NCBI GenBank assembly: GCA_044892525.1
Contig: CM097885.1
Location: 212,102,001 to 212,166,000, forward strand
Origin: Schmidtea polychroa
Lineage: Eukaryota
DNA: 64,000 bases
Direction: 5' to 3'
How positions within the stretch are numbered: the first letter of the stretch is position 1; the number at the start of each line of letters is the position of its first letter. Positions 1 through 64,000 of the stretch are shown here, one piece after another. The position numbers were made by a program, and so were the translations under genes. The notes below the pieces were generated by a model. That model was not told where the DNA came from. It ran no database searches and was given only the letters and a program-made list of their open reading frames with translations.

Positions 1-2233
1 CAAAATATCCATGAGAGATAACAGGCAGCATTTGAGGTAGATACAGGGTTCGTCAGTGATGTAACATGTCATATGGGAAGAACACACCTGCATGCATACA
101 CAGGCATAGTATAGAGCATGAAACGATCAGTCAGCGATTATGACTAAGTAGGAGTGGATGAGAAAAATTTTCATGTGCCACGCGTTTCCAGACCATCACC
201 GAGACTACTCGTAATCGGTAGATTATACAGACAGTCAATCACAGAGAACCCCACCTGGCGCGTCAGTTGAAATGTGATTACAAAAAACATACTAATGACA
301 TTCACCCGATTTCTCACCAATCGGAATTAACAGACAACCGACAGGCGGTCCTTTGGATGCACTTAGCTAAACTCATTTAATTATTTAGTTTTACTTTAAT
401 CATTCATATTTTCTTATAACTAAATAGGTGTAAATTAATTAACAAAACTTTTACGTGTCATAAATAAATAATTGTAGAGAAGGGGATAGATTACCGTTTA
501 TTTTTGGGTTCCTATTCATATGAAACAATTAATTTAAAAGTAAATCGACCTATTTGGACATGAGACTTACACCTCAAAATCATTTATCTTGGGTATATCT
601 GTAATTACATTCAAATTCTCTGACGATGCTATTTTCAGGTAAATTAATTAAATCATAATTTCATCAACTAGTGATTCCCCTTGTTAATGGTAATACTATA
701 TTTTCCTTCGATAAGATCTTGCATGGACGCTCTGTTCCCGTATAAATAATGACCCCAAGCGTACAAGATCTGTAGGGTAAAGAAGTCTCTTCAGGCTAAT
801 AAACTCGTTTCGTCTGTGTAACAACCTATGATCAGGGGGGTATGAGTGTGACTAGATGATGATGTCTCAAATTTGCCTTAGTTTGATTTTATTCGCATTT
901 TCTCTTCATAGCTATCCAAGATGTCTCCAAGTTCCAATAACATTCTTAAACCTTGCTTTTCTTGCTCGGACAAGAATTCAGTCATCAGAGATCTACAAGC
1001 GCAAATTGGAAAGTACAAAAGGAAGATAGATGAGTTGGAGGGGACATGGTTTAGTCCCGCGCAAATGAAGGAGACCCAGAAGAAATTGCATCGAAGCGAG
1101 CACTGTCGTGATGCTCTCATTTCCGAAAGTCGGGCACAGAGGAGCCTGATAAAAGAGCAGTCAGAAGCGCTGCATAAACTATACATACAAGCGGCGACCA
1201 CGAGAAAAATAGCGAAGATCCCAATTAACGAAGCCAGCAATCTCTTCCCAGCGCATCATGATACCTCCGTCAGGCTTTTGCCTCCACTCGCGAAGTCTTG
1301 CCATGGGTGTGTAGAGTCCGAGCTCTCTCCTAAAGACCCAGAGATTGTATTCACCGGGACCAGTAAGGTCCAGCCAAATCTCGCGTCCTCATCAACCGTA
1401 CAAACGATCACCACTTCAAAGCCTAAGCGTCGACAGCTGTCTCGAGCAGAACGCAAACGGAAACAACGGGAACGGGCATCTGGCAGGCAGTGTACATCGT
1501 CAACCGTCGCTCCAGTCAGCGGTAATGGTAATCTGACGGTGGTCGACCCAACAACCGGGATCTCCGGGCGAGTCATCTCCGCCGTCGGGGTGACGTGGGA
1601 AGAAAATGCCGCCGAGTTCTTTAATCTGGACGAGTTACTCGCCGACTCGGAGTGGGAGAAATGAGGATTTTCCCGAAACATGGCCTCCTTCTCAGGAGAG
1701 GATTGCACTTATCTGATGTCGTTTTCTACCTTGGTGTCATTCAGCTCGTGTAAAATTCCTTGTATAAATTCTCTAGGTGTTTGTATAGTAACTTTAATAA
1801 AAAAATAAAAAAATTTCTCGTTTATGTACGTGTTATCTCGTGTGTTGAACTTATAAAATAATATGAACTTGCAAATGGTATTGAGAGTTTCGGAAAATAA
1901 GGAGTATTGGTCAATTGGTAATCCCAATGGGAAATCTTGCGACGGGCGACAGAATGAAAAGACGTAAGTCCTTCTATCGGTGGTCAGGGTTAGACAGTCG
2001 AGGCCTCAGTAGGGAGTAGTCCGAAGGAGATGGCTCACCTGCCTACTGGTGTCTCGCCGGCATAGCACAGTTCCAACGTGAAGCGATTCACGGGTGCTAT
2101 GTTGGAGGGTAGATTATGTACGGGTCCTGCTCGGCGATGACCAGAATCAAGACGAGCGTAATCGATATGGACATTCATCCTCTAGATTAAAAGCGGTACT
2201 GAAGGGGGTCATCCGGGTAGCCGCCCGCCAACA
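1..2233 (+). repeat. 5' LTR (3' portion visible)
   Basis: Matches 25718-27950 with only three substitutions seen by eye (1013 G/A, 1981 T/C, 2187 T/C). Identity ends at CCGCCCGCCAACA(T). Confidence 0.97.
921..1664 (+). CDS. LTR-encoded 247-aa protein of unknown function (N-terminal coiled coil, Arg/Lys-rich KRRQLSRAERKRKQRER, acidic C-terminal tail)
   Basis: Intact ORF in both LTRs; the one difference seen is synonymous. Preceded by a polypyrimidine tract and TAG (acceptor at 911). Followed by AATAAA at 1796 and 1804. Confidence 0.75.
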   Translation: MSPSSNNILKPCFSCSDKNSVIRDLQAQIGKYKRKIDELEGTWFSPAQMKETQKKLHRSEHCRDALISESRAQRSLIKEQSEALHKLYIQAATTRKIAKIPINEASNLFPAHHDTSVRLLPPLAKSCHGCVESELSPKDPEIVFTGTSKVQPNLASSSTVQTITTSKPKRRQLSRAERKRKQRERASGRQCTSSTVAPVSGNGNLTVVDPTTGISGRVISAVGVTWEENAAEFFNLDELLADSEWEK

Positions 2234-2240
2234 TAATTTT

Positions 2241-2258
2241 TGGGGGCTCAGCCGGGAT
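2241..2258 (+). promoter_or_regulatory. Primer-binding site, tRNA-Pro type
   Basis: TGGGGGCTCAGCCGGGAT matches the classical tRNA-Pro PBS TGGGGGCTCGTCCGGGAT at 16/18 positions, 7 nt after the LTR end. Confidence 0.88.
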
Positions 2259-2484
2259 CATCAATTTCAATTAATTAGCGAATGCAAATTGACTAATACT
2301 TCTCGAATCTTATTATAAAAGTACGGTTAGAAAATGACGAAATTAAAGATATAAATAAAGTAAATTTAAAATTGGGAAAATAAAATAAAAGTAAAACAAC
2401 TTATAACAATTCAAAAGGGAAATGTTTGCTGAAACCACCATGTATTAGTTGTATATTATTAAAATATTTTCTTTTCTAATAGAC

Positions 2485-2970
2485 ATGACAGAATTCACAG
2501 AACTGATGAAACAACTAAGCAACTTCGTTGATATAGAAAACGATCCCATAAAAACGCTTACACAGAAAAGAGAGAGAATTAGGAGCATACAACTACAAAC
2601 AATGGGACAAGCACCAATCGTACCTAACCATATGTTATTAGCCATAGGCCTAAGTCGTGCAGATAGTAAAGTGAATCATGAAACCATATATCAGTGGTAT
2701 CAGGAAAGATTGAGACACCCCGCATTGAATCTAGAATATCATCGACTACGAGATCAATTAGATACTATATCCGACATAATCGAACAGAAGATACAAGAAA
2801 AGCTCACTAAATTACGAACCTGTCTGTCCTGCAAACTTCGTCCTATTCGCGTACTGTTCTTGCCCTGTGGACACCTCAGTCACTGCGAAGAATGTGTAAA
2901 CGATCTAAAACGGTGCACAATATGTAAGCACGAGATAAAAGAGACTCATATGGTTTATTATGGCGAATAA
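2485..2970 (+). CDS. RING-finger protein, C-terminal IAP/MDM2-like C3HC4 RING (161 aa from the second ATG)
   Basis: CLSC..IRVLFLPCGHLSHCEECVNDLKRCTICKHEI at the extreme C-terminus. TTTTCTTTTCTAATAG|acATG acceptor. AATAAA overlaps the stop. Confidence 0.85.
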   Translation: MTEFTELMKQLSNFVDIENDPIKTLTQKRERIRSIQLQTMGQAPIVPNHMLLAIGLSRADSKVNHETIYQWYQERLRHPALNLEYHRLRDQLDTISDIIEQKIQEKLTKLRTCLSCKLRPIRVLFLPCGHLSHCEECVNDLKRCTICKHEIKETHMVYYGE

Positions 2971-3520
2971 AAGTGTTAAAGATTTAATGACATTTATGAA
3001 CATCGAATTGATACTGACGATTGAAGGAGAATAAATGTAATTGTTGTGTGAAATATTATTAAAGTCTTAATTTTATTTTTATTTTTATGGCAAATAAATT
3101 CTTGTTATAAGCTGAGTAATCCATGGCTCTTAATTCTATTTTATTTTTTTTGGAATCAAACGAAAAGAGAACTAAACTAACGTGGAACTAGTCCCAATAT
3201 AGGCTGTAAGGGTACAACCGAGCCACCTTCGGGCGGTACGTTCTATCATGAGAAAAACCCATTGGGAGGGGATAACCGATCAACCTAAGTGAGGAGCGTA
3301 GGGCGGGGTACCATCGCAAATGATGAGAAGTTTCTGCGGTGTGACTGATCACCATGCCAATGCAGAAATGGATCATCGCGATCGTCGTGCGTTTTGAGCA
3401 AGGGGGGAAAGGGAAAACACTCTCAAGCGGTAAAGATTAAGTCGACAAATTAAAAGTAGACAGAGAAAATGGTAATGTAGGGTAAAAGAGGAAAGAGAGA
3501 AGTAGAAGTATGCAGAACAA

Positions 3521-3835
3521 GAGATATTAAGGCCGAGCTGTCGAAAAGTCCAGCCGGTCAGGGAAATTGAAACTGAGCTGTGAAAAGTCCAGCCAGTCGG
3601 AGATATTAAGGCCGAGCTGTCGAATAGTCCAGCCGGTCAGGGAAATTAAAAACTGAGCTGTGAAAAGTCCAGCCAGTCGGAGATGTTAAGGCCGAGCCGT
3701 CAAAAAGTCCAGCCGGTCAGGATAATGAAGATTGAGCTGTTGAATAGTGCCAGCCAGTCGTAAGATCGAGTTGTCGAATAGTCCAACCGGTCGGGATGAA
3801 GAAGATTGAGCTGTTGAATAGTGCCAGCCAGTTGT
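3521..3835 (+). repeat. Tandem array in the gag leader: about 8 units of ~40 bp arranged as ~79-80 bp dimers
   Basis: Recurring core GAGCTGT(C)GAA(A/T)AGTCCAGCC(G/A)GTC with alternating A/B spacers. Confidence 0.9.
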
Positions 3836-5176
3836 AAAGGCCTAGAGAAACGAGAGATAGCATTTAAGCTACAATGAGATAGTATTTAAGTTAACAGTGG
3901 AATGGAATATTAAAGCTAGTTAAAACAAGTTGAATATTAATTACAAGAATTTGAATTGAGAGGAATAAACGAGCTCGTGAAAAATGATAACAAGATTATA
4001 ACGAGAAAAAGTAAGAGAAGAGGGAAATGAATTAAAGAGATAATGGTAAACAAAGAATAAGCGAAAAGAGATGATGAGTAGAAGAGGAAATAATCAACTA
4101 ATTAAAGGGATCCCAGTGAAGTAGAGAAACTCTACGGAATATTTAATTTTTTTTGTTTAAACCGGGGAAATTAATTTATTAGTTCTAGCACAGAACTGAG
4201 TGAGAAATAGTAAAGACGAAAAAATGAGTAACATAGCGACAATGGCGCCAAAGGATTAGGAAAATAAAGGGGGGTAATAAGCAGTGACCGACAACGACCT
4301 ATTCATATTATAAGTATTAAAGATAGATAATTATTACGACTCTATAGATAATTGTTACTACCCCATATAGATAATTTAAAATCGACGAAAAATACGGGCT
4401 GATGGGAGATTATAACCCGCGGAAGTAATTGCATAAAAAATAGGGGAAGCATAAACAGAACCTAAAAGGTGTCTGTGTTTGGATGTTGCAGAAAGAATGA
4501 TGAAGTCGTGTAAGCAGATGCAACACGAGATCATTTTTTCATTTTAGATATCAAACCAATCCAGTCAATCAAGCCAATCCAGAACCTGCACAAAGGGAAT
4601 TCGAAGAAACCACCAATCAACCCAAGATAACTGATTCAGAACCCGCACGGCAAGAATAATCCAACTCGAAGACGGAAGACGATACAGATAACGACCCATC
4701 CAACTTCAAACGAATCACCGATACATTCAGTCTCGTGGTATTAGCAGCCATCAGCCAAGGACTCATAAATCTCCTCAGAATATCATTAGCGGAATCACAC
4801 AGGATACTCTTCGAAGACAATCTAGTCAGAACCGAACTCGCCCAACTCAGCAGTCGCTAGCTACAAGAAATCCACAAGAAACGGCTGAGAAGCGTAGGAA
4901 AGAATCACGGATAAACCAAATCTTAGATCTTCAAGTAAGCCAGGAGACGTATTATTTTCAGGAGACGAATTACAACAACTCAAAAGAGGACGATCCATTA
5001 AACAACAAAGAGGAATATCACAAGGAGCACGAAGAACCAATCAAATACCCATATTTGACCAAGAAAATCTCGGGTACACCCCTAGTCGATCTCGAAGCAG
5101 AGAAAGTCTATCCGACATCACTAATAGTTTAGCAACGTCAACCGAAGAACTATCGGCCCAAAGTCTAGTCACATCA

Positions 5177-7177
5177 TTGGATAACTTAAAAGAAACAGAC
5201 GAAGCTAGAACACCAATCATGACAAATGTCGTAAAGATCGACGAATATAAAGAGAAGTTCAGAGGAGAACCGTTCAACGGGAATGCAAACAAGTTAGCAA
5301 CGTTCATAACCAATTTTGAAGTCTATATCGATGTGTGTGGATGGACGTCCGAAGCAATTAGTAAACGGATGCCGTTGTTTTTATGCGATAGCGCATTAGA
5401 AGTGTATTTAGAAGCTAAAGAAAGAAATACGAAGTTAGACAGTTGGGAAAGCATCAAAACATTCCTGAGGAAAACTTTCGGAGCCAGCAAACCAATAAAT
5501 CAAGCGCTAAGCGAACTAGCAAGTAGAAAACAAAGAGCAAACGAATCCATAACATTGTATGCGAGTGAATTGCGAAGATTGGCAAAGAAGGCCATGAACG
5601 GAAACTTGCCGGAGGAAAATTTAATTGGTTATTTCATAGAAGGACTGCGCCGAGAAGAGGTAAGGGCCTCGGTGGGATGTCAAATGTGTAAAACACTAGA
5701 GGAAGCCATAGATTGGGCCACGAGATGCGAACTACACCTCCCGGCACAAATGAATGTCATGCAGGAGGAGGGGAGAATCGCAGCCGCAACGATAAAAACG
5801 GAAAATGGAGATAACAACAATCACGAACCAAAGATGAATCAATTTATACCGGGTGCACATCAAATTTTCAAACCACCACAAGGACGATCAAACGGGAATA
5901 ACAGTGAACGCAACAACTCGAACAATGGGAATAATTTTAATAATCGACGAAATACGAACGATAACAAACAATGCCGAACATGCGGTAAACCAGGACATTG
6001 GGATAGAGATTGTTACCGAAACGCAAATTGCAATAGGTGTGGACGACGAGGACACACGGAAAATATATGTCAATTGAGAGGGTGTTTTAACTGTGGTCAA
6101 CCAGGTCACATCTCAAGAGACTGTCGAGCAAGGAGCCAACCACAACGACCACCACAGCGAAATAATCATTATGCACCAAATCCGCAACGACAAAGTAATC
6201 CTAGTGAGGGAAAGCAAATGAATGTGATGCAAGAGATTTCACAAATGAAGCAGATGATGCAACAAATGATGAGACCGAGACAAGAACAAGTACCACAACA
6301 AACCCAGAATATACGCATGATGAGGAGTACCGAGAATCTTAACAATTATGAAGTGCAACAACATGCACAAGAATGGCAGAGACTACAAGCTGAAGAAGAG
6401 AGAATAAAAAGAGAGCGAATTCAGCAGCGACAAGAACAACCATTGCGAATAAATATGATGAGAATGGTAAGGGAGATAAAAGAGCAATATTGTTACAATT
6501 ACGGTAAAAATCCAAGAGTTGTACCTATGAGCGAACCAGAGAAACCGAAAGAAACAATTATAGAAACCAAAAAGGAAAGCCCAACAACACCGCTAAAGGG
6601 AAATCAGAGAATTCAGAAAATATTTTGGAAAAAGATAAAAGATAAAATCGAAAGAGAAAATGAGAAAACAAAAACAGAAGCAGAAGCGATAAATGATGGA
6701 AACGAGAAACAAACTAGTCATTTAACCCATGAAATGGTACAAGAATTAAAATCGGAAGAATTAACGATATTTGAGAATAAAAAGCTCAAGAAAGTACCAA
6801 GAATGAGAAATTTACGAATTAACATGATGAGGACGACAAAGAAGGTGTTGTCAACAGATGACGATGAGGATTATGTGAGTAGCCTTGGTGGAGAAATGTT
6901 ACAGTTAAATGAAAATATCGACCAACTAAGGGAAAAGATCGGAGCAGATGAGGATGAAAGTGAAAGCGACGTGACAAGCGAAAGCGCAGACGAGAATATC
7001 GAAATGAAATTGAGAAAAGAAAGAGACGAAGCGATAAAACAAGTAAAAGAAATACTTCCAGTGGTGGTCAGAAACCAGGAATTCATTGACAGTATACCAT
7101 ACAGACGCTTCATACAAAAGATAATGAAACTAGAAAGAAACGAAATAGACCTAATACCAAACGAGAAAAAGCGATAA
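5177..7177 (+). CDS. gag: Gag (capsid domain, three CCHC zinc knuckles, long charged C-terminal extension)
   Basis: Retrotransposon-gag-like helices (SWESIKTFL..F, RKQRANESI..YA.ELRRLA, FIEGL). Knuckles CRTCGKPGHWDRDC, CNRCGRRGHTENIC, CFNCGQPGHISRDC. 5177 is TTG; first ATG is 5219; frame is open from 4898. Confidence 0.93.
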   Translation: MDNLKETDEARTPIMTNVVKIDEYKEKFRGEPFNGNANKLATFITNFEVYIDVCGWTSEAISKRMPLFLCDSALEVYLEAKERNTKLDSWESIKTFLRKTFGASKPINQALSELASRKQRANESITLYASELRRLAKKAMNGNLPEENLIGYFIEGLRREEVRASVGCQMCKTLEEAIDWATRCELHLPAQMNVMQEEGRIAAATIKTENGDNNNHEPKMNQFIPGAHQIFKPPQGRSNGNNSERNNSNNGNNFNNRRNTNDNKQCRTCGKPGHWDRDCYRNANCNRCGRRGHTENICQLRGCFNCGQPGHISRDCRARSQPQRPPQRNNHYAPNPQRQSNPSEGKQMNVMQEISQMKQMMQQMMRPRQEQVPQQTQNIRMMRSTENLNNYEVQQHAQEWQRLQAEEERIKRERIQQRQEQPLRINMMRMVREIKEQYCYNYGKNPRVVPMSEPEKPKETIIETKKESPTTPLKGNQRIQKIFWKKIKDKIERENEKTKTEAEAINDGNEKQTSHLTHEMVQELKSEELTIFENKKLKKVPRMRNLRINMMRTTKKVLSTDDDEDYVSSLGGEMLQLNENIDQLREKIGADEDESESDVTSESADENIEMKLRKERDEAIKQVKEILPVVVRNQEFIDSIPYRRFIQKIMKLERNEIDLIPNEKKR

Positions 7178-7188
7178 TAAAGAAGTAT

Positions 7189-10100
7189 ATGGAAAAAATG
7201 AAACAAGCAGAGACAACACGCTACGTAATAAAAATTGGAACGAGCAAAGGACTCGAGAGAATATGGATAAAAAACACCGTTACAGACGAGCTCTTTGACT
7301 GGATAAGAGAACATTTGGGCAGCTCGAGAAAGAAAGAATACCTGTATCAATATCAAGGAGAACAAATCAAACCCGACATGCACCTAATAGATGCACTGAT
7401 CTGGCCAGGAGAAACTCAAATATTGAAGTTGCATAAAGAGAAGCAACCAACAAATGTTCACGAATGGGCTAAAGACGCCAAGGCGGAATACGATTTTAAT
7501 ATCAAGCTGAAGTTGGAACAAATAAAACAATGCACCTTGCGACGAAATCTAGATAAATTAATCAAACAAATCCAAGAACAAGTCGAAGACAACTGGGATT
7601 TGCTCATAGCAAGACGAACTCCAGACATGCATGAACTAATGAGCCGACTGCGCGATACAGAATTGCTCCGAATGAGTGATTGGAGAACCATAAATTTGAT
7701 CCACAAATACGGAAGATTAAAAGAAACGCAACCACAGAAATTGGAAATAACCATATGGTTACCAAACGAGGAGAAACGGCGAATAAAAATGAGCAACCAG
7801 AGTACGGTGGACGATTTAGTATCAAAGATAAACCAAGAAATAACGGAAAAAGTTCGAAGCGAGAGCAGCGATGGTATGATAGATGATGTAGTCATGATGT
7901 ACGACAAAATAATACTACGGGCTGAAGACGATACCTCGTTAAGCGAAATGGGAATGTGGGATAATCATCAAATAATTAGAATATTGCCCATGGACGAATT
8001 CCGAACAAGAGATGTAACATACCAGAAAGAGATACGGGACAGGATGAAAACGCTATACCAAAAATCAGTAGAGATAATCGAAATTCATCAACAATGGCTA
8101 AAAGAAAAAGAACTACAAGGAAAAATAAGGAAACTAAGTGTTAGATCCTGCAGACGAACCCCATGGGAAAGGATGTGGAATGCGGAAAACAAAGAATGGG
8201 AAATTAGGAAAGGGATTTTCGTGGAAACAGACATTGGTGAGATAGAAAGTGAATCAGAAGAAGAGGAAGATGAACCTCCAAAATACGAAGAGGACGAAAT
8301 AGAATCGATATCGGACGACGAAAGCGAAACGGATGTCACGTCAGAAAGTGAAACGGAAATCAGGCATATTCGTGCAATGAGAAAGAAGGAACGCGAGTAC
8401 GCCGACATAGACGGTGAAGAGGCAAAAGAAGCGAGAGATCGAGAAGAAAGAGAAAGATACAAACAATTAAGCGACATCTTAGAGACGGGGACAAAGAATC
8501 AGAAAAGACAAACGATAGCACTAGCCAATTTCATCCTAAAAATATCGGACAATATCCAGTATCTGAGAGAGATAGTAAAAACTATAGAGGAATACCGGCG
8601 ATACAACGAATGGTACCCGGAACAATTGGAACAAATCATTGGGAAGTGGCGAAACCATGAATGGTCACAAGACACCCAAGAAAGATATCGAATTCGAATT
8701 AAATACCCGGATAAAACTGTAGAAGAAGTGGAAGTACATCCAACCACAAAAATCAGAGAATTAAAAAAGAAACTAGCATACGAAACCCCATTCCATCTAC
8801 AACTACAAGGAAAATCATTAGATGACAATGTGGATGTCGGAATAACACCCATGAGGTTAGGGGAGATCAATGTATTAACAATGGCAGAAACATTGGGAAA
8901 ACCAATTAAAAGGAAGAGCAAATCCAGTAAAACTACGAAAGGTAGCTTGAGTACACCAAGCCCTGACAAAGTGGCGAGTAAATCGAACGAAACTGAGGAA
9001 ATTGAGGAGATCATATTAGAAGACAGCGATGAGGGAGCTGGAGAAAGATCGCCGATATTAGTAAGATGGCCGACAGGGGCAGAGATTTGGACAACAAGCC
9101 AGCCATCAACTAGTTACCAGCAACCGAGTAAGTTGAGTATTGAGGAGATTATCGATAATACGACAGAAACCGAAACCGATGAACAATTCCAACGACAAAA
9201 GGGATCAATGAGAATAACACCTGAAGGGCAAACAGACAAAATAATAGACGAATGGAATGAGTGGCTGAGAAACAACGATAGCTCATTACCAAGAACAGAT
9301 AACGAAAGAAACCCGAGTTACGAAAGGACAAGAGAAGCTGGAACAATGATGGAGAAACGGGCAAAAGGGAGGCCCAAGAAGCAAGGAGAAAAACCAGAAT
9401 TTAAAACCAGAGAACAGTTGAAACAGGAACAAGGACAAGTCAGATTAGAGAAATTGGATAAAATAGTATGGGACCTAAAAGAAGCTCAACCAACAATCGA
9501 GAGAGGCGAAAAATGGATACGAGAGCTAGTAAAGGATATGTTAATAATAACGAGTCCGCAATTGAGACGATTATGGCAACGAAAAGTGGCAAGCGTAGAC
9601 GCCAGACAACTATGGAATGTAATATCCGGAATAATTCCGAAATTAATTAAAGAGAAGACAAAAACCACTAAAACCGATTGGGAAGAGACAAGAAGAGTAA
9701 TTGAGCAATTAACTCTAAACGCAAACGACGACGAACATCATTTAGTAGTATTAACGTATCTAATGTACAATTTGATGGGATTAGCAGCAAGAAAAATACC
9801 TAACAAACAATTTGCAAATCATGTAGAAATGACCGTTACAATCATTGAAAATACAATCGAACCACATATTATCCGTGCCGGAGGGTGGAAAAGACTCATA
9901 CAAGCGCCACGAAAAAACGAGCAAGAGAGATCAATGCAAATTCGGTTGAAAAAATTACTAAACGAGCTAGAATGGGAATTGCCATTAAAGGACCCAGCCA
10001 GCAGAAAGGCGTCGATTAATTCACTAATGATGACCATGATGATATGGATGCTCTGCACCAGCGGAGCAGCTGGATTCACAATCTACGACTGTGACAATTC

Positions 10101-13100
10101 GATAATGGGAGAAAAATACTCCCTAAGAGATATAGAGGAATGTAGACAGGCATCTCCGAATAAATTGGATATAGTAAAAAAGAAAGTCTCCTACCACGTA
10201 TACCAAGAATCAGATTTTATCCGAACACAAGCTAGAGAATGCGTAGTATCAAAGAAGGTGTTGGCGTATTACTGTGGACAATACTCATATTCAACCCTCA
10301 TATTACCTGGATTAGATAAAGAAATAGTACCTATACAACGAGAAGACTGTAAAGAGCTTTTTAGAACCGGAGCGATGAGAATCCGGGATGGAGTAACAAT
10401 ACACGGACAAAGCGGAATGATCAAGACGGAAAGTATCTACGTAGCCGGACGGGTAAAATCAACCGATGGATCATGCAACGGAGGTACATATACGATCCGA
10501 GGAGAGGTAATATCCGGAGTAGTAGTAATCGAGTCCTACACAGTGGAGTTGAAGGAATACGAAGCGCAATTCGACGCAAATAATTATCAAATGAAAACCA
10601 ACCCAGCATGCAGAGCTACGGAAAACGTGTGTAGAACGGGAATTTCGACTATAATATATGAAGCCAACACCCAAAAATGCCGACTCCAATTGTTAAAAAG
10701 TGCTCTATTCAATAAAGTAAAAGGAGAAATATACGAAAACGAAGATGACGATGAAGAGAATGGAAACGTAAGAATGCGAAATGGGAAACCAGTTCCACCA
10801 TCCCCCAAAGAAAAGAGACTCACAACACAAAAAACACCAACGGCATTAATTACAGATGATCCAGATATCGGTATGAGATTCATCAGAGAAAAAGAGACCA
10901 CCAAATGTGACAGTATAGTATACCGGACGAACTACGCAGGTATCTACATGTCAAGGCAAGTAATAGACCGAGCAGTGGGAAAGGTAGCAACGGAGGACGT
11001 AAAATTGTACTTGTATGCCAATAATAAGATGGACTTCTTATTCCATCGAGGACAAACAACAATGCAAAAAGTGTATTACGATCTTATACAAAATGACTGT
11101 TCATTGAATAAAGAGATACTAAAAACAAAATTAGCCATCGCAATAACACACCCAGATAACACAATGCCATCACTCCCGTTACCGGATGGACACTTTGGTA
11201 GAATGGTGGGAGAGGTAATGTATACATATGCATGTACCAAGACGTTTGCGCGACTACCAAGAAAACCCACAATTCCACCAGGGAAATGTGCAAACGAATT
11301 AGAAATTAGTTACAAAGGGCGGAACAGATTCGTTCAACCCGTCACTAGAATTATGAACCCAATTGGATTTTATCCGAACACCTTTAACTGTTCAAATGCA
11401 TACGGGCCATTTTATGAAAAACCCGATGGGAAATGGATAATGTTACCGTTAAAAGTCGAAGTGCAGGAACCTAAAAAGTTTGGATTAATAGAACTTGCAA
11501 CAGAACAGGATTTCAAACCAATTGATGTGTCAAAGGCGGGTATGTACTCACCAGAGGATTTAGAAACGGCACGATTAAACGTACTATTCCCAGCAAGGCG
11601 AGAGTCCATTTTATCAAATATGGTTACCATAACTGGTGGAACAAATTTTCAATCAAGTCCCAATTATGAACTATTATTATCACCGGATCATTTTCAACAA
11701 GCCACGTCAAACATGATGAAAGCAATGTGGGGAAGATTTCTAGTGTTCGGTCAAATGATGGCAGGAATATTGGGAATCATCTTAATTATTCAGATAGTCA
11801 GAGTAATATTGACCCAAATGTTGGCATGTTTCGATATATACAAACGAGAAAAGAAAGTAAATTGGAAGTTGATAGTAGGTTTTCTACCATTTTTGGCAAA
11901 AACAATGGTGTTGCACGGTCATTCTAAAGATATACACAGAATAAAACGATTAATCAAAATACTGACAAAAATAAAAGGGACAGACGAAGAAGTTGGCAGA
12001 CGATTCCGGAAAACAATGTATGATGAAGCAACGAGAGCGCAACTAAAAAAGAACAAACCAAAATTCTTCGACAGATTTAGGAATCGATCAAACAGCAGCG
12101 ATAGTGATGATGACGACAACGGGAATGACAAATATCCATATCCAAGTAGAAACCCGAATGAAAAACCAATAGAAACAGCGCCATATTGGGAGAAAGAAAA
12201 AACAAATACCTGGATAGCCAACGGAAGTTATATACCCCCAGATATTGTTGGACAACAAGCAGCTCTAACCATGACACAAAATATGTATCCACAGTTACCA
12301 AGTCAACCAGGAATGAATTATATGCCAACCCGAAGAACGAAAAGTGTAGATCAAGCAGACGACGTCAGAACAATAGCAGTAATGAGTTCACCTGGAGGCG
12401 CGGCAGTAACAGTCATGATCCAAATCAACGGGAAAGAGACAAGCGCAATGATAGATACCGGAGCAAATGTATCAGCAATAGCAATAAACCAAATACCCAG
12501 TAAATATTGGAAAGATATCGAACAAACAACTATCCATATTATTGCATGCAGTAAAGAAACCGTAGACGTAGTAGGAAGATGGTGGACTACGTTACGATAT
12601 CAAGATAATGAAATTGAAACGTATCTAGCGGTGATACCCAAACTGAGTGAACCATGTATAATCGGAACGGATTTAATGCCGGAGTTGTTCAAGGAAGTAG
12701 TAATTGATTTAACAACAATGTGTCTAAAAGACAAAATGGGTAGAATATGCAAGATGAACGCAATAATTAGATGCCCGGAGAAAATAATTGTACCAGCAAA
12801 ATCACAGATGATATGTCAAATAAAAGTGGATGCAGGAATGGAAGGAGAAGCCATTTTTGAGCCAAGCAAATCATTCGAAAAACGACGAGAATTACCATTA
12901 GCAAGAGAAATAATAACAATAAATGAAGAAGGGGAAATACCAATTAACATCACAAATTTCGAAGAGGAAGATAAAATCATATATGAAAATGAAAGATTGG
13001 GTAGATTGACACCCATGATAGACATCGAATTGCCAAAAATCACCAATGAATCAACGAAAGCTGAAGAATTATGGATAATTGATAGCACCTTGCTAACGGA

Positions 13101-16100
13101 AAAGGAGAAGGAAAGACTCCAACAACTATTGATAGAATATAAAGATATATTCGCAATTTCGGATTTGGATTTGGGAGCATGTGAGGTCACACTACACGCA
13201 ATACCATTAATAGACGAAACTCCAATTGCGTTACGACCATATAAACTAGCAGAGAAGCAAAAAGAGATAGCCGAAGCAGAAGTGCAAAAAATGCTAGATG
13301 CACAAGTGATCGAACCAAGTTGTTCGCCATGGCAATTTCCAGTAGTCATGGTGAAGAAAAAAGACGGTACTCAGAGATTCTGTATCGATTATCGGAAACT
13401 AAATGCAGTAACAAAAAGAGACACATACCCGTTACCAGACATCAATGAGATGTTACTTATGCTGCAGGGGGCCGCATATTTTACATCTTTAGATCTGAAA
13501 AGTGGATATTGGCAGATCAAAGTAAAGGAGGAAGACAAAGAGAAAACAGCATTCACATTGGGCCGAGATCTATACCAATTCAGGAAAATGCCGTTTGGAC
13601 TAACCAATGCCCCAGCATCATTTCAGAGATGTATGAATTTTGTCACACACGGGATCAAGCAGTGTATGGTATATATTGATGATTTATTAATATATTCAGC
13701 AACATATGAACAACATTTGGAAGATATCAGAAACGTGTTCATCCGATTACGACAATGGAAACTGAAACTTAAACCATCCAAATGTGATTGGGCAAAAGAA
13801 AAAGTTACGTTCTTAGGACACATAGTGTCAGCAAAAGGCAAAGAACCAGATCCAAGAAACATAGAAAAAATAAAAACATGTCCAGCACCAAAAACTGTCA
13901 CCCAAGTTCAAGAATTTCTCGGATTATGCGGATATTATCGTAAATTCATTAAAAACTATGCAGGTATTGCGAAACCAATCCAAGAGTTGGTGAAAAAAGA
14001 TATCTCATTTATTTGGGGAGCAGAACAGCAAAAAGCATTCGAAACACTACGAGACAAATTGATTGAAGCTCCAATACTAGTACATCCTGATTTCAAGAAA
14101 CCGTTCTTGTTAGCAACAGATGCCAGTGGATATGCAGCCGGAGCAATATTGGGACAACTCGACGAGGAAGGAAAAGAAAGAGTGATTGGATACTACAGCA
14201 GAACGTTTAAAAAGCATGAGAAAAACTATTCCGTAACTGAAAGAGAAGCGTTAGCAATAATACAAGCGATTAAGCACTTTCGATATTTGTTATGGGGACA
14301 CGAAATATGTATCACAACGGATCATCAACCATTAGTATGGCTCGGACAGCATAAAGAAGCTTCAAGTAGATTGATGCGATGGGCAATGCAGTTACAAGAA
14401 TATTCACCGTTCATAAAATCCAAAGCGGGAAGAGCAAATGCCAATGCAGATTGTATGTCCAGATTTATTTTTCCAGACTTAGTAGATCACGAAATGCAAC
14501 GAATATGTCTGATGGTAGCGGAAGATTTAGATTTTTGCCAATTACGGAAAGACCAACAAGAGGATGTAGAGTTGAAACAAATAATCGAGTATGTGAAAAC
14601 CGGGAAAGCAGAGGCATATGAGAAAGATCAAAAATTGAAAGAGCATATGGATAAACATCGACATCGATATATTATCGAGAAGGATTGGTTATTGATAATG
14701 GATGGGGAAAAGAGATTGATGTGCATCCCCGAGAATAGACGTAAAGATTTGCTAACGCAATACCATGACGGAAGACTCGGAGGACATATGTCATCTAAAA
14801 AGACGTTAGCACGGATGAAACAAAAATACTTCTGGCCTACGTTATCCGAAGACATAACGGAATGGGTGAAGAATTGTATAACTTGCGCAACCAGAAGAAA
14901 CACGGGAACAAAATGGAAGGCACCATTAAAGCCAATGCCAGTACCAGCAGAACCCATGACTATGATATCTATGGATGTAGTCGGTCCATTACCAGAATCA
15001 GATAGAGGGAATATTTACATATTGGTGATCACGGACTATCTGACTAAATTTCCCGAAGCATTCGCTATGGCAGACCAGAAAGCAAAAACAATCGCAAAAA
15101 TATTAGTAGAGGAAATATGTTGTCGATATGGAACGCCGAAACAAATACTGACCGATCAAGGAACAAATTTCATGAGTGAGATAATGAGCGAAGTAACCAA
15201 TTACTTCAAGATTGCAAAATTAAGAACATCACCGTACCACCCACAAACAAATGGTATGACAGAAAGATTCAACGGAACCTTGATCCAGATGTTATCAAAT
15301 TATGTCGATCGTCATCAACGAGACTGGGATGAATACATAAAATTATGTCTAATGGCTTACAGAATGTCGATTCACGCGTCCACAAAGATGAGTCCGTTCA
15401 AGTTGATGTACGGCAGAGAATGCAATATGCCAATGGATTTGGAGTATCAGCCACCAATATCACAATACATGGAAATAGACGATTACGTAACCAAGTTCAA
15501 GGAAAGAATGCAGGAAATCTGGGAAACTGCAGGATTGAATGTAAAATTTTATCAAGAAAGTTACAAAGATTTACATGATAGAAAGAAAAACGTCAAACCA
15601 CATACGTTTCAAACAGGCGATTGGGTGATGATCGAAACACCGGAATTGATTCCAGGAACCACCAAAAAATTGCAACGAAACGGCAAAGGACCGTATGAAA
15701 TTTTATTCGTCGGAGAAACTAATGTAAGAGTACGATTAGTGAACAACCCTTTTACAAGACCAATATACGTAAATGTTGCACGATGTAAGCCAATTCCGAA
15801 AACCGCCACCAGTCAGCCAGAAGGACGCACATTAACGACAAGATCACAAACGTATAGAATAAATATGTTACAGCAGATAAACGAACCAACAGGTAATCGA
15901 TTGGGGTTACAACCCTCAGAAGCCGAGAAAATCATAAAGGAAGTAAAAGCTAAAATGCCCGGATGGGCAAAAGACAGATTAGATTTTGAGATATTGGGAG
16001 GTCTGCTAACAATGATAGAAAACTATGCCAATCGAGAAAGAACACACCCATTACTCAGAGTGGTTAAAAGTCAATGGCCTATATTATTCACAATCACAGA

Positions 16101-18927
16101 TCACTACGGAGATACACCACTACACAAACTTTTAAAGGTTGGTAATAATGAACAAATACTAGAGACAATTGAAGAATTTCGCGACTGTAACATTTCGACA
16201 GATCAAGAAAACAACCAAGGTTACACTCCACTAATGATAGCAGCCAATCGGGATAAAGCTAAAGATATTATTATCGCATTACTTGAAACTGGGTCAAAGA
16301 TAACCACACAAGATCACCACCAGAAAAATGCACTACATCATGCAATCGAAGGGAAAAGTACGGAAGCCTTCATAATCTTAGTAGATCTATTATCGTACGA
16401 GGATAATAGGGAGATAGGAAACATGTATGACGGGCTATTAACCGCGATCAAAGAGAAATTAATAACAATTACTGGATTACTAATTGCATGGAGGAACCCG
16501 ATCAAAAACGATTATATGGTAGATATAAACGAAACATTTACCAAAGGGGAAAACACCTTGATGAGAGAAGCGATGAGAGGACATCACCTATTCGAAATTC
16601 CCAATCAACTACTACAACGTGGCATAAAGTTTTCAAATCACAAAGACGAACAACTAATCAGAAAACGGATTACCAACTTCGAAAAAACTATATCTCAATT
16701 TACCGATAAAGTACAAGTAAAATATTGGGAAACCGTGAGTGTATTATCTATGATGGAAACTATGAATAACATTCGAGAAAACTACCTAAGTATTATTCAA
16801 GTTCTAACGGCAGAGGAACGCATTAACAGTTCGAACAAGAAAAAGATAAAAATGAAGAAAGTAAAAGCAAGAGAGTCTGAGGAACAAGTCGATCAAATAA
16901 TAACCGATATAGCAACAACAAGTAAACCAAAGATAATAAACTCAGACCAAGAGATAATACTACGCAAAGCCAAAGAGGTGTTCTTTGAAGAAATGCGAGA
17001 TTTATCTGACGAAGCAATACTATCAAAAATAATAAAAACAGTACACACCTACGCAAGAGATCAGACCACAAATCTAGACATAGGAAAAATAAAAACATTC
17101 ATACCACTAGCATTCACCTTACCAACGAAAGATTCAAGAACACCATTACAACAAGCAATATTAGCAGCAAAAGAAAACAGAGCAATAACCATCATAAGAA
17201 TTCTTAGAGATTTCGGAGAAGAATCAAATGCAAAAAATGAACAAGGAGAAACAGCAATGATGTATGCAGCAATAACAAATATACACCCGAAAACCTTACA
17301 TATACTACACCAATCAGGTTCGAGACTTGACGAGAAATCAAACGAGGGAAATTCTGCCATGGATTGGGCAACAATACAACCAAACTTGGAGATGATTAGA
17401 TTCATTTGTAAAAATGCTACAAGAACTGAGGTAGAAAATATCTGTAAAAACACGTCACAGTTCCAATGGAATACGATACGGAAAAGCTTAGAAGCCATGA
17501 AGTTATTGTTAACCTGGAAAATACCACAAAGCAATAAATATGCAATAAATATAAATGAGTTCTACGAAAACGGAGAAAATGCTATGGTTAAGAATACGTT
17601 GACAAAAGGAGGAACTCCGAAAATCATAATGATCGTATTGAACAGAGAAGACCTCAAATTCACGCAAAATCAAAACGAACAAAAGCGAATCGGAAAACAT
17701 CGTCGAATACAATTAAGGGAATTGGTAAAAGAATGGAATAGAAAAAGACATGCAGCAACAGGAAGAAAAGAGTTTGAATTCGAAGCAAAATTAGCAAGAA
17801 ATAGAGTGCTAACAGCATATCGCAGATTGTTGAACGATATAAATGTCGAGGACGACATTTTAAACGACAGCGGGAGAGATAAAGACGACGATAATGATGA
17901 AACAGGTCAAAACGGGAATGGAGAGAAAGAGAAATCAAAGGAGAATAATCAAGGGAATAACGACTCAAGTATAAAAAAGGAGGAAAATAAACCGGGAAAC
18001 CGAACAAAGGAAGAGGAAAAGACGAATAATGGGAAACAGAGGGTATGCCTACTTTTTACCAACAAGGAAATGGAGACAAATATGATGATAATGATACTCA
18101 TACTAACAATGGTAGAAATGATAACAGCCCACGGTGGAATGAGAACGATAAAAGAAGCCAAAGAAACGGAAAATAAAGACAACAAAGAGGAAGAACTAAA
18201 ACAAGAAAAGAAAAAGCAAGTACAAGAACAACAATGGGATTTGAAGGAGGAATGGAATCTAAAAGAAAGGTGCATACTAGGAAGATGTGTGTCGAGAGCA
18301 TATCAGAGACTAGTGTTAATAAACGAAGATACAGAACCGATAACGGAAGTAAGAATACAAGAAGCATACCGAAATCGAGACGGAAGGAGAATAACGAAAG
18401 TCAAAGGGAAGGAGGTACACCTGGAAAAAGGAGGTGAGGTAGTGATAACGCAACTCCAGCCAAGAAAAGAACACAAAGTCTGCATTTCAAGATTAGGACC
18501 GGGTGAAGACTGTCTACAATATGTAACACAGCAACAACCTCCAAAAGAATACACAGTATGCATCTGGAGAAAAGATACAGCGAGAGAATGTCGACGATAC
18601 CCTGGGAAAAGAGGGAAGAAAAGAAAAAGCAACGATGAGAAAGAGGAGGAAGAAAAGCGCAAGAAAACTAGTGAGAAATATCAAGATAATTACGTGTCAG
18701 AAGAAGAAATGGAAAAAATACAAAAAATGGCAAAGGAAGGGATCAATGAGGAAATAACGAAAATACGGGGATTGGAGAAAGGAAAAAGCCAAACAGAGAA
18801 AGATGCAGAAACAGCAAGTACAATAACAGGCAATGGAAACTCAGAGACCATCAGTGTAAAGCAGATGATATGGATCAGCGGAATAATAATAATCGGAGCG
18901 TTCATAACTATAACGGGGGGACGATAA
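7189..18927 (+). CDS. pol: 3912-aa polyprotein: Ubl x3 - Bcl-2-like - Env-like glycoprotein - PR - RT - RNase H - IN - ankyrin x2 - C-terminal membrane protein
   Basis: Uninterrupted ORF. Motifs IDTGA (PR), YIDD (RT), TDASG/EREALA/TDHQPL (RH), HHCC + DVVGP/TDQG/ERFN + GPY (IN). Confidence 0.96.
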   Translation: MEKMKQAETTRYVIKIGTSKGLERIWIKNTVTDELFDWIREHLGSSRKKEYLYQYQGEQIKPDMHLIDALIWPGETQILKLHKEKQPTNVHEWAKDAKAEYDFNIKLKLEQIKQCTLRRNLDKLIKQIQEQVEDNWDLLIARRTPDMHELMSRLRDTELLRMSDWRTINLIHKYGRLKETQPQKLEITIWLPNEEKRRIKMSNQSTVDDLVSKINQEITEKVRSESSDGMIDDVVMMYDKIILRAEDDTSLSEMGMWDNHQIIRILPMDEFRTRDVTYQKEIRDRMKTLYQKSVEIIEIHQQWLKEKELQGKIRKLSVRSCRRTPWERMWNAENKEWEIRKGIFVETDIGEIESESEEEEDEPPKYEEDEIESISDDESETDVTSESETEIRHIRAMRKKEREYADIDGEEAKEARDREERERYKQLSDILETGTKNQKRQTIALANFILKISDNIQYLREIVKTIEEYRRYNEWYPEQLEQIIGKWRNHEWSQDTQERYRIRIKYPDKTVEEVEVHPTTKIRELKKKLAYETPFHLQLQGKSLDDNVDVGITPMRLGEINVLTMAETLGKPIKRKSKSSKTTKGSLSTPSPDKVASKSNETEEIEEIILEDSDEGAGERSPILVRWPTGAEIWTTSQPSTSYQQPSKLSIEEIIDNTTETETDEQFQRQKGSMRITPEGQTDKIIDEWNEWLRNNDSSLPRTDNERNPSYERTREAGTMMEKRAKGRPKKQGEKPEFKTREQLKQEQGQVRLEKLDKIVWDLKEAQPTIERGEKWIRELVKDMLIITSPQLRRLWQRKVASVDARQLWNVISGIIPKLIKEKTKTTKTDWEETRRVIEQLTLNANDDEHHLVVLTYLMYNLMGLAARKIPNKQFANHVEMTVTIIENTIEPHIIRAGGWKRLIQAPRKNEQERSMQIRLKKLLNELEWELPLKDPASRKASINSLMMTMMIWMLCTSGAAGFTIYDCDNSIMGEKYSLRDIEECRQASPNKLDIVKKKVSYHVYQESDFIRTQARECVVSKKVLAYYCGQYSYSTLILPGLDKEIVPIQREDCKELFRTGAMRIRDGVTIHGQSGMIKTESIYVAGRVKSTDGSCNGGTYTIRGEVISGVVVIESYTVELKEYEAQFDANNYQMKTNPACRATENVCRTGISTIIYEANTQKCRLQLLKSALFNKVKGEIYENEDDDEENGNVRMRNGKPVPPSPKEKRLTTQKTPTALITDDPDIGMRFIREKETTKCDSIVYRTNYAGIYMSRQVIDRAVGKVATEDVKLYLYANNKMDFLFHRGQTTMQKVYYDLIQNDCSLNKEILKTKLAIAITHPDNTMPSLPLPDGHFGRMVGEVMYTYACTKTFARLPRKPTIPPGKCANELEISYKGRNRFVQPVTRIMNPIGFYPNTFNCSNAYGPFYEKPDGKWIMLPLKVEVQEPKKFGLIELATEQDFKPIDVSKAGMYSPEDLETARLNVLFPARRESILSNMVTITGGTNFQSSPNYELLLSPDHFQQATSNMMKAMWGRFLVFGQMMAGILGIILIIQIVRVILTQMLACFDIYKREKKVNWKLIVGFLPFLAKTMVLHGHSKDIHRIKRLIKILTKIKGTDEEVGRRFRKTMYDEATRAQLKKNKPKFFDRFRNRSNSSDSDDDDNGNDKYPYPSRNPNEKPIETAPYWEKEKTNTWIANGSYIPPDIVGQQAALTMTQNMYPQLPSQPGMNYMPTRRTKSVDQADDVRTIAVMSSPGGAAVTVMIQINGKETSAMIDTGANVSAIAINQIPSKYWKDIEQTTIHIIACSKETVDVVGRWWTTLRYQDNEIETYLAVIPKLSEPCIIGTDLMPELFKEVVIDLTTMCLKDKMGRICKMNAIIRCPEKIIVPAKSQMICQIKVDAGMEGEAIFEPSKSFEKRRELPLAREIITINEEGEIPINITNFEEEDKIIYENERLGRLTPMIDIELPKITNESTKAEELWIIDSTLLTEKEKERLQQLLIEYKDIFAISDLDLGACEVTLHAIPLIDETPIALRPYKLAEKQKEIAEAEVQKMLDAQVIEPSCSPWQFPVVMVKKKDGTQRFCIDYRKLNAVTKRDTYPLPDINEMLLMLQGAAYFTSLDLKSGYWQIKVKEEDKEKTAFTLGRDLYQFRKMPFGLTNAPASFQRCMNFVTHGIKQCMVYIDDLLIYSATYEQHLEDIRNVFIRLRQWKLKLKPSKCDWAKEKVTFLGHIVSAKGKEPDPRNIEKIKTCPAPKTVTQVQEFLGLCGYYRKFIKNYAGIAKPIQELVKKDISFIWGAEQQKAFETLRDKLIEAPILVHPDFKKPFLLATDASGYAAGAILGQLDEEGKERVIGYYSRTFKKHEKNYSVTEREALAIIQAIKHFRYLLWGHEICITTDHQPLVWLGQHKEASSRLMRWAMQLQEYSPFIKSKAGRANANADCMSRFIFPDLVDHEMQRICLMVAEDLDFCQLRKDQQEDVELKQIIEYVKTGKAEAYEKDQKLKEHMDKHRHRYIIEKDWLLIMDGEKRLMCIPENRRKDLLTQYHDGRLGGHMSSKKTLARMKQKYFWPTLSEDITEWVKNCITCATRRNTGTKWKAPLKPMPVPAEPMTMISMDVVGPLPESDRGNIYILVITDYLTKFPEAFAMADQKAKTIAKILVEEICCRYGTPKQILTDQGTNFMSEIMSEVTNYFKIAKLRTSPYHPQTNGMTERFNGTLIQMLSNYVDRHQRDWDEYIKLCLMAYRMSIHASTKMSPFKLMYGRECNMPMDLEYQPPISQYMEIDDYVTKFKERMQEIWETAGLNVKFYQESYKDLHDRKKNVKPHTFQTGDWVMIETPELIPGTTKKLQRNGKGPYEILFVGETNVRVRLVNNPFTRPIYVNVARCKPIPKTATSQPEGRTLTTRSQTYRINMLQQINEPTGNRLGLQPSEAEKIIKEVKAKMPGWAKDRLDFEILGGLLTMIENYANRERTHPLLRVVKSQWPILFTITDHYGDTPLHKLLKVGNNEQILETIEEFRDCNISTDQENNQGYTPLMIAANRDKAKDIIIALLETGSKITTQDHHQKNALHHAIEGKSTEAFIILVDLLSYEDNREIGNMYDGLLTAIKEKLITITGLLIAWRNPIKNDYMVDINETFTKGENTLMREAMRGHHLFEIPNQLLQRGIKFSNHKDEQLIRKRITNFEKTISQFTDKVQVKYWETVSVLSMMETMNNIRENYLSIIQVLTAEERINSSNKKKIKMKKVKARESEEQVDQIITDIATTSKPKIINSDQEIILRKAKEVFFEEMRDLSDEAILSKIIKTVHTYARDQTTNLDIGKIKTFIPLAFTLPTKDSRTPLQQAILAAKENRAITIIRILRDFGEESNAKNEQGETAMMYAAITNIHPKTLHILHQSGSRLDEKSNEGNSAMDWATIQPNLEMIRFICKNATRTEVENICKNTSQFQWNTIRKSLEAMKLLLTWKIPQSNKYAININEFYENGENAMVKNTLTKGGTPKIIMIVLNREDLKFTQNQNEQKRIGKHRRIQLRELVKEWNRKRHAATGRKEFEFEAKLARNRVLTAYRRLLNDINVEDDILNDSGRDKDDDNDETGQNGNGEKEKSKENNQGNNDSSIKKEENKPGNRTKEEEKTNNGKQRVCLLFTNKEMETNMMIMILILTMVEMITAHGGMRTIKEAKETENKDNKEEELKQEKKKQVQEQQWDLKEEWNLKERCILGRCVSRAYQRLVLINEDTEPITEVRIQEAYRNRDGRRITKVKGKEVHLEKGGEVVITQLQPRKEHKVCISRLGPGEDCLQYVTQQQPPKEYTVCIWRKDTARECRRYPGKRGKKRKSNDEKEEEEKRKKTSEKYQDNYVSEEEMEKIQKMAKEGINEEITKIRGLEKGKSQTEKDAETASTITGNGNSETISVKQMIWISGIIIIGAFITITGGR
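7219..8880 (+). other. Three ubiquitin-like (beta-grasp) domains in the polyprotein N-terminus (about 7219-7434, 7741-7986, 8686-8880)
   Basis: IRIKYPDKTVEEVEVHPTTKIRELKKKL..FHLQLQGKSLDDN and LEITIWLPNEEKRRIKMSNQSTVDDLVSKI..EDDTSLSEMGM follow the ubiquitin pattern. The first copy is weaker. Confidence 0.65.
9460..9905 (+). other. Divergent Bcl-2-like domain in the polyprotein
   Basis: BH2-like IEPHIIRAGGWKRL versus Bcl-xL LEPWIQENGGWDTF. Upstream VIEQL..DEHHLVVL aligns to VVNELF..NWGRIVAF with a one-residue gap. Degenerate BH3-like QLRRL. Confidence 0.6.
10021..11916 (+). other. env: Envelope-like class III (chuvirus/gB-type) glycoprotein with signal peptide and C-terminal TM region
   Basis: Signal LMMTMMIWMLCTSGAAG, then FTIYDC..YSLRDIEEC..Q.S..C.V..YYCGQYSYS..C, the N-terminal pattern of chuvirus-type G proteins. 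TM WGRFLVFGQMMAGILGIILIIQIVRVIL at about 11728-11820. Confidence 0.8.
12406..12690 (+). other. Aspartic protease domain
   Basis: VMIQINGKETSAMIDTGANVS (catalytic D at 12454) and CIIGTDLM. Confidence 0.93.
13200..14460 (+). other. Reverse transcriptase and RNase H domains
   Basis: SPWQFPVVMVKKKDG, CIDYRKLN, DLKSGYWQI, MPFGLTNAPASFQR, YIDD (13672), TDASG, NADCMSR. Confidence 0.97.
14740..15790 (+). other. Integrase domain (HHCC, DDE core, GPY/F)
   Basis: YHDGRLGGH..CITC, MDVVGPLP, LTDQGTNF, PQTNGMTERFN, KGPYEI. Confidence 0.96.
15860..17850 (+). other. Tandemly duplicated ankyrin-repeat module after integrase
   Basis: GDTPLH, GYTPLMIAA, KNALHHAI, GENTLM in copy A. SRTPLQQAI, GETAMMYAA, GNSAMDWA, GENAMV in copy B. 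The A and B flanks align to each other. Confidence 0.88.
18070..18927 (+). other. C-terminal polyprotein segment: signal-like hydrophobic stretch, Cys-paired domain, terminal TM anchor
   Basis: MMIMILILTMVEMITAHG; repeated CISRLGPGEDC / CIWRKDTAREC; terminal MIWISGIIIIGAFITITGGR*. Confidence 0.55.
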
Positions 18928-19239
18928 AAATAATCCGAGATAAACAACAGCGTAACAAACTCGAAATGATCAGAGCCAGAAATTTTCAACATCGAGTAAA
19001 AAGGCCCAGTAACATGAGCCAAGAACAGTGGATGGAGGCCTGGAATACGCAGTGCCCTCCAAATCCACAAATATAGAAAGGGTCATGACTGTATATAATT
19101 GTAAAAAGTAAGTATATCTTATGTATATAACAGTATCATATTTTTATATAAGCGCGGTATTACTAGTATATAACGATCGGGAGAAATAAACAATATAAAT
19201 TTAAATAAGACAAAGATTGAGAATATATAAAAATTAGGA

Positions 19240-19599
19240 ATGGAGCAAGGAAATAACGAAATGAACCACAACACAGTAACTGAAGAATTATGGAAGCAAC
19301 AATGTGCCGTATTAGCACAATTAGTGTCTAATTTACAAGAACAAGGATTGACGATGCAAAAGAACCTAATCGAGAGTATGAACAGAGGATTTAGTTATTT
19401 GAAAATAATTGAAGACCAGAGGTTAAAAATCGAACAAATGCACAGAGAAATAGAGAGGATAACCCAATATAGCCGAAGACAGGAAATCGAATTGGAAAGA
19501 ATGGTGGAGGAAGCAGAGCAGACGGAAATGGAAGATTGGTCAGAATGGCTAATGAGTAGAGAGGAGGGCGGACACGAAGCCGACTCTTCCGAACCATAG
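19240..19599 (+). CDS. Accessory coiled-coil protein (119 aa)
   Basis: Intact ORF with heptad-rich E/Q/L composition; TTAG|gaATG context. Confidence 0.65.
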   Translation: MEQGNNEMNHNTVTEELWKQQCAVLAQLVSNLQEQGLTMQKNLIESMNRGFSYLKIIEDQRLKIEQMHREIERITQYSRRQEIELERMVEEAEQTEMEDWSEWLMSREEGGHEADSSEP

Positions 19600-19684
19600 A
19601 CCAAACCTAAATTAAAATGTAAATAACTGTAAATAAAATCTCGAGCCTGTTTCGATAAGAACTATATGTATATATAATTATAGA

Positions 19685-21073
19685 ATGGATAAACGACAAA
19701 GAGAAGAGTTCAGAGAGATTGTCGAACAAGTCCGAAAATCTACAACGATCAAAATACACAAACATGTCATGTGTGGAATATGTGAAAAGTTGTTAAAGGA
19801 ACCTCACCAAACCCAATGTGGATGTAGATTATGTAAGGAATGTATCCGTGAAACAATAAAAAATAGACCACAGTGGTGCCCGGTGTGCAGAGAGACACTA
19901 ATATCGAGTTTAGAAGACACTAACGAAGATAAAGCCGCAGTGAAAGACATGCTAAATACCAATCTGGGATGCAAAAATACCCCATGCGAATGGAAAGGAG
20001 TAATATGGAAAGTAGTGCAACATATGGGAGAATGTATGTACAAAATCGGCCAATGTGAAAGGTGCCATAAAACTATTCGGGCAAGCGAAGAAAAAGAGCA
20101 TCAAAACCAGTGTGAAGAGAGATTAGAAAGATGCGAACATTGTGGAGAATTAGATACGTGGAAAAATCTCACCATCAAACATCACAATGTCCAAGAGGAA
20201 AAGGTATGTGCGGAGTTCAGTGGGGAATGCCCAAACGGATGTGAGAAAGGGAGAATAATGAAAATAACCCAACACCTAAAGGAATGTGAAAAGAAGAGAA
20301 TGATATGTGTGCTAGGTAAATGGGGCTGTCCGACACTATTACACCGAGGAGACCTACCACACCATCTAATGGAAAATGTAATAACTCACGCAGAAATGTG
20401 GTCAACTGCGTTACAAGAAAGCGAAGAGAAAGTAAAACAAATGGAAATAGAGATAACATCGTTGAAAGGGTTAGTCAAAGAACTACTAGAAGAAAGAGAA
20501 GCGTTCGAAGAAGCCCGAGCTAACATCAGAATGCAAATAAATCGTATAGAAATTAGCAACAATCAGGCCAAGGTGCTACATCAAAAGATAACAGAGATAA
20601 ATCTAAATGAAGTAATACCAACAGCACCCTACATATGGAAGATAACGGGAATAAAGGAAAGAATATGAAAAGCAAAAACCGGAGAAGATACAAGACTAAC
20701 AAGCCCCGCATTTCATTCCTGGAAAAACGGATACAAAATGAAAATGAAGGTATATCCCAACGGGGACGGAACCGGATTAGATACGCATTTTTCGATCTTC
20801 TTTATGCTCTGTAAAGGGGAGTATGATGAAATATTAGAATGGCCGTTCCAGGCAAAAATCGATATTACTCTAATGAACAACCAAAGTATACACGAGCAAA
20901 GCTTCAAAACAACGGGGAATCAGATAGCTTACCAGAGGCCCCTCAACGAAGAAGGAGCAGCAACAGGAGCACCGACGTTCATCTTACAACAAAGGGTAGA
21001 AGATATGGCGAGAAACGATACCGTATATATCAAGATGACGGTTCGGAGGGAAGGAAAGAGTAGAACCGAGTAA
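19685..21073 (+). pseudogene. TRAF-family gene (RING, TRAF zinc fingers, coiled coil, MATH) with one in-frame TGA at 20666-20668
   Basis: RING CGICEKLLKEPHQTQCGCRLCKEC..CPVC and several Zn fingers. MATH YIWKI...*...SPAF..GYKMKMKVYPNGDGTGLDTHFSIFFML.KGEYDEILEWPF. ORFs 19685 and 20738 are in the same frame. Confidence 0.9.
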
Positions 21074-21265
21074 CCAGGGTGAATAACGTTGTATATAATA
21101 AATCTGTATATATCGGTGTATATAACCAGTAAAATAATATATAATAATAGTATGGGATCCACAAATATAACAACCCAAACTGAAGCGGAAAATCCAACAA
21201 AAACATCAACCGAATAATAAAATCCAATAATGCGATGATATTTAATCAGAATCTATAATTTAGAG

Positions 21266-22321
21266 ATGACACAAGAAATAACCACCACAACTACGATGAC
21301 CCCAAGTAATGCAACCGAGATACAAACCCCCAAAGAACATAGCGAGAAATGGAACAAGGTGATGTTCCAATTAACTAACCGAACCCGCAACCACATCGAA
21401 GAAGCCAAGGAAGACGAAAATAGTAAATATCGATGGTTAATAAACAATTTAAGAATCGAAGCAGAGGCGTGTAAAAGAGCCTCTAAGTGGGCGTCATTGG
21501 AAAATACCCGCCAGGAAACACACAGTCACTACCTAAAACAGTTAGTGCAGGAGGCACGAAAACGGTTGACTGATGAAAATACCAAACGAGAAGCCGAAAA
21601 ACAAAAGGAAGGGAGAAAAATGAATCACCTATTGGCGGAAGCCCGAAAATGGAAACGACAGAACAAAGAAATGAAGAAGGAAATGAAAGAATTGCCCATG
21701 AGATTAGAGTACGAGAGCGAGCAGGGTAAATGGGAGGAAAATCTAGTCATAAAGGAAGAGCTAAAACGGCTAAGAAAGATCGCGGCTCGGAGTCAAACCT
21801 GGCAGACCAAGGCCATGGAGTTTGAAAGACATTTAGCCATGAAACTCTCCATAAGAGAGCACGAGAATGCTGCGATGGAAGAATTGATACTCCAGCAGTC
21901 AGGGCGAGTCGGGGAATTAATAAATCAAGTCACCGAGCTAAAACGAGATGTCAATGGATATCAGGGAGCTCTAGAACAAAGAAACATGGTATTGGTGGGA
22001 AAGAATAAAAAACTAGAAAACGAAAGAAAAATGTATCACGAAAATCTCAAAAATCTGGAGATAGAAATCGAGAAGTGGAAGGGCGACGAAAAGATAAAAG
22101 AGTTTGAGAGGCAGTTAAAGGTAAAAGACGAGGAGACGAGATACCTCACCTATTTGCTCGACGAAGAATTGAACATTACCAGGGCACTCAGAGATGAAGT
22201 TCAGGAGCTGAGAGCTCAAATTCCCCAATATTACATACCATATGACCCTATTGCCATCCAACTACAGGCAGCGGTCGAGAGCGATGAAGGATACGGGGGT
22301 CAGGAGGAAACCTTCGTATAA
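21266..22321 (+). CDS. Accessory long coiled-coil protein (351 aa)
   Basis: Intact ORF with continuous charged heptads; TTTAG|agATG; AATAAA just after the stop. Confidence 0.75.
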   Translation: MTQEITTTTTMTPSNATEIQTPKEHSEKWNKVMFQLTNRTRNHIEEAKEDENSKYRWLINNLRIEAEACKRASKWASLENTRQETHSHYLKQLVQEARKRLTDENTKREAEKQKEGRKMNHLLAEARKWKRQNKEMKKEMKELPMRLEYESEQGKWEENLVIKEELKRLRKIAARSQTWQTKAMEFERHLAMKLSIREHENAAMEELILQQSGRVGELINQVTELKRDVNGYQGALEQRNMVLVGKNKKLENERKMYHENLKNLEIEIEKWKGDEKIKEFERQLKVKDEETRYLTYLLDEELNITRALRDEVQELRAQIPQYYIPYDPIAIQLQAAVESDEGYGGQEETFV

Positions 22322-22491
22322 GGGCTAATAAAAAATTCAAAATTCAAAAATTGGGACTATATCCCAAACAAAAAAAATTAATAGTACAGTAAAAGTATTT
22401 GAGGGACTGTAACCCTGTGTAACTAAAAACGATATAAATGTATAAGTATAAGTCGCACTGTAGCGCATGATTAATTGTAAATATTATAGAT

Positions 22492-23196
22492 ATGAAGATT
22501 GAAGAGATAGTTGAACCCATGAGTGAAATAGAAGAAGGAGAGATTGTAATGGAAGTCGCAGAAACACAAATACTAAAGAGCGAATTACGAGAAGAGAAAC
22601 GAGAAAACGAGAGATTAGTAAACAAATATATGGAAGACCGGAAAATAATTAAAGTACTAAAGAAAGAATGCAAAATGCTGGGAGAAGTAAAGAGAGAAGC
22701 AGCAGAGAGAAATGAATGGCTGCAGGAGCAACAAAAACGAGGAAGAAATTGGGAAAGAATTGCAGAGGAATTATGGCAAGAAAGGGCAAGCTTCAAAGCA
22801 GAAGAAGTAATCCAAGACTACTGGAAAACAGAGGCGAGAGAACGCCAAACAACCATAAATAGATTAAATCGACAATTGGAGGAAAACCAACGAGAAAGTG
22901 AAGAAATGAAGAAATGGATTCGTAAATACAAAGAAATCGAGAGGCAACAACAACAACGAAACCATCCACAAGAGAACGAACAAGATTTCCTACAAATCGA
23001 GTTAAAAAGAAATCTCGACAAGAAACGAGAAGAAATAAGCAAACTAAAAAGGGAGATAAGACACCTAAAAAGGGAAGCCCGTGAAAAGGATCGGCAATTA
23101 GAGATGATGCCGGAGTTAAGACACCGGGTCATTGAAGCGGAATCTACCCTGATGAGAAATGCCGAAAATAATCCCAAAGGAGAACCATCTAACTAA
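22492..23196 (+). CDS. Accessory coiled-coil protein (234 aa)
   Basis: Intact E/R/K-rich ORF; TATAG|atATG. Confidence 0.72.
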   Translation: MKIEEIVEPMSEIEEGEIVMEVAETQILKSELREEKRENERLVNKYMEDRKIIKVLKKECKMLGEVKREAAERNEWLQEQQKRGRNWERIAEELWQERASFKAEEVIQDYWKTEARERQTTINRLNRQLEENQRESEEMKKWIRKYKEIERQQQQRNHPQENEQDFLQIELKRNLDKKREEISKLKREIRHLKREAREKDRQLEMMPELRHRVIEAESTLMRNAENNPKGEPSN

Positions 23197-23235
23197 AAGC
23201 AATTAAAGCCAGTGTAAATAATATAATAATAATAG

Positions 23236-23847
23236 ATGTATATTAGTACAATGCGGTATGGAATCGTGATAACGGTAATGGTATTGATAAATCACCTGAT
23301 GGAGAAACAACAATTAAACGCTCAACTGACAAGCATACGAGATCACCGCAATCGAAATCAAAAAGCCAAACCAGAACCTTGCCAATGCCAATACCCCAGT
23401 ACAATAAAAACCAACATCCTCCATAGTATCCAGTCAACTCGGTCATATGTTAATAACGTCAGAAGTCTGTGCAAAAATCACCCCATATGCCGAATGATGG
23501 ACCGAAAAATACTCGAACAAGTCCAACACTTCGATCAGTTGGAACAACAAATACAACAAGAAGTGTTCGAAAATCCGGCCGAGACAACAGAAACACCCTC
23601 AAATAACAGCGACACCCACTACCTTCTCTACGTAGTGATCGCAGAAACTATCTTGTTATGCCTCATAACTTTCCTAAAAATCCTCGAAGTTAAGAAAAAA
23701 TGTCAGAGCTCGAAATCTAGAGCCACCGTACAAAACCCAGCCGAAATAACCAATGTTATCCAAACCACAAGCTCACCCAGATTAAACCATAAAGAATCTC
23801 CTCAACCATCGTCCAATCGCCCAGTCTACCATAACACCAGTTCCTAA
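23236..23847 (+). CDS. Accessory predicted type I membrane protein (203 aa)
   Basis: N-terminal hydrophobic YGIVITVMVLI, 4-Cys ectodomain, TM YLLYVVIAETILLCLITFL, basic Ser/Pro tail; AATAG|ATG. Confidence 0.7.
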   Translation: MYISTMRYGIVITVMVLINHLMEKQQLNAQLTSIRDHRNRNQKAKPEPCQCQYPSTIKTNILHSIQSTRSYVNNVRSLCKNHPICRMMDRKILEQVQHFDQLEQQIQQEVFENPAETTETPSNNSDTHYLLYVVIAETILLCLITFLKILEVKKKCQSSKSRATVQNPAEITNVIQTTSSPRLNHKESPQPSSNRPVYHNTSS

Positions 23848-24470
23848 TTGTAGCAGCAAACCCCAACCAGAACCATCAGAGTGACCAAACAATGCCAGAA
23901 CTGAACTAAAAACACTATGTTGTGAAAAACTTTGTTGTGTATATAAACCATCACCATAAGTGATGCCTGCTTGGTCTTGATTTGACCTATATCTTATTAA
24001 TAAAATTTTATTGATGTTTATAATTTTGTTAATCACTATGTTATCTTTTTATGAATGTGCTTATCTTTTTCTGAGAGAATAAGAGTAGCTCAAGTATGTA
24101 ATTGCGGAGGCAATTTTGTCGGGTCCCCGAGTGATTTGTTGGGCTGAGTCGAAGAGGATCGGAGGGATTAGGTTAAGCATAACGAAACTAAAATTAAAAA
24201 TAAAAATAAAATAAACAAATCTACGAAACAAAGTAGAAAGGAAATAAGAAAAATAATAATTAGAAAATAAGAATTAAAACAAAAAATATAAAAACACGAA
24301 AAATTGAAATAGGACCATAAAATGACGGAAAATGACGTAAAATGCAGTAAATAATAAGGAAATTAAAGAAAATAAATAAAAATACAATAAAAATAAGGAA
24401 AATAGGAAGAAATAGCTCAAAAACAAGGAAAACAAATTAAAATAATAAAAATAGGCGGTACTCCATTCTG

Positions 24471-24504
24471 ATTGGTCCGCATAAGTAGAAAACTAATATA
24501 TAAG
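24471..24504 (+). promoter_or_regulatory. Candidate LTR promoter (inverted CCAAT box plus TATA box)
   Basis: ATTGG at 24471 and TATATAAG at 24497, followed by an AG|GTAAGT donor at 24553. Confidence 0.55.
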
Positions 24505-26637
24505 CAGACACTAAAATCATAACAATTACCGTTCATCTAACCACTACATTAGGTAAGTGTATTTTAATTAACAATTACCGTTCATCTAACCACTACATTA
24601 GAAACCAAAATTCACAGCGACAGCCACAGATTTACCGAAATCATTGCAAGGACTATTCTAGGAATCCAGGAAACTCAACCAATTCTATAACCTATTCTAG
24701 TATTAACCAATTCTGTTCAGAACTTTTCGATTCAGCCTATTTGAAAACTTGGTAAGGGATTTTTTCATTATTTAGGTTTACCATGCAACGATCATGTATA
24801 TTTATGAATTTGTAGTAGTCTAAATTTAACAATAATTTTTCTCTTTTCGTTTGATTTGAAGGTCTTACTTAATTAAATGTTTTAGTAATTTGGTAATAAA
24901 TATTTTATGATGAATTTTTATTATTTATCAATTTTATGGTATTCAAAATTTTGGAGAAACGTGGTGTTGAGATACTCCATGTCATGGTGTGACGTGCCTT
25001 CGGGAGCTCAGCCGGTGGACATGGGGTCTTTTCAATCACGCAGCTGATTCGGGCCGTAATGTGGGGGCTTCCTCACGGGTCCGTCGCTGAGGGAGTGACT
25101 AAATTCTATGAAAATTCGTACGAGGAAGTAGGGTAGGAGAATGAATCGATCAACAGGAGAAATTTGGAGATATTCGCGCAGTGATTGAGGGTGTCACACT
25201 AGCATGTAATAACAGCGGCTTATCAAGTTCAAAATCTTCTTTATCATCCAGTAGACCTAGGCAAGTCTTTCGTTAAAAAACCGTCCAACCTTGGTAGCGC
25301 TGTAGTTGCCATAGTTCTCGAATTCGCTAGAAATTTAATCTTGAAATTTTCAGCTAACGATTTTTGCGTAATCGCTATTCCTATCGGCTATATGTCCTCT
25401 CAAAGATAAAATTGTATGAAATCACGTAATTAAATAGGTTTAAATAATCATTAAAATAAAAGCGAACAACTCCAATCAGTAAAAATGTATTTCTCTAAAC
25501 AATAATTTATTAGAATAATGTTTACCCAGTAAAACATAAATTGTCCACATCCCGTCGAGTAGAAAATCCAGCATTGAGATAAGTAATAAATCTCCAATTT
25601 GACAGCAGTAGCCAGCGTACATTGATAGTGATGGAGGGCCACGAGACGAGCTAGTAAATCATATTTGAGGGATCGTGAATTAATTCCAACATTGATGATG
25701 TAAAAATCCGGTTTTTCCAAAATATCCATGAGAGATAACAGGCAGCATTTGAGGTAGATACAGGGTTCGTCAGTGATGTAACATGTCATATGGGAAGAAC
25801 ACACCTGCATGCATACACAGGCATAGTATAGAGCATGAAACGATCAGTCAGCGATTATGACTAAGTAGGAGTGGATGAGAAAAATTTTCATGTGCCACGC
25901 GTTTCCAGACCATCACCGAGACTACTCGTAATCGGTAGATTATACAGACAGTCAATCACAGAGAACCCCACCTGGCGCGTCAGTTGAAATGTGATTACAA
26001 AAAACATACTAATGACATTCACCCGATTTCTCACCAATCGGAATTAACAGACAACCGACAGGCGGTCCTTTGGATGCACTTAGCTAAACTCATTTAATTA
26101 TTTAGTTTTACTTTAATCATTCATATTTTCTTATAACTAAATAGGTGTAAATTAATTAACAAAACTTTTACGTGTCATAAATAAATAATTGTAGAGAAGG
26201 GGATAGATTACCGTTTATTTTTGGGTTCCTATTCATATGAAACAATTAATTTAAAAGTAAATCGACCTATTTGGACATGAGACTTACACCTCAAAATCAT
26301 TTATCTTGGGTATATCTGTAATTACATTCAAATTCTCTGACGATGCTATTTTCAGGTAAATTAATTAAATCATAATTTCATCAACTAGTGATTCCCCTTG
26401 TTAATGGTAATACTATATTTTCCTTCGATAAGATCTTGCATGGACGCTCTGTTCCCGTATAAATAATGACCCCAAGCGTACAAGATCTGTAGGGTAAAGA
26501 AGTCTCTTCAGGCTAATAAACTCGTTTCGTCTGTGTAACAACCTATGATCAGGGGGGTATGAGTGTGACTAGATGATGATGTCTCAAATTTGCCTTAGTT
26601 TGATTTTATTCGCATTTTCTCTTCATAGCTATCCAAG

Positions 26638-27381
26638 ATGTCTCCAAGTTCCAATAACATTCTTAAACCTTGCTTTTCTTGCTCGGACAAGAATTCAGTC
26701 ATCAGAGATCTACAAGCGCAAATTGGAAAATACAAAAGGAAGATAGATGAGTTGGAGGGGACATGGTTTAGTCCCGCGCAAATGAAGGAGACCCAGAAGA
26801 AATTGCATCGAAGCGAGCACTGTCGTGATGCTCTCATTTCCGAAAGTCGGGCACAGAGGAGCCTGATAAAAGAGCAGTCAGAAGCGCTGCATAAACTATA
26901 CATACAAGCGGCGACCACGAGAAAAATAGCGAAGATCCCAATTAACGAAGCCAGCAATCTCTTCCCAGCGCATCATGATACCTCCGTCAGGCTTTTGCCT
27001 CCACTCGCGAAGTCTTGCCATGGGTGTGTAGAGTCCGAGCTCTCTCCTAAAGACCCAGAGATTGTATTCACCGGGACCAGTAAGGTCCAGCCAAATCTCG
27101 CGTCCTCATCAACCGTACAAACGATCACCACTTCAAAGCCTAAGCGTCGACAGCTGTCTCGAGCAGAACGCAAACGGAAACAACGGGAACGGGCATCTGG
27201 CAGGCAGTGTACATCGTCAACCGTCGCTCCAGTCAGCGGTAATGGTAATCTGACGGTGGTCGACCCAACAACCGGGATCTCCGGGCGAGTCATCTCCGCC
27301 GTCGGGGTGACGTGGGAAGAAAATGCCGCCGAGTTCTTTAATCTGGACGAGTTACTCGCCGACTCGGAGTGGGAGAAATGA
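26638..27381 (+). CDS. Second copy of the LTR-encoded 247-aa protein
   Basis: Protein identical to 921-1664. Confidence 0.75.
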   Translation: MSPSSNNILKPCFSCSDKNSVIRDLQAQIGKYKRKIDELEGTWFSPAQMKETQKKLHRSEHCRDALISESRAQRSLIKEQSEALHKLYIQAATTRKIAKIPINEASNLFPAHHDTSVRLLPPLAKSCHGCVESELSPKDPEIVFTGTSKVQPNLASSSTVQTITTSKPKRRQLSRAERKRKQRERASGRQCTSSTVAPVSGNGNLTVVDPTTGISGRVISAVGVTWEENAAEFFNLDELLADSEWEK

Positions 27382-28499
27382 GGATTTTCCCGAAACATGG
27401 CCTCCTTCTCAGGAGAGGATTGCACTTATCTGATGTCGTTTTCTACCTTGGTGTCATTCAGCTCGTGTAAAATTCCTTGTATAAATTCTCTAGGTGTTTG
27501 TATAGTAACTTTAATAAAAAAATAAAAAAATTTCTCGTTTATGTACGTGTTATCTCGTGTGTTGAACTTATAAAATAATATGAACTTGCAAATGGTATTG
27601 AGAGTTTCGGAAAATAAGGAGTATTGGTCAATTGGTAATCCCAATGGGAAATCTTGCGACGGGCGACAGAATGAAAAGACGTAAGTCCTTCTATCGGCGG
27701 TCAGGGTTAGACAGTCGAGGCCTCAGTAGGGAGTAGTCCGAAGGAGATGGCTCACCTGCCTACTGGTGTCTCGCCGGCATAGCACAGTTCCAACGTGAAG
27801 CGATTCACGGGTGCTATGTTGGAGGGTAGATTATGTACGGGTCCTGCTCGGCGATGACCAGAATCAAGACGAGCGTAATCGATATGGACATTCATCCTCT
27901 AGACTAAAAGCGGTACTGAAGGGGGTCATCCGGGTAGCCGCCCGCCAACATTATAATAAAGTGGAATTTTATCAATATTTGTGAATACTAACAATATATT
28001 AACATATATAATTAAATATCATAATCTTTTATATATAAAAATATAATAATAAATTACTTTTAAAAATGAAGGAGAAAGGTTTGTTCTAATAATATAGAAA
28101 ATATAACCGAGAAGAAAAACATGCTCTACTCACAAAAAAAGAACTCCAGAAGTTAAGATATACGAACCAATTCTATATGAAGATAGTAAACAGATTCACA
28201 GACTACCGAAGATGATTTCAATTATCTATTGTCGAATTTATTTGAATAAAATCTTATGTTCTAGTTTATTATTTATTAGAAACTTCACCAATAAATATTT
28301 ACTAAATTGATCAATTATAGCTAAAATAATTTATTTACTATGAATTGAACTGTTTTCATAAATATTACACAGAAATCAATAACAATCTCCTTAAAAACTT
28401 CATTTGTATTCTGCTTAATCAACTCTTCCTTCGTTCGTCCTGTCCATGTCTTTTATTTCTGACATTCTTCATAATTTAAATGAATTTAAACTTCATTTT

Positions 28500-28850
28500 C
28501 ACTAATATCCATATTCATATTTCATTGTGCATATTTTAAAATTAGTCTAACACCCACGTAGCATAAATCTTTATGCCTGTTCAAGATTATACCTTCATTA
28601 CTTGTTATTGCTTTTTGTTTAATATTTTGACAATGTATTTATGTTGTACTTCTTTGAAATTAGTAACTCCGAAGTGTTTAGTTTTATCTTAAATGTTCTT
28701 TTAGCTGAATTGGTGATTTGGGGAATTATTGTTTCGTTATCTTCGGCGTATGCAATGATTCTGTATTTGTTTATCCCTGTCCTGAGGTATTTATTCAGGG
28801 TAAATGTGGTGGTGGGCCTACCCTCACCATTCAACAAATGCAAAAGATGT
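28500..28850 (-). pseudogene. Degenerate non-LTR retrotransposon RT fragment
   Basis: PTTTFTL..YL, IIAYAED (YADD-like), IKLNTS and LCYVGV (KYLG-like) occur in the expected order. Confidence 0.5.
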
Positions 28851-28857
28851 TGCTACT

Positions 28858-29270
28858 CGGAAGCTGACTATTCAGAACTACAATAGCATTTAAGGCGGAG
28901 TAGATACTTTAGATCAGCTCAAAAAATCTATAAGTCCATTTTTGAAAACTCTTGCTGACGATTTACTCGGAGATGACGCAAATTCAAATGGTGATTTAAA
29001 TGAAAATTCTGTTCAGTCAAAAATTCCAAAAGTAAGGCGAGGAAGATGCATTATTTGTCAGGTTAGCAAATCAAAAACCAGAGTAAGTTGGGATAAATGT
29101 GGAAATTTTGTTTGTGAAAAGGAGAGGGATTTGTTATTTGCAAAAATTGTTTATGGTAAAAAAAATGTCATAACATTGTATTAACACATTGACGGACAGT
29201 AGAAACAAGTGACATTTGAAAATTGACACTATATGACGGCTATAGACGCAAGTGTCCGTCAACGTGTTAA
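28858..29270 (+). mobile_element. piggyBac-like transposon relic (internally deleted 3' end)
   Basis: YNSI/KGGVDTLDQL motif (frameshifted), C-terminal Cys-rich RRGRCIICQ..KCGNFVCEK, and a terminus ending GTG-TTAA. Confidence 0.78.
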
Positions 29271-29509
29271 AATGATACTGTATTATTCTAGTCCAAGTAA
29301 TGTGTTTATGTAATTTTTTTACTGTTTTTGAGGATTAAAATATAAAATACATTGTAAGCAACTTTAACATACTTATCATAAAATTATTGTTATTAAACAA
29401 ATGTTAAATCACAAAATTTCATTTACCAATTTATTTTGGTTAAATTTTTAATGAGCAACTTGTTTTAATAATTGAAACTAAATTTTATTTTTCGAGAACT
29501 GTACTTAAT

Positions 29510-32500
29510 ATGGCTAAATCTATTTCATATCAGGAATTACATAAAAAGGGGAAAACAATATTTGATTACGATGACAATTTAAAGTTATTTATAATAATTG
29601 TTAATTTTTTATTTTTTATTATGTAGATATATTGTAAGTGCTGGTGTAGATGAAGAAATCAAAGTTTGGTCAATATCAAAAAACGAAATTGTTATTAATT
29701 ATTCACTAAAAATTGGAGTAAATTGCATTGTTGTTGAGGTAGTCATTTTTTAAACTTTTCATCATTGTTACTTTAAAATTTTAGAATGAAAGAATATTTA
29801 TTAATTCCGGTAATCGTATTGAAATGCTTTCAATTGTTAATCAATCAACAAATAGCTATGTTTTTGTTAGTTTTACTAGCAACGTAAATGACATGAAATT
29901 AAATAAAACTAAAACAAAGCTAGTAGCATGTAGTGATGACTGCACTATTAAATTAATTAACTTGAATGGTGATGACCCAAAGCGCGAAATTTTATTTAAG
30001 GGTCACAATGGCCCAGTATGCAATGCGTCAATTAATTGTGACGATACTTATCTCGCGTCAGCTAGTTGCGATGGTTTATTAATGATATGGGATGCGAGAA
30101 CCGGGAACAAATTAAAATATTTGCCAATTGTTGAGAAATGTGCTGATATTTCTAACATGAAGAAATTATCTATATTGAAGTGGCATCCGATTAATTCAAA
30201 AGTAAATACGAATTTATTAATCATTGTTATAACAATGTTGCATAGGTGTTAGGGATAACAATGGGATGTGAGATAAAATTTGTTGAGGGTGATGATTTTG
30301 AATTAGCCAGCAGTGTATTGTGTAACGAAGGTGAATTAAATGATTTCGCATTTAATAATGAAGGAAATTTATTGATCGGAGGCACCCGAAATGGCTGGAT
30401 ATGTATTTGGGATATAGTCAAGAAGAATTTATTAACTAAGTTAGATTTGAGAAATTATAATTTTATCGGCTTAAATAACAAATTATGTTAAAACTTTCTT
30501 TAAATAATTAATAAATTGTGATTATTTTTACGGAAATTATTACGATTTAAAATTAAATCAATGATTTGATAAAACATTTTCAGGTGGCAAAATTCACGAA
30601 AATCGGCAATTGCTAATGTCACGTGGTCAGGGCCATCGAATATTATATTTTCCGATTTCAATGGCTGCTGGGAAATGTTTCAGGTGACACTTGATCAGCC
30701 AATCAAATCAACAGCCAATGATGATTTCGATAATTCCTCATTGACTATGGAGGAAATGAATGAAATATTTGATCTTTCCATAGAAAATGAAGAAGTGATC
30801 CCTCGGGATTGTGAAAAATTGCAGGAAAATACTGTTGATCCTAGTGATGAGCAGTCAACAACTGAAAACCAATCAGAATCGGTTCATAGTGACAGTTTTG
30901 AGTCTGATGAGGATAACGAAATCAGTTTGGCTGATCTGAAGGCGGAATACGAGAATCCCAATAAACCGGAAGAATTGCCACCACCAGTCGTGGTTAACAG
31001 GAGAAAAACCATCCAGAAATTGAGACAGCCCCATCCACCAATCAGATCAACACAATGTCCAAGAAATGGAAATAAACAGATTTTACTGTGGAATCCAATT
31101 GGAGCGTTGAAAAATAATTTTGACAGCGAAAACGATTACAATTGCTTCTTGGAGGTCGATTTCCAGGACCGGGAAGTGAATAGCAATTTGATATATCGGC
31201 ACAATGTCATGAGATATGAATTGGGTGATGTAAATCGGCAAGCATTGATGCTCATTTCCAAACAGTCGGATAACTGTTTACGGAGCGATGCCGACAGTGA
31301 CGACGAGGATGATGATGATGATGATGACGAGGACAGTCAGCCGGCAATGGTGCATGTGCGACCGCTCAATGGCTCCTCCTGGACCGAATGGAATATTCTG
31401 TTACCTTCTAGTCGAGAAAAGGTACTCGGGTGCTGCTTAGTTGGCCAGACTTACGCCGTTGTTATGAGTGATAAATTCCTACGATATTTCATGGTGAATG
31501 CCGGTGGCATACAAGCATATGTCGAGTCGGTTCATGGCAGTCCAGTAGCGATAGCGTCATCGTCGAGCTATTTGCTCAGTCAGTCGGCAGGGGATAAATT
31601 CATCCGGGTTGTTATAGTGACCGATGATGGTAAGCAGCTGGTGTGGCGTATCGATCTATTCAAAGTGACCGACAAACCGGTCCAATGGTTCAACAAAGGC
31701 AAAATGCATGCGGTCGTTGCCACATCACCATGGTACTCATTGCCTTTATCTGGATCGGCGACATTGAAATGGATTGGGTAAATAATCAGCATTCAGTACA
31801 TTTAATCTCAATCGATTCAGATTTTCCGACTCTGGCGCGCTGTTCACTGTGGATTCCAAACAATCGGTTCGAAGGCTTCATCTGGAATTTGACGAGAACA
31901 GAAAAAGGTTTTCTGAGCCCCGATGGATACCTGTGCTCAATTTGAGGTCGGCACTTGCGAAAGATTGCCGTTTCATCGATCGATATTTCCCCATTGGAGT
32001 TATGGACCGGGGTGAGCGGTGTTGCTTCCTTGCTGTCCATTGCCGGGATTCCCGTTATCCCACTGTCACTCCTTGGCAGAATTTATCAATGATTGATTTC
32101 CGACTGCCGATTTGTGGACCCACGAAATCCGAGCTCATCCAAAACGAGGTAAATCTCACTGATGGTTACGGCAAATGATATCACTGCTTAGAACGGACTC
32201 CTAGTCAATCAATTACTCACAAATTGGACCGACGGTACCAGTTTCAGTTTGCTGGAGTTGACCGAGAAACAATTGCTGTTAAAATTGTTTGCGGTAAGTT
32301 TTTATTTGTTACAACTGTTTATTATTCACATCCCTGTTTGCCATTGGTCGATATTATTAATATTATTTTTACTATTATTAATTATATTATATTAATAATA
32401 TTTTTACTTTTTGAATTAAAGGAGAAAATATTTTTCAATAGAATTTAAAATTACTGAAAAGTTTCGAAAAGTTTTCTTTGTATTTTTAATAGAAATATTT

Positions 32501-35500
32501 TATCTTTTTTTTAAAAAAATTACAAATTTCACACATTTAATAAAAATTTAATGGTTTCATACTGTCTTTATTATTATTTTAATTTTTTCATTATTAATGT
32601 TATTTTAATTATTATTATTTTTTTATAATTATTAATTTTTATTTAAAAAATACATTTAAAATTAACATTATTTTATTATATATTTATTATTATTTTATTA
32701 TATAATTTATTTATTATAATTATTATTCTATAATTAAAATAAAAATTATATCAATTTTTAATAATATAATAATTATGAAATAGAATTAATTATATCTAAA
32801 ATAATCGATGTTCAACTGTCTTTATTTTTAATTTTTTTATTATTAATGTTATTTTAATTATTAATTTATTAATTTTTATTTAAAAAAATACATTAAAATT
32901 AACATTATTTTATTATAATATTAATTACTATTTTATTATATAATTTATTTATAATTCTATAATTAAAATAAAAATTTTTAATATTTATTATTTTTCATAA
33001 TTATATTATTTTTATTATTTTAAAATTAAATTCTTTTAATATATTAATTTTTGTATTAAAATTATTTTTTATAATTATATTTATTATTTTTAATAATATA
33101 ATTATTATGAAATAAAACAATTAAATATATCTAAAAAATCGATATTCAACTGTCTTTCAACNNNNNNNNNNNNNNNNNNNNNNNNNNNNNNNNNNNNNNN
33201 NNNNNNNNNNNNNNNNNNNNNNNNNNNNNNNNNNNNNNNNNNNNNNNNNNNNNNNNNNNNNNNNNNNNNNNNNNNNNNNNNNNNNNNNNNNNNNNNNNNN
33301 NNNNNNNNNNNNNNNNNNNNNNNNNNNNNNNNNNATATAATTTATTTATTCTATAATTAAAATAAAAATTATAAATTTTTAATATTTATTATTTTTACTA
33401 TTTTAAAATTAAATTCTTTTTTTAATATTAATTTTTGTATTAAAATTATTTTTTATAATTATATTTATTATTTTTAATAATATAATCATTTTAAAATTGA
33501 ACAATTAAATATATCTAAAAAATCGATGTTCAAATGTCTTTATACTCTTTCAATCTGTCTTTATTATTATTTTTAATTTTATTATTAATGTTATTTCAAT
33601 TATTATTAATATTTTATTATAATTATTTATTTTTATTTAAAAAAATACATTAAAATTAACATTATTTTATTATAATATTTATTACTATTTTATTATATAA
33701 TTTATATATAAAATAAAAATTATAAATTTTTAATATTTATTATTTTTTATAATTATATTATTTTAAAAATAAATTTTTATGACAATTTTTTATTATATTG
33801 TATAATTAGAATGAAAATTAAATTATTTTCTTAATATATTAATTTTTTTATTAAATAATTTTTTATAATTATATTTATTATTTTTAATAATATAATCATT
33901 ATGAAATAGAACAATTAAATATACCTAAAATAATCAATGTTCATCCAGAACTTGAATAAAGGTATGGTATAAATGTATGGTGTATGCCCTTATAACTCCA
34001 TAATAATTGATCTTATGTGATCTATCCTCGTTTACACATAATGGGATCCATTACATAATCCAAATGCGATTACGCAACACACATTATACAATATGTTGAT
34101 ATATTGCTTGCTCTAATGACATTCGGTGTCAAACAGTCGAAACTGGTAATTTACCCCTATAAACTATTGCTATCAGTTATTATTCATTATATCCCTGCCG
34201 CATGATGATAATCCGCATGAAGGAAAGCAATACATTTCATCCAATGGTTCTCAGGATTTTAATACATCCAAACTACTTCTTTCTTTGACTGAAATATCCC
34301 AATTCTTAATCATCTTTTCAAGTTTGGGAACAGAAAAGTTACATTGAACGATGTTGTTGCCTCTGTGTGCTGGTGTGTTGTCGCGGTGAACAAAATTCCA
34401 TTTTTCTTCGTCGGATATAATCTTTTTGCTTTGAGTTCATTTTTTAAACGATCTAGTACTCACCTATAATTGTTCTATCTTTTTCACCCCAGAAAGCAGT
34501 AGCAATCATTTTTATAATCGATTGTTTTTTGGTCGTTGCTCCGAATTGTTTTTGACTGTTTGTTAATGAACTTGTTAATGAAATCACTTTTTTCATAAAT
34601 AAGACTTAATAAATGATGTTAAAACACGTTGAGCGTTGAGATGTTTGTAATCATGGCTTATTCACGGATCTTCACTTGTGTTAGTTTCGAATTTCATTGT
34701 GGTTATCTTTTGTGAATACCGGAGTAATTGCTTCCTTTGGATGACCACTAGTAAATTCATATAATCAATAAATAGCAAATCGTTTATGATTAGGAGACTT
34801 TTGTAAGATTTTGCTTCTTATTTTATACCTATGACGTCACCACTTGCCGAAACCAAGGACTTATCAAACCGCTTAGTGTATTCATTATGAAAATTATGTC
34901 ATTCCGATCACACAAAACAATATAAAAATTCTTTAAATAATAACGTACTCATTTATCTTATATTAATAATATAATTTATTTTATAATATTTATTCTACTG
35001 ACAAATTATAAGCAAAAATTATTTTTTTGATTAGTTCTACTTTTTCACTTTGTATATAAAATAACGATTGATTAGTTAATATCATACAATTGTTGCACAA
35101 ATTAAAAAGAAATCCCTTGTCTTTTCCCTATAAACGAAATATTGATCTTACCCATTCGCTTGTATCGCAATTGACTGTTTGGGATTCCATACAAATTACG
35201 CGCTGTATAATTTTAGAATGAATAAGCACAACAATTTGGTATTTTTCACATATTTAGAATGCTGTTGACGAAGATCAAGACGGTCGGGCATTATCCATAG
35301 GGAAATTGATGCCAGATTCACAAGTTGTCCAATTGGCGATCAGATACGCTGCCAGGAATAATAAACAATATCTAGCAGAGAAAATGTGTGAATTAGCTAT
35401 AGAAAAGGATAAGGAGATGTCCAATACCGATGAGTTGCTACAATTCAATAACTATTCAGCTGGTCGAGGCGATATAGAAAATATCGAACCGGCGAGTCCA

Positions 35501-35635
35501 AAAGGAGTTGATCCTTCCGCAAATGCTACAAATCCTTCAATAGTGAATTCTCCACGTCAAATATCCACAGTCAAAACCAAAAGGAAATCTGAACACCCGA
35601 TTGAAGGTACATTGGAAAAGATTATGAAAAAATAG
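29510..35635 (+). CDS. WDHD1: WDHD1/AND-1/Ctf4. Exons 29510-29583, 29627-29738, 29785-30201, 30246-30438, 30584-31777, 31821-32148, 32192-32293, 35258-35635
   Basis: GT-AG introns give a continuous frame. WD40 motifs (FTSNVN, FKGHNGPV, LASASCDG), SepB-like WIGFSDSG and LLKLFA..QLAIRYAAR..LAEKMCELAIEK match AND-1. Confidence 0.92.
32500..33945. repeat. Extremely AT-rich tandem/satellite-like repeat in WDHD1 intron 7, spanning assembly gap 33162-33334
   Basis: Several imperfect copies of a unit of a few hundred bp containing GAT(G/A)TTCAACTGTCTTT and AAAAAATACATT(T)AAAATTAACATT. Confidence 0.8.
34200..34760 (-). pseudogene. Tc1/mariner transposase relic
   Basis: SGHPK (SGRP-like), FVHRDNTPAH (QDNAPAH-like) and NPENHW, with stops and frameshifts. 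Confidence 0.5.
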
Positions 35636-35849
35636 AAACTTATTGATTTTTATGTGTTTCACAAATTGCATTTACTAAATATTTTTCAATATATTCTTGT
35701 TTTGTCTTTAAATCGAGCGAAGTTCTCATTAAAGCATTATTTTGCGTTCAATCAATTTGTAAGCAACATTTTACCTCATCGAGCTCTTTCTAGCGTAACT
35801 CAGAATACAAAAAATTGTCTCCTACTCTTGACGCCCGTTGAGCGATCAA

Positions 35850-38800
35850 TGTTGGTACTGTATCAAGAGAATGAGTACTTGCAAAAAGTGAACGCACTAT
35901 AATTGTCGGGCACTCTTTGGGTTCACGGATTATCGATAGAAGATGTGTGTCCGATTTGCTCCGGTTCCTTAATTCAATGATTTTTCCGCGCTCCTTAACT
36001 CACTCGCTAACTCATCAAACTAACATGCAACATACCAGTAAGAAGACACGACAGTTTTATTGATGTTATTATATCAACACCTTATATTTCGCTAGATGAT
36101 TTGGGTTGCGACGAAATCCATTCGACCGGGCGCTCCTGGTCGGGCATTCGGAGTCGCTTCAAACGCCCTCTTCAATCTCGACATAGCCTCTTGCGCTTCG
36201 ACTTGCCTGGCTTAGCTGCACAGTTTTCTGTCAGCTCCGTCGACATTGGACGAACGGTTGCAGTAACATGTTCGTCGATGGCTCTCTGGTTTAGTTGCGT
36301 TTCCATTATGCGAATTTGTATTTCCAGCGCGTGGATTTCGGTTTTGTCCTGCGCGCTTTGAAGCTGCAAGAGCTCGATTTGTTTCATAAGTTAATTCATT
36401 TCTTCGTTGTTAAACTAGGTGCGTTCCATTTCTCTGCACCGTCCCTTGAACTTATTGATACTTGCCCCTAGGCTTGTTGCTGGGCTTGTTCCCTGTCCTT
36501 TCTCAGAGTTTGAATACTAAAAATTAAAAAATATAGTTAGATACATATCTCATCCTTCTCTCCTGCTCGAGAGTACTATCAATCCGAATATCATATGGAT
36601 ACATGTCTAATATTAAGCATACAGGCCTATCCCGTACTGTCACTGTGACACTACTAAGTATTCGAAAATAGTTTTAAATTAAAGATCTAGAATAATTTCA
36701 TTTATTAATACTAAATATAGCACCAAGGCTAAAAGATAAATCTACTGCAAAAAAAAATGATCACAATATAAATAAATTGTTTGCGGTTATCAAAAGTAGT
36801 GATCACAGGATCACTTTCTGATTCCAGGGGCGGCTTTCCGGGGCCTCCCTCGTTTCTTAGGGGAATCGGCTTCCTCAATGGGCCTACGAGCTTTAACCGC
36901 GCGAATTTGGGCCTCAATCAACCGGAGTTTGTATTGGACACTCGCAACCTCCATCACGGCCTTTGAGCTTCCACTAGCCAATTGTTATCAGGTTCCTGTT
37001 TAACCCATGCCGGGGCGTCAGGTTCCAATCCGCTTCGAATAATGGGTCCAAAATTGTCCAGGTCTTGGCTCCGATTCCACTCGTGGATTTTGTGTCAGAT
37101 ATACATTGTTCTGAGCCGAGTGATTGTTTCGGCGTTTTGGTCTTCCTCACTGCAATCACTGTGTTGTAAAATTTCTAAAATTACATAATTCAAATCTAAT
37201 TTTAGAAAATCCAATTCCCGTAGTTACTCATTCAAGAAAGTGCTAATTCTTAATTTTAATGCTTTACTCGTATATTTACTTACTTTGTTTAAATTAAGGA
37301 GAAATCCCCGTCATATCGTTAAGATTTAACAAGTCATAAACAGTACTCGATATCCTTAGTGGGATCCGGTGGTCGGGAGATGCCTATTGTCACATTTAAC
37401 TCCTCGTCAATACCGCGGACAAAAATTGATAATTGGGCAATATCGAATATATCAGTTGAATCGTCTAGAAATATAAAATATTATTGAAAACGCTCTATCT
37501 GGTCGATCAATTGTGTTTCGATATTTTGCGCAAATTCATCAATTCTGCTTGCGACAGTAAATCTTGACAAACTTATGTTACTGAACAGATTTTTCTTTTC
37601 TGAACAAATTATTCCAACGGCCGTTTCGATGCACTCTTACAACATTGCCATCTGAAAAACATATACTATATGCATTTTGAAATATTTGTTGAATATAATC
37701 AACACTCTTATTATTCATATGGGAGGTGAATTTCACTTTTACGAAACGAGGAACCATAGGTACGAGGTTTCATTAAGATTCTTACGCTAGTTGGAGAAAA
37801 TTACTTAATTATTATTTCCTGAAGTTGGGAAGTAGTAATTCTATTTAGCCAATTTTCTTCCAATTCTGTACTATTATATGATAGATCATTTAGAAAAACT
37901 TTTCGAATTTAAAATTTTGATTCCGAAATGTATATACACAACAGGATTCTTAGTACGATTTGAAGTACTCTACAAATTTTAAATATAACCGACTACATTT
38001 TTGTTAGTAAATTTAAGAACTGTGATCAGTTTGATTCTGGAGCTTTCCTCCGTTTATTGAGTCCTAGTGAGATGTAAGGATGTGAGTTTTAATGTTGATT
38101 TTATTATGTGAATTATTCATGAAATAAGTAGTCATTTACTAAAAATTGCTTGCTTTCGTGGCCATACTGTGCTCACAACAACAAGCCCTAGTGTTATGTA
38201 AGTCGATAATATACTATCGATATATAAATACTGCGATAACTAGTTTCGAGAACTCCGACGAACCTAGTGGTGTGTACCAACAGGTCGGTACGACTTCCGA
38301 CGACCCCAATAGCACTTAAACGGTCAGTACTGAAACAGTCGGGACTGATTTTACAGGACTGAATCGGTGGGACTGAATAGTCACGGACTGTAAATATACA
38401 ATGACAATCAACAAAGAACTCCTTACTGTTAATATCGGATTCAATAACACTGGATAAAGTTTTTGGCATAAAGTGATTGATTTTATGATGAAAATGTGGC
38501 GGTATATATACCTATTTTGTGTGTGCGAGTACGTGTGTATGCATTGATACAGTAAAACAAACTTGAATTCTTTTTAATTCTAAAACATTCTATTTTTGAT
38601 TTTTAATGATTTTAATGGCAATTTTTTGTGCCATAATTTTTGTTTTTTTTAAAAATTTTATTTTTGAATTGTTTTTCGTTAAATCTGCCTCCATAATGGA
38701 TTTGGGCATTTTCAGAACATTCCAATTTATTTATTTATTATCTAATTTATTTTAATTTTTATTTTAGAATCGTTTTTTATGAATTTTTTTTGTTTTTTTG

Positions 38801-39163
38801 GATTTTTATTTTTTAAACTTAATTATTTATTTTTGTTAACTTTTATTTTTATGGATTGTTCTGGGGTTTTGTCTAGAAATTTCTTCTATTTTAGGTTTTT
38901 TATAGTTTTTTCCACTTTATTCGAGTTGGTTTTTGTACTTTTGGGTTTTACTGTTGTGTTTGAGTCGATTTTCATGTGATACTTCTTGCATTTGTTTTGT
39001 TTTATTTCTTAATTTAAATGTTTTTATTTTCTGTTTTTTTCTTCTTAATTATTATTGTTTATTTGATGTTGCATATTTTTATTTGACTGTGTGTGTTATG
39101 TACCACCACATTTCATCACTTTATTCAAGATTTGGGTCTAGAATTCAGTTCTAGCCCAACACA
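35850..39163 (-). mobile_element. Probable decayed solo LTR of a sister giant element (3.3 kb) carrying degraded mini-genes
   Basis: Minus strand begins TGTGTTGGGCT (main LTR: TGTTGGGCT) and ends CCAACA. Flanks ATCAA/ATCAT. Same layout as the main LTR: A-rich block, TATA (38503-38510), acceptor-led GC-richer ORF relics, AATAAA (36056-36061) plus GT-rich tail. Confidence 0.55.
37380..37660 (-). pseudogene. hAT (Buster/SPIN-like) transposase fragment
   Basis: NISLSRFTVASRIDE..FLDDSTDIFDIAQLSIFVRGIDEELNV. Confidence 0.75.
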
Positions 39164-41703
39164 ATCATCGATTTGATTATCCAATAGGAATACAGTATTC
39201 AATTTTGCACAAATATTCCATCTTTAGAGGGATATTTAATGTTGTTAAGATCAGAAATGATACTAGTGATTTCAACATTTGTTGTGTTAATGTATAATAT
39301 TTAAACTATTTATTTCAAAGGATTTAATCGATTAGGGTGTCCTTAACAAACTTTAATACAAGCATAATTCGTTTTCAAAAGCAATATTTGAATATAATTT
39401 AGCATTTAAGAATTAAAGTAATTTTAACGTTTAGTCCAGTGCTTCTAATCTGGGGTCCTAATTCCGAGTTGGGGCAATTTCGAAATTAATGGATTTTTAA
39501 AATTTGATAAACCATAATTTTTCTCAAGTATATACGTCGTATTTTATATATATTATAATAGAATATAGTTCTTACCAAGATCTTTAAGCAAAATTGAAAT
39601 TTTTAAGTGAGGGCTTGTAAAATCATTTGTTAATTAATTCAAAGACTGGGGCAATTTGACTTTTAAACTATTATTTGATACATAGACCATAGCATGATTA
39701 GATGCACTGGCTTAGTCCAAGTTCTGCAAAGATGCACAAAATAAATAAAAAAATAAAAATAGATCACAATTGATTGTAAGCTAAAAATATGTTCAAAAAA
39801 TGTTATTAGTTAAATTAGTTTGAGTTGAAAAAAATAATTTGAAATTATGGGATCCAGAACGTTAAAAGATTACCCAAGGAAACCTATCAATCAATAAGAA
39901 AATCTTGGAGTTGCCATTTTGTTTAGTTTCGTTTATCAATTAAAATTGCCCCCATAGTTGATTACCAGTCTTATGATGATTAATGGCAACCAGTCTATAT
40001 AACAGGAACAGTAAGCATGGAAATTTGTCTTTTCGTCAAATCAAAAAGAGCGCGTAGTAGAGACAAAATTAAAACTAAACTCAGTAACAAAATATCTTAT
40101 GAGTCTTAGACATATTGAAACCCATTGGAAATTTTCACAAGTATAACAAAATCATTGTAAATGCCACGTGATTAATGGGTTGGAGAACAAGATGACCTAT
40201 TTAGGCTTCCATCGCACATAACATTATTTCTAATCACTTGGTTTTTTTGCAAGTCAACGTCATAACGGGTGACTGTCAACAAAAGCTGAAATTCGCTTTA
40301 GAAACTGCTAATGCGTAATGAGTTCACAGACTGCCGTAAGAAGGTATACACGATGAGCCAGATTGAGACATAATTTCACTTTCTCTTAGGGAATGTGACA
40401 GTGCTCTGAGGTATTGTCAGTCTGAATGTCAGCAAGAAATAGGCGTCATTATATGAGTGACTCTAACTACATCTCAGAAGAATGGAGGCGATTGTAAATA
40501 ATAATATATAATCAATATTATAAATAAAAGAAAATGCAGAATTAATTTTTTTTGATTTTAGCAATACAAATGAAATATTTTGATATCATGGAGATAAAAT
40601 AATATAAATAATATCAAAATACAAAAATATTTGTCCAAAACAAATAAACAAATATTTACTTAAATGAAAGAAGAACATTCCTTATAATTGATCAAATTCA
40701 AATATTCTACCGTATCAATGGCGGAGAAGTGCAAAGACAACAAGAAATCGAAGAAAATTTCAAGATATAATAACAAACATCAATGGCAAACATAAACAAA
40801 TACTTACGGAGCGCTGAGCAGCATGTGTAAACATTTCTCGACTATTTATTCACAATCTCAACAAAACAATCATCAACCATATCAAAAGGACAATGCAAAT
40901 TAATATTTTGATTCTCTTAATGATTTCATTGATTTATATTATTAATGGATCAATGATTCAGGATCCGATTGATTCCCGATCAAATGATAATGTAATATTA
41001 TTATTGAATAGATTCTCATGTGAGCTCATTTCTATCTAGATAATTGATGCTGGTGATGGGTTAATGAGTTCCCCTCATTACGAGACAATGATAACATTGA
41101 AGGACGGAACGGGACATGGAAACGACGACGTGAGTTGTATTGAAATATTGAATAATTGTTAACAAAAGAATATTTAGACGGAGATCCATAAACGAAGAAG
41201 TAGAATGAGTAGAAAAGGAAAGCCAAACAAATGGAGTAGATTTATGAACAAAATAAACAAACATAAGTCGAAATTCAGATCAAATGGGAAAATGAATAAA
41301 GTGAAGGGCTTATTAGAGGGCGTATTGAGAAACGTTGCCCAACCCCTAATGGCAACCCGTTCACATTATAGAAATGAGGCAATAGGTGTTCCAATATCAG
41401 ATAGTGTTCGTTATGTTGTAGAGCAATGAAAATGTTTGGTGAAATAAATACATTACAATTATTTTCCTCTCTATGTTATCTTACGTTGATGTTGTCCTCA
41501 TTCATCCGAATATTATAATTATTATTATATTTGTATTTTTTTTGAATAATTCGAGTAAATTTTTTTTTATTTTAGGAGCTGACATATCTTTTAATAAAAA
41601 TCAGTCACGGTTGTTCTCAATTTTATAATTTTCAGTTTATGGGTGATATGAATTATTTATATTATGATGATACTCGAGTATATTTTTGAAATATGTATTT
41701 GAA

Positions 41704-41959
41704 CAGAGCCGTTGCTAGGGAAAAGCTAGGGCGAGATTGAAATTTGGCGCACCTGGTGCCAAAAGAATCCACCACTTCCATTAATTATGTACTTACAGGA
41801 ATGGAATTGAACTTGAAGAGTCAAATTAAGAAAAAAAATTTAATATGAAAAAAAGAAAGAAAAGCAAAAAAAATTTAAATGATCATTTCACAGTTTTGGC
41901 ACCCTTCGACTCGGCGCCCGGGGCGGTTGTCCCATTTGCCACCCCTAGCTACGGCTCTG
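41704..41959. mobile_element. hAT-type MITE (256 bp)
   Basis: 17-bp TIRs CAGAGCCGTTGCTAGGG / CCCTAGCTACGGCTCTG (1 mismatch). 8-bp TSD TATTTGAA/TCTTTGAA. Confidence 0.85.
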
Positions 41960-43310
41960 TCTTTGAACGTATGTTATTTGGATATTGCTGTGTAGCAGTT
42001 TGACAATTGAATAAACCTTTTGTTAGTAGTGATGAAAATACAGAGTTGTTGTATATTGACATCAACAACCTGTATGGATGGGCTTTATCACAAAAGCTTC
42101 GTGATGGTGGTTTTGAATGGGTGACTGATGACACTGCTTTAGAGAGATTGTTAATTGAGTGGACTCGGCAGATTTAAATCAACTGGATTATGGCTATACT
42201 ATAGAAGTAGATTTAAAAATACAGAAATCTCTCCATGACAAACTAGATGATTTTCCGGTAGCTCCTGGTAAGATGTGACCACCTTTTTCTAAAGTGGAGA
42301 AGTTACTATTTACACACGATCCGAAAACACACTATGTTCTCCATTGGCGACTTCAAATCTTTCTTCAGTTAGATATTGTTGTTACTAGGGTACATAGGGC
42401 TATTAAGTATACACAAAGCACTGTCTTCAATAAATACATAGATACCAACACACAACTACGAGCCACATCCACAACACCGCTCGATAAAGACTATTACAAG
42501 TTGCTCAATAACAGTTTGTATGGAAAAACGGTTGAGAACTTGAAAAAACGTATCAACTTACGACTGTACTACACAAAAACTTATCACATATGCCTCAAAA
42601 CTGGCATTTAGGAAATCTACTAGGACAGACGATGATATGATTTCGGTTTTGCCTAGGAAAGAGTCTGTATGTTTAGATAGGCCCAGCTACATTAGGGCAA
42701 ACTGTACTTGATCTTTCAAAACTGAGAATGTATCAGTTGCAGTATAATGAATTGCAAAAATATCGCGATGACTTTAACTGTCAGATTAATATAGTAGCTA
42801 GTGATACAAACTCTTTCCTTTTGGAAATTAAACATTGCAGTCTTAACATTCTCTTACCTGCCATGATTCGTGACTCCTTGCTTGACACATTTAATTATAA
42901 CCCACAACATCCTTTATATAGTATAGCAATAGATTCCGTCATTGGAAAATTCAAAGACGAGAATAAAGGATGGAGATATAAGGAGTGTGTGTTTCTTTGT
43001 CCAAGTGTTACGGGAAACTCTTGAAGCAAAATCTGTCACGTTGAAAGATACTGGCTTAAATCACAATTCTTATCGTGATTGTTATTTTAACAATAAGTTT
43101 TACTCTGTGCCACAATTCCGCATTGCATCCAAAAATCATCAATTGCATAGCATTAAAAACGTTAAGAGGGCGCTGACAAATAGAGATGACAAGCGGTATT
43201 GGAAATCGAAAAACAAGAGTTTGGCATATGGGAATAATCGGGTAGGGAACACTTTTACATATGATGATGACGACAATTTTGATGATCAATATGGACAAGA
43301 TTACTGATGC
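41960..43310 (+). pseudogene. Protein-primed family B DNA polymerase relic (Polinton/Maverick-like)
   Basis: YIDINNLYGWALSQ, YYKLLNNSLYGKTVEN, ASDTNS (YxDTDS-like), IGKFKDE, DDKRYW; many frameshifts. Confidence 0.88.
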
Positions 43311-43455
43311 AACATCATTTTGGTAATAATTATTATTATTATTAGTCGTCAATGAAACCAAGATTTTTATAAAACAAAGCAATCCAACACCAATGCAATC
43401 GAGATTTGTAAAAAAAAGACAATGTAAAATTGTGAAAACGAAATTTGTAATTTGA

Positions 43456-43635
43456 NNNNNNNNNNNNNNNNNNNNNNNNNNNNNNNNNNNNNNNNNNNNN
43501 NNNNNNNNNNNNNNNNNNNNNNNNNNNNNNNNNNNNNNNNNNNNNNNNNNNNNNNNNNNNNNNNNNNNNNNNNNNNNNNNNNNNNNNNNNNNNNNNNNNN
43601 NNNNNNNNNNNNNNNNNNNNNNNNNNNNNNNNNNN
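43456..43635. other. Assembly gap (N run)
   Basis: 180 N; the other gap is 33162-33334. Confidence 1.
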
Positions 43636-44118
43636 AAAGACATAACCTGCAAGTGTAACAAATGTCTTTATTTGAGTAACAATGACATCGTATGACTCAT
43701 CAATGAGCCATATTTAGATAACAAAGCATCGAGTATATTTTCTATCCAATCGGTATTCTGTTTGGATACATGTTACATATACTTGATGCTTTGTAATTCA
43801 TTTTTCAAATGATCGAGAGGTAATTATTATTTTTGTAAATTAATTATGATTTAAATTTTTTATAATTAAATTTTTTTTGATTTATTTTTTAAAATTTTTA
43901 TGAAACAAGTTTTTATGAAACCAATTTTTATGAAACAAATTTTTATGAAAACAATTTATGAATTATGAAACCAATTTATTAATAATGAAGAAATGGGCAG
44001 TTTTTTCATGAAACCAATTATTATTATTATGTAGCGACACATATTCGGATACAATAATTTTTGCTTTTGCCAAAAAAGAAGTCATTGTTCTAAAAAAAAT
44101 AGATGATTAGTCGAGTGA

Positions 44119-44353
44119 TGAGTCATTGTCTTTGTTTAAAAATGATGAGTCACTGTCTTAAAAAATAATGAGTCATATGTACTTGAATGACCTTGTCGAG
44201 TGATCGGATCAAAAATGTTACTAAAAATAGGTTCAAAATTTTATTAAAAATATGTCTTTGTTATTAAAAAAAGAATGACTTTGATGAGTCAATGATCAGT
44301 CGCGTGGCTTTGAAGAGTCATAACGATGAGTCATCGGGGTATGTGATGACTCA
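44119..44353. promoter_or_regulatory. Cluster of six perfect AP-1-type TGA(G/C)TCA motifs
   Basis: Sites at 44119, 44146, 44169, 44285, 44327 and 44347. Confidence 0.6.
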
Positions 44354-44432
44354 AGACGCACACTTCTATCTACTCTCAACAAATGATAAATTGTAATTAT
44401 ATAATGGCAGTAGAGCAATGAGTAGATAAATA

Positions 44433-44722
44433 CAGTAACTACTCTTTTACCGCCATTTTCTGGAATCCGGCAATTTAATTTTGCAAAAATGAATGTAAAT
44501 AAGTGTGATTTGGTTTAATAATATATTTTATTAATTATTTTTGTTTATAATTTTTGCTATTTTTGTATTAAATATGACTTTGGACAACTGGATAATAAAG
44601 AAATGGAATTTACTAAATATTTTGATAAATTTTATTATTTTTTACTCTAAAAGCCGCCATTTTCTAGAAACCGCCTCCTTTTTTCATAGTCACGTTTTTG
44701 GCGGATAAGAGAGTAGTAACTG
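44433..44722. mobile_element. Tc1/mariner-type MITE (290 bp)
   Basis: TA|CAGTAACTACTC...GAGTAGTAACTG|TA imperfect TIRs with TA TSD. Confidence 0.75.
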
Positions 44723-44999
44723 TAGTTAGATAGATAAGCAAAAACAATGAACTCTAATTAATTGTTTATTGTCAACAATTAATTTTAGTAAACAAAATTT
44801 CAAACCATTTCACTTATTGATATGCTGCAATATCTGTCACATTTCAATCAATGTCATCTCTAAAAATGTGAAAACTAAATTGATTAATGGAATTCGAGAA
44901 ATTCTAATTTAAAATAATTATTAAAATGTTTTCATTACTTTGAATTTTAGATGTAGAGTAATGTTCTATTTAATGGGGGGGAAACAGAAAATTATTGCA

Positions 45000-45770
45000 T
45001 TTCCCTGGCCATTCGAGGCATCTAATCGTTTTGTACTGAAATATTTCATCATGGCTGTTAGAAGACTTTGGAAGCATATAATATATTAATATCAAAAACT
45101 TATTATCCATCCGGAGGAAGTAATTATATTGTAAGTATCTTGAGCAAGATACACACCTCATCAATAACACAATATCGCACCTTTCACATTCAGACATACA
45201 TTACATAATAATCAGACATACAAATTTAACAAGCAATAATATTATTTCAAGCATATATTATTTACAGTTATCCTACACTCCTTCGACACATATCATGGAA
45301 CCGAATCTTGTTGGAAAACTGCTCTATCATTGTTATTAACTTTATTAATACAGTTTTCAATTTTTGTTCTAGTAAGTTTACATATTTTAGAGTATTCATC
45401 ATGCCTTCGACTGGCACAAGAGATCCCGTACCTTTATATGAAAAGCCGCCCCAAAATATTGTCTTTAACGATTTATTCACTATGAGCTGCCATAAGTTTT
45501 TCGTCGTCACTGTTTTCTAAAAAACAAGATCTTTTCTCTTATACAAAAATTGTACTTTCATCAGCACAAATATTTTTTGGCATAAATATCTTTTTTCATA
45601 ATGGCCAATAATTGTTTTTTTCTGTGGACTAATTGCCTTTCACCCACCTTCGATAAGTCTTTTTCAAACACTGGTGTCGTGAATAATAACTCCAGTATAT
45701 GCTAAGTCTTGCTGAAGTTCTTGGTTTGTTTTTCTAGGATTCCATTAACTTACTCGGTGATCACATTAGA
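45000..45770 (-). pseudogene. Tc1-family transposase relic
   Basis: ELQQDL..GVII, ADES, FWGGFSYKGTGSLVPVEGMMNTLKYVNLLE, LEWPG. Confidence 0.8.
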
Positions 45771-46725
45771 TCACCCATGATACATAAAATAAAAAAGACC
45801 AGATATTTTGCTATAATGTTTGACGGGACTTCCGATATCTCTAACACTGAGCAAATGACTCAAGTGATTCGATATATTGACATCGAAGATACGGATTGTT
45901 ATGGAGGTTATTGTTGTTATTGTTGTTAATTAATTATTGTTTTTATTGTTATTATTGTTAATTATGTTATTTTGGAGGAGAATTTGAAGAGCCCGAAAGA
46001 GTCACCGTTAAAACTTGTAGCGGGACAATCGGAGTGCGTGTTATGTTCAAAATGTAAGATTTACAAACAATATAAAGTTATAGATATAATACAAAACAAT
46101 AATAAATGTTACAACTTTTAAAATTTATTACAACAAAGAAATAAAACCTCGTATCTATCTTGGATGTTCTTGAAATATACTTCCAAATATTTTCTTTGAT
46201 TTTCTTTCTGTACAATAAACTCTACTTAAAAGTCTTTGATAAAGAAATGAATTTTCAGTTCTCAAAACTAATACAAATTATCGTTTCCATATTCTATTCG
46301 TCATTGATTTTTTTAATTTTTCAATTTTCTTTTAACTATAGCGATAATTTACTATAGTAAATTATCGCTATATAGTTTATTTTTAAAAATCTGGATTTCC
46401 CAGATGGTAATATTTTATATTTTAGTATACACAATTCCTAATTGTGAATACTAAAATATTAACAAAAATAACTGTACATTACATAACTTCCCCCTTTAAA
46501 ACCGGAGGTTAACATGAATCAATAAAAAGTACGTAAAAAAAATTACATTCAATAACCTTTTTTTTCGTATGTTTTATATGTTTTTGTGTTTTTTTTTTCT
46601 GTTTCTTTGTATCTACAACTTCAATAAAATTAAAAATTTACATTTTGTTTTGTATTTACAAGAAAAATAAAAACTGTACAATTAACGCTGTTTGTGCGTG
46701 TGTTTGTTTGTGTATGTTTGTGTTT

Positions 46726-49700
46726 TTATTTAAAGCATTCGCTGTAACGTTTTTTGTATAGTGGAGCCAGTATTGTGTCTTTATCGAATATTTTGATTGA
46801 ATTTTTGTGGTTGAATGTGATGTTTTTGTGAATTGGTTGTTTTTTTGTTTGTGTTTGGGTTTGTGTTTTGTCTTGCGGTGAGTTGTTTTGTGGGTTTTTG
46901 TTTTGGTGATAGGGTTTTATTCGTCTTATGTTTATTTTCATTTTGTTGTTGTCTTTGATTATTGTGGCGACGTTTTTGTTAATTTCTAGGAGTTTGAATG
47001 GACCCTCGTATTTGGATTCGAATCCTTTTGTGAATGGTTTTTTTATTAAGATGAAATCTGTTGTTAATACTATTTTTCCGTCTAATTCGGAGTCCGGTCT
47101 TCTTTTTAAAATTCCTTTTGGTTTCTGTTCGGTGGTTTCGCTATTTTTGTTTGTTATTTGTTTGCTGTTTTCGGTGTTTTTGTTTGTATCTGATTTAAGT
47201 GATGGCGAGTTTGTTGCTTTTCCGAAAATTTTGTATGCTGGACTTTCATTATCTGTTGAATTTGGGCTATTTCTTAGTCCGATTAATATTGTTGGAAGTT
47301 GGTTTAACCAGTTTTGGTCATTGGCTTTTGTCCTGATGCTTTCTTTTAATGTTCTGTGAAACCGTTCGATTTTCCCATTTGATTGTGGGTTGTAAGCTGT
47401 TGTTCGATTTCTTTTGATATTGTATTTATTGCACAGTATTTTGAACATTTCTGATTCGAATTGTCTGCCTTGATCAGTTATGATTGTTTTCGGTTGGCCG
47501 TAACGAGCTATCCAGTTTAGTTCGATCATTTCGCAGATATTTTTTGCTGTGATTTCTTTTATTGGGATCGCTTCGAACCAATTGGTTTTTCTGTCTATAA
47601 TTGTTAGTAGATATTTGTAGTTGTCGTTTGGTGGTAGTGGTCCTACTACGTCTGTGTGTATTGTTTCAAACGCTTCACTGCTTGGGAAGTTTACTTTTTG
47701 TGTTTTAGGTTTTTTTGTTGTTTTATTTAATTGGCAGCTGTGGCAACTTTTGACGTAATTCTTGATGTCTTCCCGCATGTGAGGCCATACATATTTGTTA
47801 TGTATTAACTCGAATGTTATTTTGTTTCCCGGATGATTGATAGTATGTATCTTTTTTATGCAGTCTTGTCGGAGTTCTTCGGGTAGTAGGATTCGTTTGT
47901 TGCTTTCGTTGGAGACATCGTGCCATATTCCGTCGAGTTCCTGTAGTTTCAGGCTGTGTTTAGTAGGCAGTTTGCTTAATGTATCGGTTTGTCTGGATTT
48001 GATTTGATCCAATTCAATTATTTCTCCGAATTCTAGGGCATTTATGTCACTTTCAATTCTGGATAGAGCATCTGCTGCTATGTTTGATTTTCCTGCTACG
48101 TAGTTTATTGTGCAGTTGAATTGTGAAATGAAATTGATTTGTCTGATCTGCCTTGGTGAAGGGTTTTTCATTTCTATTGCATTTGTTAGCGGTTTGTGGT
48201 CTGTGAATATTTTGAAGGTTCGTCCTTCGAGTAAATGTTGAAAGTGTTTGATTGCTTCGTGTATTGCTAGGAGTTCTCTGTCAAATGTTGAGTATCTTGT
48301 TTGATGTGATTTTAGTTTTTTCGAGAAAAATCCCAATGGTTGTTTGCCGAATTTATTTTCCTGGAAAATTGTTGCGCCCATTGCAAAACCAGAACAGTCT
48401 GTAGTTAGTTGATACTCTAGTTCTGGATCTGGGTAACCGAGTAGTGTTGCCGTTGATAGGCTTTCTTTGGCTTTATTGAATGTGTCGGTTGTTTGTTGTG
48501 TCCAGTTTATTGTTACGTTTCGTTTGGTTTTGATAATGTCGTTTAGTGGTGCCAGTAGGTTGCTGCAATTTGGGATGTAAGAATGATAAAAGTTTACCAT
48601 TCCTAGAAATCTCCTCAACTCTCTTGTGTTTGTCGGCAGTTTGTAGTTTTTTATATTGTTTATTTTGTTTTCTATTGGTTGTGTTCCTTTGTCGTTTAGC
48701 GTGTGACCAAGGAAATTTATTTCCGTTTTCATAAATTCGCACTTTTGAGTGTTTATTTTTAGTTTTGCATTGTCCAGCGTTTTGAACACTTTTTCCACGT
48801 CCTTTAGATGTGTTTCTTTGTCTGGGCTTGTTATTAGGATGTCGTCCAGATAAGCGATTGTGTTTTTGTTGTTTTTCATTGTTTGATCCATGAATCGTTG
48901 GAAAGTTGCTGCGGCATTTCGTAGACCGAAAGGCATTCGGTTGTATTCGAACATGCCGATCGGTGTTGTTATTGCTGTCTTTTTTATGTCTTCTTTTCTA
49001 ATTGGGATCTGATGATATGCTTTTTGTAGGTCAATTTTTGAAAAATATTTTGCGCCATTTAGTCGATTTATTATGTCTTTTATTATCGGTAATGGATAGC
49101 TGTCGGGCTCTGTTATTTTGTTCAGGAGTCTGTAATCGCCACAAGCTCTCCATTCCCCGTTAGCTTTTTGTTTTAGCATCAGTGCTGAAGACCATTCTGA
49201 GTTTGAATGTTTTACTATATTATTTTCCAACAGTTCGTTAAATATATTTTTTGTGATTTCTATTTTTTTTGGATCCAGTGGTCTTACTTTTGAGTGGACT
49301 GGGTTTCAGTTTGTCAGTATTGCGTGTTCAGTAGTGTGGTTTGAATTTCCATCGAAAGTTACTGGTTCGCAGAGTTTATCGTATTTTGCCAGTAGTGTGA
49401 CTATTTCTTGTACGTGTTCAATAGTTTTAATTGTTTTGATAGTTGGTCTACTTGTTTGAATCACGCCGATGTCTACTTTCGAAAAGTTTGATGTTGTGTT
49501 CCTGGCTGTTTCTTTGTCTGTTTTGTTGTTTTCGACTATTTTCTTGTTTCGACAGTCCACTATTAGGTTGTAATTTGCTAAGAAATCGGCCCCGATTATT
49601 GACTGTTGTACTTCTGCGATTGTGAATGGCCAACTGTATTTTTTTGAATTTATTGTGAGTGTTATTGTATATTGGCCAAATGTTTTAATTTTGGAGCCAT

Positions 49701-49875
49701 TGGCAGCGGTTAGTGACTTTTCTGTAGTTTTTGCATTTGTGTATAAGTAGTGTGGTAATAGGGAGATCACGGAACCTGTGTCGATTAGAAAATCTGTATT
49801 GTTTGAATGCACCGTGAAAGTATTATTGTTGTCACCAAATGTGGGTGCTATCAATGGTGACATTTTTAGTTTTCC
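46726..49875 (-). pseudogene. pol: Gypsy Pol (PR-RT-RH-IN) with a single in-frame TGA at 49306-49308
   Basis: FLIDTGS, IIGADFL, YLDD, TDCSG, HTDVVGPLP, TDQG, GKIERFH, EGPF. The PR and RT ORFs share a frame (ILTN*NPVHSKVRPL). Confidence 0.92.
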
Positions 49876-51041
49876 TGCTCTGTTTTGTGGAATTCGCAGG
49901 GTTTTATGCATTTATATGCTTTGTCGCCAAATTTGTTATGAAAGTAGCAGTGGTTTTTGTTTAGGAAATCTTTTCTTGAATTCCTTTCTGGGCTGCTATT
50001 TCGGTAATTGTTGTATCGATTTGGTGAGTTTGACCGGTTTCTGTAGTGACCGTTTGGGGATTGTCTGTGGCTGTAGTTCTGTCTATTGTTTTCGTTGGGT
50101 GGTCGGTCGTAGTTTTGTCTGTTATGATTGTATGATAGTTGGTCTGTGTTAAAATTGTTTCTGTTGAATAGGTCTCTGTTTTCGTTTGGATTGAAATTTT
50201 GCCTGTTGTATTTCTCTTTTATTTCGGCTAGTTCCGCTTTTATTTGTCTGTTTTCGACAATTATTTCGTCGAATTTGCTGATCAAAGTGTTTATTAATCG
50301 GTTTGTTGTTTCATTTGGTTCTGTGTTTTTGTTGGTTGGTTGGGTGTTGTGATTAGTTTTGTTTCTGTTGTAGTTTTGTGTGCTGCATATAGTAGGATAA
50401 ATTTCTTCATTGATTTTATCTGCTATGTCTGCTAGCGTTTCTACGTCCGAATTGCTACTGGCTGCGAGGATACGTCTTATTTCGGGCGGCATTGCTCGCA
50501 TGAAAAATTCTTTTACTAATTCGTTTGATCCCGAATTAGTGATGTTTGGTTGGAGGTACTCCAATTTTTGTTTTAGTTGGCGAAGGAAATCTGTTGGTTT
50601 ATCGTCGCCAAGTTGTGTGTTGTTGAGACATGATTCCAGCATTTGCCTCCTGTTGATTTTGTTTTTGTTTGTTAGGACGTTGCAAAGCTTGTTGAACGGG
50701 TCTTCGCTCTTTGAAATTTCCTCAATTTGGTCAGCTATTTCGTTCAATTTGCTACTTGGGAGTGCAGCGATAATGTTTGAACATAGCGTTTTCGTTGACT
50801 TTATTCCCGATAGGGTTAGGGTTAATTTAGCAAATTCAAGCCATTTTTGGGGTGTCCCATTTTCGTCACTAAAGTAGTTTGGGATGTTTGTTCTTGGGTT
50901 AATTACTGAGTTTATGGTGTGTGTATTATCTGTGCTAGTGTTTGGGTTATAGTAGTAATTCATATTTTCCATCATGTGTGTGTTTTCAGTATTATTGGGT
51001 GGTTGTGAAATGTTTGTTGGATTTGTTTGGTTTGATGCCAT
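49866..51041 (-). CDS. gag: Gypsy Gag (391 aa)
   Basis: C-terminal CYFHNKFGDKAYKCIKPC motif. -1 slippery G GAA AAC (49869-49875) immediately before the stop. Confidence 0.9.
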   Translation of the reverse strand: MASNQTNPTNISQPPNNTENTHMMENMNYYYNPNTSTDNTHTINSVINPRTNIPNYFSDENGTPQKWLEFAKLTLTLSGIKSTKTLCSNIIAALPSSKLNEIADQIEEISKSEDPFNKLCNVLTNKNKINRRQMLESCLNNTQLGDDKPTDFLRQLKQKLEYLQPNITNSGSNELVKEFFMRAMPPEIRRILAASSNSDVETLADIADKINEEIYPTICSTQNYNRNKTNHNTQPTNKNTEPNETTNRLINTLISKFDEIIVENRQIKAELAEIKEKYNRQNFNPNENRDLFNRNNFNTDQLSYNHNRQNYDRPPNENNRQNYSHRQSPNGHYRNRSNSPNRYNNYRNSSPERNSRKDFLNKNHCYFHNKFGDKAYKCIKPCEFHKTEQEN

Positions 51042-54000
51042 TAATTGGTTTGTTGATGTTTTTTTTATTGCTTGTTGTGTTACAAAAAATGAGATTGTTC
51101 AAGGATATGGCTTACTGTGTTCAGCCAAAAGAGTCACTATCCTTTATACTTCTATAATAAGTATGCTGAAAGGCGTAGTGATTGAAAAAAATCGTCGAAT
51201 GCGAGTGTCGTGTTGTGTATATTTTTTCTTCTGACACCAGTTGTTATGGAGGTTATTGTTGTTAATTAATTATTGTTTTTATTGTTATTATTGTTAATTA
51301 TGTTATTTTGGAGGAGAATTTGAAGAGCCCGAAAGAGTCACCGTTAAAACTTGTAGCGGGACAATCGGAGTGCGTGTTATGTTCAAAATGTAAGATTTAC
51401 AAACAATATAAAGTTATAGATATAATACAAAACAATAATAAATGTTACAACTTTTAAAATTTATTACAACAAAGAAATAAAACCTCGTATCTATCTTGGA
51501 TGTTCTTGAAATATACTTCCAAATATTTTCTTTGATTTTCTTTCTGTACAATAAACTCTACTTAAAAGTCTTTGATAAAGAAATGAATTTTCAGTTCTCA
51601 AAACTAATACAAATTATCGTTTCCATATTCTATTCGTCATTGATTTTTTTAATTTTTCAATTTTCTTTTAACTATAGCGATAATTTACTATAGTAAATTA
51701 TCGCTATATAGTTTATTTTTAAAAATCTGGATTTCCCAGATGGTAATATTTTATATTTTAGTATACACAATTCCTAATTGTGAATACTAAAATATTAACA
51801 AAAATAACTGTACATTACACGGATGTTTGATTGGTAGAGTATTTCATTTACTTTATTCAGTTACATGATAAATCATCTGATGTTATCTCAGAACTGATTT
51901 GTGAAAAGTTGCACGCAAACAGCCTTAAGCTGGAAAATTGCTACGGACAAGGCTACAACAATCCTCCACCTATGGCTGGACAAATTTCTAGTGTACAGAA
52001 ACGAATATTGGATATGAATCCCAATGCACTATTTGTTCCTTGTAATAATCACTCACTCAATCATGCAACTGGTGTTGGTGCACATTCTGTTACTTTCTTC
52101 AGCACTGTTGAAAAGTTGTACTCATTATTCTCTAGCTCCATTCATAGGTGGGATGTTCTTAAGGAAAATGTTCCAATTGACGTAGAGAGCGTGTGAAACG
52201 AGATGGAGTTCGAAGCATCAAGGTGTACACGTACTTGCTGAGCATACCGAGGAAATAATAGAAGCATTAGAAGTATTGAGAGATGGGCCAAAAGAAACCA
52301 AGAATGAAGCAGGGAGTCTGTTACTTTGTACCGTGATCTATCCTTTTTTCTCATTCTTGCATTTCTGGAGTCCAATACTAACCGAAGTGAATGATCCTCA
52401 GATCTACCTGCAGCAACAGTGACTTGATCAATGTGTGCAAAAACTGATTTTGCCAGGAACAACGAGATTGTTTAGTGTCAGAGGCAATGGAAAAGCTCTG
52501 CAGATATGCTAAACTTACGAAATTTCGACAGAGAGAAGAGTTGGATGGCGTAAAAAGAGTTCTGGCAAGCTTAGTTGTGATACCGTTTTGACCTAGTACA
52601 AGCGATTCGCAGAAAACAACTAGAAGCAATTGATCGACTTTACGTTGAAATTACAAAACGGACAACATAGATGAATACACTTTACGAACGATTTGCGTTC
52701 CTACAAATCCAAATATTGTTGGATACTGACAAAGAAGAAAAAATTCACTTCACTTGTACTAAGTATACCGAGTTAAATGCCGCAACTATGACTGCTGAAT
52801 TTAAACGCCTTCGGCGCCATTTTATCTTATATGAACAAATTTCTCACTGGGCAGCTTTAGATTTGCTTCGGTGGATTAACAAGTGGAAGTTGCAAGAGAG
52901 TTTGGCTAATTTGGTTGTGATATTAAGAATTTTTTTAACCGTTACTTTATCAATTACCAGTTGTGAAAGAAGTTTCTCAAAAATTAAATTAATAAAAATA
53001 TTTCACAGATCCACAATGAGCCAGGAAAGATTGAATAACCTAGCAATACTTTCAATAGAGAGATTTCATTGTAGATTTCAATATTGTTATAGGAAAATTT
53101 ACACCGATTAAAGACAGGCGATTTTAAATAAATTTGATTGCTTACTTTAATTCTACTTTAATATCTGAACTACTTGAATAACTGACAAAATTTAATAAAT
53201 AACTTAGTAATTTTTGTAAATAGGAGTAGCTAGTTGTAAGGGATCCAATACTACACTAAAATTCTTGTGCAGGCAAGCCATGAAGGGACTGCTACGGGTG
53301 AATCATGCTTGCCTTGCCCCGGGCGCTGGTAACCCACGTTACGCCACTGGTAAAAAATGTAAAACATTGACGATAGTCGACTTGTTAATCTTTTGTTAGC
53401 ATTTATAAATAAATTTTTCAGTTATAATTTATTCAAATTTATTTTGTTAAATGATTTATTTTATTTAAATCAAATAAAATAGAAAAAACACAGTGACAGT
53501 GTGTCAATATAAAATGAAACAATTGTATTTTATTTAAAATTTTTGACTGGATAATTTAATTTGTAAACGAGTGATGATGAAAGATCCCTATAAAAAGGAG
53601 CCAAAATACAGTCGAATTGTTATAACAGCCGAAGGAAGGAACAATTAGTAAACAACAGAGAAAAGTGACATCCAGCGAGACATTTTCTAAGTTGTTATAT
53701 AAAATTTGTTCAGCTTGAAGCAGTTTTCAGTAGAGTTCCTTGTCCCTAAAATCAAGTGAAGCTGGTTTGTTTGTTAGTGAAAAGTGTAACAGTTGTAATT
53801 TCTTGTGTAAAAAAAATTAGAGTGCTGTTTTTAATTTGGCGCACTCCTAAAACATATACTACGAAAAAAGATATTTATAAAACATCGAATGTAAAAAATT
53901 CAACCCCTAAAATTTACATAAGAAAATATTCTCGTAGTCGCGTATTTGACTTAATTAAAATTAAGGTTTATAGAAAATATAATTTGTCGATTTCATTTTT

Positions 54001-54489
54001 TTCTTAATTAATAATAAAAAAGAAATTGAATAAATGCCCTGGTTTGCAGGCACGTCCTCTGATCATCTAAAAAATAGTTAAGCATTATTAGTTAAATAAA
54101 TATTACCTTAATTATTGATTACTTAATAATTAATTCGATTTTATAGATCTGTTTTAAAAGTCGATGTATTAGAACTCGTTTAAATAGGGTGACCTGTTTT
54201 AATTTGATCAAAAACACGAGGAGTTTCACCACAAACTATTTCCTATCGATTAGTTATACTACCTCTACAATTTAACCAAATTCTGACTGAATTTAACTAA
54301 TTTTATTCATTTGTAAACTTTTTAAAAATTTTCGTTTCACTTGTTTTTGTAAAATTATCTTGAAATTCTAAATTTTTACATCAAAATTCATATTAATTAC
54401 ATCCATATTTTAGAAACAAAACAAAACTATATTTTTTAAAAACAACACAAAATCTCTCTTATATAAACAATCTTTGTTTTTAGCTTAGA

Positions 54490-55206
54490 TAAGGTGACCA
54501 ACTATTTTTTGTTCAAAAAGAGTACACTTTGCAAGTATTTCATAGGTGATAAAAAAGAAAAACGATAAAAACTTTATTTTCTTTTAAATACGCTGGTTAC
54601 GATAGACTCACATTTTGTTCGCGCACAAGAAAATTTTTCGTCACAAAATTTTTTTAATAATTTAGTAGTATTAATGCTGCGAAAACTTTGATTATGGATT
54701 ATTGTGTGAAAAGCGAAAGTACCCTCCATAACTTCCAATTTTTTTTCATTAGTTCCAAAAGTATTCCCTTTAAAAAATGTTGTTAGTTTGGATGTTGACG
54801 CTGCTGTGTCATGAGACGTTTTATGTACTTTAGTTTCAATGTGTGCCGTCCATGAATTGCAATTGAAAATTCTCTATTGCAGATTGTGCATTTAACCAAT
54901 GAATCATCATTTCCATTTTAATCTACAATGAACGGAAACTTTTATTAAATTTTCATTTAAACGATTTTTCCTTTTGTTATCGCTCATATTTGAATTAATA
55001 ATCTAAAAATTATATTATAAAATAATATTTGTACACAAGCAATAAATAGATATTTTATATTTTAATTTTCAATCATTCTTAAATATATTTAATTTATTAT
55101 TTTAATTTATAATTTTATTATCTACTTTTATTATATTATTTAAATCTATTTAAATCAGGAAATTAAATACTAATTCTATTTAATTACTTTCACATAGGTC
55201 ACCCAT
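54490..55206 (-). mobile_element. Non-autonomous hAT deletion derivative
   Basis: Imperfect GGTGACC/GGTCACC ends. Relic zinc finger VKCTICNREFSI and EGTFAFHT..FSCARTKCESIV. Confidence 0.6.
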
Positions 55207-55949
55207 GATAATGAACTATACGGGTGACGTATTAGGGTTGGGCCAACAGAGATTGGAGGAAATAACATAATTCAGAAAATAAATTAAAAAATTTACAATT
55301 ACTATAAATAGAATTTAGATATAAATAGCAATATTTAACTACAAAAATAGGATTAGCAATTATTTAAATAAAAATAGTTTAAAAAGGTAATTAATTATTA
55401 CTAATTTTAGAAAAATATTAATTAACTTTAATTATGTATAAAATCAGACATAACTGACTACAATTTCTTAGCGATATCTCACACGAATGAGTTTTGTGTA
55501 ATTTGGGCGAATTTTTGGAGTCCAGTATAAATACCAAGAGTATTTGGTAAAGTAAACAGAAATAGTTTTCCAGTGTTAAGAAAATCGAGCAGAGATAGAA
55601 TCTTTATTGAAAAGTTCAAGTGTTGGAAATTTAAACCGAAGGAGATTATTAATTGGATAAATTCGAAAGGAATATTTTTGATCCTACAGGTATTAGCTTT
55701 CATTAGAAGTTCCTTGACCACCCACCAAAATAAATTACAGCGTATTCCATTTTAAGTGCTGAAAGTAAGTGCCATCCAAAATGTTACTATATGATGCTAT
55801 AATGAATAATTTGACAAATAAATACAAATCACAAATATTAGATTATTTATTAAAACAAGAAAGGATGCAATATATTTGTGATGAATGCCATTAAAGCTAT
55901 TAATCTTAGTCATTCCTGAAACAAAATAAGTTTGAAAGAAGTAAGTATT

Positions 55950-58900
55950 TTATAAACGCATTCCCCAATCTAATAATTCACTTCCGGTAAACAGTTGGTC
56001 AAGGCAAATCCCTGTTGAATCATCACTGTTATTTTTCAATATATTCCACCATTGTTTTACTAACTGTTTCCTTTGCTTACCTGGAGGGAGACTTAAATAT
56101 GCCATAAAAGCTCTATTGTATCGCTCATCAACATCGATCAAATCCCGGAACTTCCATGTTTTCCAACTGAAATTGAACTCATTCAACAGTTGTACAATGA
56201 GATTGGCATCTTCCAATAATGGATTAGGAGGGTCTATATAGACCAAACTAGGATATTCAATTTGAGGGAAAATGATAATTCCTCTGAAAGAATATTATGA
56301 TGTATTCTGGTAAGAATTTCAAATATTAAAATCAATAATAGTTCCTTGGTAGCAAAAAAAAGCCTTATAAAATCTACCAGAAACTCACCAGTATCCAGCA
56401 ATAAATTCCAGATTTTGATGAAACTGACTCTATTTATAATAAATTTACATTATTAAGTATATCCTTCAGGAATCGACCAATAAAGGCTTGGACAATAAAT
56501 GCGCAGATAAATCTATATCGAATCGTTAATTAAGTATTTACAACTAGATTCTAAAAAAGGTATGGACTAGCTGGAGATATTTCTTTTTTTATATATGCTT
56601 TTATTGTTCGCGCCTTTATTGGGGTAAACCTATCCTTTGAAAGTGATGAAAATAAAATTATTTATTTGACAAAAACTTTTGGTATTACTTCATTCAAATA
56701 TGACCTATAGCTTTATCATAATAAAGAAAACAGAAATATAAAATTGTTGATAAAAACTGAATGAGTTAAGAATTTACAGATGTTAATTTTTCAAAAGACA
56801 TAATAAACTGAAAAGATTTGAAGTCGGCAAATTTTTCAATACGAGTCAAATTGTTCATTTCAAACTCTAGAAAAACTACCCATTTTGGTTATTGGCAGTC
56901 TCGTGGGCCGAGATGTTTTCGAGAAGTGGCTAACAGTAAATATATTCAGTGCTTATTTGAAGAAACTTAATAGTTAATTTAGACGAGAAAAGAGGCAGAC
57001 AAGAAAATTGTGCTACAACCACTCGACGGAGGAATAATAATAAGATATCAGATTGTATCCCTATTAGAAATGATTGATTGCGAGTGGCCTATTTCTGATA
57101 TTGTTAAATAAAGGCAAACAAAAGTTGATGAATTCTTAATTAAAAAATAATTTTTGTATCCTTTATATTTAATTTTTATCTTTTTTCATGACTGAAACAA
57201 TTCTTTTGCTATAATTTTAAACTTCATGACATTTACCATATATAAAGACCCCCAATTTTTATTGAATATGGTATATCAAACTTTTTTTATTTTTTAGTAT
57301 TTGTCTTATAAGTACACCCAAAGAATTGTTTGCAAATAGGGTGTACTTTATTAGGAGGTTTTACTGTATTTATTTATTTATTCTGAATTTTTAACTGTTG
57401 AAAAAACTATAAAAATCTGAATTAAATAAAAACAATAGTGTGAATTGAAGAAAAATGAGATTGATATTATATAAAGATAAGGTTCACAAACAAATGACTA
57501 AACTTTACATAAATCAATACCAGAAAATAAAGTAATATAATGAAGTGTTGTGAAGTATAATGAAACGAGTAACCATGACATATGGTGCACCTTGTACATA
57601 TTGATGGACAGTTAACTGACAGCTGTGTGTGATATTTGCCTGTAATTGATGATATTTCATTTTCTTTATTATATTCAATTCACTTTCAGAGATAAACTAA
57701 TATCTAACCAGGAACAATCTCAAACTAAAACACTATTTATTTCACTCGTAATTTAAGAAAAATTTAATTTAATTTGTGATTTACATATTTATGCAGTTTA
57801 TCCACACATGATGATGAAAATTGGGCAATCATCTCACTGAATATTTTAAGACTATAAAATACAAAATTCCTTGAATTTTTCGTGAAAATTAATTTTTGCT
57901 TACATGCTGTAATACAAATATTAATTGTATTCAAAGTAAAAAATTAACAGAATGTGTCGATTGAAATATACAAAATTCGAATAGTAAAATATTGTTGGGT
58001 TATTGGGTCGTTGGTAAAATTCAAATTTAATAAATTATTTCTGACTCCAAGCGTGCCTTTAGTTGACCCACAGATAACAATTAACACTGGAAACTTTATT
58101 GAATATCACGAATGTTTTCTCAATGATGTAATTGGCTCAACAAGCTAACTACCGATTATAGAGTGCTTATTACAACATTATGGTGAAGAATATCACGTGC
58201 GTAAAATCTTGATTTGACATATCTCTCACAACTGAGTGTAATAATTGGTAATTTTAACTGGTTGTTTTCTGATTTGACTTGGATTTACTCGCTGAACTTT
58301 ACTCTTTTATCAACTGAATAAGCTTCTGCTGTTTATCCCTTTATTTCTGCGTTCTTGTCTCAAATTCTCACTTTAACTTCTCTAAGCTTCTCTCTTTAAT
58401 TTTCTCTGCTTCAATTCCCTTCAGATTCTCTAAATGAATGTCGTCGTATTAACTCAATTATTCTGTCCTTTGTCGCAATATTATGTCTTAAATATTTTGT
58501 CTCAACTCTTCCACAATATTCTGACGTACATGTTCTCTCTTAATCGTTCTGTCGTACTGTTTCTCTTTTAACTATTCTGTCTACTTCTGCTGTGCTTCCA
58601 CCTTTTATACTTCGTCACTTTGTGGCACTTCAGTTTATCTTTAATTTTCCATTTCTTTCCCAACATATTTCCCCGACTTTTCCCTGCAATAGAGTTATCT
58701 TTGACAGCTGTCAAGATATTCTCTAGTTTTTTCCTTTTTATCGCTCCGGCCTGTTTTCTTTTCGTTCCCGTTATCTCTGACAAGCTGTCAAGATAAATAC
58801 ATTATTTTTGTTTCTGTTTTTCCCGATTTTGAATTCCTTTTCCTTTTGTACTAATTAATTAGTAATGACCTTTATTTTAATTCCTTGTTTGCTTTCTTTT

Positions 58901-61900
58901 GTTCGTATTATCTTTCTCATTTCTTGATTCTTTTTACTTCCGTTTTCTTTTCCGAGTTCCAATAGATTGTCATGTCGATTTTCCCTCAAGTAATTTTATT
59001 TATTTATTCGTAAATTTGTTATTTAGGTATCCTTAACAATATATTATATTAACATTTCTACTTGAAAAATCTATTTTAATCAGTAAAATCCTTAATTTTT
59101 TAGTTCACCTTTGATCTGTTTTCTTTTAATATTTCATATATTTTCATGACTAGATAAAAAATTTATTTGTTAATGTAAAAATTTACATAAGGGGATATCC
59201 ATATATTACGTACGCACTGAGTGGAGGGTTCACGACATAATGTGTACGTACGCAACGTATGTCATTCATTAATGATTAATTTAAATAAGTTATTATTCAA
59301 AGACAGATATTAAAGATAAATATGAAATTGATGAGTGAAATAAAATTGAAATAATATGATATGAATTGAGGTAATTTAATACGCACCAACAACCTTACAA
59401 CCATGAAAGTAGGTAACTGATTTCAGAACACTTAAAATAAAAACATAATATATGAATTGATGATAGGCCTAGTGATGGTTGAATTTTTCGCATTCGACTA
59501 TTATTGTTCTGTTCTAATTTTTAAATAGTTTACAAATAAACTAAAAGTTGAATGTTGTTTTGTATTTCTTTAGTGACCAACCATGATATTCAAACTTAGA
59601 CATATGCGAAATAATAAATTTAATGTCTTGTTACTGGCTAAATTAATTTTTCAAACCTTTGGGATGTAGGTTGGTAGAGAATTCATTTGTACACATGCAT
59701 AGGGGAGGAGTTATGAAAATATGACTTTTACATTAGAACTTGTGTACGAAAATAAAGAGCAGTTTCTCTTTATGTGACAAAATTACCATTGTTTTTTAAT
59801 TTGATATTTAATTTGTATCTTTTATAAACAATCCATTTATATTGTTAAGGATACCTAAATAATAAATCTAATAATTTTTAAATCAATAAAATGGTTGGTG
59901 GGAAAATGTATGAAATGTAATATAAGTCATTCCAGAATTCTGAGAAACAAAAAGTAAGAAAATGAAATTAAAAATTAGAGAAATATAACAGACCCAAAAA
60001 AATTAACATACGATAAGGTCGCTCTTAATTAAGAAGGACAAAATGAAGAAGGAAAAACAAAAAAGAAATTAAATTTGAATATCTCAAAATGAAGAAAATG
60101 GATCACCGGGGAAGCTGAGAAATGGTATTTTCTAAAAATGTTATTTCTCCACAGTTTTCAGAGATAATAGAAAAACTGGAGATTAGCGAAGGGAATATTT
60201 GAGAGGAAGAAATCTAAACTTAAGTCAACATCAGTAAGTGTCATTAGATTGCAAACTATAAAAGGTAATTTATTAAAAAGAGAGCTTGAAGACTATAAAT
60301 CAGTAATATATCGATGTTTTTTGATACTCACGAATTTTCGGCACTTCCTTTTTCAAATGAATATAAGGTAAAAAAGGTAAAGAATAAAAAGTAACACACA
60401 TTGGATCAAAATCAGAAGTTGAAAAGAAAAGAAGAAAACAGAATTAAAACGAAACCCAAAGTGAATTACAAAGTTATCGAAGAAAGGATTTAAAAATTAA
60501 AGCTATCGAGTAAATTCAAGTTAAACCTAAGAAAACAACCAGATTGAATCTACCGATTATCAAAACCAGAAACAGTAGTCAAGTGGTTGTGAATTCCAAC
60601 TTCTATTGTAAACGCGCCATTCCTCCTGAAAGGTTGCAATAAGAACGCAAGTTTCTTTTTGTAATATTGAATTATTGGTATCGCTATAAATTGGTAATAA
60701 ATTGTGTTAATCAATAAAAGTTTATATTGTTTAGAGTTCGTTATTGTAGTTAAACAAGGCACGCTTTGGATTCAAATCAATATTTGGTAATATTTAATTT
60801 CACCAACAACCCCAACACTATGCTTCCATCAAAATATCACTTTTTTTCATAAATAATAGTACGAGTAATCATGTGGGTAAAACGATTGGAAAAATTCCAA
60901 TTTCCTTCACAAGTCTTTCAATAAACAAAGTTACCATATATACTCGCATATAAGCCGACCTCCCCCCCCCTAAAATTTGGTTGATTAAAATGTCAAAAAT
61001 AGATGACCCGCGTATAAACCTGCCTATTAAAAATGATATTTTGGGTAATATATAATTTATTTTAAATTATGCAATTAACTAAGAACCATAAAAGAACCAA
61101 AATTACTCGACCTATACGCGATTATTCTTTATCAGGGTTTCATTATAGACAGTTCATCACGTTTTAGTCAATGCATTCGTTTGTGACATAAATACTGGAA
61201 AGACAAGACAAAAGTCGGATTCAATTTCCAAAGCTCATGATTAAAAACCATAAGACTGCAGTAAAGTAACATGGGAATAGCTCTTTCAACAATTATATGA
61301 ATAAAAGTCATTAGCTTTGTTCCTATAGGTAATACAAGCGAAACAAAAAACGGAGTTTGGCAATAATTTGACATTAGTACTAAATTTATAATTTTAATTG
61401 CTATTATAATTATATTTGTAACTTTCACGGGAAATTAGACACTATTAAATCATTTACCCAACCATTAATTAGCTCAATAAATACAATTTTGGCATAATTT
61501 TATCATATAATTGTAATTTTGATAAGTCCAATAAACAATTTACTATTAAATCATTTCTATAATCATTATACATAAATTTCAATATTGTATATAACCGATG
61601 AATAAAATAACATCATAAATTATAATTAATGCAAGTAATCATTATAAAAATTGAAAACAATAATAAACTAATCTACCTGAAAGCAAACCATCCACCATAT
61701 TTATTATGAAAACTGCATCCAAAAATTTGTTGATGCTTTTGCCATGGATCTAAATCTGTTGGTATGTCTAATCTCTGATAATAACGCACTTGGCCAGATA
61801 CGTGACCAGCAGTGCGTACGACAACTTTCGGTTGACGCGTAACATTATTCGACTCATTATCTCGAATAATGATTGTTTCAACCAAAATATTATTATTTTT

Positions 61901-62209
61901 AAAGCAATCTTCCAATATTTTATTATTAATTTGATGCAAAACATTATTCACTGATTCATCAAGTAAATCATCTTTAACATCCAAATCTGAAATTTCTGAT
62001 TTCCTTATAAACTCCAAAAACGTTTTTGGAAACATAGTTGGTGTATTTAGAATATTTATTGCCAGAGTATTGTAAGAATATTTTAAATGAAAATTTTTAC
62101 TCAATTTATCATTATACCACCCAATTAAAAATGGTTTGGTTTCAAATCCTAACGGCTGCAACAATTTCTCATATTTTGAAATTAACTCCAAAATAATGCT
62201 ATCATTCAT
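55950..62209 (-). CDS. MMACHC: MMACHC/CblC cobalamin-processing enzyme (about 288 aa). Exon 1 62209-61677, exon 2 56283-55950, 5.4-kb intron
   Basis: LGFETKPFLIGWYN, NTPTMF, TAGHVSG..YYQR, GGWFAFR|GIIIFPQIE, LLNEFNFSWKTWKFRD, ERY, AYLSLPP match human MMACHC. Intron phase is consistent (AG|A). Confidence 0.92.
57990..59038 (-). mobile_element. Solo LTR A (family TGTT...CCCAACA)
   Basis: 4-bp TSD ATAT. TATAAAAG at 58602-58609 (minus) and AATAAA. Homologous to B and C. Confidence 0.75.
59843..60817 (+). mobile_element. Solo LTR B (same family)
   Basis: Starts TGTTAAGGATACCTAAAT and ends CCCAACA. Flanks ATAT/CTAT. TATAAAAG at 60257. Confidence 0.7.
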
Positions 62210-62789
62210 GTCATATATTGCAAATTATATGACAAATAATTGAAAATTGAATTTACTATATCGATCTTTAAACAAAATATAATTTTAAATTTATGTGAAA
62301 TTACAATTGAAAATTAAATTAATGTTTTAAAACAATTAGAGTTCAATTTATAAATTCACCTTTAAAATATACTTTCTAGTGTAAATAATTCTCTTGGTAG
62401 TTAAAATATAAACAAATATTATTACAAGAACTTTTTTTTTCAACTTTCACCACTGATTTTTTTTCCATTGTATTTATTAAAAAGCTTGACTATGAATCAG
62501 TAAATATATTTATCGCAAATTTTTAATTCGAAATAAAAATTAAATAAATGTATAAACTAAATAGTGCTGTTGACCAAAAACTTAGGGAAAAGTATCTTAT
62601 TTATATACACAAGGATTTCAATAACACGCAGGAACTATAATTTAAAATACTATAATATAATTTAATATAATATTATGCAATTTAATATAGATTTTAATAT
62701 ATAAATTTAACTGTTATTTCAACGAACTTTTCTTTTGAATATCCACATCGCATTCCATCATGCTACTATAAATCGCCTCACGACCAACG

Positions 62790-64000
62790 TATATAGTATG
62801 AGCATGGATGAAATGACAGATCTGGGTAGTTAATTAATCAACTAAAATTGGCTCTTTCAAAGTTATCAAATAACGCTGGACATATAATCTCATTTGATCT
62901 GACAAAATATTAGCACCTGACTTAATTCCAGCTGCTGCACATGAAATATCATCTTTATAAATCTTTTCAGAGACGATTAATTCATTATACTTTGTAAACA
63001 TTCTGTTGAGAATACCTAAATAACAAATAAAATAATAAATAAGTAAATTACATGGGGGAAGATCGTCATGACCAGCGGGACGATCTATGGGAACTTGGAG
63101 AAGAAAACGGAAGTAAAAAGAAATGAAAAATGAGAAAGATAACTCAAATTAAAGAAAACAAACAAGAGATTAAAGCCTAGGTCATTGTTAGTTAAAAAGT
63201 GCAAACGAAGGAGGAATTTTAAATTCCAGAAAAGCAAAAATGTGGGAAAAGCCGTATCTTGACAGCTTGTCAAATATATCGAAGTGGCAGGAAAAGTCGG
63301 TATATCTCGACATCTGTCAGAAATAAGGCTGAAAGAGGAGAAACTCAGAGAAGAAAAAAATGGAAAAACAAAATTATCTCAAGTACCGCAAATGTAGCAA
63401 GCTATAAAAGAGAAGACACAGAAATCAGAAGAGAGAAGTGAAAGGAGAGTAAAAGGGAAAAGTAACAAGAGAGTTAAAAGAGAATTAAAAGGATAATTGA
63501 AAAAGAGTAAAAACGGAGTGACAGAAGAGAACTAGTTGATAATAAATAATTGATTGGGAGAGTGACTAGAATCTTTTGTAAAATTGAAAAAAAGGAGGAA
63601 GTGGAGTGAATAAAGTTGTGGTCAAAACAAATAGAACAATCGGTCATCGTACCCTGTGATTGAGTTGGTTGACGGCTAGTGATTATTATTACTGTTACAG
63701 GAAATTATAGGAGAAGGACTATTATTCACGTAGTGTTGCAATAAGCTCTGTGTAATTAATTGATTTAGAGTTAATTGGTTGAAATTGCAACTTGCACGAT
63801 CTGTTGTAAATATTAATAAAGGTTTATCTTATTCGGGATTGTTAATTTGTGAATTAATAAGACACGCTTTGGGGTCAGAGTAAAAATTTTGAATTTACAA
63901 ATATTATCACCAACACAATAACCCAACAATTCTGAAAACAGTACCAGCATGACCCACAGGTTCCATTGTATATTCAGCTTGACATAAACTACCATCCTGT
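62790..64000 (-). pseudogene. PSMA4: Proteasome alpha-3 (PSMA4)-like intronless pseudogene fragment split by solo LTR C
   Basis: DGSLCQAEYTMEPVGHAGT, then SEKIYKDDISCAAAGIKSGANILSDQMRLYVQRYL..EPILVD*L..IC. Has a deletion and a premature stop. Confidence 0.75.
63004..63928 (+). mobile_element. Solo LTR C (same family), inserted in a PSMA4-like pseudogene
   Basis: TGTTGAGAATACCTAAAT...CCCAACA. Perfect 4-bp TSD ATTC. TATAAAAG at 63403. Confidence 0.8.

Follow-up and report, generated by a model that had tools for sequence, protein, structure and literature searches.

The giant LTR retrotransposons of planarians carry accessory genes as well as gag and pol, and the question raised by the element described here is how each of those genes comes to have an mRNA. 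The element occupies the first part of a 64,000-nucleotide stretch of Schmidtea polychroa DNA (the window). The original prediction for this DNA held that every accessory ATG lies 0–9 nt behind an AG resembling a 3' splice site, and that all seven genes are expressed from a nested set of mRNAs, either by alternative splicing from a common LTR leader or by spliced-leader (SL) trans-splicing of a polycistronic precursor.

Identity and layout of the element

Positions 1–27950 of the window are a Burro-type giant Gypsy element, assigned by size, LTRs, and domain content and order. Such elements exceed 25 kb and have multi-kb LTRs; this one is ~29.5 kb long, with 3.8-kb LTRs and a TTAT target duplication. 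All features lie on the forward strand. The 5' LTR begins ~1.58 kb upstream of the window, and the working promoter and leader are located in that part; its distal portion (1–2233), with TG...CA ends and the TTAT target duplication, is 99.84% identical across 3.8 kb, taking the LTR as a whole, to the 3' LTR (3814 bp, 24137–27950, delimited by LTR comparison). Both LTRs encode a 247-aa ORF (921–1664, again 26638–27381) with an Arg/Lys-rich, basic stretch and no Pfam match. A primer-binding site read from the sequence at 2241–2258, which we take to be tRNA-Pro-like, recurs as the same motif in a second, diverged family; a tRNA search found none, and an Rfam search gave one match, judged to be chance.

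Downstream lie a 161-aa RING-finger ORF (2485–2970, PF13920), followed by gag and an env-PR-RT-RH-IN-ankyrin polyprotein (5219–18927, split at 7177/7189 in this copy). The 3' cassette then comprises ORF A1 (19240–19599), a TRAF-like gene with RING and MATH domains (19685–21073, interrupted at 20668 in this copy), the coiled-coil ORFs A3 (21266–22321) and A4 (22492–23196), and A5, with a likely start at 23251 and a stop at 23847. An ORF at 20738 was rejected as an extra gene, being the acceptorless tail of the interrupted TRAF gene.

The Burro/GYPSM1 elements of planarians share with this one a length above 25 kb, long LTRs, a Gag with CCHC, a mononegavirus-like fusion protein placed after Gag and ahead of the protease, ankyrin repeats, and TRAF/MATH and RING accessory ORFs (PMC6431247). 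The single-strand order of Gag (retrotrans_gag and CCHC), fusion glycoprotein and PR-RT-RH-IN is as in that description, and a domain search of the window ORFs recovered the ankyrin, TRAF/MATH and RING extra domains. The search found no BIR domain in those ORFs, a difference from Burro/GYPSM1 that also separates the element from Burro1 proper, the IAP carrier; BIR ORFs sit instead in the second, diverged family. The available portion of the Burro/GYPSM1 description (PMC6431247) gives no account of accessory-ORF transcription.

Acceptor-like sites ahead of the ORFs

The seven AG/ATG pairs of the original prediction are all present, with AGs ending at 911, 2482, 19237, 19683, 21263, 22489 and 23235, as are its two donors, starting at 24553 and 24752. 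The 0–9 nt spacing also holds but is weak as worded, for more than half of the element's other ATGs comply (351/628). A tighter pattern, TAG 0–2 nt upstream of the ATG, occurs in 6/6 internal accessory ORFs versus 24/628 other ATGs, and the joint chance of a YAG 0–2 nt from all six starts is 2e-7 in shuffles of the 40 nt upstream. The association of acceptor and ATG is real and exceeds chance.

Candidate sites were scored with an acceptor weight matrix trained on 64 host dynein introns, WDHD1 and PRP8 having been tried as intron sources and set aside. Host acceptors (38 TAG, 14 CAG and 12 AAG) lack a strong pyrimidine tract, and short host introns measure 41–59 nt. Among 2098 AGs, the seven sites rank 1, 2, 4, 7, 19, 38 and 64, and six are the top-scoring AG of their own spacer, the exception being A1 (4th of 25). 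Six of the seven, together with a gag site described below, score 2.8–10.1, inside the host range; A1 (1.3) and a revised A5 site at 23246 (-1.0) fall in the lowest tenth of that range (host median 7.8, 10th percentile 1.7).

Conservation was followed in ~40 copies, which are related, so that counts are not independent events. The AG is retained in copies whose proteins are only 50–65% identical. TAG/CAG swaps occur at the RING, A4, A5 and LTR-ORF sites and TAG/AAG swaps at A1; host acceptors use the same variants. The RING acceptor (2458–2482) ranks first of 2098 and is YAG in 16/16 located copies (12 TAG, 4 CAG). At A3 (21239–21263, rank 2), TTTAG is invariant in 17 unique contexts, the site being located in 35/40 copies. 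The LTR-ORF acceptor (887–911, again 26604–26628) ranks fourth of 2098 and stands among the top 10 of ~100–130 upstream AGs in 31/31 copy rows, and among the top 3 in 22. The TRAF-like gene acceptor (19659–19683, rank 7) is TAG in 36/40 copies, with 4 not located, and the A4 site (22465–22489), the best of 9 in its spacer, is YAG in 40/40 (39 TAG, 1 CAG). The weakest site is A1 (19213–19237, rank 64), with TAG in 15 copies, AAG in 21 and 4 of 40 not located. Branch-point-like TTAAT/CTAAC/TTAAC words were spotted by eye at A3 and A4.

Two assignments change. The A5 acceptor had been misplaced at 23235, where TAG occurs in only 18/40 copies (TGA 13, TAA 7, TTG 1, not located 1) and is subfamily-specific. 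The conserved site (23222–23246) has YAG in 40/40 (37 TAG, 3 CAG) and lies 4 nt upstream of the ATG at 23251. An eighth acceptor, absent from the original prediction, is predicted for gag-pol at 4523–4547. It ranks 9/2098, tops the 215 AGs of its region, and is conserved in 14/14 copies together with an ATG-free stretch reaching to the gag ATG, 671 nt long here.

These patterns also bear on whether splicing is involved at all. TAG could arise incidentally from AT-rich spacers, stop codons and the -3 purine, with downstream ORFs reached by reinitiation or leaky scanning on polycistronic RNA. The TAG/TAA/TGA alternation at 23233–23235 and the TAGG/TAAG alternation at A1 can be read as stop-codon swaps too, and the G of the AG is often the -3 purine. 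The TAG/CAG swaps at four sites, however, do not preserve a stop, the gag acceptor is 671 nt away from any ATG, and the ATG-free leader exons and fixed donors described next would be left unexplained, making this account highly improbable.

A predicted promoter and two-exon leader in the LTR

A CCAAT box (24470, found in 37/40 loci) and a TATA box (24497) constitute a predicted LTR promoter at 24470–24504. Transcription would begin ~30 nt past the TATA box, ~390 nt into the 5' LTR, and this spacing sets the start of a predicted 24-nt leader exon 1 (24529–24552). The exon would end at donor D1 (24553), which ranks 5 of 1025 GTs and lies at CCAAT+81..83 in 35/40 loci despite diverged flanks. Beyond it, a predicted 49-nt intron (24553–24601), whose 3' end repeats exon 1 and whose own AG scores poorly (-6.2), precedes a putative 150-nt, ATG-free leader exon 2 (24602–24751) and donor D2 (24752). 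The D2 GTAAG is present in 30/33 unique LTRs versus 50/369 random LTR windows, and under the host matrix D2 comes no higher than 167th among 1025 GTs. ATGs are found in 0/30 exon-2 stretches, 12/30 first introns and 30/30 equal stretches after D2. Both donors of the original prediction are, in short, conserved behind a CCAAT and TATA promoter and close ATG-free exons; as sequence features, the promoter, donors and ATG-free leader correspond to the common-leader arrangement of complex retroviruses, less closely so in the second family.

LTRs without the 49-nt intron were found in 2/40 and 5/60 cases, which fits precise intron loss and, equally, direct-repeat collapse; the LTR copy L137 was dropped as an unambiguous spliced copy after alignment. 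Among 60 near-identical LTRs, none lacks the D2 intron. A U5 donor at 1964/27681 (14/16 copies) was discarded as the main donor, since it ranks 375 of 1025 and its block is conserved for other reasons, and a donor-like site at 639 is not conserved.

Spacers and 3' ends

The six spacers of the 3' cassette (18928–24135) are 39–310 nt long and present a poly(A) hexamer followed by an acceptor. Poly(A) hexamers downstream of the ORFs had been claimed for several cases, and AATAAA or ATTAAA follows 8/8 stops examined, on an A-rich strand in which AATAAA is common (62 sites); the LTR hexamers lie at 1796–1809, again at 27513–27526. Because each ORF has its own hexamer, the arrangement favours monocistronic mRNAs over 3'-coterminal ones, and the description of a nested set is probably wrong. 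The spacers also contain 11 TGTAHATA motifs in 1101 nt, versus a Markov mean of 0.54, with 0 on the other strand and 0 in the other 22.7 kb. The per-ORF hexamer and this strand-specific UGUAHAUA spacer motif are new here. It is less likely that UGUA serves as a CFIm signal here, its absence from planarian poly(A) sites having been reported (PMC5068929).

Short spacers of this kind recall SL-resolved operons, and the cassette could be one, cleaved at each poly(A) site with the host SL added in trans at the AGs while the LTR donors serve the 5' genes only. Flatworm SLs end in AUG, as does that of Macrostomum (PMC8629364). Gaps between AG and ATG are multiples of three in 5/15 cases over two families, as by chance, and show no excess that would suit an AUG brought in by the SL. 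The operon account does match several observations: operon spacing is near 100 nt (PMC8629364), SL trans-splicing is reported in S. mediterranea, flatworm cis- and trans-splicing share acceptors (PMC12582326), and the C. elegans Gypsy element Cer1 has an SL1-spliced mRNA (PMC3315495). Against it, several sites misfit the UUNYAG SL-acceptor motif described for parasitic flatworms (PMC12582326), and the present element differs from such operons and from Cer1 in having conserved cis donors, D1 and D2, with ATG-free exons upstream, although that last argument would not hold for RNA that remains once the precursor has been cut internally. Published reports describe cis donors as prevailing over the SL (PMC4558846, PMC8629364). 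An SL-resolved cassette is accordingly considered unlikely.

An internal promoter for each accessory gene, whether these AGs close a short local 5' intron or there is no such intron, is a little less likely still. Oikopleura Tor3b/4b use internal env promoters (PMC4402516), and TATATAA-like words occur in the spacers, but some spacers measure no more than 39 and 84 nt, and the TATA-like words belong to the strand-specific TGTAHATA motif, often just 10–25 nt from the ATG.

RNA contigs and related families

Contigs of the runs X1, X2, X3 and X6, presumed to be RNA, were compared with 18500–28000; among the 15 of 40 joints and 24 of ~1205 loose ends listed, none placed a leader or SL end at an acceptor; the same was true of X1 and X6 contigs on copy L071:120-4420 among 2 joints and the 12 of 47 loose ends listed. 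One X1 contig spans the A1 site unspliced. A contig joint at 24519–24569 fits precise loss of the 49-nt intron and, equally, direct-repeat collapse. The A-run that X6 shows at 22377 was not accepted as a poly(A) site, since X6 has A-runs in mid-ORF too.

In the second, diverged family, YAG stands 0–3 nt before the ATG in 7/8 ORFs and AAG in the eighth, set against a null of 70/538, and diverged LTR-ORF starts have YAG in 6/6 examined. The gag acceptor and ATG-free leader recur in the 1/1 copy examined. Its donor is kept 76–86 nt after a TATA-like box in 6/6 LTRs, but an ATG precedes the donor in 6/6, and the CCAAT box sits on the wrong side of it all. A third, env-bearing family has no accessory cassette in the stretches examined.

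A model for accessory gene expression

Each gene is probably expressed as a separate mRNA, made by cis-splicing one short two-exon LTR leader to the acceptor that precedes it. D2 would pair with a single acceptor out of eight (LTR ORF, RING, gag-pol, A1, TRAF, A3, A4 or A5), implying introns of 1.9–24 kb, and the poly(A) hexamer that follows each ORF would set the 3' end of its mRNA. For RING and all genes after it, the predicted intron would include the primer-binding site, which would be lost from those mRNAs; we propose that only RNA keeping it would therefore be copied. Expression from a common LTR leader is well supported by the comparison of copies, in that promoter, donors, ATG-free exons and host-type acceptors are conserved, whereas the SL route offered beside it has no positive support, given cis donors upstream and gaps at chance. 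Counted against the cis-splicing model are the introns of up to 24 kb, the read-through of several poly(A) hexamers and the R region of ~3 kb that it would require. The low-scoring acceptors (A1, A5 and the AG of the 49-nt intron) and the rank of D2 count against it as well, as do the ATG and CCAAT placement in the second family and the failure to find an LTR lacking the D2 intron among 60.

Complex retroviruses use one LTR promoter, a shared leader, many acceptors and an LTR-overlapping ORF, and splicing removes replication signals from their mRNAs; retroviral mRNAs have a common 3' end, and Gag is translated from unspliced RNA. The present element would resemble them in each feature of the first set, its LTR promoter being a predicted one. 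It differs in being Ty3/Gypsy rather than Retroviridae, in having a poly(A) hexamer for each ORF, and in a gag with its own predicted acceptor. The adenovirus major late unit combines a multi-exon common leader with acceptor choice, and its single long precursor carries several poly(A) sites; the likeness is analogy only, to a DNA virus without homology. In HIV-1 and HTLV-1, accessory genes are expressed from alternatively spliced mRNAs (PMC3185809). The Oikopleura Tor elements are likewise invertebrate env-bearing LTR elements, and in Tor3a the env mRNA arises by splicing of the LTR transcript, but they have a single env gene, and Tor3b/4b depart from the LTR promoter as noted above (PMC4402516).

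A fuller reading, held tentatively and at somewhat below even confidence, is of a Ty3/Gypsy element with an adenovirus-late-like unit: one promoter, a two-exon leader, and eight monocistronic mRNAs, gag-pol included, with their own poly(A) sites and nearby Pumilio-type UGUAHAUA. The ~3-kb R would hold a complete spliced gene, making solo LTRs self-contained genes, possibly encoding an export regulator.

The exact predicted junctions are now defined for testing in existing RNA data. Planarian genomes contain many Burro elements, whose RNA rises in PIWI-knockdown animals (PMC8532177), and protection of stem cells has been reported for one accessory gene, B-IAP (as cited in PMC13465017). With six to eight accessory genes lying as far as 24 kb from the promoter, the route of their expression determines how the element can tune them separately from transposition. 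If the splicing model is true, RNA processing of the complex-virus kind would have arisen in a Gypsy lineage, using a separate 3' end for each gene, unlike retroviruses.

The element and its surroundings

The retrotransposon at 1-27950 measures about 29.5 kb, with LTRs of 3.8 kb each that are 99.84% alike (6 differences) and a TTAT target duplication. Pfam matches on the element comprise Gag with CCHC, a Monjiviricetes-type fusion protein, protease, RT, RNase H, integrase and ankyrin repeats, with RING and TRAF/MATH on the accessory ORFs. This layout is that of planarian Burro/GYPSM1 elements, as outlined in PMC6431247, and the element type is already known. The family is large in the source assembly, where every scored candidate matched (40 of 399, 122 of 1132 and 150 of 3509 were scored). 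The window copy is broken in gag-pol at 7177-7189 and in the TRAF gene at 20668-20738 despite its near-identical LTRs; many other copies are uninterrupted. Tandem head-to-tail elements with common LTRs recur at ~26.2-kb spacing, as at C4:46239036-46291880 and C2:177681735-177708429, and an array of ~40/79-nt units lies between RING and gag (3482-3840). The window also holds a second, ordinary Gypsy element on the minus strand (45907-51819; LTRs of 577 bp, 99.5% alike, each with a 36-nt perfect palindrome), a WDHD1/Ctf4-like host gene on the plus strand (about 29600-35635; introns of 45-47 nt) and an MMACHC-like host gene on the minus strand (61673-62209).

Predicted acceptor sites before the accessory ORFs

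The original prediction placed an AG 0-9 nt before each accessory ATG, and its AG, ATG and donor coordinates are all correct. As worded, this spacing is trivial, since 351 of the 628 other ATGs of the element also qualify. A TAG 0-2 nt upstream of the ATG is found at 6/6 internal ORFs versus 24/628 other ATGs (product of shuffle chances, 2e-7). Sites were scored with a host matrix from 64 introns in 20 dynein stretches, called by protein alignment alone; these acceptors are AT-rich with a slight pyrimidine tract (TAG 38, CAG 14, AAG 12), and 33 of the introns span 41-59 nt. The seven predicted sites occupy ranks 1, 2, 4, 7, 19, 38 and 64 among 2098 AGs. Because T-rich spacers score highly regardless, ranking within the spacer is the fair control, and six of the seven are the best-scoring AG of their own spacer. 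Scores are low for the A1 site, a site at 23246 and the AG of the predicted 49-nt LTR intron. The association of AG with ATG is real and well supported by the sequence.

Its conservation was followed in further copies of the element, fetched as 39 3' parts and 20 5' parts (5 of these 20 without the RING ORF), with the window copy included in counts. The RING acceptor (2482) is YAG in 16/16 copies, four of them CAG; the A4 acceptor (22489) is kept in 40/40, and that of TRAF (19683) in 36/40, the other 4 not being located. TTTAG at A3 (21263) is invariant across 17 unique contexts (35 of 40 copies located). In 31/31 copy rows the LTR ORF acceptor (911) is among the ten best-ranked of the roughly 100-130 AGs upstream of the ORF. 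At A1 (19237), 15 of 40 copies have TAG and 21 AAG, with 4 not located. The TAG originally assigned to A5 (23235) occurs in only 18/40 copies; a YAG at 23246, before a second ATG (23251), is present in 40/40. The first ATG has been lost from one copy. The copies are kin, hence these counts are not independent events, and the weight of the conservation evidence rests on TAG/CAG-type swaps and on a second family.

That diverged family carries BIR, and its accessory region gives no blastn match to that of the window. YAG stands 0-3 nt before the ATG in seven of its eight ORFs (null, 70/538), the remaining ORF having AAG there; the BIR ORF acceptor shows a TAG/CAG swap, and YAG precedes the LTR ORF in all six diverged LTRs examined. 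In one fetched stretch (L086:2355-2820), a family-2 LTR start with an inverted piece is followed directly by a RING ORF, a rearranged tandem copy.

Predicted LTR promoter and donors

In the 3' LTR (24137-27950), a CCAAT box (24470) and a TATA box (24497) lie upstream of donor D1 (24553), which ranks 5 among 1025 GTs and sits at CCAAT+81..83 in 35/40 loci while its flanks diverge (3 lack the box, 2 the donor). The second donor, D2 (24752), ranks only 167/1025; it reads GTAAG in 30/33 unique LTRs, and GTAAG is present in 50/369 random LTR windows. Sixty further near-identical LTRs hold D2 in 60 cases and D1 in 54. From the 49-nt intron to D2 no ATG occurs in 30/30 LTRs, an equal length after D2 holds 2-6 in 30/30, and the intron itself holds one in 12/30. 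A donor 76-86 nt downstream of a TATA-like box is likewise conserved in 6/6 family-2 LTRs; there an ATG precedes the donor and the CCAAT box lies downstream instead, so that family repeats the arrangement only in part. Internal promoters, which would start transcription separately for the accessory ORFs, are quite unlikely.

The 49-nt intron ends in a second copy of predicted exon 1 (24520-24601), and some LTRs have lost one of these units. Within a subfamily the two units remain similar, although they differ from one subfamily to another, and the repeat may be a strand transfer mark at the RNA 5' end; because of it, DNA copies without the intron are ambiguous as splicing evidence. The terminal 300 nt of each LTR (1940-2233, 27657-27950), beginning with GACGTAAG, are conserved across subfamilies with otherwise divergent LTRs. 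They could form an RNA structure or contain a U1 site that protects the 5' poly(A) signal.

The predicted gag leader and 3' ends

A T-rich acceptor at 4547, absent from the original prediction, is found in 14/14 copies. Several ATGs lie just upstream of it, but in 14/14 the 469-705 nt that separate it from the gag ATG are free of ATGs; one family-2 copy has the same gag acceptor and ATG-free leader. An open ATG-free frame of 107-115 codons (4897-5218) also precedes the gag ATG in 14/14 copies, and a second conserved acceptor-like site (4961) falls within it.

TGTAHATA, presumably a Pumilio-type element, shows strand-specific (sense) enrichment in the spacers of both families, with 11 in 1101 nt of window spacers (18928-24135) versus 0.54 expected and 7 in 1050 nt of family-2 spacers (stretches L072, L074 and L101) versus 0.44; host dynein loci hold 0.16 per kb. 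As a raw count, AATAAA or ATTAAA follows 8/8 ORF stops, and both are reported as planarian poly(A) signals in PMC5068929.

Proposed routes to the accessory mRNAs

The splice signals are present and conserved, and cis-splicing of an LTR leader to the acceptors is their probable use. Transcription would start near 24529 (LTR numbering) and yield a 24 + 150 nt leader, which D2 would connect with any one of eight acceptors; each mRNA would end at the hexamer after its ORF. The common LTR leader first proposed survives with its conserved signals, and monocistronic mRNAs would replace the nested set. Spliced-leader trans-splicing onto these acceptors, the other route originally offered, is unlikely. 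The acceptors may also serve both kinds of splicing, cis and trans, as PMC12582326 reports for parasitic flatworms. No splice junction was seen in the RNA contigs mapped to the element, among the joints listed. That the element is not spliced at all is very unlikely. No description of Burro transcript structure turned up among the papers that literature searches listed, and Grohme 2018, Lee 2026 (Dev Cell; cited in PMC13465017) or their supplements may hold one.

The primer-binding site lies inside the predicted intron for every mRNA except the LTR-ORF mRNA. If cis-splicing from the LTR leader is correct, R would be ~3 kb and the element would need some means to retain and export unspliced RNA, a role for which the basic LTR protein is a candidate.

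What the first reader, a model, noticed from the sequence alone, without database searches (positions are those of the whole stretch)
9460..9905. Bcl-2-like domain inside a retroelement polyprotein
Seen: TIIENTIEPHIIRAGGWKRL matches the BH2 pattern of Bcl-xL (TYLNDHLEPWIQENGGWDTF). The upstream helix pair aligns to BH1 at correct spacing (one gap), but NWGR is replaced by DEHH. A hydrophobic stretch follows (10021-10075). Known: large DNA viruses carry divergent Bcl-2-fold proteins, some lacking canonical BH motifs, that block apoptosis or NF-kB. Inference: a captured Bcl-2-fold modulator whose tail anchor may double as the Env signal peptide.
Basis: partly seen in the sequence, partly recalled or inferred. 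Interest (0 to 1): 0.85.

Follow-up and report, generated by a model that had tools for sequence, protein, structure and literature searches.

The report
Bcl-2-like domain in planarian Burro retroelement
A giant virus-like jumping gene, likely of a planarian flatworm, carries a much-diverged copy of the cell-death regulator Bcl-2 just ahead of its envelope protein; this cargo is already in print for such elements, and here it has lost the usual BH1 binding motif, so it likely works differently from a normal Bcl-2.

Summary
The domain is real but already reported. It sits in a young 29.5-kb Ty3/gypsy element (3.8-kb LTRs, 6 mismatches) in the order Gag, Ubl, Bcl-2-like, Env, PR, RT, RNase H, IN, ankyrin. 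PMC6431247 describes this layout, BCL2 motif included, for planarian Burro elements. Alone, the window domain scores weakly (Pfam Bcl-2 E 0.02). Four sister families hold a homologue in the same slot (best E 1.8e-6), and an element-only profile hits only Bcl-2/Bcl-xL among the 60 PDB rows shown. An AlphaFold model helped by host Bcl-2 rows matches Bcl-2 folds (Z 13.5, 130 residues, 2.5 A). The element-only model was low-confidence and did not. Corrections: NWGR aligns to DDEH, and the hydrophobic stretch is shaped like Env's cleavable signal peptide, not a captured tail anchor. In all 18 element rows the BH1 Gly is Asp/Glu, the Trp is gone and the helix-3 region is short, so a closed groove is likely. 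An ER-tethered, groove-independent modulator is my inferred mechanism; it is untested. The scan noted this feature before on other copies in this genome.

The parts
1..2233 (+). 5' LTR (3,814 bp; starts 1,581 nt before the window), ends TG...CA, 4-bp target-site duplication TTAT
   Evidence: 6 mismatches to the 3' LTR
2241..2258 (+). Primer-binding-site-like stretch after the 5' LTR (tRNA-Pro-like, from recall, not tested)
2449..2970 (+). Accessory ORF with C-terminal C3HC4 RING
   Evidence: PF13920 E 3.9e-11
4898..7177 (+). Gag (Retrotrans_gag, CCHC knuckles). In this copy it is in a separate frame from the rest; the frame is broken in the 7090-7177 overlap, while other copies read as one frame
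   Evidence: L096 holds Gag, Bcl-2-like, Env, PR and RT in one frame
7090..18927 (+). 3,945-aa frame: Ubl, Bcl-2-like, Env, PR, RT, RNase H, IN, ankyrins
8689..8838 (+). Ubiquitin-like domain (weak; a second weak one near 7768-7860)
   Evidence: several beta-grasp families at E 0.014-0.2
9496..9915 (+). Bcl-2-like helical domain (7 modelled helices, helix-3 region short)
9727..9738 (+). BH1-equivalent site, DDEH in place of NWGR
9838..9897 (+). BH2-like motif with GGW
10003..10074 (+). Predicted internal signal peptide of Env (RK, hydrophobic core, TSGAAG); inferred cleavage before F at 10075
   Evidence: by inspection, no SignalP-type program was available
10075..11811 (+). Env glycoprotein of Monjiviricetes-fusion type, transmembrane helix 11755-11811
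   Evidence: PF24664 E 1.8e-71; hydropathy 2.53
12412..15297 (+). Protease, RT, RNase H, integrase
16183..17418 (+). Two ankyrin-repeat blocks after the integrase
19637..21073 (+). TRAF-like accessory gene (RING, zinc fingers, MATH), interrupted by a stop at 20666-20668 here; one 479-aa frame in copy L127
24137..27950 (+). 3' LTR

Best explanation
This is a Bcl-2-derived helical domain in the polyprotein of a Burro-like envelope-carrying Ty3/gypsy element, directly before a predicted Env signal peptide, and it likely acts as an ER-tethered modulator of host death or stress signalling through a surface other than the classical BH3 groove. SHOWN: homology to Bcl-2; the same slot in five element families; loss of NWGR with Asp/Glu at the Gly position in 18 of 18 rows; a short helix-2 to helix-4 span; purifying selection. 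PREDICTED: the Bcl-2 fold (medium-confidence model). INFERRED: the internal signal sequence sends Env into the ER lumen while everything upstream stays cytosolic; signal peptidase cuts before FTIYDC, leaving the Bcl-2-like part anchored by the leftover peptide with tail-anchor-like topology; the element protease may trim it from Gag-Ubl; the groove is closed, as in vaccinia A52/B14; it works alongside the element's TRAF, RING, Ubl and ankyrin cargo to keep the producing cell alive or quiet. Confidence is about 0.93 for the identity and about 0.5 for this mechanism.
For: Pfam Bcl-2 is the top family for 6 of 6 element domains (E 1.8e-6 to 0.043) and hits 2 of 2 more (top for one, second for the other). 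An element-only profile (A2, 18 rows) matched 93 PDB sequences at E<=0.01; all 60 shown are Bcl-2/Bcl-xL, best E 4.2e-4. Model 2 (pLDDT 59.9, pTM 0.58): Foldseek rows shown are all Bcl-2 family, best E 7.4e-3, TM up to 0.68; VIA-align ranks 1-28 are all Bcl-2-fold proteins, Z 13.5 / 2.5 A / 130 aligned for KsBcl-2, first unrelated row Z 8.6; in BFVD ranks 1-5 are viral Bcl-2 homologues, E 0.18-0.62. BH1: Gly column D/E and Trp lost in 18 of 18 element rows; the 9 host/Polinton rows keep Trp in 8 and Arg/Lys in 9 and are never acidic at the Gly column; span 21-23 versus 26-36 residues. dN/dS 0.018-0.046 in 9 of 9 pairs. Groove-less Bcl-2 folds that inhibit NF-kB, one binding TRAF6, are documented (PMC2494871 passages). 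Layout in print (PMC6431247).
Against: Model 1, from element-only rows, was poor (pLDDT 55.4): Foldseek ranked Bcl-xL first but at E 0.64, TM about 0.25, rmsd 14, and VIA-align listed no Bcl-2 in its 50 rows, best Z 7.2. Model 2's alignment held 9 host/Polinton Bcl-2 rows, so it leans towards the fold, and the groove region (residues 17-35, 54-63) is under pLDDT 50, so groove closure is not seen in the model. No element domain reaches Pfam's cut-off. The upstream low-complexity linker has the same dN/dS (0.027-0.048), so selection is not specific to the domain; dS is near saturation and the pairs are not independent. The closest structural matches (KsBcl-2, Bfl-1, A179L) are BH3 binders and A52 is only rank 27 (Z 8.9). 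Several host-like proteins here also lack the BH1 Gly. No functional, localisation or processing data.
Confidence: 0.5

Rival explanations
1. Classical viral Bcl-2: the domain keeps a working groove despite the motif loss, binds host Bak/Bax or BH3-only proteins and blocks mitochondrial apoptosis.
For: Best structural matches are groove-type inhibitors KsBcl-2, Bfl-1, A179L, CNP058, BHRF1. Viral Bcl-2s often share little sequence with cellular ones (PMC7022251 passage). Planarians have mitochondrial apoptosis with Bak and Bcl-2 orthologues (same passage set). Family B keeps Lys at the Arg column.
Against: Acidic residue at the BH1 Gly in 18 of 18 rows, no Trp, short helix-3 region. That Gly-to-Glu changes here abolish BH3 binding in Bcl-2 and CED-9 is recalled; three searches found no held paper. 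An internal signal sequence points to the ER, not mitochondria (inference).
Confidence: 0.25
2. Structural reuse: the fold serves as a matrix- or leader-peptide-like tether that links Gag to the Env-bearing membrane during assembly, with no host target.
For: It sits between Gag and the Env signal peptide in all five families (16-54% identity between family representatives), including family B, whose 2,447-residue stretch scanned shows no other host-type cargo in Pfam. A fixed position suggests a topological role.
Against: TRAF, RING, Ubl and ankyrin cargo in the same element point to host manipulation. No known Bcl-2-fold matrix protein (from recall).
Confidence: 0.2
3. Chance resemblance: a generic helical linker with a GGW motif, not homologous to Bcl-2.
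For: The window domain alone is weak (E 0.02), finds no Bcl-2 chain in the PDB by phmmer, and model 1 did not give the fold.
Against: Independent hits for five families, E down to 1.8e-6; element-only profile to PDB; 0 of 500 shuffles reach its score; full-length structural match.
Confidence: 0.05

Closest known systems
Burro / GYPSM1 giant gypsy-like LTR elements of planarians (Jurka 2007 and Grohme et al. 2018 as reviewed in PMC6431247; passages read, primary papers not held)
   Same: About 30 kb with LTRs; single polyprotein of about 4,800 aa; Gag with CCHC knuckles; Ubl, then BCL2-like, then mononegavirus-type env in frame between gag and PR; ankyrins; MATH/TRAF cargo.
   Different: Here TRAF/MATH is a separate ORF downstream of the polyprotein (inside ORF1 in Burro1, upstream in the Dugesia element). 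BIR and dUTPase-like domains were not hit by Pfam. Which numbered Burro family this is was not determined. The review passages do not discuss BH motif loss or the signal peptide.
GAG-ENV-POL HSV/gB-type errantiviruses of Platyhelminthes (PMC13524379; passages read)
   Same: Ty3/gypsy with env between gag and pol, ectodomain flanked by signal peptide or TM.
   Different: The main text has no occurrence of 'Bcl' or 'Burro'. Supplements were not read and may list these elements.
Viral Bcl-2 homologues with a BH3 groove (KSHV Bcl-2, ASFV A179L, EBV BHRF1)
   Same: Predicted fold, Z 11.8-13.5; small compact bundle.
   Different: They are stand-alone genes of large DNA viruses, solved bound to BH3 peptides. 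This domain is part of a retroelement polyprotein and lacks BH1.
Groove-less poxvirus Bcl-2 folds (vaccinia A52, B14, A46)
   Same: Bcl-2 fold without BH motifs; act on NF-kB signalling, A52 via TRAF6 (PMC2494871).
   Different: Lower structural score (A52 Z 8.9, A46 Z 8.0); no sequence link; this domain keeps a BH2 motif. An analogy only.

Membership tests
Bcl-2 family | Helical bundle around central hydrophobic helix 5 | tested here: met
   Model 2, Z 13.5, rmsd 2.5, 130 of 146 aligned; caveat: alignment included host Bcl-2 rows, pLDDT 60; model 1 inconclusive
Bcl-2 family | Pfam PF00452 above curated cut-off (31.4 bits) | tested here: not met
   15.9 bits for the window; best sister tested 28.9; one decayed family-B copy scores 32.2
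Bcl-2 family | BH2 motif | tested here: met
   GGW in 18 of 18 element rows; first Trp is His in this family
Bcl-2 family | BH1 NWGR motif | tested here: not met
   DDEH here; NRDK, DRDV, DKEV, NKEV in sisters
Bcl-2 family | Open BH3-binding groove and BH3 binding | not testable with these tools
   Groove region is low-confidence in the model; needs binding assays
Bcl-2 family | C-terminal tail anchor | tested here: inconclusive
   Hydrophobic stretch is signal-peptide shaped and weak (1.40) in this family, stronger (1.9-2.6) in sisters
Burro-like elements | Giant Ty3/gypsy LTR element of about 30 kb, high copy | tested here: met
   29.5 kb; 150 of 150 scored matches at 92-100% identity, of 954 candidates
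Burro-like elements | Single polyprotein Gag-Ubl-BCL2-Env-PR-RT-RH-IN | tested here: met
   frame broken near 7090-7177 in this copy only among those compared
Burro-like elements | Ankyrin and MATH/TRAF cargo | tested here: met
   TRAF is a separate downstream ORF
Burro-like elements | BIR and dUTPase-like domains | tested here: inconclusive
   No Pfam hit at E<=1; the review found dUTPase with HHpred, which was not available
Burro-like elements | Sequence identity to a named Burro consensus | not testable with these tools
   No repeat library held

The most novel reading that the evidence does not exclude
One ancient capture of a host Bcl-2 gene by an envelope-carrying retroelement lineage was rebuilt into a groove-closed, BH3-insensitive Bcl-2 fold (acidic residue fixed at the BH1 glycine in all five families) that borrows Env's signal peptide as its membrane anchor and works with element-encoded TRAF, RING and ankyrin proteins: a poxvirus-style signalling-suppression kit in a retrotransposon.
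Probability: 0.3. Interest if true: 0.62.

Novelty: already known. Interest (0 to 1): 0.27.

Why it matters
The presence of the domain is known, but the review that describes it calls its role unconfirmed. If the mechanism holds, a retroelement carries host-control genes of the kind typical of large DNA viruses, and one peptide serves both as Env signal and as anchor. The fixed acidic residue at the BH1 glycine gives a concrete prediction (no BH3 binding) that a peptide-binding assay on the isolated domain can test, in an animal with RNAi and known Burro expression in differentiated tissue (PMC8532177 passages).

Tried and rejected
The search for homologous proteins found nothing three times. 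The representatives search gave one weak low-identity hit (E 5e-4, 9 stretches), not examined further. So no relative outside this genome was obtained. phmmer of the single domain against the PDB gave only a chance malate dehydrogenase hit. Model 1 was low-confidence and uninformative. The ESM Atlas was unreachable. The search for related loci could not use alignment A2. Grohme et al. 2018 is not held, so it is cited only through PMC6431247. Expression: no RNA holder listed on record; contigs of two runs guessed to be RNA cover 30 and 12 of 30 bins, which is not used as evidence. Three paper searches for the BH1 Gly-to-Glu mutants found nothing. A regex count of BH1 residues over all loci failed (0 of 77 parsed), so the counts come from the 27 rows of A3. 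The tree puts the 18 element rows on one side at 93/94 support, unstarred, with long branches meeting: one capture is not excluded, not shown; no test_one_clade was run and no donor could be named. Complex prediction was not used. Rejected: that the stretch at 10021-10075 is a captured Bcl-2 tail, and that the finding is new.

Full report
Observation. The quoted peptide is at 9838-9897 of a 3,945-aa frame (7090-18927). Pfam gives Bcl-2 as the only family for 9460-9906, at E 0.02, below cut-off. A single-sequence PDB search found no Bcl-2.

The element. The window holds a Ty3/gypsy element of 29.5 kb with 3,814-bp LTRs that differ at 6 places, TG...CA ends and a TTAT target duplication, so it is young. 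Order: RING ORF, Gag, two weak Ubl domains, Bcl-2-like domain, Env (PF24664, E 1.8e-71), PR, RT, RNase H, IN, ankyrins, then a TRAF-like ORF and coiled-coil ORFs. This copy is broken between Gag and the rest, and within the TRAF gene. Other copies read through: frames of 4,732 and 4,811 aa recur, L096 carries Gag to RT in one frame and L127 has a 479-aa RING-to-MATH frame. All 150 scored matches of 954 candidates are 92-100% identical and 146 of them have no stop in the domain (these are the best-scoring copies, so the figure is biased). The host is likely a planarian (inferred from element type and a 781-Mb AT-rich genome).

Sister families. Searches with PF00452, PF24664 and one sister domain led to four more env-bearing families (B-E). 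Each has a homologous domain before the Env signal peptide, at 16-54% identity between representatives. The full Gag-Bcl-2-Env-Pol order was checked by Pfam for A and B; for C, D and E only the Env start and long frames were seen. Pfam Bcl-2 is top for 6 of 6 domains (best 1.8e-6) and hits both E domains. A profile of 18 element rows alone matched 93 PDB sequences at E<=0.01, and the 60 shown are all Bcl-2/Bcl-xL (similar with 24 rows). In reverse, a profile of 9 host and Polinton Bcl-2 proteins scores the 18 rows at 14.6-42.5 bits, above all 500 shuffles of the window domain (best 7.9), though it missed the domain inside the whole frame. 'Host' is my label for low-copy hits whose context I did not check; L042 is 41% identical to a Polinton copy.

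Fold. Model 1 (element rows only) had pLDDT 55 and did not superpose on Bcl-2. Model 2 (trimmed; 18 element rows plus 9 host/Polinton rows) had pLDDT 60, pTM 0.58 and seven helices. It matched Bcl-2 proteins in all three searches: Foldseek PDB best E 7.4e-3, TM up to 0.68; VIA-align ranks 1-28, Z 13.5 / 2.5 A / 130 residues at the top, first unrelated Z 8.6; viral Bcl-2s at ranks 1-5 of BFVD with weak E-values. The added rows favour this fold, so the sequence tests carry more of the weight.

Motifs. BH2 GGW is kept in 18 of 18 rows. At BH1 the Trp is lost and the Gly column is Asp or Glu in 18 of 18, while the 9 host/Polinton rows keep Trp in 8 and are never acidic there. The span from helix 2 to the end of helix 4 is 21-23 residues against 26-36. 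The 18 rows are five families of near-copies, so this is five observations, not 18. From recall, Gly-to-Glu at this site blocks BH3 binding in Bcl-2 and CED-9; I could not find it in the held library. A shortened helix-2 to helix-4 region closing the groove is what PMC2494871 reports for A52 and B14 (passages). A closed groove here is inferred, not seen.

Hydrophobic stretch. In all five families it has basic residues, a hydrophobic core and small or polar residues just before the conserved YDC at which the Pfam Env model begins. In this family the 19-residue hydropathy is 1.40 against 2.53 for the Env TM. I read it as Env's internal signal peptide.

Selection. dN/dS for the domain is 0.018-0.046 in 9 of 9 window-versus-copy pairs, so it is translated and constrained. 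The upstream linker is similar (0.027-0.048), so this does not single out the domain.

What is known. PMC6431247 (passages) states that Burro elements carry a BCL2-like motif, a Ubl before it and in-frame env after it, and asks for experimental confirmation. PMC13524379 (passages) covers GAG-ENV-POL elements of flatworms without mention of Bcl; its supplements were not read. PMC8532177 (passages) shows BURRO1 transcripts in tissue, and BURRO1 RNAi did not rescue the smedwi-2 phenotype. PMC11410931, PMC7022251, PMC5691641 and PMC8502044 were seen as passages. I saw no treatment of the BH1 change or the signal-peptide tether in these passages or in the listings of searches; Grohme 2018 itself was not available. 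Earlier scan notes reached the same identification on other copies; I had reached it before that call.

Verdict. Real Bcl-2-derived domain, already known as Burro cargo. Most likely an ER-tethered, groove-independent host modulator (about 0.5), against a classical BH3 sink (0.25), a structural tether (0.2) or chance (0.05). Interest 0.27.

Noticed in passing
L046-L060, L069-L076, L080, L081: Two Polinton/Maverick families in this genome carry stand-alone Bcl-2-like genes (one with a short in-frame intron and a hydrophobic tail) next to a TBP-like gene (PF00352 E 2.9e-16). Bcl2 cargo is reported for adintoviruses (PMC8502044).
   Followed up: partly
L031-L037 (G000 C4, about 89.9-90.8 Mb): Seven near-identical canonical Bcl-2-family genes (NWGR intact) clustered on one contig.
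   Followed up: no
window 18082-18138 and 18865-18921: A second signal-peptide-like stretch and a terminal transmembrane segment at the end of the polyprotein, suggesting a second surface protein after the ankyrins.
   Followed up: no
window 912-1664 and 26629-27381: A 250-aa ORF lies inside each LTR; only a weak coiled-coil hit.
   Followed up: no
window 21239-23847: Three further accessory ORFs (360, 241, 203 aa), coiled-coil-like; the last looks like a small membrane protein; no confident Pfam family.
   Followed up: no
window 3482-3837: Tandem array of about 80-bp units in the 5' untranslated region.
   Followed up: no
window 45907-51819 (- strand): A second, ordinary 5.9-kb gypsy-like element with 577-bp LTRs at 99.5% identity.
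   Followed up: no
L064 1677-3842: Family B carries a 722-aa ORF downstream of pol with no Pfam hit; by eye it has a DEDDh-exonuclease-like motif.
   Followed up: no
window 29785-35635: Exons of a host gene with WD40-like repeats flank the element on the 3' side; looks like CTF4/WDHD1 by eye.
   Followed up: no

What the first reader, a model, noticed from the sequence alone, without database searches (positions are those of the whole stretch)
7189..15790. Giant retroelement with a class III fusion glycoprotein embedded in Pol, upstream of the protease
Seen: one stop-free 3912-aa ORF in which a signal peptide, a Cys-patterned ectodomain and a TM region (10021-11916) precede PR-RT-RH-IN. Known: env genes of retroviruses and errantiviruses normally lie 3' of integrase as a separate ORF, and chuvirus/gB-type glycoproteins have been captured by some invertebrate LTR elements. 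Inference: this is a ~29.5-kb, possibly infectious, complex retrovirus-like element. Its replication enzymes would be made on the ER as the cytoplasmic tail of the fusogen, which fixes Env:Pol at 1:1 and offers a direct way to recruit Pol to budding membranes. Size recalls planarian Burro elements, but I do not know of this domain order being described.
Basis: partly seen in the sequence, partly recalled or inferred. Interest (0 to 1): 0.95.

Follow-up and report, generated by a model that had tools for sequence, protein, structure and literature searches.

The report
Burro-type giant retroelement, in-frame Env

Summary
ORF 7189..18927 is stop-free (3912 aa) and lies between LTRs that are 99.87% identical. 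It reads ubiquitin-like module, signal-like segment, ectodomain, one TM, PR, RT, RNase H, IN, ankyrin repeats. The ectodomain matches Pfam PF24664 (E 1.8e-71). A confident AlphaFold model (pLDDT 85) matches herpesvirus gB in the PDB (E ~1e-13) and chuvirus glycoproteins in BFVD (E ~1e-43), so the class III call is confirmed. The order is a lineage trait: of 16 long, divergent Env-bearing proteins, 9 continue from Env into RT in one ORF, 5 have Gag upstream in frame, and none has Env after IN. Env keeps 14 cysteines and diverges in step with RT. Arkhipova and Yushenova (2019) described env in frame between gag and pol in planarian Burro elements. Chary and Hayashi (2026) reported GAG-ENV-POL with gB-type Env in Platyhelminthes, Nematoda and Bryozoa. 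The proposed mechanism, with Pol made as the cytosolic tail of a membrane-anchored Env after an internal signal sequence, fits the conserved topology but is untested. In this copy gag is a separate ORF, so a 1:1 ratio would apply to Env:Pol only.

The parts
1..2233 (+). 5' LTR, 3' part only (cut by the window start); ends in ...CA
   Evidence: Matches 25718..27951 at 99.87% with no gaps; sequence read.
2241..2259 (+). Primer-binding site (begins TGG, complementary to a tRNA 3' end), 7 nt after the LTR
   Evidence: Read directly. No matching tRNA gene in the window.
2449..2970 (+). 5' accessory ORF with a RING finger (173 aa)
   Evidence: PF13920 zf-C3HC4_3, E 3.9e-11.
3520..3837 (+). 40-nt tandem repeat array (about 6-8 copies) in the long leader
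   Evidence: Tandem Repeats Finder. Tandem repeats are drawn in the published Burro maps.
5177..7177 (+). gag ORF (666 aa): capsid-like domain plus two CCHC zinc knuckles
   Evidence: PF03732 E 3.2e-11 and PF00098 E 1.2e-10. Aligns to the N-terminus of relative P0003, where gag is fused in frame (E 2e-17).
7189..18927 (+). ORF2, 3912 aa, uninterrupted: accessory modules, Env, PR, RT, RH, IN, ankyrin repeats, C-terminal region. The frame is open from 7090, overlapping the end of gag in the -1 frame.
8689..8913 (+). Ubiquitin/SUMO-like module (aa ~501-575), below Pfam threshold
   Evidence: PF11976 E 0.007 and PF00240 E 0.014-0.034. The same module in P0003 scores E 4e-5. It matches the published Burro layout.
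9736..9888 (+). Possible Bcl-2-like module (aa ~850-900), ending about 45 aa before the signal segment; inconclusive
   Evidence: PF00452 E 0.12, 13 bits against a cut-off of 31. An equivalent weak hit occurs in P0003 (E 0.05). The AlphaFold single-sequence model is unusable (pLDDT 49). A profile against PDB sequences gave 0 hits.
10018..10071 (+). Internal signal-peptide-like segment (aa ~944-961)
   Evidence: Hydropathy and sequence. A hydrophobic segment sits at the same place, directly before the conserved start of the ectodomain, in all 5 polyprotein relatives.
10072..11754 (+). Env ectodomain, class III fusion glycoprotein of the chuvirus/gB type (aa 962-1522), 14 Cys, 1 N-glycosylation sequon
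   Evidence: PF24664 E 1.8e-71 to 2.4e-73. AlphaFold pLDDT 85.2. Foldseek: herpesvirus gB E ~1e-13 and chuvirus G E ~1e-43. 14 invariant Cys.
11755..11811 (+). Single transmembrane anchor (aa 1523-1541)
   Evidence: Kyte-Doolittle 2.53 over 19 aa; conserved in all relatives.
11824..12393 (+). Charged linker of about 190 aa between the TM and PR (predicted cytosolic tail)
   Evidence: 34 K+R and 23 D+E, with no hydrophobic span. Barely alignable with relatives.
12412..12687 (+). Aspartic protease (DTG active site)
   Evidence: PF00077 E 4e-9; DTG at aa 1756.
13351..13827 (+). Reverse transcriptase (YIDD)
   Evidence: PF00078 E 1.5e-36; motif found.
14014..14403 (+). RNase H
   Evidence: PF17917 E 4.9e-39 and PF17919 E 9e-37.
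14725..15297 (+). Integrase (HHCC zinc domain plus catalytic core)
   Evidence: PF17921 E 1.1e-19 and PF00665 E 1.7e-12; motifs found.
16183..17418 (+). Ankyrin repeat region (aa 2999-3410)
   Evidence: PF12796 E 1e-17 to 3e-19, with several repeats.
18865..18921 (+). Hydrophobic segment at the extreme C-terminus of ORF2 (aa 3893-3911)
   Evidence: Kyte-Doolittle 1.99. Relatives P0001, P0003 and P0004 also have a hydrophobic peak near their C-termini.
19685..20668 (+). 3' accessory ORF with a RING finger (327 aa)
   Evidence: PF00097 E 8.7e-5.
21266..23847 (+). Three further 3' ORFs (351, 234 and 203 aa) with no family assignment
   Evidence: only sub-threshold coiled-coil-type hits.
25718..27950 (+). 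3' LTR, the part verifiable against the 5' copy. The true start may be 24137 (TGTTGG, the inverse of the CCAACA end).

Best explanation
**What it is (shown).** This is a full-length, recently integrated copy of a Burro-type giant Ty3/gypsy (Metaviridae-like) LTR retroelement with the GAG-ENV-POL layout. Its 3912-aa ORF2 carries a chuvirus-type class III fusion glycoprotein. That protein has its own signal-like segment and a single TM anchor, and it lies in frame between accessory modules on the gag side and PR-RT-RH-IN-ankyrin. The arrangement is inherited. It is shared by many divergent relatives, and Env has co-diverged with RT.

**How it most likely works (inferred, about 45% as a whole).**
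1. ORF2 is translated as one chain.
2. The internal signal segment targets the nascent chain to the ER. The ectodomain is translocated and folds with disulfides.
3. Signal peptidase cuts after the signal segment and frees the upstream modules.
4. The single TM stops transfer, so the linker, PR, RT, RH, IN and ankyrin part is made in the cytosol, tethered to the membrane as the Env tail.
5. The element's protease then releases the enzymes.

This is the topology logic of flavivirus, pestivirus and alphavirus polyproteins, applied here to a reverse-transcribing element. It fixes Env:Pol at 1:1. How ribosomes reach ORF2 from gag in this copy is unresolved.
For: **Anatomy**
- LTR pair at 99.87% identity, PBS, gag, and an intact ORF2 with all catalytic motifs.

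**Env class**
- PF24664, E 1.8e-71.
- AlphaFold model with pLDDT 85.2 and pTM 0.63.
- All top 50 PDB matches are herpesvirus gB: probability 1.00, E down to 1.5e-13, about 650 aligned columns.
- The best BFVD matches are chuvirus-related glycoproteins, E 1e-43 to 1e-33, followed by rhabdovirus G and gB.
- A bona fide chuvirus glycoprotein (P0088) aligns end to end.

**Conserved architecture**
- Five relatives at 38-41% Env identity carry PF24664 with PR, and four of them also RT, RH and IN, in one protein.
- Among 16 long representatives from different 50% clusters, 9 run from Env into RT in one ORF, 5 have Gag upstream in frame, and none has Env after IN.

**Constraint**
- 14 Cys are invariant among the six aligned polyproteins, and nearly every longer relative also has 14.
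- Env identity of 27-41% over its full length exceeds Gag and PR, and it tracks RT divergence.

**Topology**
- The signal-like segment and a single TM are conserved in all six polyproteins.
- Two relatives have no Met in the signal region, which argues against a dedicated env start codon there.

**Literature**
- Same layout in Burro, PMC6431247, and in Platyhelminthes elements, PMC13524379.
Against: - Nothing here shows translation, ER targeting or cleavage. SignalP and DeepTMHMM were not available, so topology rests on hydropathy alone.
- A signal sequence 944 aa into a chain (more if gag is read through) is unusual for a retroelement.
- One relative (L003) has Env and PR-RT-RH-IN in two adjacent ORFs in different frames, and three ORFs end after PR. 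Whether these reflect decay, sequencing error or real variants is unknown.
- There is no canonical -1 slippery heptamer and no significant RNA structure at the gag/ORF2 junction.
- Burro membership could not be checked against reference sequences. The MATH_TRAF_C, BIR and dUTPase motifs reported for Burro1 were not detected.
- The host was not identified by name.
Confidence: 0.8

Rival explanations
1. Env and Pol are not made as one chain in vivo. As in retroviruses and Drosophila errantiviruses, splicing either produces a subgenomic env message that starts at the Met cluster in the signal segment, or removes the Env segment from the gag-pol message. On this view the shared frame is tolerated but not used.
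For: - This copy has five Met codons within the signal segment.
- ORF2 has its own ATG 11 nt after the gag stop, and no canonical frameshift signal was found, so non-standard expression routes are needed in any case.
- Spliced env mRNAs are the rule in retroviruses (established knowledge).
Against: - No stop separates the Env tail from PR in 9 divergent lineages. Keeping thousands of codons in one frame without selection is unlikely.
- Two relatives have no Met in the signal region.
- A subgenomic message starting there would still read through into Pol in this copy.
Confidence: 0.25
2. The Env module is a relic or has been repurposed, for example as a receptor-blocking or host-interaction domain. 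It no longer serves membrane fusion, and the element spreads only within cells, like an ordinary LTR retrotransposon.
For: - Most LTR retrotransposons need no Env.
- Burro-type elements reach thousands of copies by germline or stem-cell transposition.
- No fusion activity has been shown for any member.
- The ectodomain has only 1 N-glycosylation sequon.
Against: - The full-length ectodomain, the signal segment, the TM and the 14-Cys scaffold are conserved across lineages whose Gag and PR have diverged further.
- The predicted fold is a complete gB-like architecture at high confidence.
- Sparse sequons are shared with standalone viral relatives.
Confidence: 0.12
3. The juxtaposition is specific to this locus: a recent capture of a chuvirus G gene by one gypsy copy, or an assembly chimera.
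For: Chuvirus glycoprotein genes are often found endogenised and next to retrotransposons in arthropods (PMC7642597, PMC10084718). One related metagenome contig (L002) is itself chimeric at its far end.
Against: - The whole unit lies between a matched LTR pair.
- The same order occurs in many independent contigs and samples.
- Env divergence tracks RT divergence.
- There is no composition break across the Env borders.
Confidence: 0.03

Closest known systems
Burro elements (Burro1-4; GYPSM1 in Repbase) of the planarian Schmidtea mediterranea, and Burro-like elements of other dugesiid planarians (Grohme 2018 as cited in PMC6431247; Arkhipova and Yushenova 2019)
   Same: - Giant gypsy-like LTR element with an internal region of about 23-25 kb.
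- Gag with a capsid domain and CCHC knuckles.
- Ubi2/SUMO-like module, then a BCL2-like module, then env in frame ahead of PR-RT-RH-IN.
- Ankyrin repeats, RING-type accessory modules, tandem repeats and extra accessory ORFs.
- The host flank is 27-30% GC, matching the >70% A/T reported for S. mediterranea.
   Different: - Gag here is a separate 666-aa ORF, not part of a single 4873-aa ORF1.
- MATH_TRAF_C, BIR and dUTPase were not detected.
- The Ubl and Bcl-2 hits are below threshold.
- No reference sequence was available for a direct identity test.
GAG-ENV-POL 'errantiviruses' with HSV/gB-type Env in Platyhelminthes, Nematoda and Bryozoa (Chary and Hayashi, eLife 2026, PMC13524379), and the non-canonical nematode ERVs of Sacco et al. 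2022 as cited there
   Same: - Ty3/gypsy Pol, a class III (gB-type) Env, and Env placed between gag and pol.
- LTRs and a tRNA PBS.
- An ectodomain flanked by a signal peptide and a TM.
- A conserved cysteine-bridge scaffold.
   Different: That survey treats ENV and POL as neighbouring ORFs (gaps of up to 2 kb were allowed). In the text searched, it does not mention a fused reading frame, giant size or accessory modules. I could not see which flatworm species it used, because its supplements are not held.
Glycoproteins of Jingchuvirales (chuviruses), and their endogenous copies associated with BEL/Pao and gypsy elements in mosquitoes (Dezordi 2020, PMC7642597)
   Same: Same protein family (PF24664) with the same predicted fold and cysteine count. 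P0088, the glycoprotein of odonatan chu-related virus 136, aligns over its full length.
   Different: Only 22-27% identical. The viral and arthropod copies are standalone proteins of 620-720 aa whose signal peptide is at the true N-terminus. They are not embedded in a polyprotein.
Drosophila gypsy/ZAM-type errantiviruses
   Same: A Ty3/gypsy backbone that has acquired a viral fusion protein and is considered potentially infectious.
   Different: Env there is a class I, baculovirus-F-type protein encoded 3' of IN as a separate ORF and expressed from a spliced mRNA (established knowledge). Here Env is class III, lies 5' of PR, and is in frame.
Polyproteins of flaviviruses, pestiviruses and alphaviruses (a working analogy only, not homology)
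   Same: Internal signal and stop-transfer segments place the glycoprotein parts in the ER lumen and the enzymes in the cytosol. Signal peptidase and a viral protease share the processing (established knowledge).
   Different: Those are RNA viruses with class II fusion proteins and no reverse transcription. No processing data exist for the element studied here.
Atlas virus of the hookworm Ancylostoma ceylanicum (PMC9094657)
   Same: An intact retrovirus-like endogenous element of a worm whose Env was taken from a negative-strand RNA virus (abstract seen).
   Different: A belpaovirus-type backbone and a phlebovirus Gn-Gc (class II) Env. I did not read its ORF layout here.

Membership tests
Burro-type giant gypsy elements of planarians | Giant size: internal region up to about 25 kb, total around or above 30 kb with LTRs | tested here: met
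   The internal region 2234..25717 is about 23.5 kb. At least 27.95 kb lies within the window, and the total is about 29.5 kb if the LTR starts at 24137.
Burro-type giant gypsy elements of planarians | N-terminal Gag with a retrotrans_gag motif and 2-3 CCHC knuckles | tested here: met
   PF03732 and two PF00098 hits in ORF 5177..7177. Here gag is a separate ORF, not fused.
Burro-type giant gypsy elements of planarians | env homology in frame between the BCL2-like motif and PR | tested here: met
   PF24664 at aa ~962-1552 of ORF2, and PR at aa 1742, in the same frame.
Burro-type giant gypsy elements of planarians | Ubi2/SUMO-like (PF11976) and BCL2-like motifs upstream of env | tested here: inconclusive
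   PF11976 E 0.007, PF00240 E 0.014 and PF00452 E 0.12 are all below the cut-offs, but they lie in the published order and recur in relative P0003. The fold and profile tests failed.
Burro-type giant gypsy elements of planarians | Ankyrin repeats and RING-type accessory modules | tested here: met
   Ankyrin repeats at aa 2999-3410. RING ORFs at 2449..2970 and 19685..20668.
Burro-type giant gypsy elements of planarians | MATH_TRAF_C, BIR and dUTPase motifs (reported for Burro1/GYPSM1) | tested here: not met
   Pfam reported no such family at the E <= 0.01 to 1 reporting thresholds, in ORF2 or in the accessory ORFs. The literature says these modules vary between Burro relatives.
Burro-type giant gypsy elements of planarians | Sequence identity to the Burro1-4 or GYPSM1 reference sequences; host is a dugesiid planarian | not testable with these tools
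   No reference sequence or host name could be obtained. The flank GC of 0.27-0.30 is consistent with a planarian.
Class III viral fusion glycoproteins (gB, rhabdovirus G, gp64, chuvirus G) | The characteristic multidomain fold with a long central helix | tested here: met
   AlphaFold pLDDT 85.2 with a helix at residues 329-376 of the model. In Foldseek all top-50 PDB hits are gB, probability 1.00, E 1.5e-13 to 5e-11, TM-score 0.33-0.42 against post-fusion forms. BFVD chuvirus G: E 1e-43, TM-score up to 0.64.
Class III viral fusion glycoproteins (gB, rhabdovirus G, gp64, chuvirus G) | Family-level sequence membership (PF24664 Monjiviricetes_fusion) | tested here: met
   241-248 bits against a gathering score of 27. 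There are 1022 homologues at E <= 1e-3.
Class III viral fusion glycoproteins (gB, rhabdovirus G, gp64, chuvirus G) | Type I topology: signal peptide, ectodomain with a conserved disulfide scaffold, single C-terminal TM | tested here: met
   Hydropathy and conservation; 14 Cys. No dedicated signal-peptide predictor was available.
Class III viral fusion glycoproteins (gB, rhabdovirus G, gp64, chuvirus G) | Trimer formation, hydrophobic fusion loops and membrane-fusion activity | not tested
   Only a monomer model was made, and no activity data exist.
GAG-ENV-POL errantivirus-like elements (Chary and Hayashi 2026) | Ty3/gypsy POL (PR-RT-RH-IN order), gB-type ENV, ORF order GAG-ENV-POL, flanking LTRs and a tRNA PBS | tested here: met
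   definition taken.
GAG-ENV-POL errantivirus-like elements (Chary and Hayashi 2026) | Multiple intact copies (>98% identical) in the same genome | not testable with these tools
   Only one copy lies in the window, and the host genome is not in the searchable protein sets.

The most novel reading that the evidence does not exclude
The conserved fused frame is used as such. A reverse-transcribing element makes its replication enzymes as the cytosolic tail of an ER-inserted class III fusogen, through an internal signal sequence and signal-peptidase cleavage. That would be a flavivirus-like polyprotein topology in a retroelement. As a by-product, the cleaved signal segment would stay on the upstream (possibly Bcl-2-like) module as a C-terminal membrane anchor, mimicking a tail-anchored apoptosis regulator. 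In the papers I searched, the layout is described but this processing scheme is neither tested nor mentioned.
Probability: 0.4. Interest if true: 0.7.

Novelty: already known. Interest (0 to 1): 0.3.

Why it matters
The layout matters because it breaks the usual retroviral rule that env lies 3' of pol and is expressed from its own message. It shows that a fusogen taken from a negative-strand RNA virus can be built into a Gag-Pol polyprotein and kept there over long evolutionary times. That point has already been made for Burro (2019) and for flatworm, nematode and bryozoan elements (2022 to 2026), so this window adds a clean, young, fully open example but no new kind of element.

What remains open is how such a chain is targeted, cut and assembled. 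In the papers I could search, nobody has addressed this. The conserved internal signal segment, the single TM and the charged linker documented here make that question concrete. It can be addressed with transcript and proteome data that may already exist for planarians.

Tried and rejected
**Searches and tests that led nowhere**
- Sequence search of the Env piece against PDB chains: only noise, E >= 0.43. The fold comparison was needed.
- Word-indexed search with the Env piece alone: one fragment only. The exhaustive representative search gave the family instead.
- Exact look-up of ORF2 in public assemblies: not on record.
- Bcl-2-like module:
  - The single-sequence AlphaFold model had pLDDT 49, so I did not send it to a fold search.
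  - phmmer against PDB sequences gave noise.
  - A four-sequence profile against PDB sequences gave 0 hits.
  - The assignment stays inconclusive.
- gag/ORF2 junction: 0 canonical slippery heptamers, and the downstream RNA folds no better than shuffles (z -0.68). No expression mechanism could be assigned.
- tRNA and Rfam scans of the window: nothing.
- Papers not held: the Schmidtea genome paper, under the PMC id I tried, Sacco 2022 and the eLife supplements.

**Ideas considered and rejected**
- Class I/F-type Env, suggested by the 2019 HHpred link to gypsy Env. I rejected it because every strong structural match is class III.
- An unglycosylated ectodomain as an anomaly. My first windowed count of zero sequons was an undercount. 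There is 1 sequon, and relatives have 1-4.
- Late-domain-like motifs (one PPxY, two YPxL). These are about what chance would give, by my rough composition-based estimate, so I did not use them.

**Handling of consensus lines**
- The alignment tools printed consensus lines by themselves. I did not use them.

Full report
**1. The observation**

The window holds one very long open reading frame, 7189..18927 on the + strand, of 3912 aa with no stop. No ORF in any other frame over the same stretch exceeds 177 aa. The unit is bounded by long terminal repeats: 1..2234 matches 25718..27951 with 3 mismatches and no gaps, 99.87% identity. The LTR ends in CA, and a tRNA-type primer-binding site follows 7 nt later at 2241-2259. 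The left LTR is cut by the window edge, so the verified length is 27.95 kb. A TGTTGG at 24137 mirrors the CCAACA end of the LTR. A single 6-mer match is weak evidence.

**2. Anatomy**

Upstream of the giant ORF lie these features:
- a RING-finger ORF at 2449..2970;
- a 40-nt tandem array at 3520-3837;
- gag at 5177..7177, with a capsid-like domain and two CCHC knuckles.

ORF2 contains the following, in order:
- a sub-threshold ubiquitin/SUMO-like module at aa ~501-575, and a sub-threshold Bcl-2-like match at aa 850-900;
- a signal-peptide-like segment at aa ~944-961;
- an ectodomain with 14 cysteines;
- one strong TM at aa 1523-1541;
- a charged linker of about 190 aa;
- PR (DTG), RT (YIDD), RNase H and IN (HHCC, D, D);
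- ankyrin repeats at aa 2999-3410;
- an unassigned C-terminal region of about 500 aa that ends in a hydrophobic segment.

Downstream are a second RING ORF and three unassigned ORFs. Neither gag nor ORF2 contains a stop or a frame change. The two are in different frames, with an 88-nt overlap.

**3. What the embedded protein is**

- Pfam PF24664 (Monjiviricetes fusion glycoprotein) matches at E 1.8e-71, 241 bits against a cut-off of 27.
- An exhaustive search found 1022 homologues. The closest two dozen are fragments or lie inside long polyproteins. The rest are standalone proteins of 620-720 aa at 22-27% identity.
- The standalone set includes the glycoprotein of odonatan chu-related virus 136 and genomic copies in a beetle.
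- No solved structure is detectable by sequence.
- An AlphaFold model built on 72 family members is confident: pLDDT 85.2, pTM 0.63.
- That model matches herpesvirus gB in all top 50 PDB hits, with probability 1.00, E down to 1.5e-13 and about 650 aligned columns.
- In BFVD it matches chuvirus-related glycoproteins best (E 1e-43 to 1e-33, TM-score up to 0.64), followed by rhabdovirus G, nyavirus G and gB.

The 2019 suggestion of a link to the class I gypsy Env is not borne out.

**4. Is the fused order accidental?**

No.
- Five relatives at 38-41% Env identity carry PF24664 together with PR, and four of them also RT, RH and IN, in single proteins of 2296-4057 aa.
- Explicit domain mapping gives Env, PR, RT, RH, IN in P0001. 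In P0003 it gives CCHC, ubiquitin-like, Env, ankyrin, PR, RT, RH, IN.
- Among 16 long Env-bearing representatives from different 50%-identity clusters, 9 continue from Env into RT in the same ORF, 3 end after PR, 5 have Gag upstream in frame, and none has Env after IN.
- In one relative the Env part and the PR-RT-RH-IN part lie in two adjacent ORFs in different frames, a single frame change.
- Env is conserved over its whole length at 27-41%. That is more than Gag (23-26%) or PR (20-28%) and less than RT (48-64%). Env is most diverged where RT is most diverged, which fits long co-inheritance.
- Fourteen cysteines are invariant among the six aligned polyproteins, and nearly every longer relative also has 14.
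- All six aligned polyproteins have a hydrophobic signal-like segment directly before the conserved start of the ectodomain, and a single conserved TM. The signal segment is conserved in character but not in sequence, and two relatives have no Met there.

**5. How it probably works**

Shown: the parts, their order, their conservation and the fold. Inferred: everything about expression.

The simplest reading is a single chain. Its internal signal segment engages the ER. The ectodomain is translocated and becomes disulfide-bonded. The single TM stops transfer, so that PR-RT-RH-IN-ankyrin is made in the cytosol as a membrane-tethered tail. Signal peptidase and the element's protease then cut the chain. 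Flaviviruses, pestiviruses and alphaviruses handle mixed glycoprotein and enzyme polyproteins in this way (established knowledge). I put this at about 45%.

The main rival is splicing that separates Env and Pol expression (about 25%). It is not excluded, because the gag/ORF2 junction shows no canonical slippery site and no structure, and because this copy has a Met cluster in the signal segment. Conservation of the frame across nine lineages argues against it.

Gag is separate here and in relative L002 but fused in five other lineages.

**6. Comparison with what is known**

- Arkhipova and Yushenova 2019 (PMC6431247) describe the planarian Burro/GYPSM1 elements. They are gypsy-like, have internal regions up to 25 kb, and encode a 4873-aa polyprotein. 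That polyprotein has Gag and CCHC knuckles, MATH_TRAF_C, a Ubi2/SUMO-like motif, BCL2, an env region between BCL2 and PR, dUTPase, ankyrin repeats, BIR and RING. The env region has hits to arthropod and fish mononegavirus fusion glycoproteins. [quoted passage not shown]
- Chary and Hayashi 2026 (PMC13524379) report that elements of Platyhelminthes, Nematoda and Bryozoa carry only HSV/gB-type Env arranged GAG-ENV-POL. They cite Sacco 2022 for the nematode case.
- BURRO1 is described as highly abundant, active, enriched in the intestine and PIWI-controlled (PMC8532177).
- The element here matches the Burro layout in order and in most modules. Its host flank (GC 0.27-0.30) fits the >70% A/T reported for S. 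mediterranea.
- It differs in three ways: gag is a separate ORF, MATH, BIR and dUTPase are not detected, and the Ubl and Bcl-2 matches are below threshold.
- I could not compare it with reference Burro sequences or name the host.

**7. Verdict**

This is a known kind of element and very probably a Burro-family copy, at most an unnamed subfamily. The open question is the processing mechanism, which descriptive transcript and proteome data could address.

No repaired, consensus or joined-frame sequence was built. Frames were always queried separately, and the consensus lines printed by the alignment tools were not used.

Noticed in passing
window 46726-51041 (- strand): A second, ordinary-sized gypsy-like element lies on the minus strand: an RT-RH-IN ORF of 834 aa, a PR-like ORF and a DUF7041 gag-like ORF. 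It is only 30% identical to the giant element across RT-IN, so it belongs to a different family.
   Followed up: partly
window 29824-31781 (+) and 61673-62209 (-): Host gene pieces. Two WDHD1/AND-1-like exons (WD40 and Mcl1_mid) begin 1.9 kb downstream of the 3' LTR, and there is an MMACHC exon.
   Followed up: partly
window 52671-53111 (+): A fragment of a hAT transposase C-terminal dimerisation domain, E 3.3e-10.
   Followed up: no
window 921-1664 and 26638-27381 (+): Each LTR copy contains the same 247-aa ORF with no Pfam match. The LTR lacks the strong A-richness of the coding parts. Whether this ORF is a gene is unknown.
   Followed up: no
window 4001-24000: The coding strand of the element is strongly A-rich (AT skew 0.26-0.45), while the flanks are near zero. 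This compositional signature recalls A-rich retroviral genomes.
   Followed up: no
window 32000-34000: A very AT-rich stretch (GC 0.14) with families of 148-179-nt direct repeats around an N run at 33162-33334.
   Followed up: no
window 18865-18921; relatives P0001, P0003, P0004: ORF2 ends in a hydrophobic 19-mer at its extreme C-terminus. Three relatives also have a strong hydrophobic peak 50-110 aa from their C-termini. This may be a second membrane anchor at the far end of the polyprotein.
   Followed up: no
relatives P0002, P0001, P0008: Extra protease-like domains occur in relatives. P0002 has three in tandem after Env. P0001 and P0008 each have a second one after IN. None was detected after IN in this element.
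   Followed up: no
L002 16500-24948: The metagenome contig carrying relative P0005 is chimeric. GC jumps from 0.36 to 0.70 at about 17 kb, and the far end carries bacterial-type genes such as luciferase-like monooxygenase and MnhB.
   Followed up: yes
window 7189-10020 (ORF2 aa 1-944): Besides the Ubl at aa ~501-575, there are weak ubiquitin-fold hits at aa ~178-224 (PI3K_rbd, UN_NPL4). A short match to the end of P0003's Ubl lies at aa ~56-79. There may therefore be several ubiquitin-like modules.
   Followed up: no

Follow-up and report, generated by a model that had tools for sequence, protein, structure and literature searches.

The giant gypsy-like elements of planarians, Burro and GYPSM1, are the closest described relatives of the retroelement analysed here, family A, and like it they are about 30 kb long with LTRs of several kb (PMC6431247). 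In the account given there, Burro shares with family A an env-like fusion protein between gag and pol, separate accessory ORFs, and cargo that includes ankyrin, TRAF/MATH, RING, and SMC-like coiled-coil domains. Unlike the Burro description, family A encodes TRAF as a downstream ORF and has no cassette BIR ORF, which is found in a second family, family B. The sections of that paper devoted to Burro describe neither the spacers nor how the accessory ORFs are expressed. Burro elements occur abundantly in the genomes of planarians, and a role of Burro1 in supporting stem cells and regeneration has been reported (Lee et al. 2026, as cited in PMC13465017).

The Pumilio response element UGUANAUA, as presented in PMC11182014, matches the spacer motif described below in consensus, predicted 3′ UTR setting, AU-rich context, and clustering, and the recognition residues of the host PUM are the same as in that system. 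Unlike those elements, the motif here is fixed relative to a stop codon and repeated behind internal ORFs of a mobile element; in the fly model of the same source, where a site lies in the UTR did not count as an informative feature. The Rous sarcoma virus stability element (PMC4764554) is likewise a cis element directly behind a retroviral stop, followed by a long tail of further ORFs, but it is a 400-nt pyrimidine-rich, PTBP1-bound sequence serving one stop, whereas here a PUF-type 8-mer follows five or six stops and protection is putative. The operons of flatworms that are resolved by SL trans-splicing, as reported in PMC8629364, likewise place genes of one orientation about 100 nt from each other, with an acceptor close to every start; unlike in those operons, no SL-bearing read was seen here, and donor-like sites in the LTR could serve cis-splicing.

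Within the window, a 64,000-nt stretch of Schmidtea polychroa DNA, the element is organized as follows:

1..27951, + strand: giant Ty3/gypsy LTR retroelement, family A, Burro-type, by LTRs, Pfam domains, and flanks
1..2234, + strand: part of the 5′ LTR in the window, with an internal 247-aa ORF at 921-1664, then AATAAA and a U-rich stretch
2485..2970, + strand: leader RING ORF, 161 aa, with an acceptor-like AG ahead of the ATG and a host-like poly(A) signal behind
5219..19076, + strand: gag-env-pol-ankyrin region; sibling copies read through to the stop at 19074-19076
19240..19599, + strand: accessory ORF 1, 119 aa; AG at 19236-19237
19685..21073, + strand: accessory TRAF-like ORF (RING, MATH); AG at 19682-19683
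21266..22321, + strand: accessory coiled-coil ORF 3, 351 aa, from the ORF list
22492..23196, + strand: accessory coiled-coil ORF 4, 234 aa; AG at 22488-22489
23251..23847, + strand: last accessory ORF (ORF 5); AG at 23245-23246
23999..24060, + strand: predicted host-like poly(A) site upstream of the 3′ LTR, AATAAA with a U-rich downstream stretch (U 0.575)
24137..27951, + strand: 3′ LTR; TATA-like box (24497), canonical donor-like sites (24553, 24752; predicted leader)

The element spans approximately 29.5 kb, begins about 1580 nt upstream of the window, and is flanked by a 4-nt target duplication. Its LTR measures 3815 nt, and the two LTRs of this copy are 99.84% identical over 3816 nt; the element is young. 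Pfam domains comprise gag, a chuvirus-type fusion protein, protease, RT, RNase H, integrase, and ankyrin, and the env-like mononegavirus fusion protein (PF24664, residues 1213-1552) lies after gag and upstream of protease. Ankyrin, MATH/TRAF, and RING were recovered as cargo in the Pfam scan. We assign the element to the Burro-type giant gypsy group on its length, LTRs, fusion protein position, and cargo domains; no BIR domain was matched among the window ORFs scanned, and family A is therefore not filed as Burro1 itself. In the window copy, the pol region is split at 7177/7189 and ends prematurely at 18927, and the TRAF-like ORF is broken by an in-frame stop at 20666-20668. Since the sibling pol frame reaches 19074-19076, the first spacer is 163 nt rather than the 312 nt of the first-pass annotation, and ORF 5 probably starts at 23251 instead of 23236. 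An acceptor-like AG lies 0-4 nt ahead of every accessory ATG. When env, Bcl-2, and TRAF matches were followed up to look for a third such family, they led to nothing beyond compact families, host genes, a Polinton-like element, and one divergent copy of family A, and the region flagged by e1-9240899 had no RT match.

All ten sense-strand motif matches that the first-pass annotation listed in the spacers are real and correctly placed on the + strand, but its count is short by one, as TGTAAATA at 19618 was overlooked. The resulting total of 11 is distributed over all six spacers (2, 3, 3, 1, 1, 1), which sum to 1051 nt, close to the earlier estimate of about 1.1 kb. The expectation of less than one match also held: 11 TGTANATA were observed against a mean of 0.58 and a maximum of 4 in 3000 dinucleotide-preserving shuffles, and the opposite strand of the six spacers contains none. 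In an unbiased count, TGTANATA was the top-ranked gapped 8-mer (10 observed vs 0.59 expected), present in 5/5 internal spacers. No sense TGTANATA was found in the 13.7 kb of gag-pol, in the LTRs, or in the leader, although depletion from coding sequence is not significant relative to synonymous shuffles (family A, 0 observed vs 1.1 expected; family B, 2 vs 1.5). The individual sites are:

19090..19097, + strand: TGTATATA, stop-proximal, 13 nt past the pol stop; at +13 in 19/19 copies
19108..19115, + strand: GTAAGTAT, perfect U1-type donor-like site in spacer 1 (candidate by sequence)
19122..19129, + strand: TGTATATA, secondary; 17/19 copies
19618..19625, + strand: TGTAAATA, stop-proximal, 18 nt past the ORF 1 stop; 19/19 copies
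19628..19635, + strand: TGTAAATA, secondary, overlapping AATAAA
19667..19674, + strand: TGTATATA, secondary; position 5 is C in 9/19 copies, lost in 4/19
21090..21097, + strand: TGTATATA, stop-proximal, 16 nt past the TRAF stop; at +15/+16 in 20/20 copies
21105..21124, + strand: two secondary TGTATATA sites (starts 21105, 21117)
22476..22483, + strand: TGTAAATA, 16 nt ahead of the ORF 4 ATG; position 5 is C in 5/19 copies
23213..23220, + strand: TGTAAATA, stop-proximal, 16 nt past the ORF 4 stop; at +16/+17 in 20/20 copies
23938..23945, + strand: TGTATATA, not stop-proximal, 90 nt past the last stop; intact in 11/19 copies

These analyses identify a new feature of the spacers: the motif is anchored to the stop codon upstream rather than to the ATG that follows. 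In families A and B combined, it begins 13-26 nt past 10/11 internal stops and never closer than 13 nt, whereas 10 to 176 nt separate it from the next ATG. Site starts fall within +10 to +30 in 10/11 internal spacers (3.5 expected; at least 10 in 4/100,000 random placements) and within +13 to +19 in 9/11 (1.3 expected; 0/100,000), for distance windows picked after inspection of the data and with homologous A and B spacers that are not independent; family A alone gives P=0.04. The pol-stop site was also present in 29/30 members of a second copy set that partly overlaps the first. Conservation extends across family members, as stop-proximal sites are kept in sibling copies and recur at comparable positions in the diverged family B, at +16, +17, +16, +26, +18, and +17 (8/8, 8/8, 37/37, 37/37, 6/8, and 8/8 loci, respectively). 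Family B accessory proteins are 26-33% identical to those of family A (32% for ORF 1), and blastn found no match between the two cassettes. A divergent family A copy has sites at +13, +19, +15, none, and +18. The sole family A internal stop without a stop-proximal site is that of ORF 3 (22321), in 20/20 copies, where the first site lies at +95 to +159. A stop-proximal site follows 0/7 ORFs that have no cassette ORF behind them, including the LTR ORF, the leader RING ORF, and the last ORF (Fisher p=2.5e-4 vs internal stops). Host 3′ flanks likewise have it at 0/72 non-redundant loci, the set retained from 90 once 17 near-duplicates and a TRAF locus interrupted by an internal stop had been removed. 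The internal stop of a compact relative with a downstream ORF also has no such site (0/2 lineages).

Motif bases are 97% conserved, relative to 84% of other spacer bases and 67-81% of third codon positions. The four stop-proximal family A sites are invariant in 19/19 copies, while some secondary sites are lost outright, and the motif-keeping changes seen, two independent ones, all fall on position 5. The host PUM contains eight repeats (SRFIQ, NYVIQ, CRVIQ, NHVVQ, CRVIQ, NYVIQ, SNVVE, NYVIQ) whose residues match PUM1/2 and fly Pum, the canonical code. Because the full 8-mer is kept, position 5 is free, the signal is strand-specific, and the host PUM is canonical, Pumilio-type recognition is the best fit; with the stop anchoring in two families and the top rank of the 8-mer, the motif is probably a Pumilio site occupied by host Pumilio in vivo. 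The first-pass annotation had proposed Pumilio control of accessory mRNAs; its recognition call is probably right, but its framing misses the stop-anchored pattern, which includes the pol stop.

We tentatively propose that Pumilio bound close behind a stop shields or insulates spliced mRNAs with long tails in a position-dependent manner, a chain that we infer throughout. Each ORF would be expressed from a spliced mRNA entered at its AG, and most accessory mRNAs would share a common 3′ end with the genomic RNA, so that the stop-proximal sites sit directly behind stops with predicted tails of 0.8-4.9 kb. Host Pumilio would occupy the first position left free by the terminating ribosome and could deny UPF1 long-3′UTR surveillance or re-initiating ribosomes access to the tail; PTBP1 acts this way at the Rous sarcoma virus stability element, a precedent for position-dependent protection behind a stop (PMC4764554). 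In its full form, to which we give a probability of roughly one in five, stop anchoring would turn a repressor into a shield that licenses the internal stops, sparing the genomic RNA and five or six mRNAs with long tails from nonsense-mediated decay (NMD), specifically in Pumilio-rich stem cells. Counting against it, PMC11182014 presents Pumilio as a repressor that reduces both translation and stability, and our literature search found no precedent for Pumilio shielding from NMD. The internal stop at 22321 and that of the compact relative, both lacking the site, also speak against it.

A somewhat unlikely alternative is ordinary Pumilio repression, to which all of the PUF-recognition evidence applies equally. 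Each ORF would then yield a short mRNA whose 3′ end is formed within the spacer, either at a weak poly(A) site or through operon-like SL trans-splicing at the following AG; placement at +13 to +26 would simply reflect the only 3′ UTR available, and Pumilio would recruit CCR4-NOT and restrain cargo protein output in stem or germ cells. Spacer lengths of 54-192 nt are similar to the approximately 100-nt intercistronic peak reported for Macrostomum operons (PMC8629364), and the two to three clustered sites per spacer recall the clustering that strengthens repression in flies according to PMC11182014. AATAAA or ATTAAA occurs in 10/11 internal spacers, but AATAAA is at composition level (6 observed vs 5.8 expected). 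The U fraction past AWTAAA is 0.08-0.38 in internal spacers, against a host mean of 0.48 and 0.575 at the terminal site, a U-poor context that suits read-through, although within elements internal and terminal-type sites do not differ significantly in this respect (p=0.16). Repression would also require the genomic RNA to traverse all spacers uncut, and the ORFs that do have a host-like poly(A) site are those without a stop-proximal motif. Nuclear 3′-end signals are an unlikely reading, in which CFIm25, encoded in the host genome, would read UGUA and, with an overlapping AAUAAA, create a weak internal poly(A) site competing with the next acceptor, a layout likened to the adenovirus late unit; the Pumilio match would then be incidental. 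UGUA itself is enriched (18 observed vs 8.9 expected), 21/40 spacer UGUA fall short of the full 8-mer, and TGTAAATAAA overlaps AATAAA in several spacers. A 4-nt reader, however, leaves the fixed AUA at positions 6-8 unaccounted for, as 19/40 UGUA extend into NAUA where about 2-3 are expected by composition, and does not explain why at least 13 nt separate the motif from the stop. In addition, the family B site between TRAF and BIR has no AWTAAA hexamer, and PMC5068929, which applied 3P-seq to Schmidtea mediterranea, reports neither UGUA ahead of poly(A) signals nor a homologue of CFIm59/68.

Reading T/GTAWATA as a weak 5′ splice site would also account for the stop anchoring and for the absence past the last ORF, with the ORFs as cassette exons whose junction lies <50 nt from the stop and is thus NMD-safe, or with motif-to-AG as a short intron. 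Host donors in 17 tubulin introns are degenerate, often GTAAA or GTAT, and host introns of 40-55 nt are similar to some motif-to-AG distances. We consider this improbable, as host position -1 is G in 14/17, A in 3/17, and T in 0/17 (few distinct intron positions being sampled), GTANATA follows T in 0/17, a donor does not require seven invariant bases, and some copies have C at position +4. The donor-like sites in the element's LTR read G/GTAAG, and none of the loci compared (30 of family A, 29 of family B) has lost the stretch from motif to acceptor. TATA boxes, offered earlier as an alternative, would supply an internal promoter per accessory ORF, which we regard as very improbable. TATAWAW is enriched in family A spacers (15 observed vs 6.2 expected), with one clean TATATAAG at about 19145 followed by a GC-rich stretch, but family B carries TGTAAATA nearly throughout, TATA becomes TACA at 19667 in 9/19 copies, the spacing follows the upstream stop, with the ATG anywhere from 10 to 176 nt away, and every accessory ORF has an acceptor-like AG.

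If protective, the sites would represent a new position-dependent PUF action and a new retroelement route around NMD; if plainly repressive, a mobile element would be retaining a host brake on each gene. A Pumilio site would tie cargo expression to Pumilio-positive cells, and the site of a stem-cell RNA regulator at a fixed stop distance, in families whose accessory proteins are about 30% identical, offers a sharp and testable handle.

In contigs of four runs of uncertain kind (X1, X2, X6, X7), and in those of X1 taken by itself, none of the acceptors or motifs coincides with a joint, and the loose ends among the matches listed include neither leader nor SL sequence. An A-tail at 22377 in these contigs coincides with a genomic A-run that varies among copies, and a GT..AG joint at 24519-24569 overlaps a 33-nt tandem repeat and is indistinguishable from a copy lacking a repeat unit; the joints, A-tail, and loose ends are neutral, neither for nor against. 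The last accessory ORF, read by eye, has a signal-peptide-like N-terminus and one membrane-like segment.

The spacers described here lie between the accessory ORFs that follow pol (the cassette) in a giant Burro-type gypsy element, hereafter family A, which was delimited by LTR comparison, Pfam domains, and flanks:

Window 1-27951, + strand: giant Ty3/gypsy LTR element

Its LTRs are 3815 nt long and 99.84% identical, the 5′ LTR beginning ~1580 nt ahead of the window, and a 4-nt target duplication lies on both sides. A stretch at 2242-2260 that resembles the tRNA-Pro 3′ end is presumably the primer-binding site. Pfam recovered gag, a chuvirus-type fusion protein ahead of protease-RT-RNase H-integrase, ankyrin repeats, a TRAF-like ORF, and a RING ORF, a layout shared with the Burro/GYPSM1 elements of planarians in the available text of PMC6431247; the host is therefore probably a planarian. 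A cassette search scored 28 of 877 candidates, all with 80-100% identity. The window copy is young yet disrupted relative to its siblings at three sites: at the gag/pol boundary (7177-7189), near the pol end (18927), and within TRAF (20666-20668).

The first-pass annotation had placed ten matches to a Pumilio response element (PRE) in these spacers and expected fewer than one by chance. All ten were recovered in place along with another at 19618, and the expectation held, with 11 matches in 1051 nt of spacers vs. 0.58 expected (3000 dinucleotide shuffles, maximum 4) and 0 antisense matches in the spacers. Because the motif had been chosen after reading the sequence, all gapped 8-mers were ranked to give an unbiased count of spacer words. 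TGTANATA ranks top in family A (10 observed vs. 0.59 expected); in the spacers of family B, a second, deeply diverged giant family of this genome, it is outranked by poly-A words alone (9 vs. 0.66), and with both families pooled it is again top (19 vs. 1.29) and present in 11/11 spacers. Among 18 other copies, whose relatedness makes the figures descriptive, identity is 97% for motif bases, 84% for other spacer bases, and 67-81% for third codon positions. Depletion from coding sequence was not significant. The spacer motif is a real, conserved, position-specific element.

The motif is anchored to the upstream stop codon. Family A has five internal stops (those with a cassette ORF next, from the pol stop at 19074-19076), and the first site after each lies, in order, at +13, +18, +16, +154, and +16; in a divergent family A copy the values are +13, +19, +15, none, and +18. 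Family B was reached via BIR and TRAF matches, and its cassette is collinear with that of family A, with proteins 26-33% identical and DNA lacking a blastn match. Its six internal stops are followed by a site at +16, +17, +16, +26, +18, and +17, present in 8/8, 8/8, 37/37, 37/37, 6/8, and 8/8 loci, respectively, a few copies being entered twice via overlapping loci. When the same sites were placed randomly in the same spacers, 4 of 100,000 trials reached 10/11 at +10 to +30, and none reached 9/11 at +13 to +19 (P = 0.04 for family A alone and 0.0003 for family B), where the distance windows were picked after the data were seen and homologous spacers of the two families share ancestry. The distance to the next ATG varies from 10 to 176 nt. 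No site in either family's spacers lies ≤12 nt from a stop, and since a terminating ribosome spans ~12-15 nt past the stop, the motif occupies the first ribosome-free place.

Sites at +10 to +30 are absent from all seven ORFs without a following cassette ORF (LTR, leader, and last ORFs of both families; Fisher p = 2.5e-4) and from 72 non-redundant 3′ flanks of host TRAF, tubulin, and GPCR genes; a site anywhere within 200 nt is present in 4 of these flanks and an antisense site in 5. The stop-proximal site is also missing after the internal stop at 22321 in 20/20 family A copies, and from both lineages (0/2) of a compact relative that has a single accessory ORF. In copy L293, the sole one of 30 without the +13 site near the pol end, TGTAAATA overlaps the stop codon instead.

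Across the 11 spacers, 19 of 40 UGUA extend as NAUA, far above composition; therefore, the reader recognises eight bases. Four stop-proximal sites are unchanged in 19/19 copies, site-preserving changes fall at position 5 (C at 19667 in 9/19 copies and at 22476 in 5/19), and some secondary sites, the further matches in spacers, are lost entirely. With position 5 free, the motif equals the published PRE, UGUANAUA, as given in the accessible part of PMC11182014. The genome encodes one full Pumilio gene, with eight repeats carrying the recognition residues of PUM1/2 and fly Pum. A planarian Pumilio is said, going by the title of a 2005 report by Salvetti, to be essential to stem cells. Outside the main gene, at L243 and L244 (G000:C4, ~88.4-88.6 Mb), a Pumilio exon (repeats 3-4) is present as two partial duplicates. 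Both the PRE and this class of element have been described before; full-text searches, judged from abstracts and result lists, turned up no account of PREs in the spacers of Burro elements, nor of sites for Pumilio-type (PUF) proteins anchored to stops in any retroelement.

Readings without a PUF protein together form a sizeable minority possibility. As a TATA box, the motif would not be expected to read TGTAAATA in family B, to change from TATA to TACA among copies, or to have its anchor upstream. A splice donor draws on the frequency of GTAAA among host donors, but T at -1 occurs in 0/17 of these (a small sample), and a motif-to-acceptor deletion in 0/59 copies. A 3′-end signal read by CFIm, the UGUA-reading processing factor, keeps a modest probability: CFIm25 is encoded in the genome and UGUA by itself is enriched twofold, but a 4-nt reader leaves AUA unaccounted for, and Schmidtea 3P-seq, in the portion of PMC5068929 available, found no UGUA ahead of poly(A) signals.

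Other predicted expression signals lie in and around the cassette. AG lies 0-4 nt ahead of every accessory ATG in all aligned copies and in family B, and in the LTR, canonical donor-like sites (24553 and 24752) come after a TATA-like box. Right after this box, a 33-nt tandem duplication (24520-24602) encloses a 49-nt GT..AG stretch, possibly the first leader intron. A perfect U1-type GTAAGTAT at 19108-19115, 31 nt past the pol stop, is retained in nearly all copies, and the corresponding family B spacer has GTATGT; the U1-type sequence may serve as a genuine donor or as a U1 site suppressing cleavage. The last family A ORF is followed by a predicted poly(A) site of host type, with AATAAA at 23999 and a U fraction of 0.575. 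AWTAAA is no commoner than chance in internal spacers, whose U fraction is 0.08-0.38 vs. a host mean of 0.48; the internal vs. terminal contrast inside the elements is not significant (p = 0.16). An A-run after coiled-coil ORF 3 (22363-22378) ranges from ~7 to >40 nt among copies and recurs in the homologous family B spacer, and in spacer 3 (21090-21135) poly(A)-signal-like hexamers seem, by eye, to swap position between subfamilies (AATAAA at ~+24 or ~+55).

If the mRNAs are co-terminal, internal stops would be trailed by a predicted 0.8-4.9 kb, and long tails behind stops are the classic target of long-3′UTR decay. In Rous sarcoma virus, according to the available text of PMC4764554, a position-dependent element behind the gag stop counters this decay; it and the spacer motif both stand behind stops with a long tail, here a predicted one. 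By this analogy, our leading reading, tentative at a probability of about 0.3, is that Pumilio at the stop-proximal site would protect the long-tailed mRNA, which would fit because the motif lies behind the predicted long-tail stops and is missing wherever a stop has a poly(A) signal of its own. Such protection needs Pumilio to oppose its usual repressor role, and a close second in probability is therefore simple repression, acting on short mRNAs that end internally or are trans-spliced; other PUF-based roles are improbable.

Beside the insertion lies a host WDHD1/Ctf4-like gene (WD40, Mcl1_mid; 29600-32300) with short, AT-rich introns, and a second, small gypsy LTR element with 99% identical ends occupies 45907-51542 on the minus strand. 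Among TRAF-MATH and Bcl-2 matches in the genome, many represent multi-copy cargo of elements instead of host genes, and these may inflate published family counts. At locus L224, a minus-strand Polinton-like ORF run (ATPase, integrase) was seen by eye near multi-copy Bcl-2-like matches.

Follow-up and report, generated by a model that had tools for sequence, protein, structure and literature searches.

The window analysed here, 64,000 nt of Schmidtea polychroa DNA (GCA_044892525.1, CM097885.1, 212,102,001-212,166,000, forward strand), carries a Burro-like giant Ty3/gypsy element. Coordinates are those of the window, and all features lie on the + strand. The element is about 29.5 kb long, made up of an internal region of 21.9 kb (2234-24136) and two 3.8-kb long terminal repeats (LTRs), and its 5' end falls beyond the window. 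A total near 30 kb and an internal region of up to 25 kb characterize Burro-like elements, and both are seen here. The 3' LTR (24137..27950, 3814 nt) has TG...CA ends and is delimited by the duplication of 25718-27950, a terminal inverted repeat and a contig of run X6. The visible 3' part of the 5' LTR (1..2233) differs from 25718-27950 by 3 mismatches, while 24137-25717, which holds the first TATA box and both upstream splice donors, is single copy within the window. An 18-mer resembling a primer-binding site, presumably of the tRNA-Pro type, lies 7 nt 3' of the 5' LTR (2241..2258).

Contigs of runs X1, X2, X3 and X6 were compared with the window; they reveal no RNA start, end or strand. That X1 and X6 represent RNA is a guess, and X3 is a DNA-like run. 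The LTR start at 24137 is supported by its TGTTGG...CCAACA ends, TGTTGG occurring 17 times in the window, and by one X6 contig in which 135 foreign letters stop exactly before 24137. We rejected a start at 24100 because the letters upstream of it are alike between runs, which marks them as internal sequence and not as host flanks. The block 24100..24136, just 5' of the LTR and common to diverged copies, may be the plus-strand priming position, though it is not a typical purine tract. Loose ends before 24106 (X1, X6, X3) share the same short terminal motif with differing upstream sequence. At the other border, host junction contigs in X2 and X3 (27862-28500 and 27858-28500) showed 0 differences. 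Summed contig depth relative to junction contig depth, a hint only and no copy number, was 2-13 at 25928-26575, about 190-210 at the 5' part of the LTR open reading frame (ORF), 240-590 at the low-complexity LTR start, and 880-1040 and about 480 at the two GC-rich modules A and B described below. X6 contigs gave no cover across 25604-27547, and one X6 loose end behind 22377 carries 12 A at a genomic A run; neither counts as evidence here.

The internal region begins with a RING-finger ORF (2485..2970), preceded by an acceptor 2 nt 5' of its ATG and followed by its own T-rich AATAAA at 3030/3093. Behind an acceptor at 4547 comes a 671-nt leader without any ATG (8.1 expected; 0/5000 shuffles) and then a gag ORF (5219-7177; the whole unit 4548..7177) with Pfam gag and CCHC zinc-knuckle matches. 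The following 3912-aa ORF (7189..18927) encodes a weak Bcl-2-like match (E 0.078 only), a mononegavirus-type fusion glycoprotein (PF24664, E 1.8e-71) 5' of the protease, then protease, RT, RNase H, integrase and ankyrin repeats. Five accessory cassettes occupy 19240..23847, each with TAG 0-2 nt 5' of the ATG: one of 119 aa, a TRAF-like one broken by a single in-frame stop (20666-20668), and three of 351, 234 and 203 aa. A T-rich AATAAA at 23999 lies 3' of the last. Clear matches among the element's cargo are to MATH, ankyrin and RING domains.

This layout largely agrees with that of Burro/GYPSM1, the planarian giant gypsy-like LTR retrotransposons of PMC6431247, whose excerpted account gives about 30 kb, a CCHC-knuckle gag, PR-RT-RH-IN order, an env of mononegavirus type that follows gag, precedes the protease and shares the pol frame, and apoptosis/ubiquitin cargo of ankyrin, TRAF-MATH, RING, Bcl-2 and BIR type. 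Unlike the single gag-env-pol polyprotein of Burro, gag here stops at 7177 and the next ORF runs from 7189 in another frame, a split that may be specific to the present copy. The present element also differs from that excerpt in having its TRAF gene downstream and in that no BIR domain was found among the 10 element ORFs scanned. The Burro section of PMC6431247, as excerpted, names no LTR gene, and literature searches turned up none described for the LTRs of Burro, although Grohme 2018 and Lee 2026, with their supplements, may report one.

A gene inside the LTR

The LTR carries a 247-aa ORF (26638..27381), intact in both LTRs (921-1664 in the 5' LTR), with a single mismatch between the two copies that is synonymous. 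Chance was rejected as an explanation, since an ORF of this length was reached in 0/500 simulations of the LTR and 0/1000 local simulations. Homology searches recovered 14 distant homologs with a shared coiled-coil core, 9 by phmmer (E 1e-7 to 7e-4) and 5 by profile, and within the window all 14 match the two LTR copies only. Core identity to the query is 31-40% in the 12 homologs that could be cut at the core motif; W43, P46, L66, E69, R71, Q73 and R74 are near-invariant. Neither gag nor pol occurs in any of the 14 homolog records. Longer gene models account for 13 of these records, and in 12 of the 13 there are domains of unrelated host genes, as expected for a dispersed LTR-borne exon. The records are unnamed gene models without DNA context, so that we infer the LTR location of the homologs.

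Variation between copies adds a sign of selection. Behind 26801, 6 X3 contigs have a loose end that keeps the reading frame and differs at 8 of 30 nt; scored by eye, 7 of these changes are synonymous (P 6e-5 if transition bias is ignored, about 1e-3 in a hand calculation with 30% synonymous), in a stretch chosen after it had been noticed. Against selection, in the tail 5 of the 6 variants listed (27200-27252) fall at codon positions 1/2 and 1 at position 3. The homologs, the synonymous excess in one stretch and the intact copies in both LTRs show, at the level of sequence, that the ORF is a genuine gene under selection, whose protein family has no name. The protein matched no named family; a single-sequence word search found 0 homologs among 614 candidates, a loci search found none in viral or metagenome contigs, and every match in an Atlas search stayed under 0.9.

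The signals around the gene lie where the initial annotation had placed them. ATTGG, a reverse CCAAT box, is at 24471 (LTR nt 335) and TATATAA (TATA1) at 24497 (LTR nt 361), preceded by an A-rich tract (24170..24503 in all; 81% AT at -300 to -50 of TATA1). TATA1 is the only one of 5 TATA matches in the LTR with a CCAAT within 90 nt upstream, which makes it the best promoter candidate, and an X1 contig from a diverged copy covers 24274-24635. The donor GTAAGT at 24553, 56 nt past TATA1, is the strongest of the 210 GT in the LTR (9/11 U1 matches), and a weaker GTAAG follows at 24752..24757. The leader 24520-24751 contains no ATG (shuffle P 0.046). A pyrimidine tract and acceptor (26600..26628) end 9 nt 5' of the gene's ATG, and a second TATA (TATA2, TATAAAT), a possible internal promoter, is found at 26458..26464 and again at 741, with no CCAAT upstream. 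The double AATAAA (27513, 27521), the GT-rich tract and the 429 nt from there to the LTR end were likewise present. To these we add sites that the annotation had missed: TATA at 24287, 27480 (TATA3) and 27569 (TATA4), a T-rich AATAAA at 24895 and GTAAGT at 27681. Against simulated LTRs the motifs numbered 5 versus 3.6 +/- 2.1 (TATA), 12 versus 9.3 +/- 3.0 (CCAAT/ATTGG) and 14 versus 5.7 +/- 2.4 (AATAAA), and single motifs are thus weak evidence against chance.

A putative 33-nt first exon (24520..24552) would start 23 nt past TATA1 and stop exactly at the donor; it is repeated exactly at 24569-24601. Between the two copies' 3' ends lies a putative 49-nt GT..AG mini-intron (24553..24601), close in size to nearby host introns of about 43-46 nt. 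The joined, intron-less form (24519-24569) is present in X1 and also in the DNA-like X3; recombination between the 33-nt repeats can also give rise to it. Gain of the mini-intron by simple tandem duplication was rejected, the 16 nt separating the repeats being unique. A joint from an LTR donor to 26628 was not among the 15 joints listed, out of 38 in all.

That the LTR is a complete gene, as initially proposed, is therefore upheld as far as the gene itself goes. Its expression from TATA1 as a self-contained cassette is likely, judging from the arrangement of signals.

Predicted protein and possible function

The 247-aa protein is predicted to consist of a helix (18-40), a conserved GTW-x-x-P turn, a second helix (46-98), a C-terminal Arg-rich helix (175-187) and an acidic-aromatic tail. 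Modelled without an alignment, the dimer scored 0.58 against 0.01 for the best of 3 controls (pLDDT 79), and runs concurred in at least 71% of contacts. The dimer mark was reached by 21/30 solved pairs and 0/23 single chains in microbes, and by 17/29 pairs (7/16 in animals) and 0/30 single chains in eukaryotes. We predict a parallel coiled-coil dimer bearing the Arg-rich helix and the acidic-aromatic tail; the model may pass by likeness, as coiled coils resemble many solved structures. Foldseek gave no match at E 0.001, and VIA-align retrieved generic coiled coils only (best Z 6.0). A bZIP factor was rejected: it needs a basic region directly N-terminal to the zipper, and here the basic helix (175-187) follows the coiled coil at a distance of about 75 residues.

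Rev, Rex, Rem and Tat are Arg-rich-motif regulators, and foamy virus Tas is an activator. The LTR protein resembles them as a small accessory protein with an Arg-rich helix, predicted self-association and an acidic-aromatic tail, and differs in its 80-residue coiled coil. Of the Rev/Tat-like character suggested at first, the Arg-rich patch is a feature of the family: it is Arg-dominated (5-8 Arg per 12 residues) in the query and in 8/14 homologs. A Leu-rich nuclear export signal was not found, the sole hit to the export signal pattern (214-224) being Ile/Val-rich and in the unconserved tail, and there was no significant sequence or fold match to these regulators. Pfam REV matched the basic patch in 1/10 members (E 7e-4, below the cut-off) and not in the query, and a nodavirus capsid arm matched it weakly (E 0.11).

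The likeliest role of the protein, held at about even odds, is nuclear control of how the element itself is expressed. It may instead be a host-directed adaptor like the RING, TRAF and Bcl-2-like cargo, its basic patch being merely a nuclear localization signal. This would agree with conservation falling in the coiled coil rather than in the basic patch, and with other cargo of the element aimed at apoptosis and ubiquitin pathways (PMC6431247, in excerpt). We consider it rather doubtful, given the Arg dominance of the patch in most homologs and its matches, weak as they are, to Pfam REV and the nodavirus arm.

Length of the transcribed R region

Sequence does not fix the length of the LTR's transcribed R. 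The initial annotation had taken a very long R to be implied, but the end of R is set by the cleavage site of the genomic RNA, and alternative sites exist, so that nothing forces it: cleavage behind AATAAA 24895 would limit R to about 0.4 kb and leave the gene in U5, and a start at TATA 27480 would make R short and place the gene in U3.

We tentatively entertain a long R, with a start at about 24520, cleavage near 27540 and the whole gene in a roughly 3-kb R at both RNA ends. The distal polyA signal (27466..27570) is the best built in the LTR, with three TGTA, the double AATAAA, the GT-rich tract and a downstream T fraction of 0.42-0.44; the same region also contains TATA3 and the first part of TATA4. 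The competing AATAAA at 24895..24900 comes earlier and is T-rich; it sits 143 nt past a donor, where U1 could silence it, as described for foamy virus (PMC3694450, in excerpt). Two further points weigh against a long R. Known R lengths are 193 nt (foamy virus) and 228 nt (HTLV-1) in the portions of the sources available, and some X3 copies have 27392-27661 skipped or replaced and thus lack the distal AATAAA.

Possible but doubtful is an R of foamy type, about 0.4 kb long (24520 to about 24920), which would include the major donor and leave the gene, with a second polyA signal of its own, to a U5 of 3 kb. The T fraction 3' of AATAAA 24895 is 0.48 against a median of 0.20 over 61 AATAAA in the element, and the excerpt of PMC3694450 likewise places the foamy virus donor upstream of the polyA signal in R. 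On the other side, no TGTA occurs within 60 nt of this AATAAA, which lies in AT-rich surroundings where AATAAA is common. Further evidence for it comes from GC-rich module A (24950..25293), weakly collinear with the LTR 3' end: 24880-25300 aligns with 27500-27950 from the AATAAA to the CCAAC end at about half identity. The score was equalled in 5/200 block shuffles, in one of 10 comparisons of which another also gave 5/200. Module A is possibly an old duplicate of R/U5, and an LTR of 1.15 kb may have become the present long one through gain of a gene cassette and a second R/U5 end. A regulator of Rev/Rex/Rem type would call for a structured response element in the RNA; folding marked 2 of 49 segments at z -2.5 or lower, module A reaching z -2.5 in 1 of 49. 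GC-rich terminal module B (27640..27950; U5, with the GTAAGT donor at 27681) folds unremarkably (z -0.79), both modules are no better than shuffles over 301 nt, and an Rfam search gave no match.

We regard as distinctly unlikely a promoter at TATA 27480 (or 27569) with an R of tens of nt and the gene in a 3.4-kb U3, the conventional arrangement of MMTV sag and lentiviral nef. The gene would then be expressed from the 3' LTR via the U5 donor 27681, and solo LTRs would be silent unless an upstream TATA fires. TATAAAT does stand 33 nt 5' of AATAAA, GTAAGT 27681 precedes every internal acceptor in the 5' LTR, and the sense ORFs nef and sag sit in the 5' third of their LTRs (PMC2664473, in excerpt). 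But TATA3 lacks a CCAAT, has only 44% AT upstream and shares letters with one TGTA of the polyA signal; 5 ATGs would fall in the leader, the donor scores 7/11 versus 9/11, this stretch too is skipped or replaced in some copies, and the start-to-donor repeat behind TATA1 would be coincidence.

Least probable of all is that TATA2 drives the genomic RNA, with an R of about 1 kb including the ORF and a 72-nt intron (26557-26628). A GTATG donor at 26557, an upstream in-frame ATG at 26545 and a diverged X1 contig covering 25791-26663 fit such a start, which has no CCAAT upstream and few diverged contigs over the stretch at 85% likeness, a weak objection, since summed contig depth does not measure copy number. 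TATA2 is more plausible as a secondary promoter that serves just the gene.

Proposed expression and known LTR genes

From these elements of sequence we propose, with moderate confidence, that the LTR gene is part of a single-promoter, serial-cassette element, its product perhaps being a nuclear self-regulator. Transcription would start at about 24520-24525, behind TATA1, and the short ATG-free leader with its strong donor would be spliced to one of several serial acceptors, each just before an ORF, most cassettes ending in their own polyA signal. The LTR gene would be the first cassette, so its mRNA would be the short transcript that any 5' LTR, and equally any solo LTR, yields by default. Its protein might favour read-through and unspliced RNA, or activate the promoter. 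The genomic RNA would end at AATAAA 27513/21 or 24895, and in either case copying from the primer site would first produce some 3.4 kb of DNA. Bypass of polyA signals in the LTR, proposed earlier, is indeed needed but is not special to the LTR, as the T-rich AATAAA at 3030/3093 and 23999 must also be passed. A narrower version, in which the LTR is an autonomous spliced gene 3' of its promoter (in a roughly 3-kb R or U5) whose Arg-rich coiled-coil protein switches from short mRNA to read-through, appears unlikely; under it, any solo LTR that stays intact would be a source of the regulator in trans. The adenovirus major late unit has one promoter, a common leader and serial acceptor-ORF-polyA cassettes, the first as default; the layout is the same, by analogy only, that virus being an unrelated DNA virus with no homology implied.

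TAG lies 0-9 nt 5' of the ATG in 7/10 element ORFs, versus 14.6% of 594 ATGs overall and 29% of the 41 with AT-rich surroundings; two of those seven TAGs are in frame, and these two may reflect ORF calling. Flatworms employ spliced-leader (SL) trans-splicing, and their spliced leaders end in AUG. The acceptors could accordingly be trans-splice sites cutting a polycistronic RNA instead of cis-splice sites, and the short AT-rich spacers with AATAAA/TGTA a little before TAG-ATG would suit this. We hold it to be improbable: the AUG at the leader's end would not share the frame of the five ORFs with TAG 1-2 nt before the ATG, and the element owns a strong donor and an ATG-free leader.

If the proposal is true, a conserved gene 3' of the promoter makes solo LTRs coding units instead of silent scars. 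The first reverse-transcription product would be far longer than the R-U5 lengths compared, as published in the excerpted sources. The protein is also a testable candidate for full-length RNA production in a 30-kb element with many internal polyA sites; according to the available part of PMC3694450, no retroviral protein is known to control polyadenylation. Burro1 is reported, in the accessible part of PMC13465017, to be protective of planarian stem cells, which makes the control of such elements relevant to regeneration research.

Vertebrate retroviruses are known to have LTR ORFs, placed 5' of the promoter. Like MMTV sag, lentiviral nef and the long ORF of the bovine foamy virus LTR (PMC2664473, PMC11998498, both in excerpt), the gene described here is a long sense ORF in the LTR, intact in both copies; no sequence likeness to any of the three was found. 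As in foamy virus (PMC3694450, in excerpt), a strong donor lies tens of nt past the likely start and before the LTR polyA, with spliced mRNAs predicted for internal genes, and a foamy-type R geometry would fit if TATA1 is used, donor 24553 preceding both 24895 and 27513. The foamy virus R, by the same excerpt, has 193 nt, one polyA site and no downstream LTR gene. The sag and nef ORFs occupy the 5' third of their LTRs, within U3, and precede the promoter (PMC2664473, in excerpt), whereas here the ORF is 2.1 kb 3' of the best TATA and has an acceptor and a polyA signal of its own within the LTR.

The gene within the LTR

The 247-aa ORF at 26638-27381 in the 3' LTR (24137-27950), with a second copy at 921-1664 in the visible part of the 5' LTR, is a real gene, being longer than simulated ORFs and having homologs. 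No ORF of 247 codons arose in 500 or in 1000 simulations, and while a word-based search returned no homolog, phmmer against 1.84 billion representatives gave nine matches and a profile search five more. In the window, none of the 14 matches anything besides the two LTR copies. They have in common a GTW-x-x-P turn and an R-x-x-L-I-x-E-x-R-x-Q-R helix, and the core of the 12 that could be cut at this motif is 31-40% identical to the query and 29-96% identical pairwise. The Arg-rich patch is retained in eight of the 14, the others being shortened or lacking it, and several carry acidic-aromatic C-terminal stretches. One record is a 94-aa fragment and 13 are longer gene models, in 12 of which Pfam recognises parts of unrelated host genes (transporter, convertase, actin, phosphatase, MCM and aminopeptidase among them); Pfam found gag or pol domains in none of the 14. 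We read the fused models as probable prediction artefacts that pick up an exon of a dispersed repeat, one preceded by a strong acceptor. Three of them with unrelated host parts, P0002, P0007 and P0010, are identical over the four residues that precede the initiator Met of the homologous part, which suggests a common acceptor just 5' of the start codon, as in the LTR gene of the window. The ORF also has less A (29%) than nine other ORFs of the element (37-47%) and the highest GC3 (0.55). The literature covered, short of the original Burro publications with their supplementary data, describes no gene in a Burro LTR.

In the host species itself, six contigs from the DNA-like run X3 stay in frame past 26801 with eight differences over 30 nt (read by eye), seven of them synonymous, which speaks for selection on the reading frame. 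On the other side, this stretch was picked after seeing the data, and first or second codon positions hold five of the six variants listed in the ORF tail.

AlphaFold models built from ten sequences had a mean pLDDT of 64, high over about residues 21-100, with helices at 18-40, 46-98 and 175-187 and the remainder disordered. Residues 15-120 were modelled as a dimer forming a parallel coiled coil (score 0.58 against 0.01 for the best of three controls; contact agreement at least 71%, pLDDT 79). Among microbial structures, 21 of 30 solved pairs but 0 of 23 single chains reached the dimer mark, as did 7 of 16 pairs from animals; the model may pass through its likeness to solved coiled coils. The initial annotation had proposed, speculatively, a Rev/Tat-like regulator. 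Likeness to Rev holds for the parts and falls short of showing membership, because Pfam, PDB, Foldseek, VIA-align and Atlas gave no family and no Leu-rich export signal was found. Whether the protein is a regulator at all we consider an even question.

Transcription start and splicing

Every LTR motif named in the initial annotation was recovered at its stated position; its list omitted TATA boxes at 24287, 27480 and 27569, the AATAAA at 24895 and the GTAAGT at 27681. TATA and CCAAT counts in the LTR are near chance for its composition. TATA1 (24497) is the sole one of five TATA boxes with an upstream CCAAT, has 81% AT upstream, and is followed by the best donor among the 210 GT of the LTR (GTAAGT, 24553). 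Its 232-nt leader is ATG-free (P 0.046; 183 nt when spliced, P 0.10). An exact 33-nt repeat starts 23 nt 3' of TATA1 and finishes exactly at the donor, and the 49 nt between joints read as a GT..AG intron similar in size to those of the host (neighbouring host introns are about 43-46 nt). The joined, intron-less form is present in run X1, guessed to be RNA, and in DNA-like X3. The two forms would be reverse transcripts of unspliced and spliced RNAs starting near 24520; DNA copies from spliced RNA are described for MMTV in excerpts of PMC11998498. Recombination between the 33-nt repeats would produce the joined form equally well, although it does not explain the repeat's borders. Four contig runs, two of them only guessed to be RNA, showed no RNA start or end, and among the joints listed from them no splice into the LTR ORF was found. 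Motif reading can miss a true start, because TATA boxes occur in only 5% of planarian promoters according to passages of PMC10558129. We nevertheless think that TATA1 is probably the promoter used, and that the LTR is likely a self-contained gene cassette.

The extent of R

The initial annotation took the LTR gene to imply a very long R of about 3 kb. This layout stands as one of four and is not implied, as the AATAAA at 24895 and the TATA at 27480 fit others; we regard it as somewhat doubtful. The element together with its 3' LTR contains 61 AATAAA, of which 6 are followed by a T fraction of at least 0.40 (3030, 3093, 23999, 24895, 27513 and 27521); in any layout, several of these sites must therefore be bypassed to make full-length RNA. 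In foamy virus a donor within R can silence a downstream polyA signal, according to extracts of PMC3694450. Judged from these motifs, R could end at 24895 or at 27513/27521. From 24895 onwards the sequence can be aligned, weakly but in collinear order, with the LTR 3' end (5 of 200 block shuffles reach the score, in one of ten comparisons), a hint of a possible old duplicate of R/U5. A conventional short R starting from the TATA at 27480 stays alive: this box lies 33 nt upstream of an AATAAA, a GTAAGT follows within the resulting U5, and nef and sag are found in the 5' third of the LTRs that carry them (PMC2664473, in part), but the leader would contain five ATGs, the box lacks a CCAAT, and X3 copies skip or replace 27392-27661.

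The element and its surroundings

Most of one giant LTR element is contained in the window. Positions 1-2233 equal 25718-27950 with three mismatches, identity stopping at CCAACA, and a PBS-like 18-mer follows the 5' copy. For the first 1581 nt of the 3' LTR the window contains no second copy; the start at 24137 is based on inverted termini and one X6 contig in which 135 nt of foreign sequence stop precisely at that position. Contigs from X2 and X3 cross the right host junction with no differences, which shows that the insertion did not arise in assembly. Before the 3' LTR, at 24100-24136, a conserved block that is not purine-only occupies the expected purine-tract position. The LTR itself contains two sequences close to the PBS core (25002-25016 and 27921-27934, two mismatches each in the 14-mer tested; by eye, a one-position shift in register lets the first match 13 of 14), which might serve as additional tRNA contacts or in circularisation.

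Several other features share the window. A piggyBac-like remnant (28650-29270) has, by eye, a Cys-rich transposase tail and a TTAA end. A host WD40 gene (29600-35640; WDHD1/And-1-like by eye) has introns of 43-46 nt apart from a large AT-rich one that contains an assembly gap. A small second gypsy element lies on the minus strand (45907-51542; LTRs 99% identical; ORFs of 391, 201 and 817 aa), and nested long inverted repeats at 57991-63930 (up to 146 nt, 71-84% complementary) hold a 178-aa ORF between their arms.

Within the giant element, a RING ORF lies upstream, and a tandem array of 74-80-nt units (3482-3834) occupies the leader between it and gag (5219-7177). Overlapping ATG-less open frames cover 4660-5218, one of which, from 4898, runs in frame into gag. 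A 3912-aa ORF encodes a mononegavirus-type fusion glycoprotein, protease, RT, RNase H, integrase and ankyrin repeats, and five accessory cassettes follow downstream. One, TRAF-like (RING, zf-TRAF, MATH; 19685-21073), is interrupted by a single in-frame TGA at 20666-20668. A TAG stands 0-9 nt upstream of the ATG in 7 of 10 ORFs examined, against 14.6% of 594 ATGs and 29% of 41 in AT-rich context; gag has its TAG at 10 nt, whereas no such TAG precedes pol or the MATH piece. Upstream of gag lie a strong acceptor and then 671 nt devoid of ATG (8.1 ATGs expected; 0 of 5000 shuffles). Because of this TAG excess and the ATG-free gag leader, the sequence points to a putative arrangement in which a single promoter and short leader serve a series of cassettes, the LTR gene first. 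As the default product of the first cassette, the LTR protein would be well placed to switch on the remaining ones. The make-up of the element matches that described for Burro elements in excerpts of PMC6431247, and together with the short introns nearby it suggests a host of planarian type. It differs from Burro1, for which a single ORF is described, in that gag and env-pol are separate ORFs in different frames (7177-7189).
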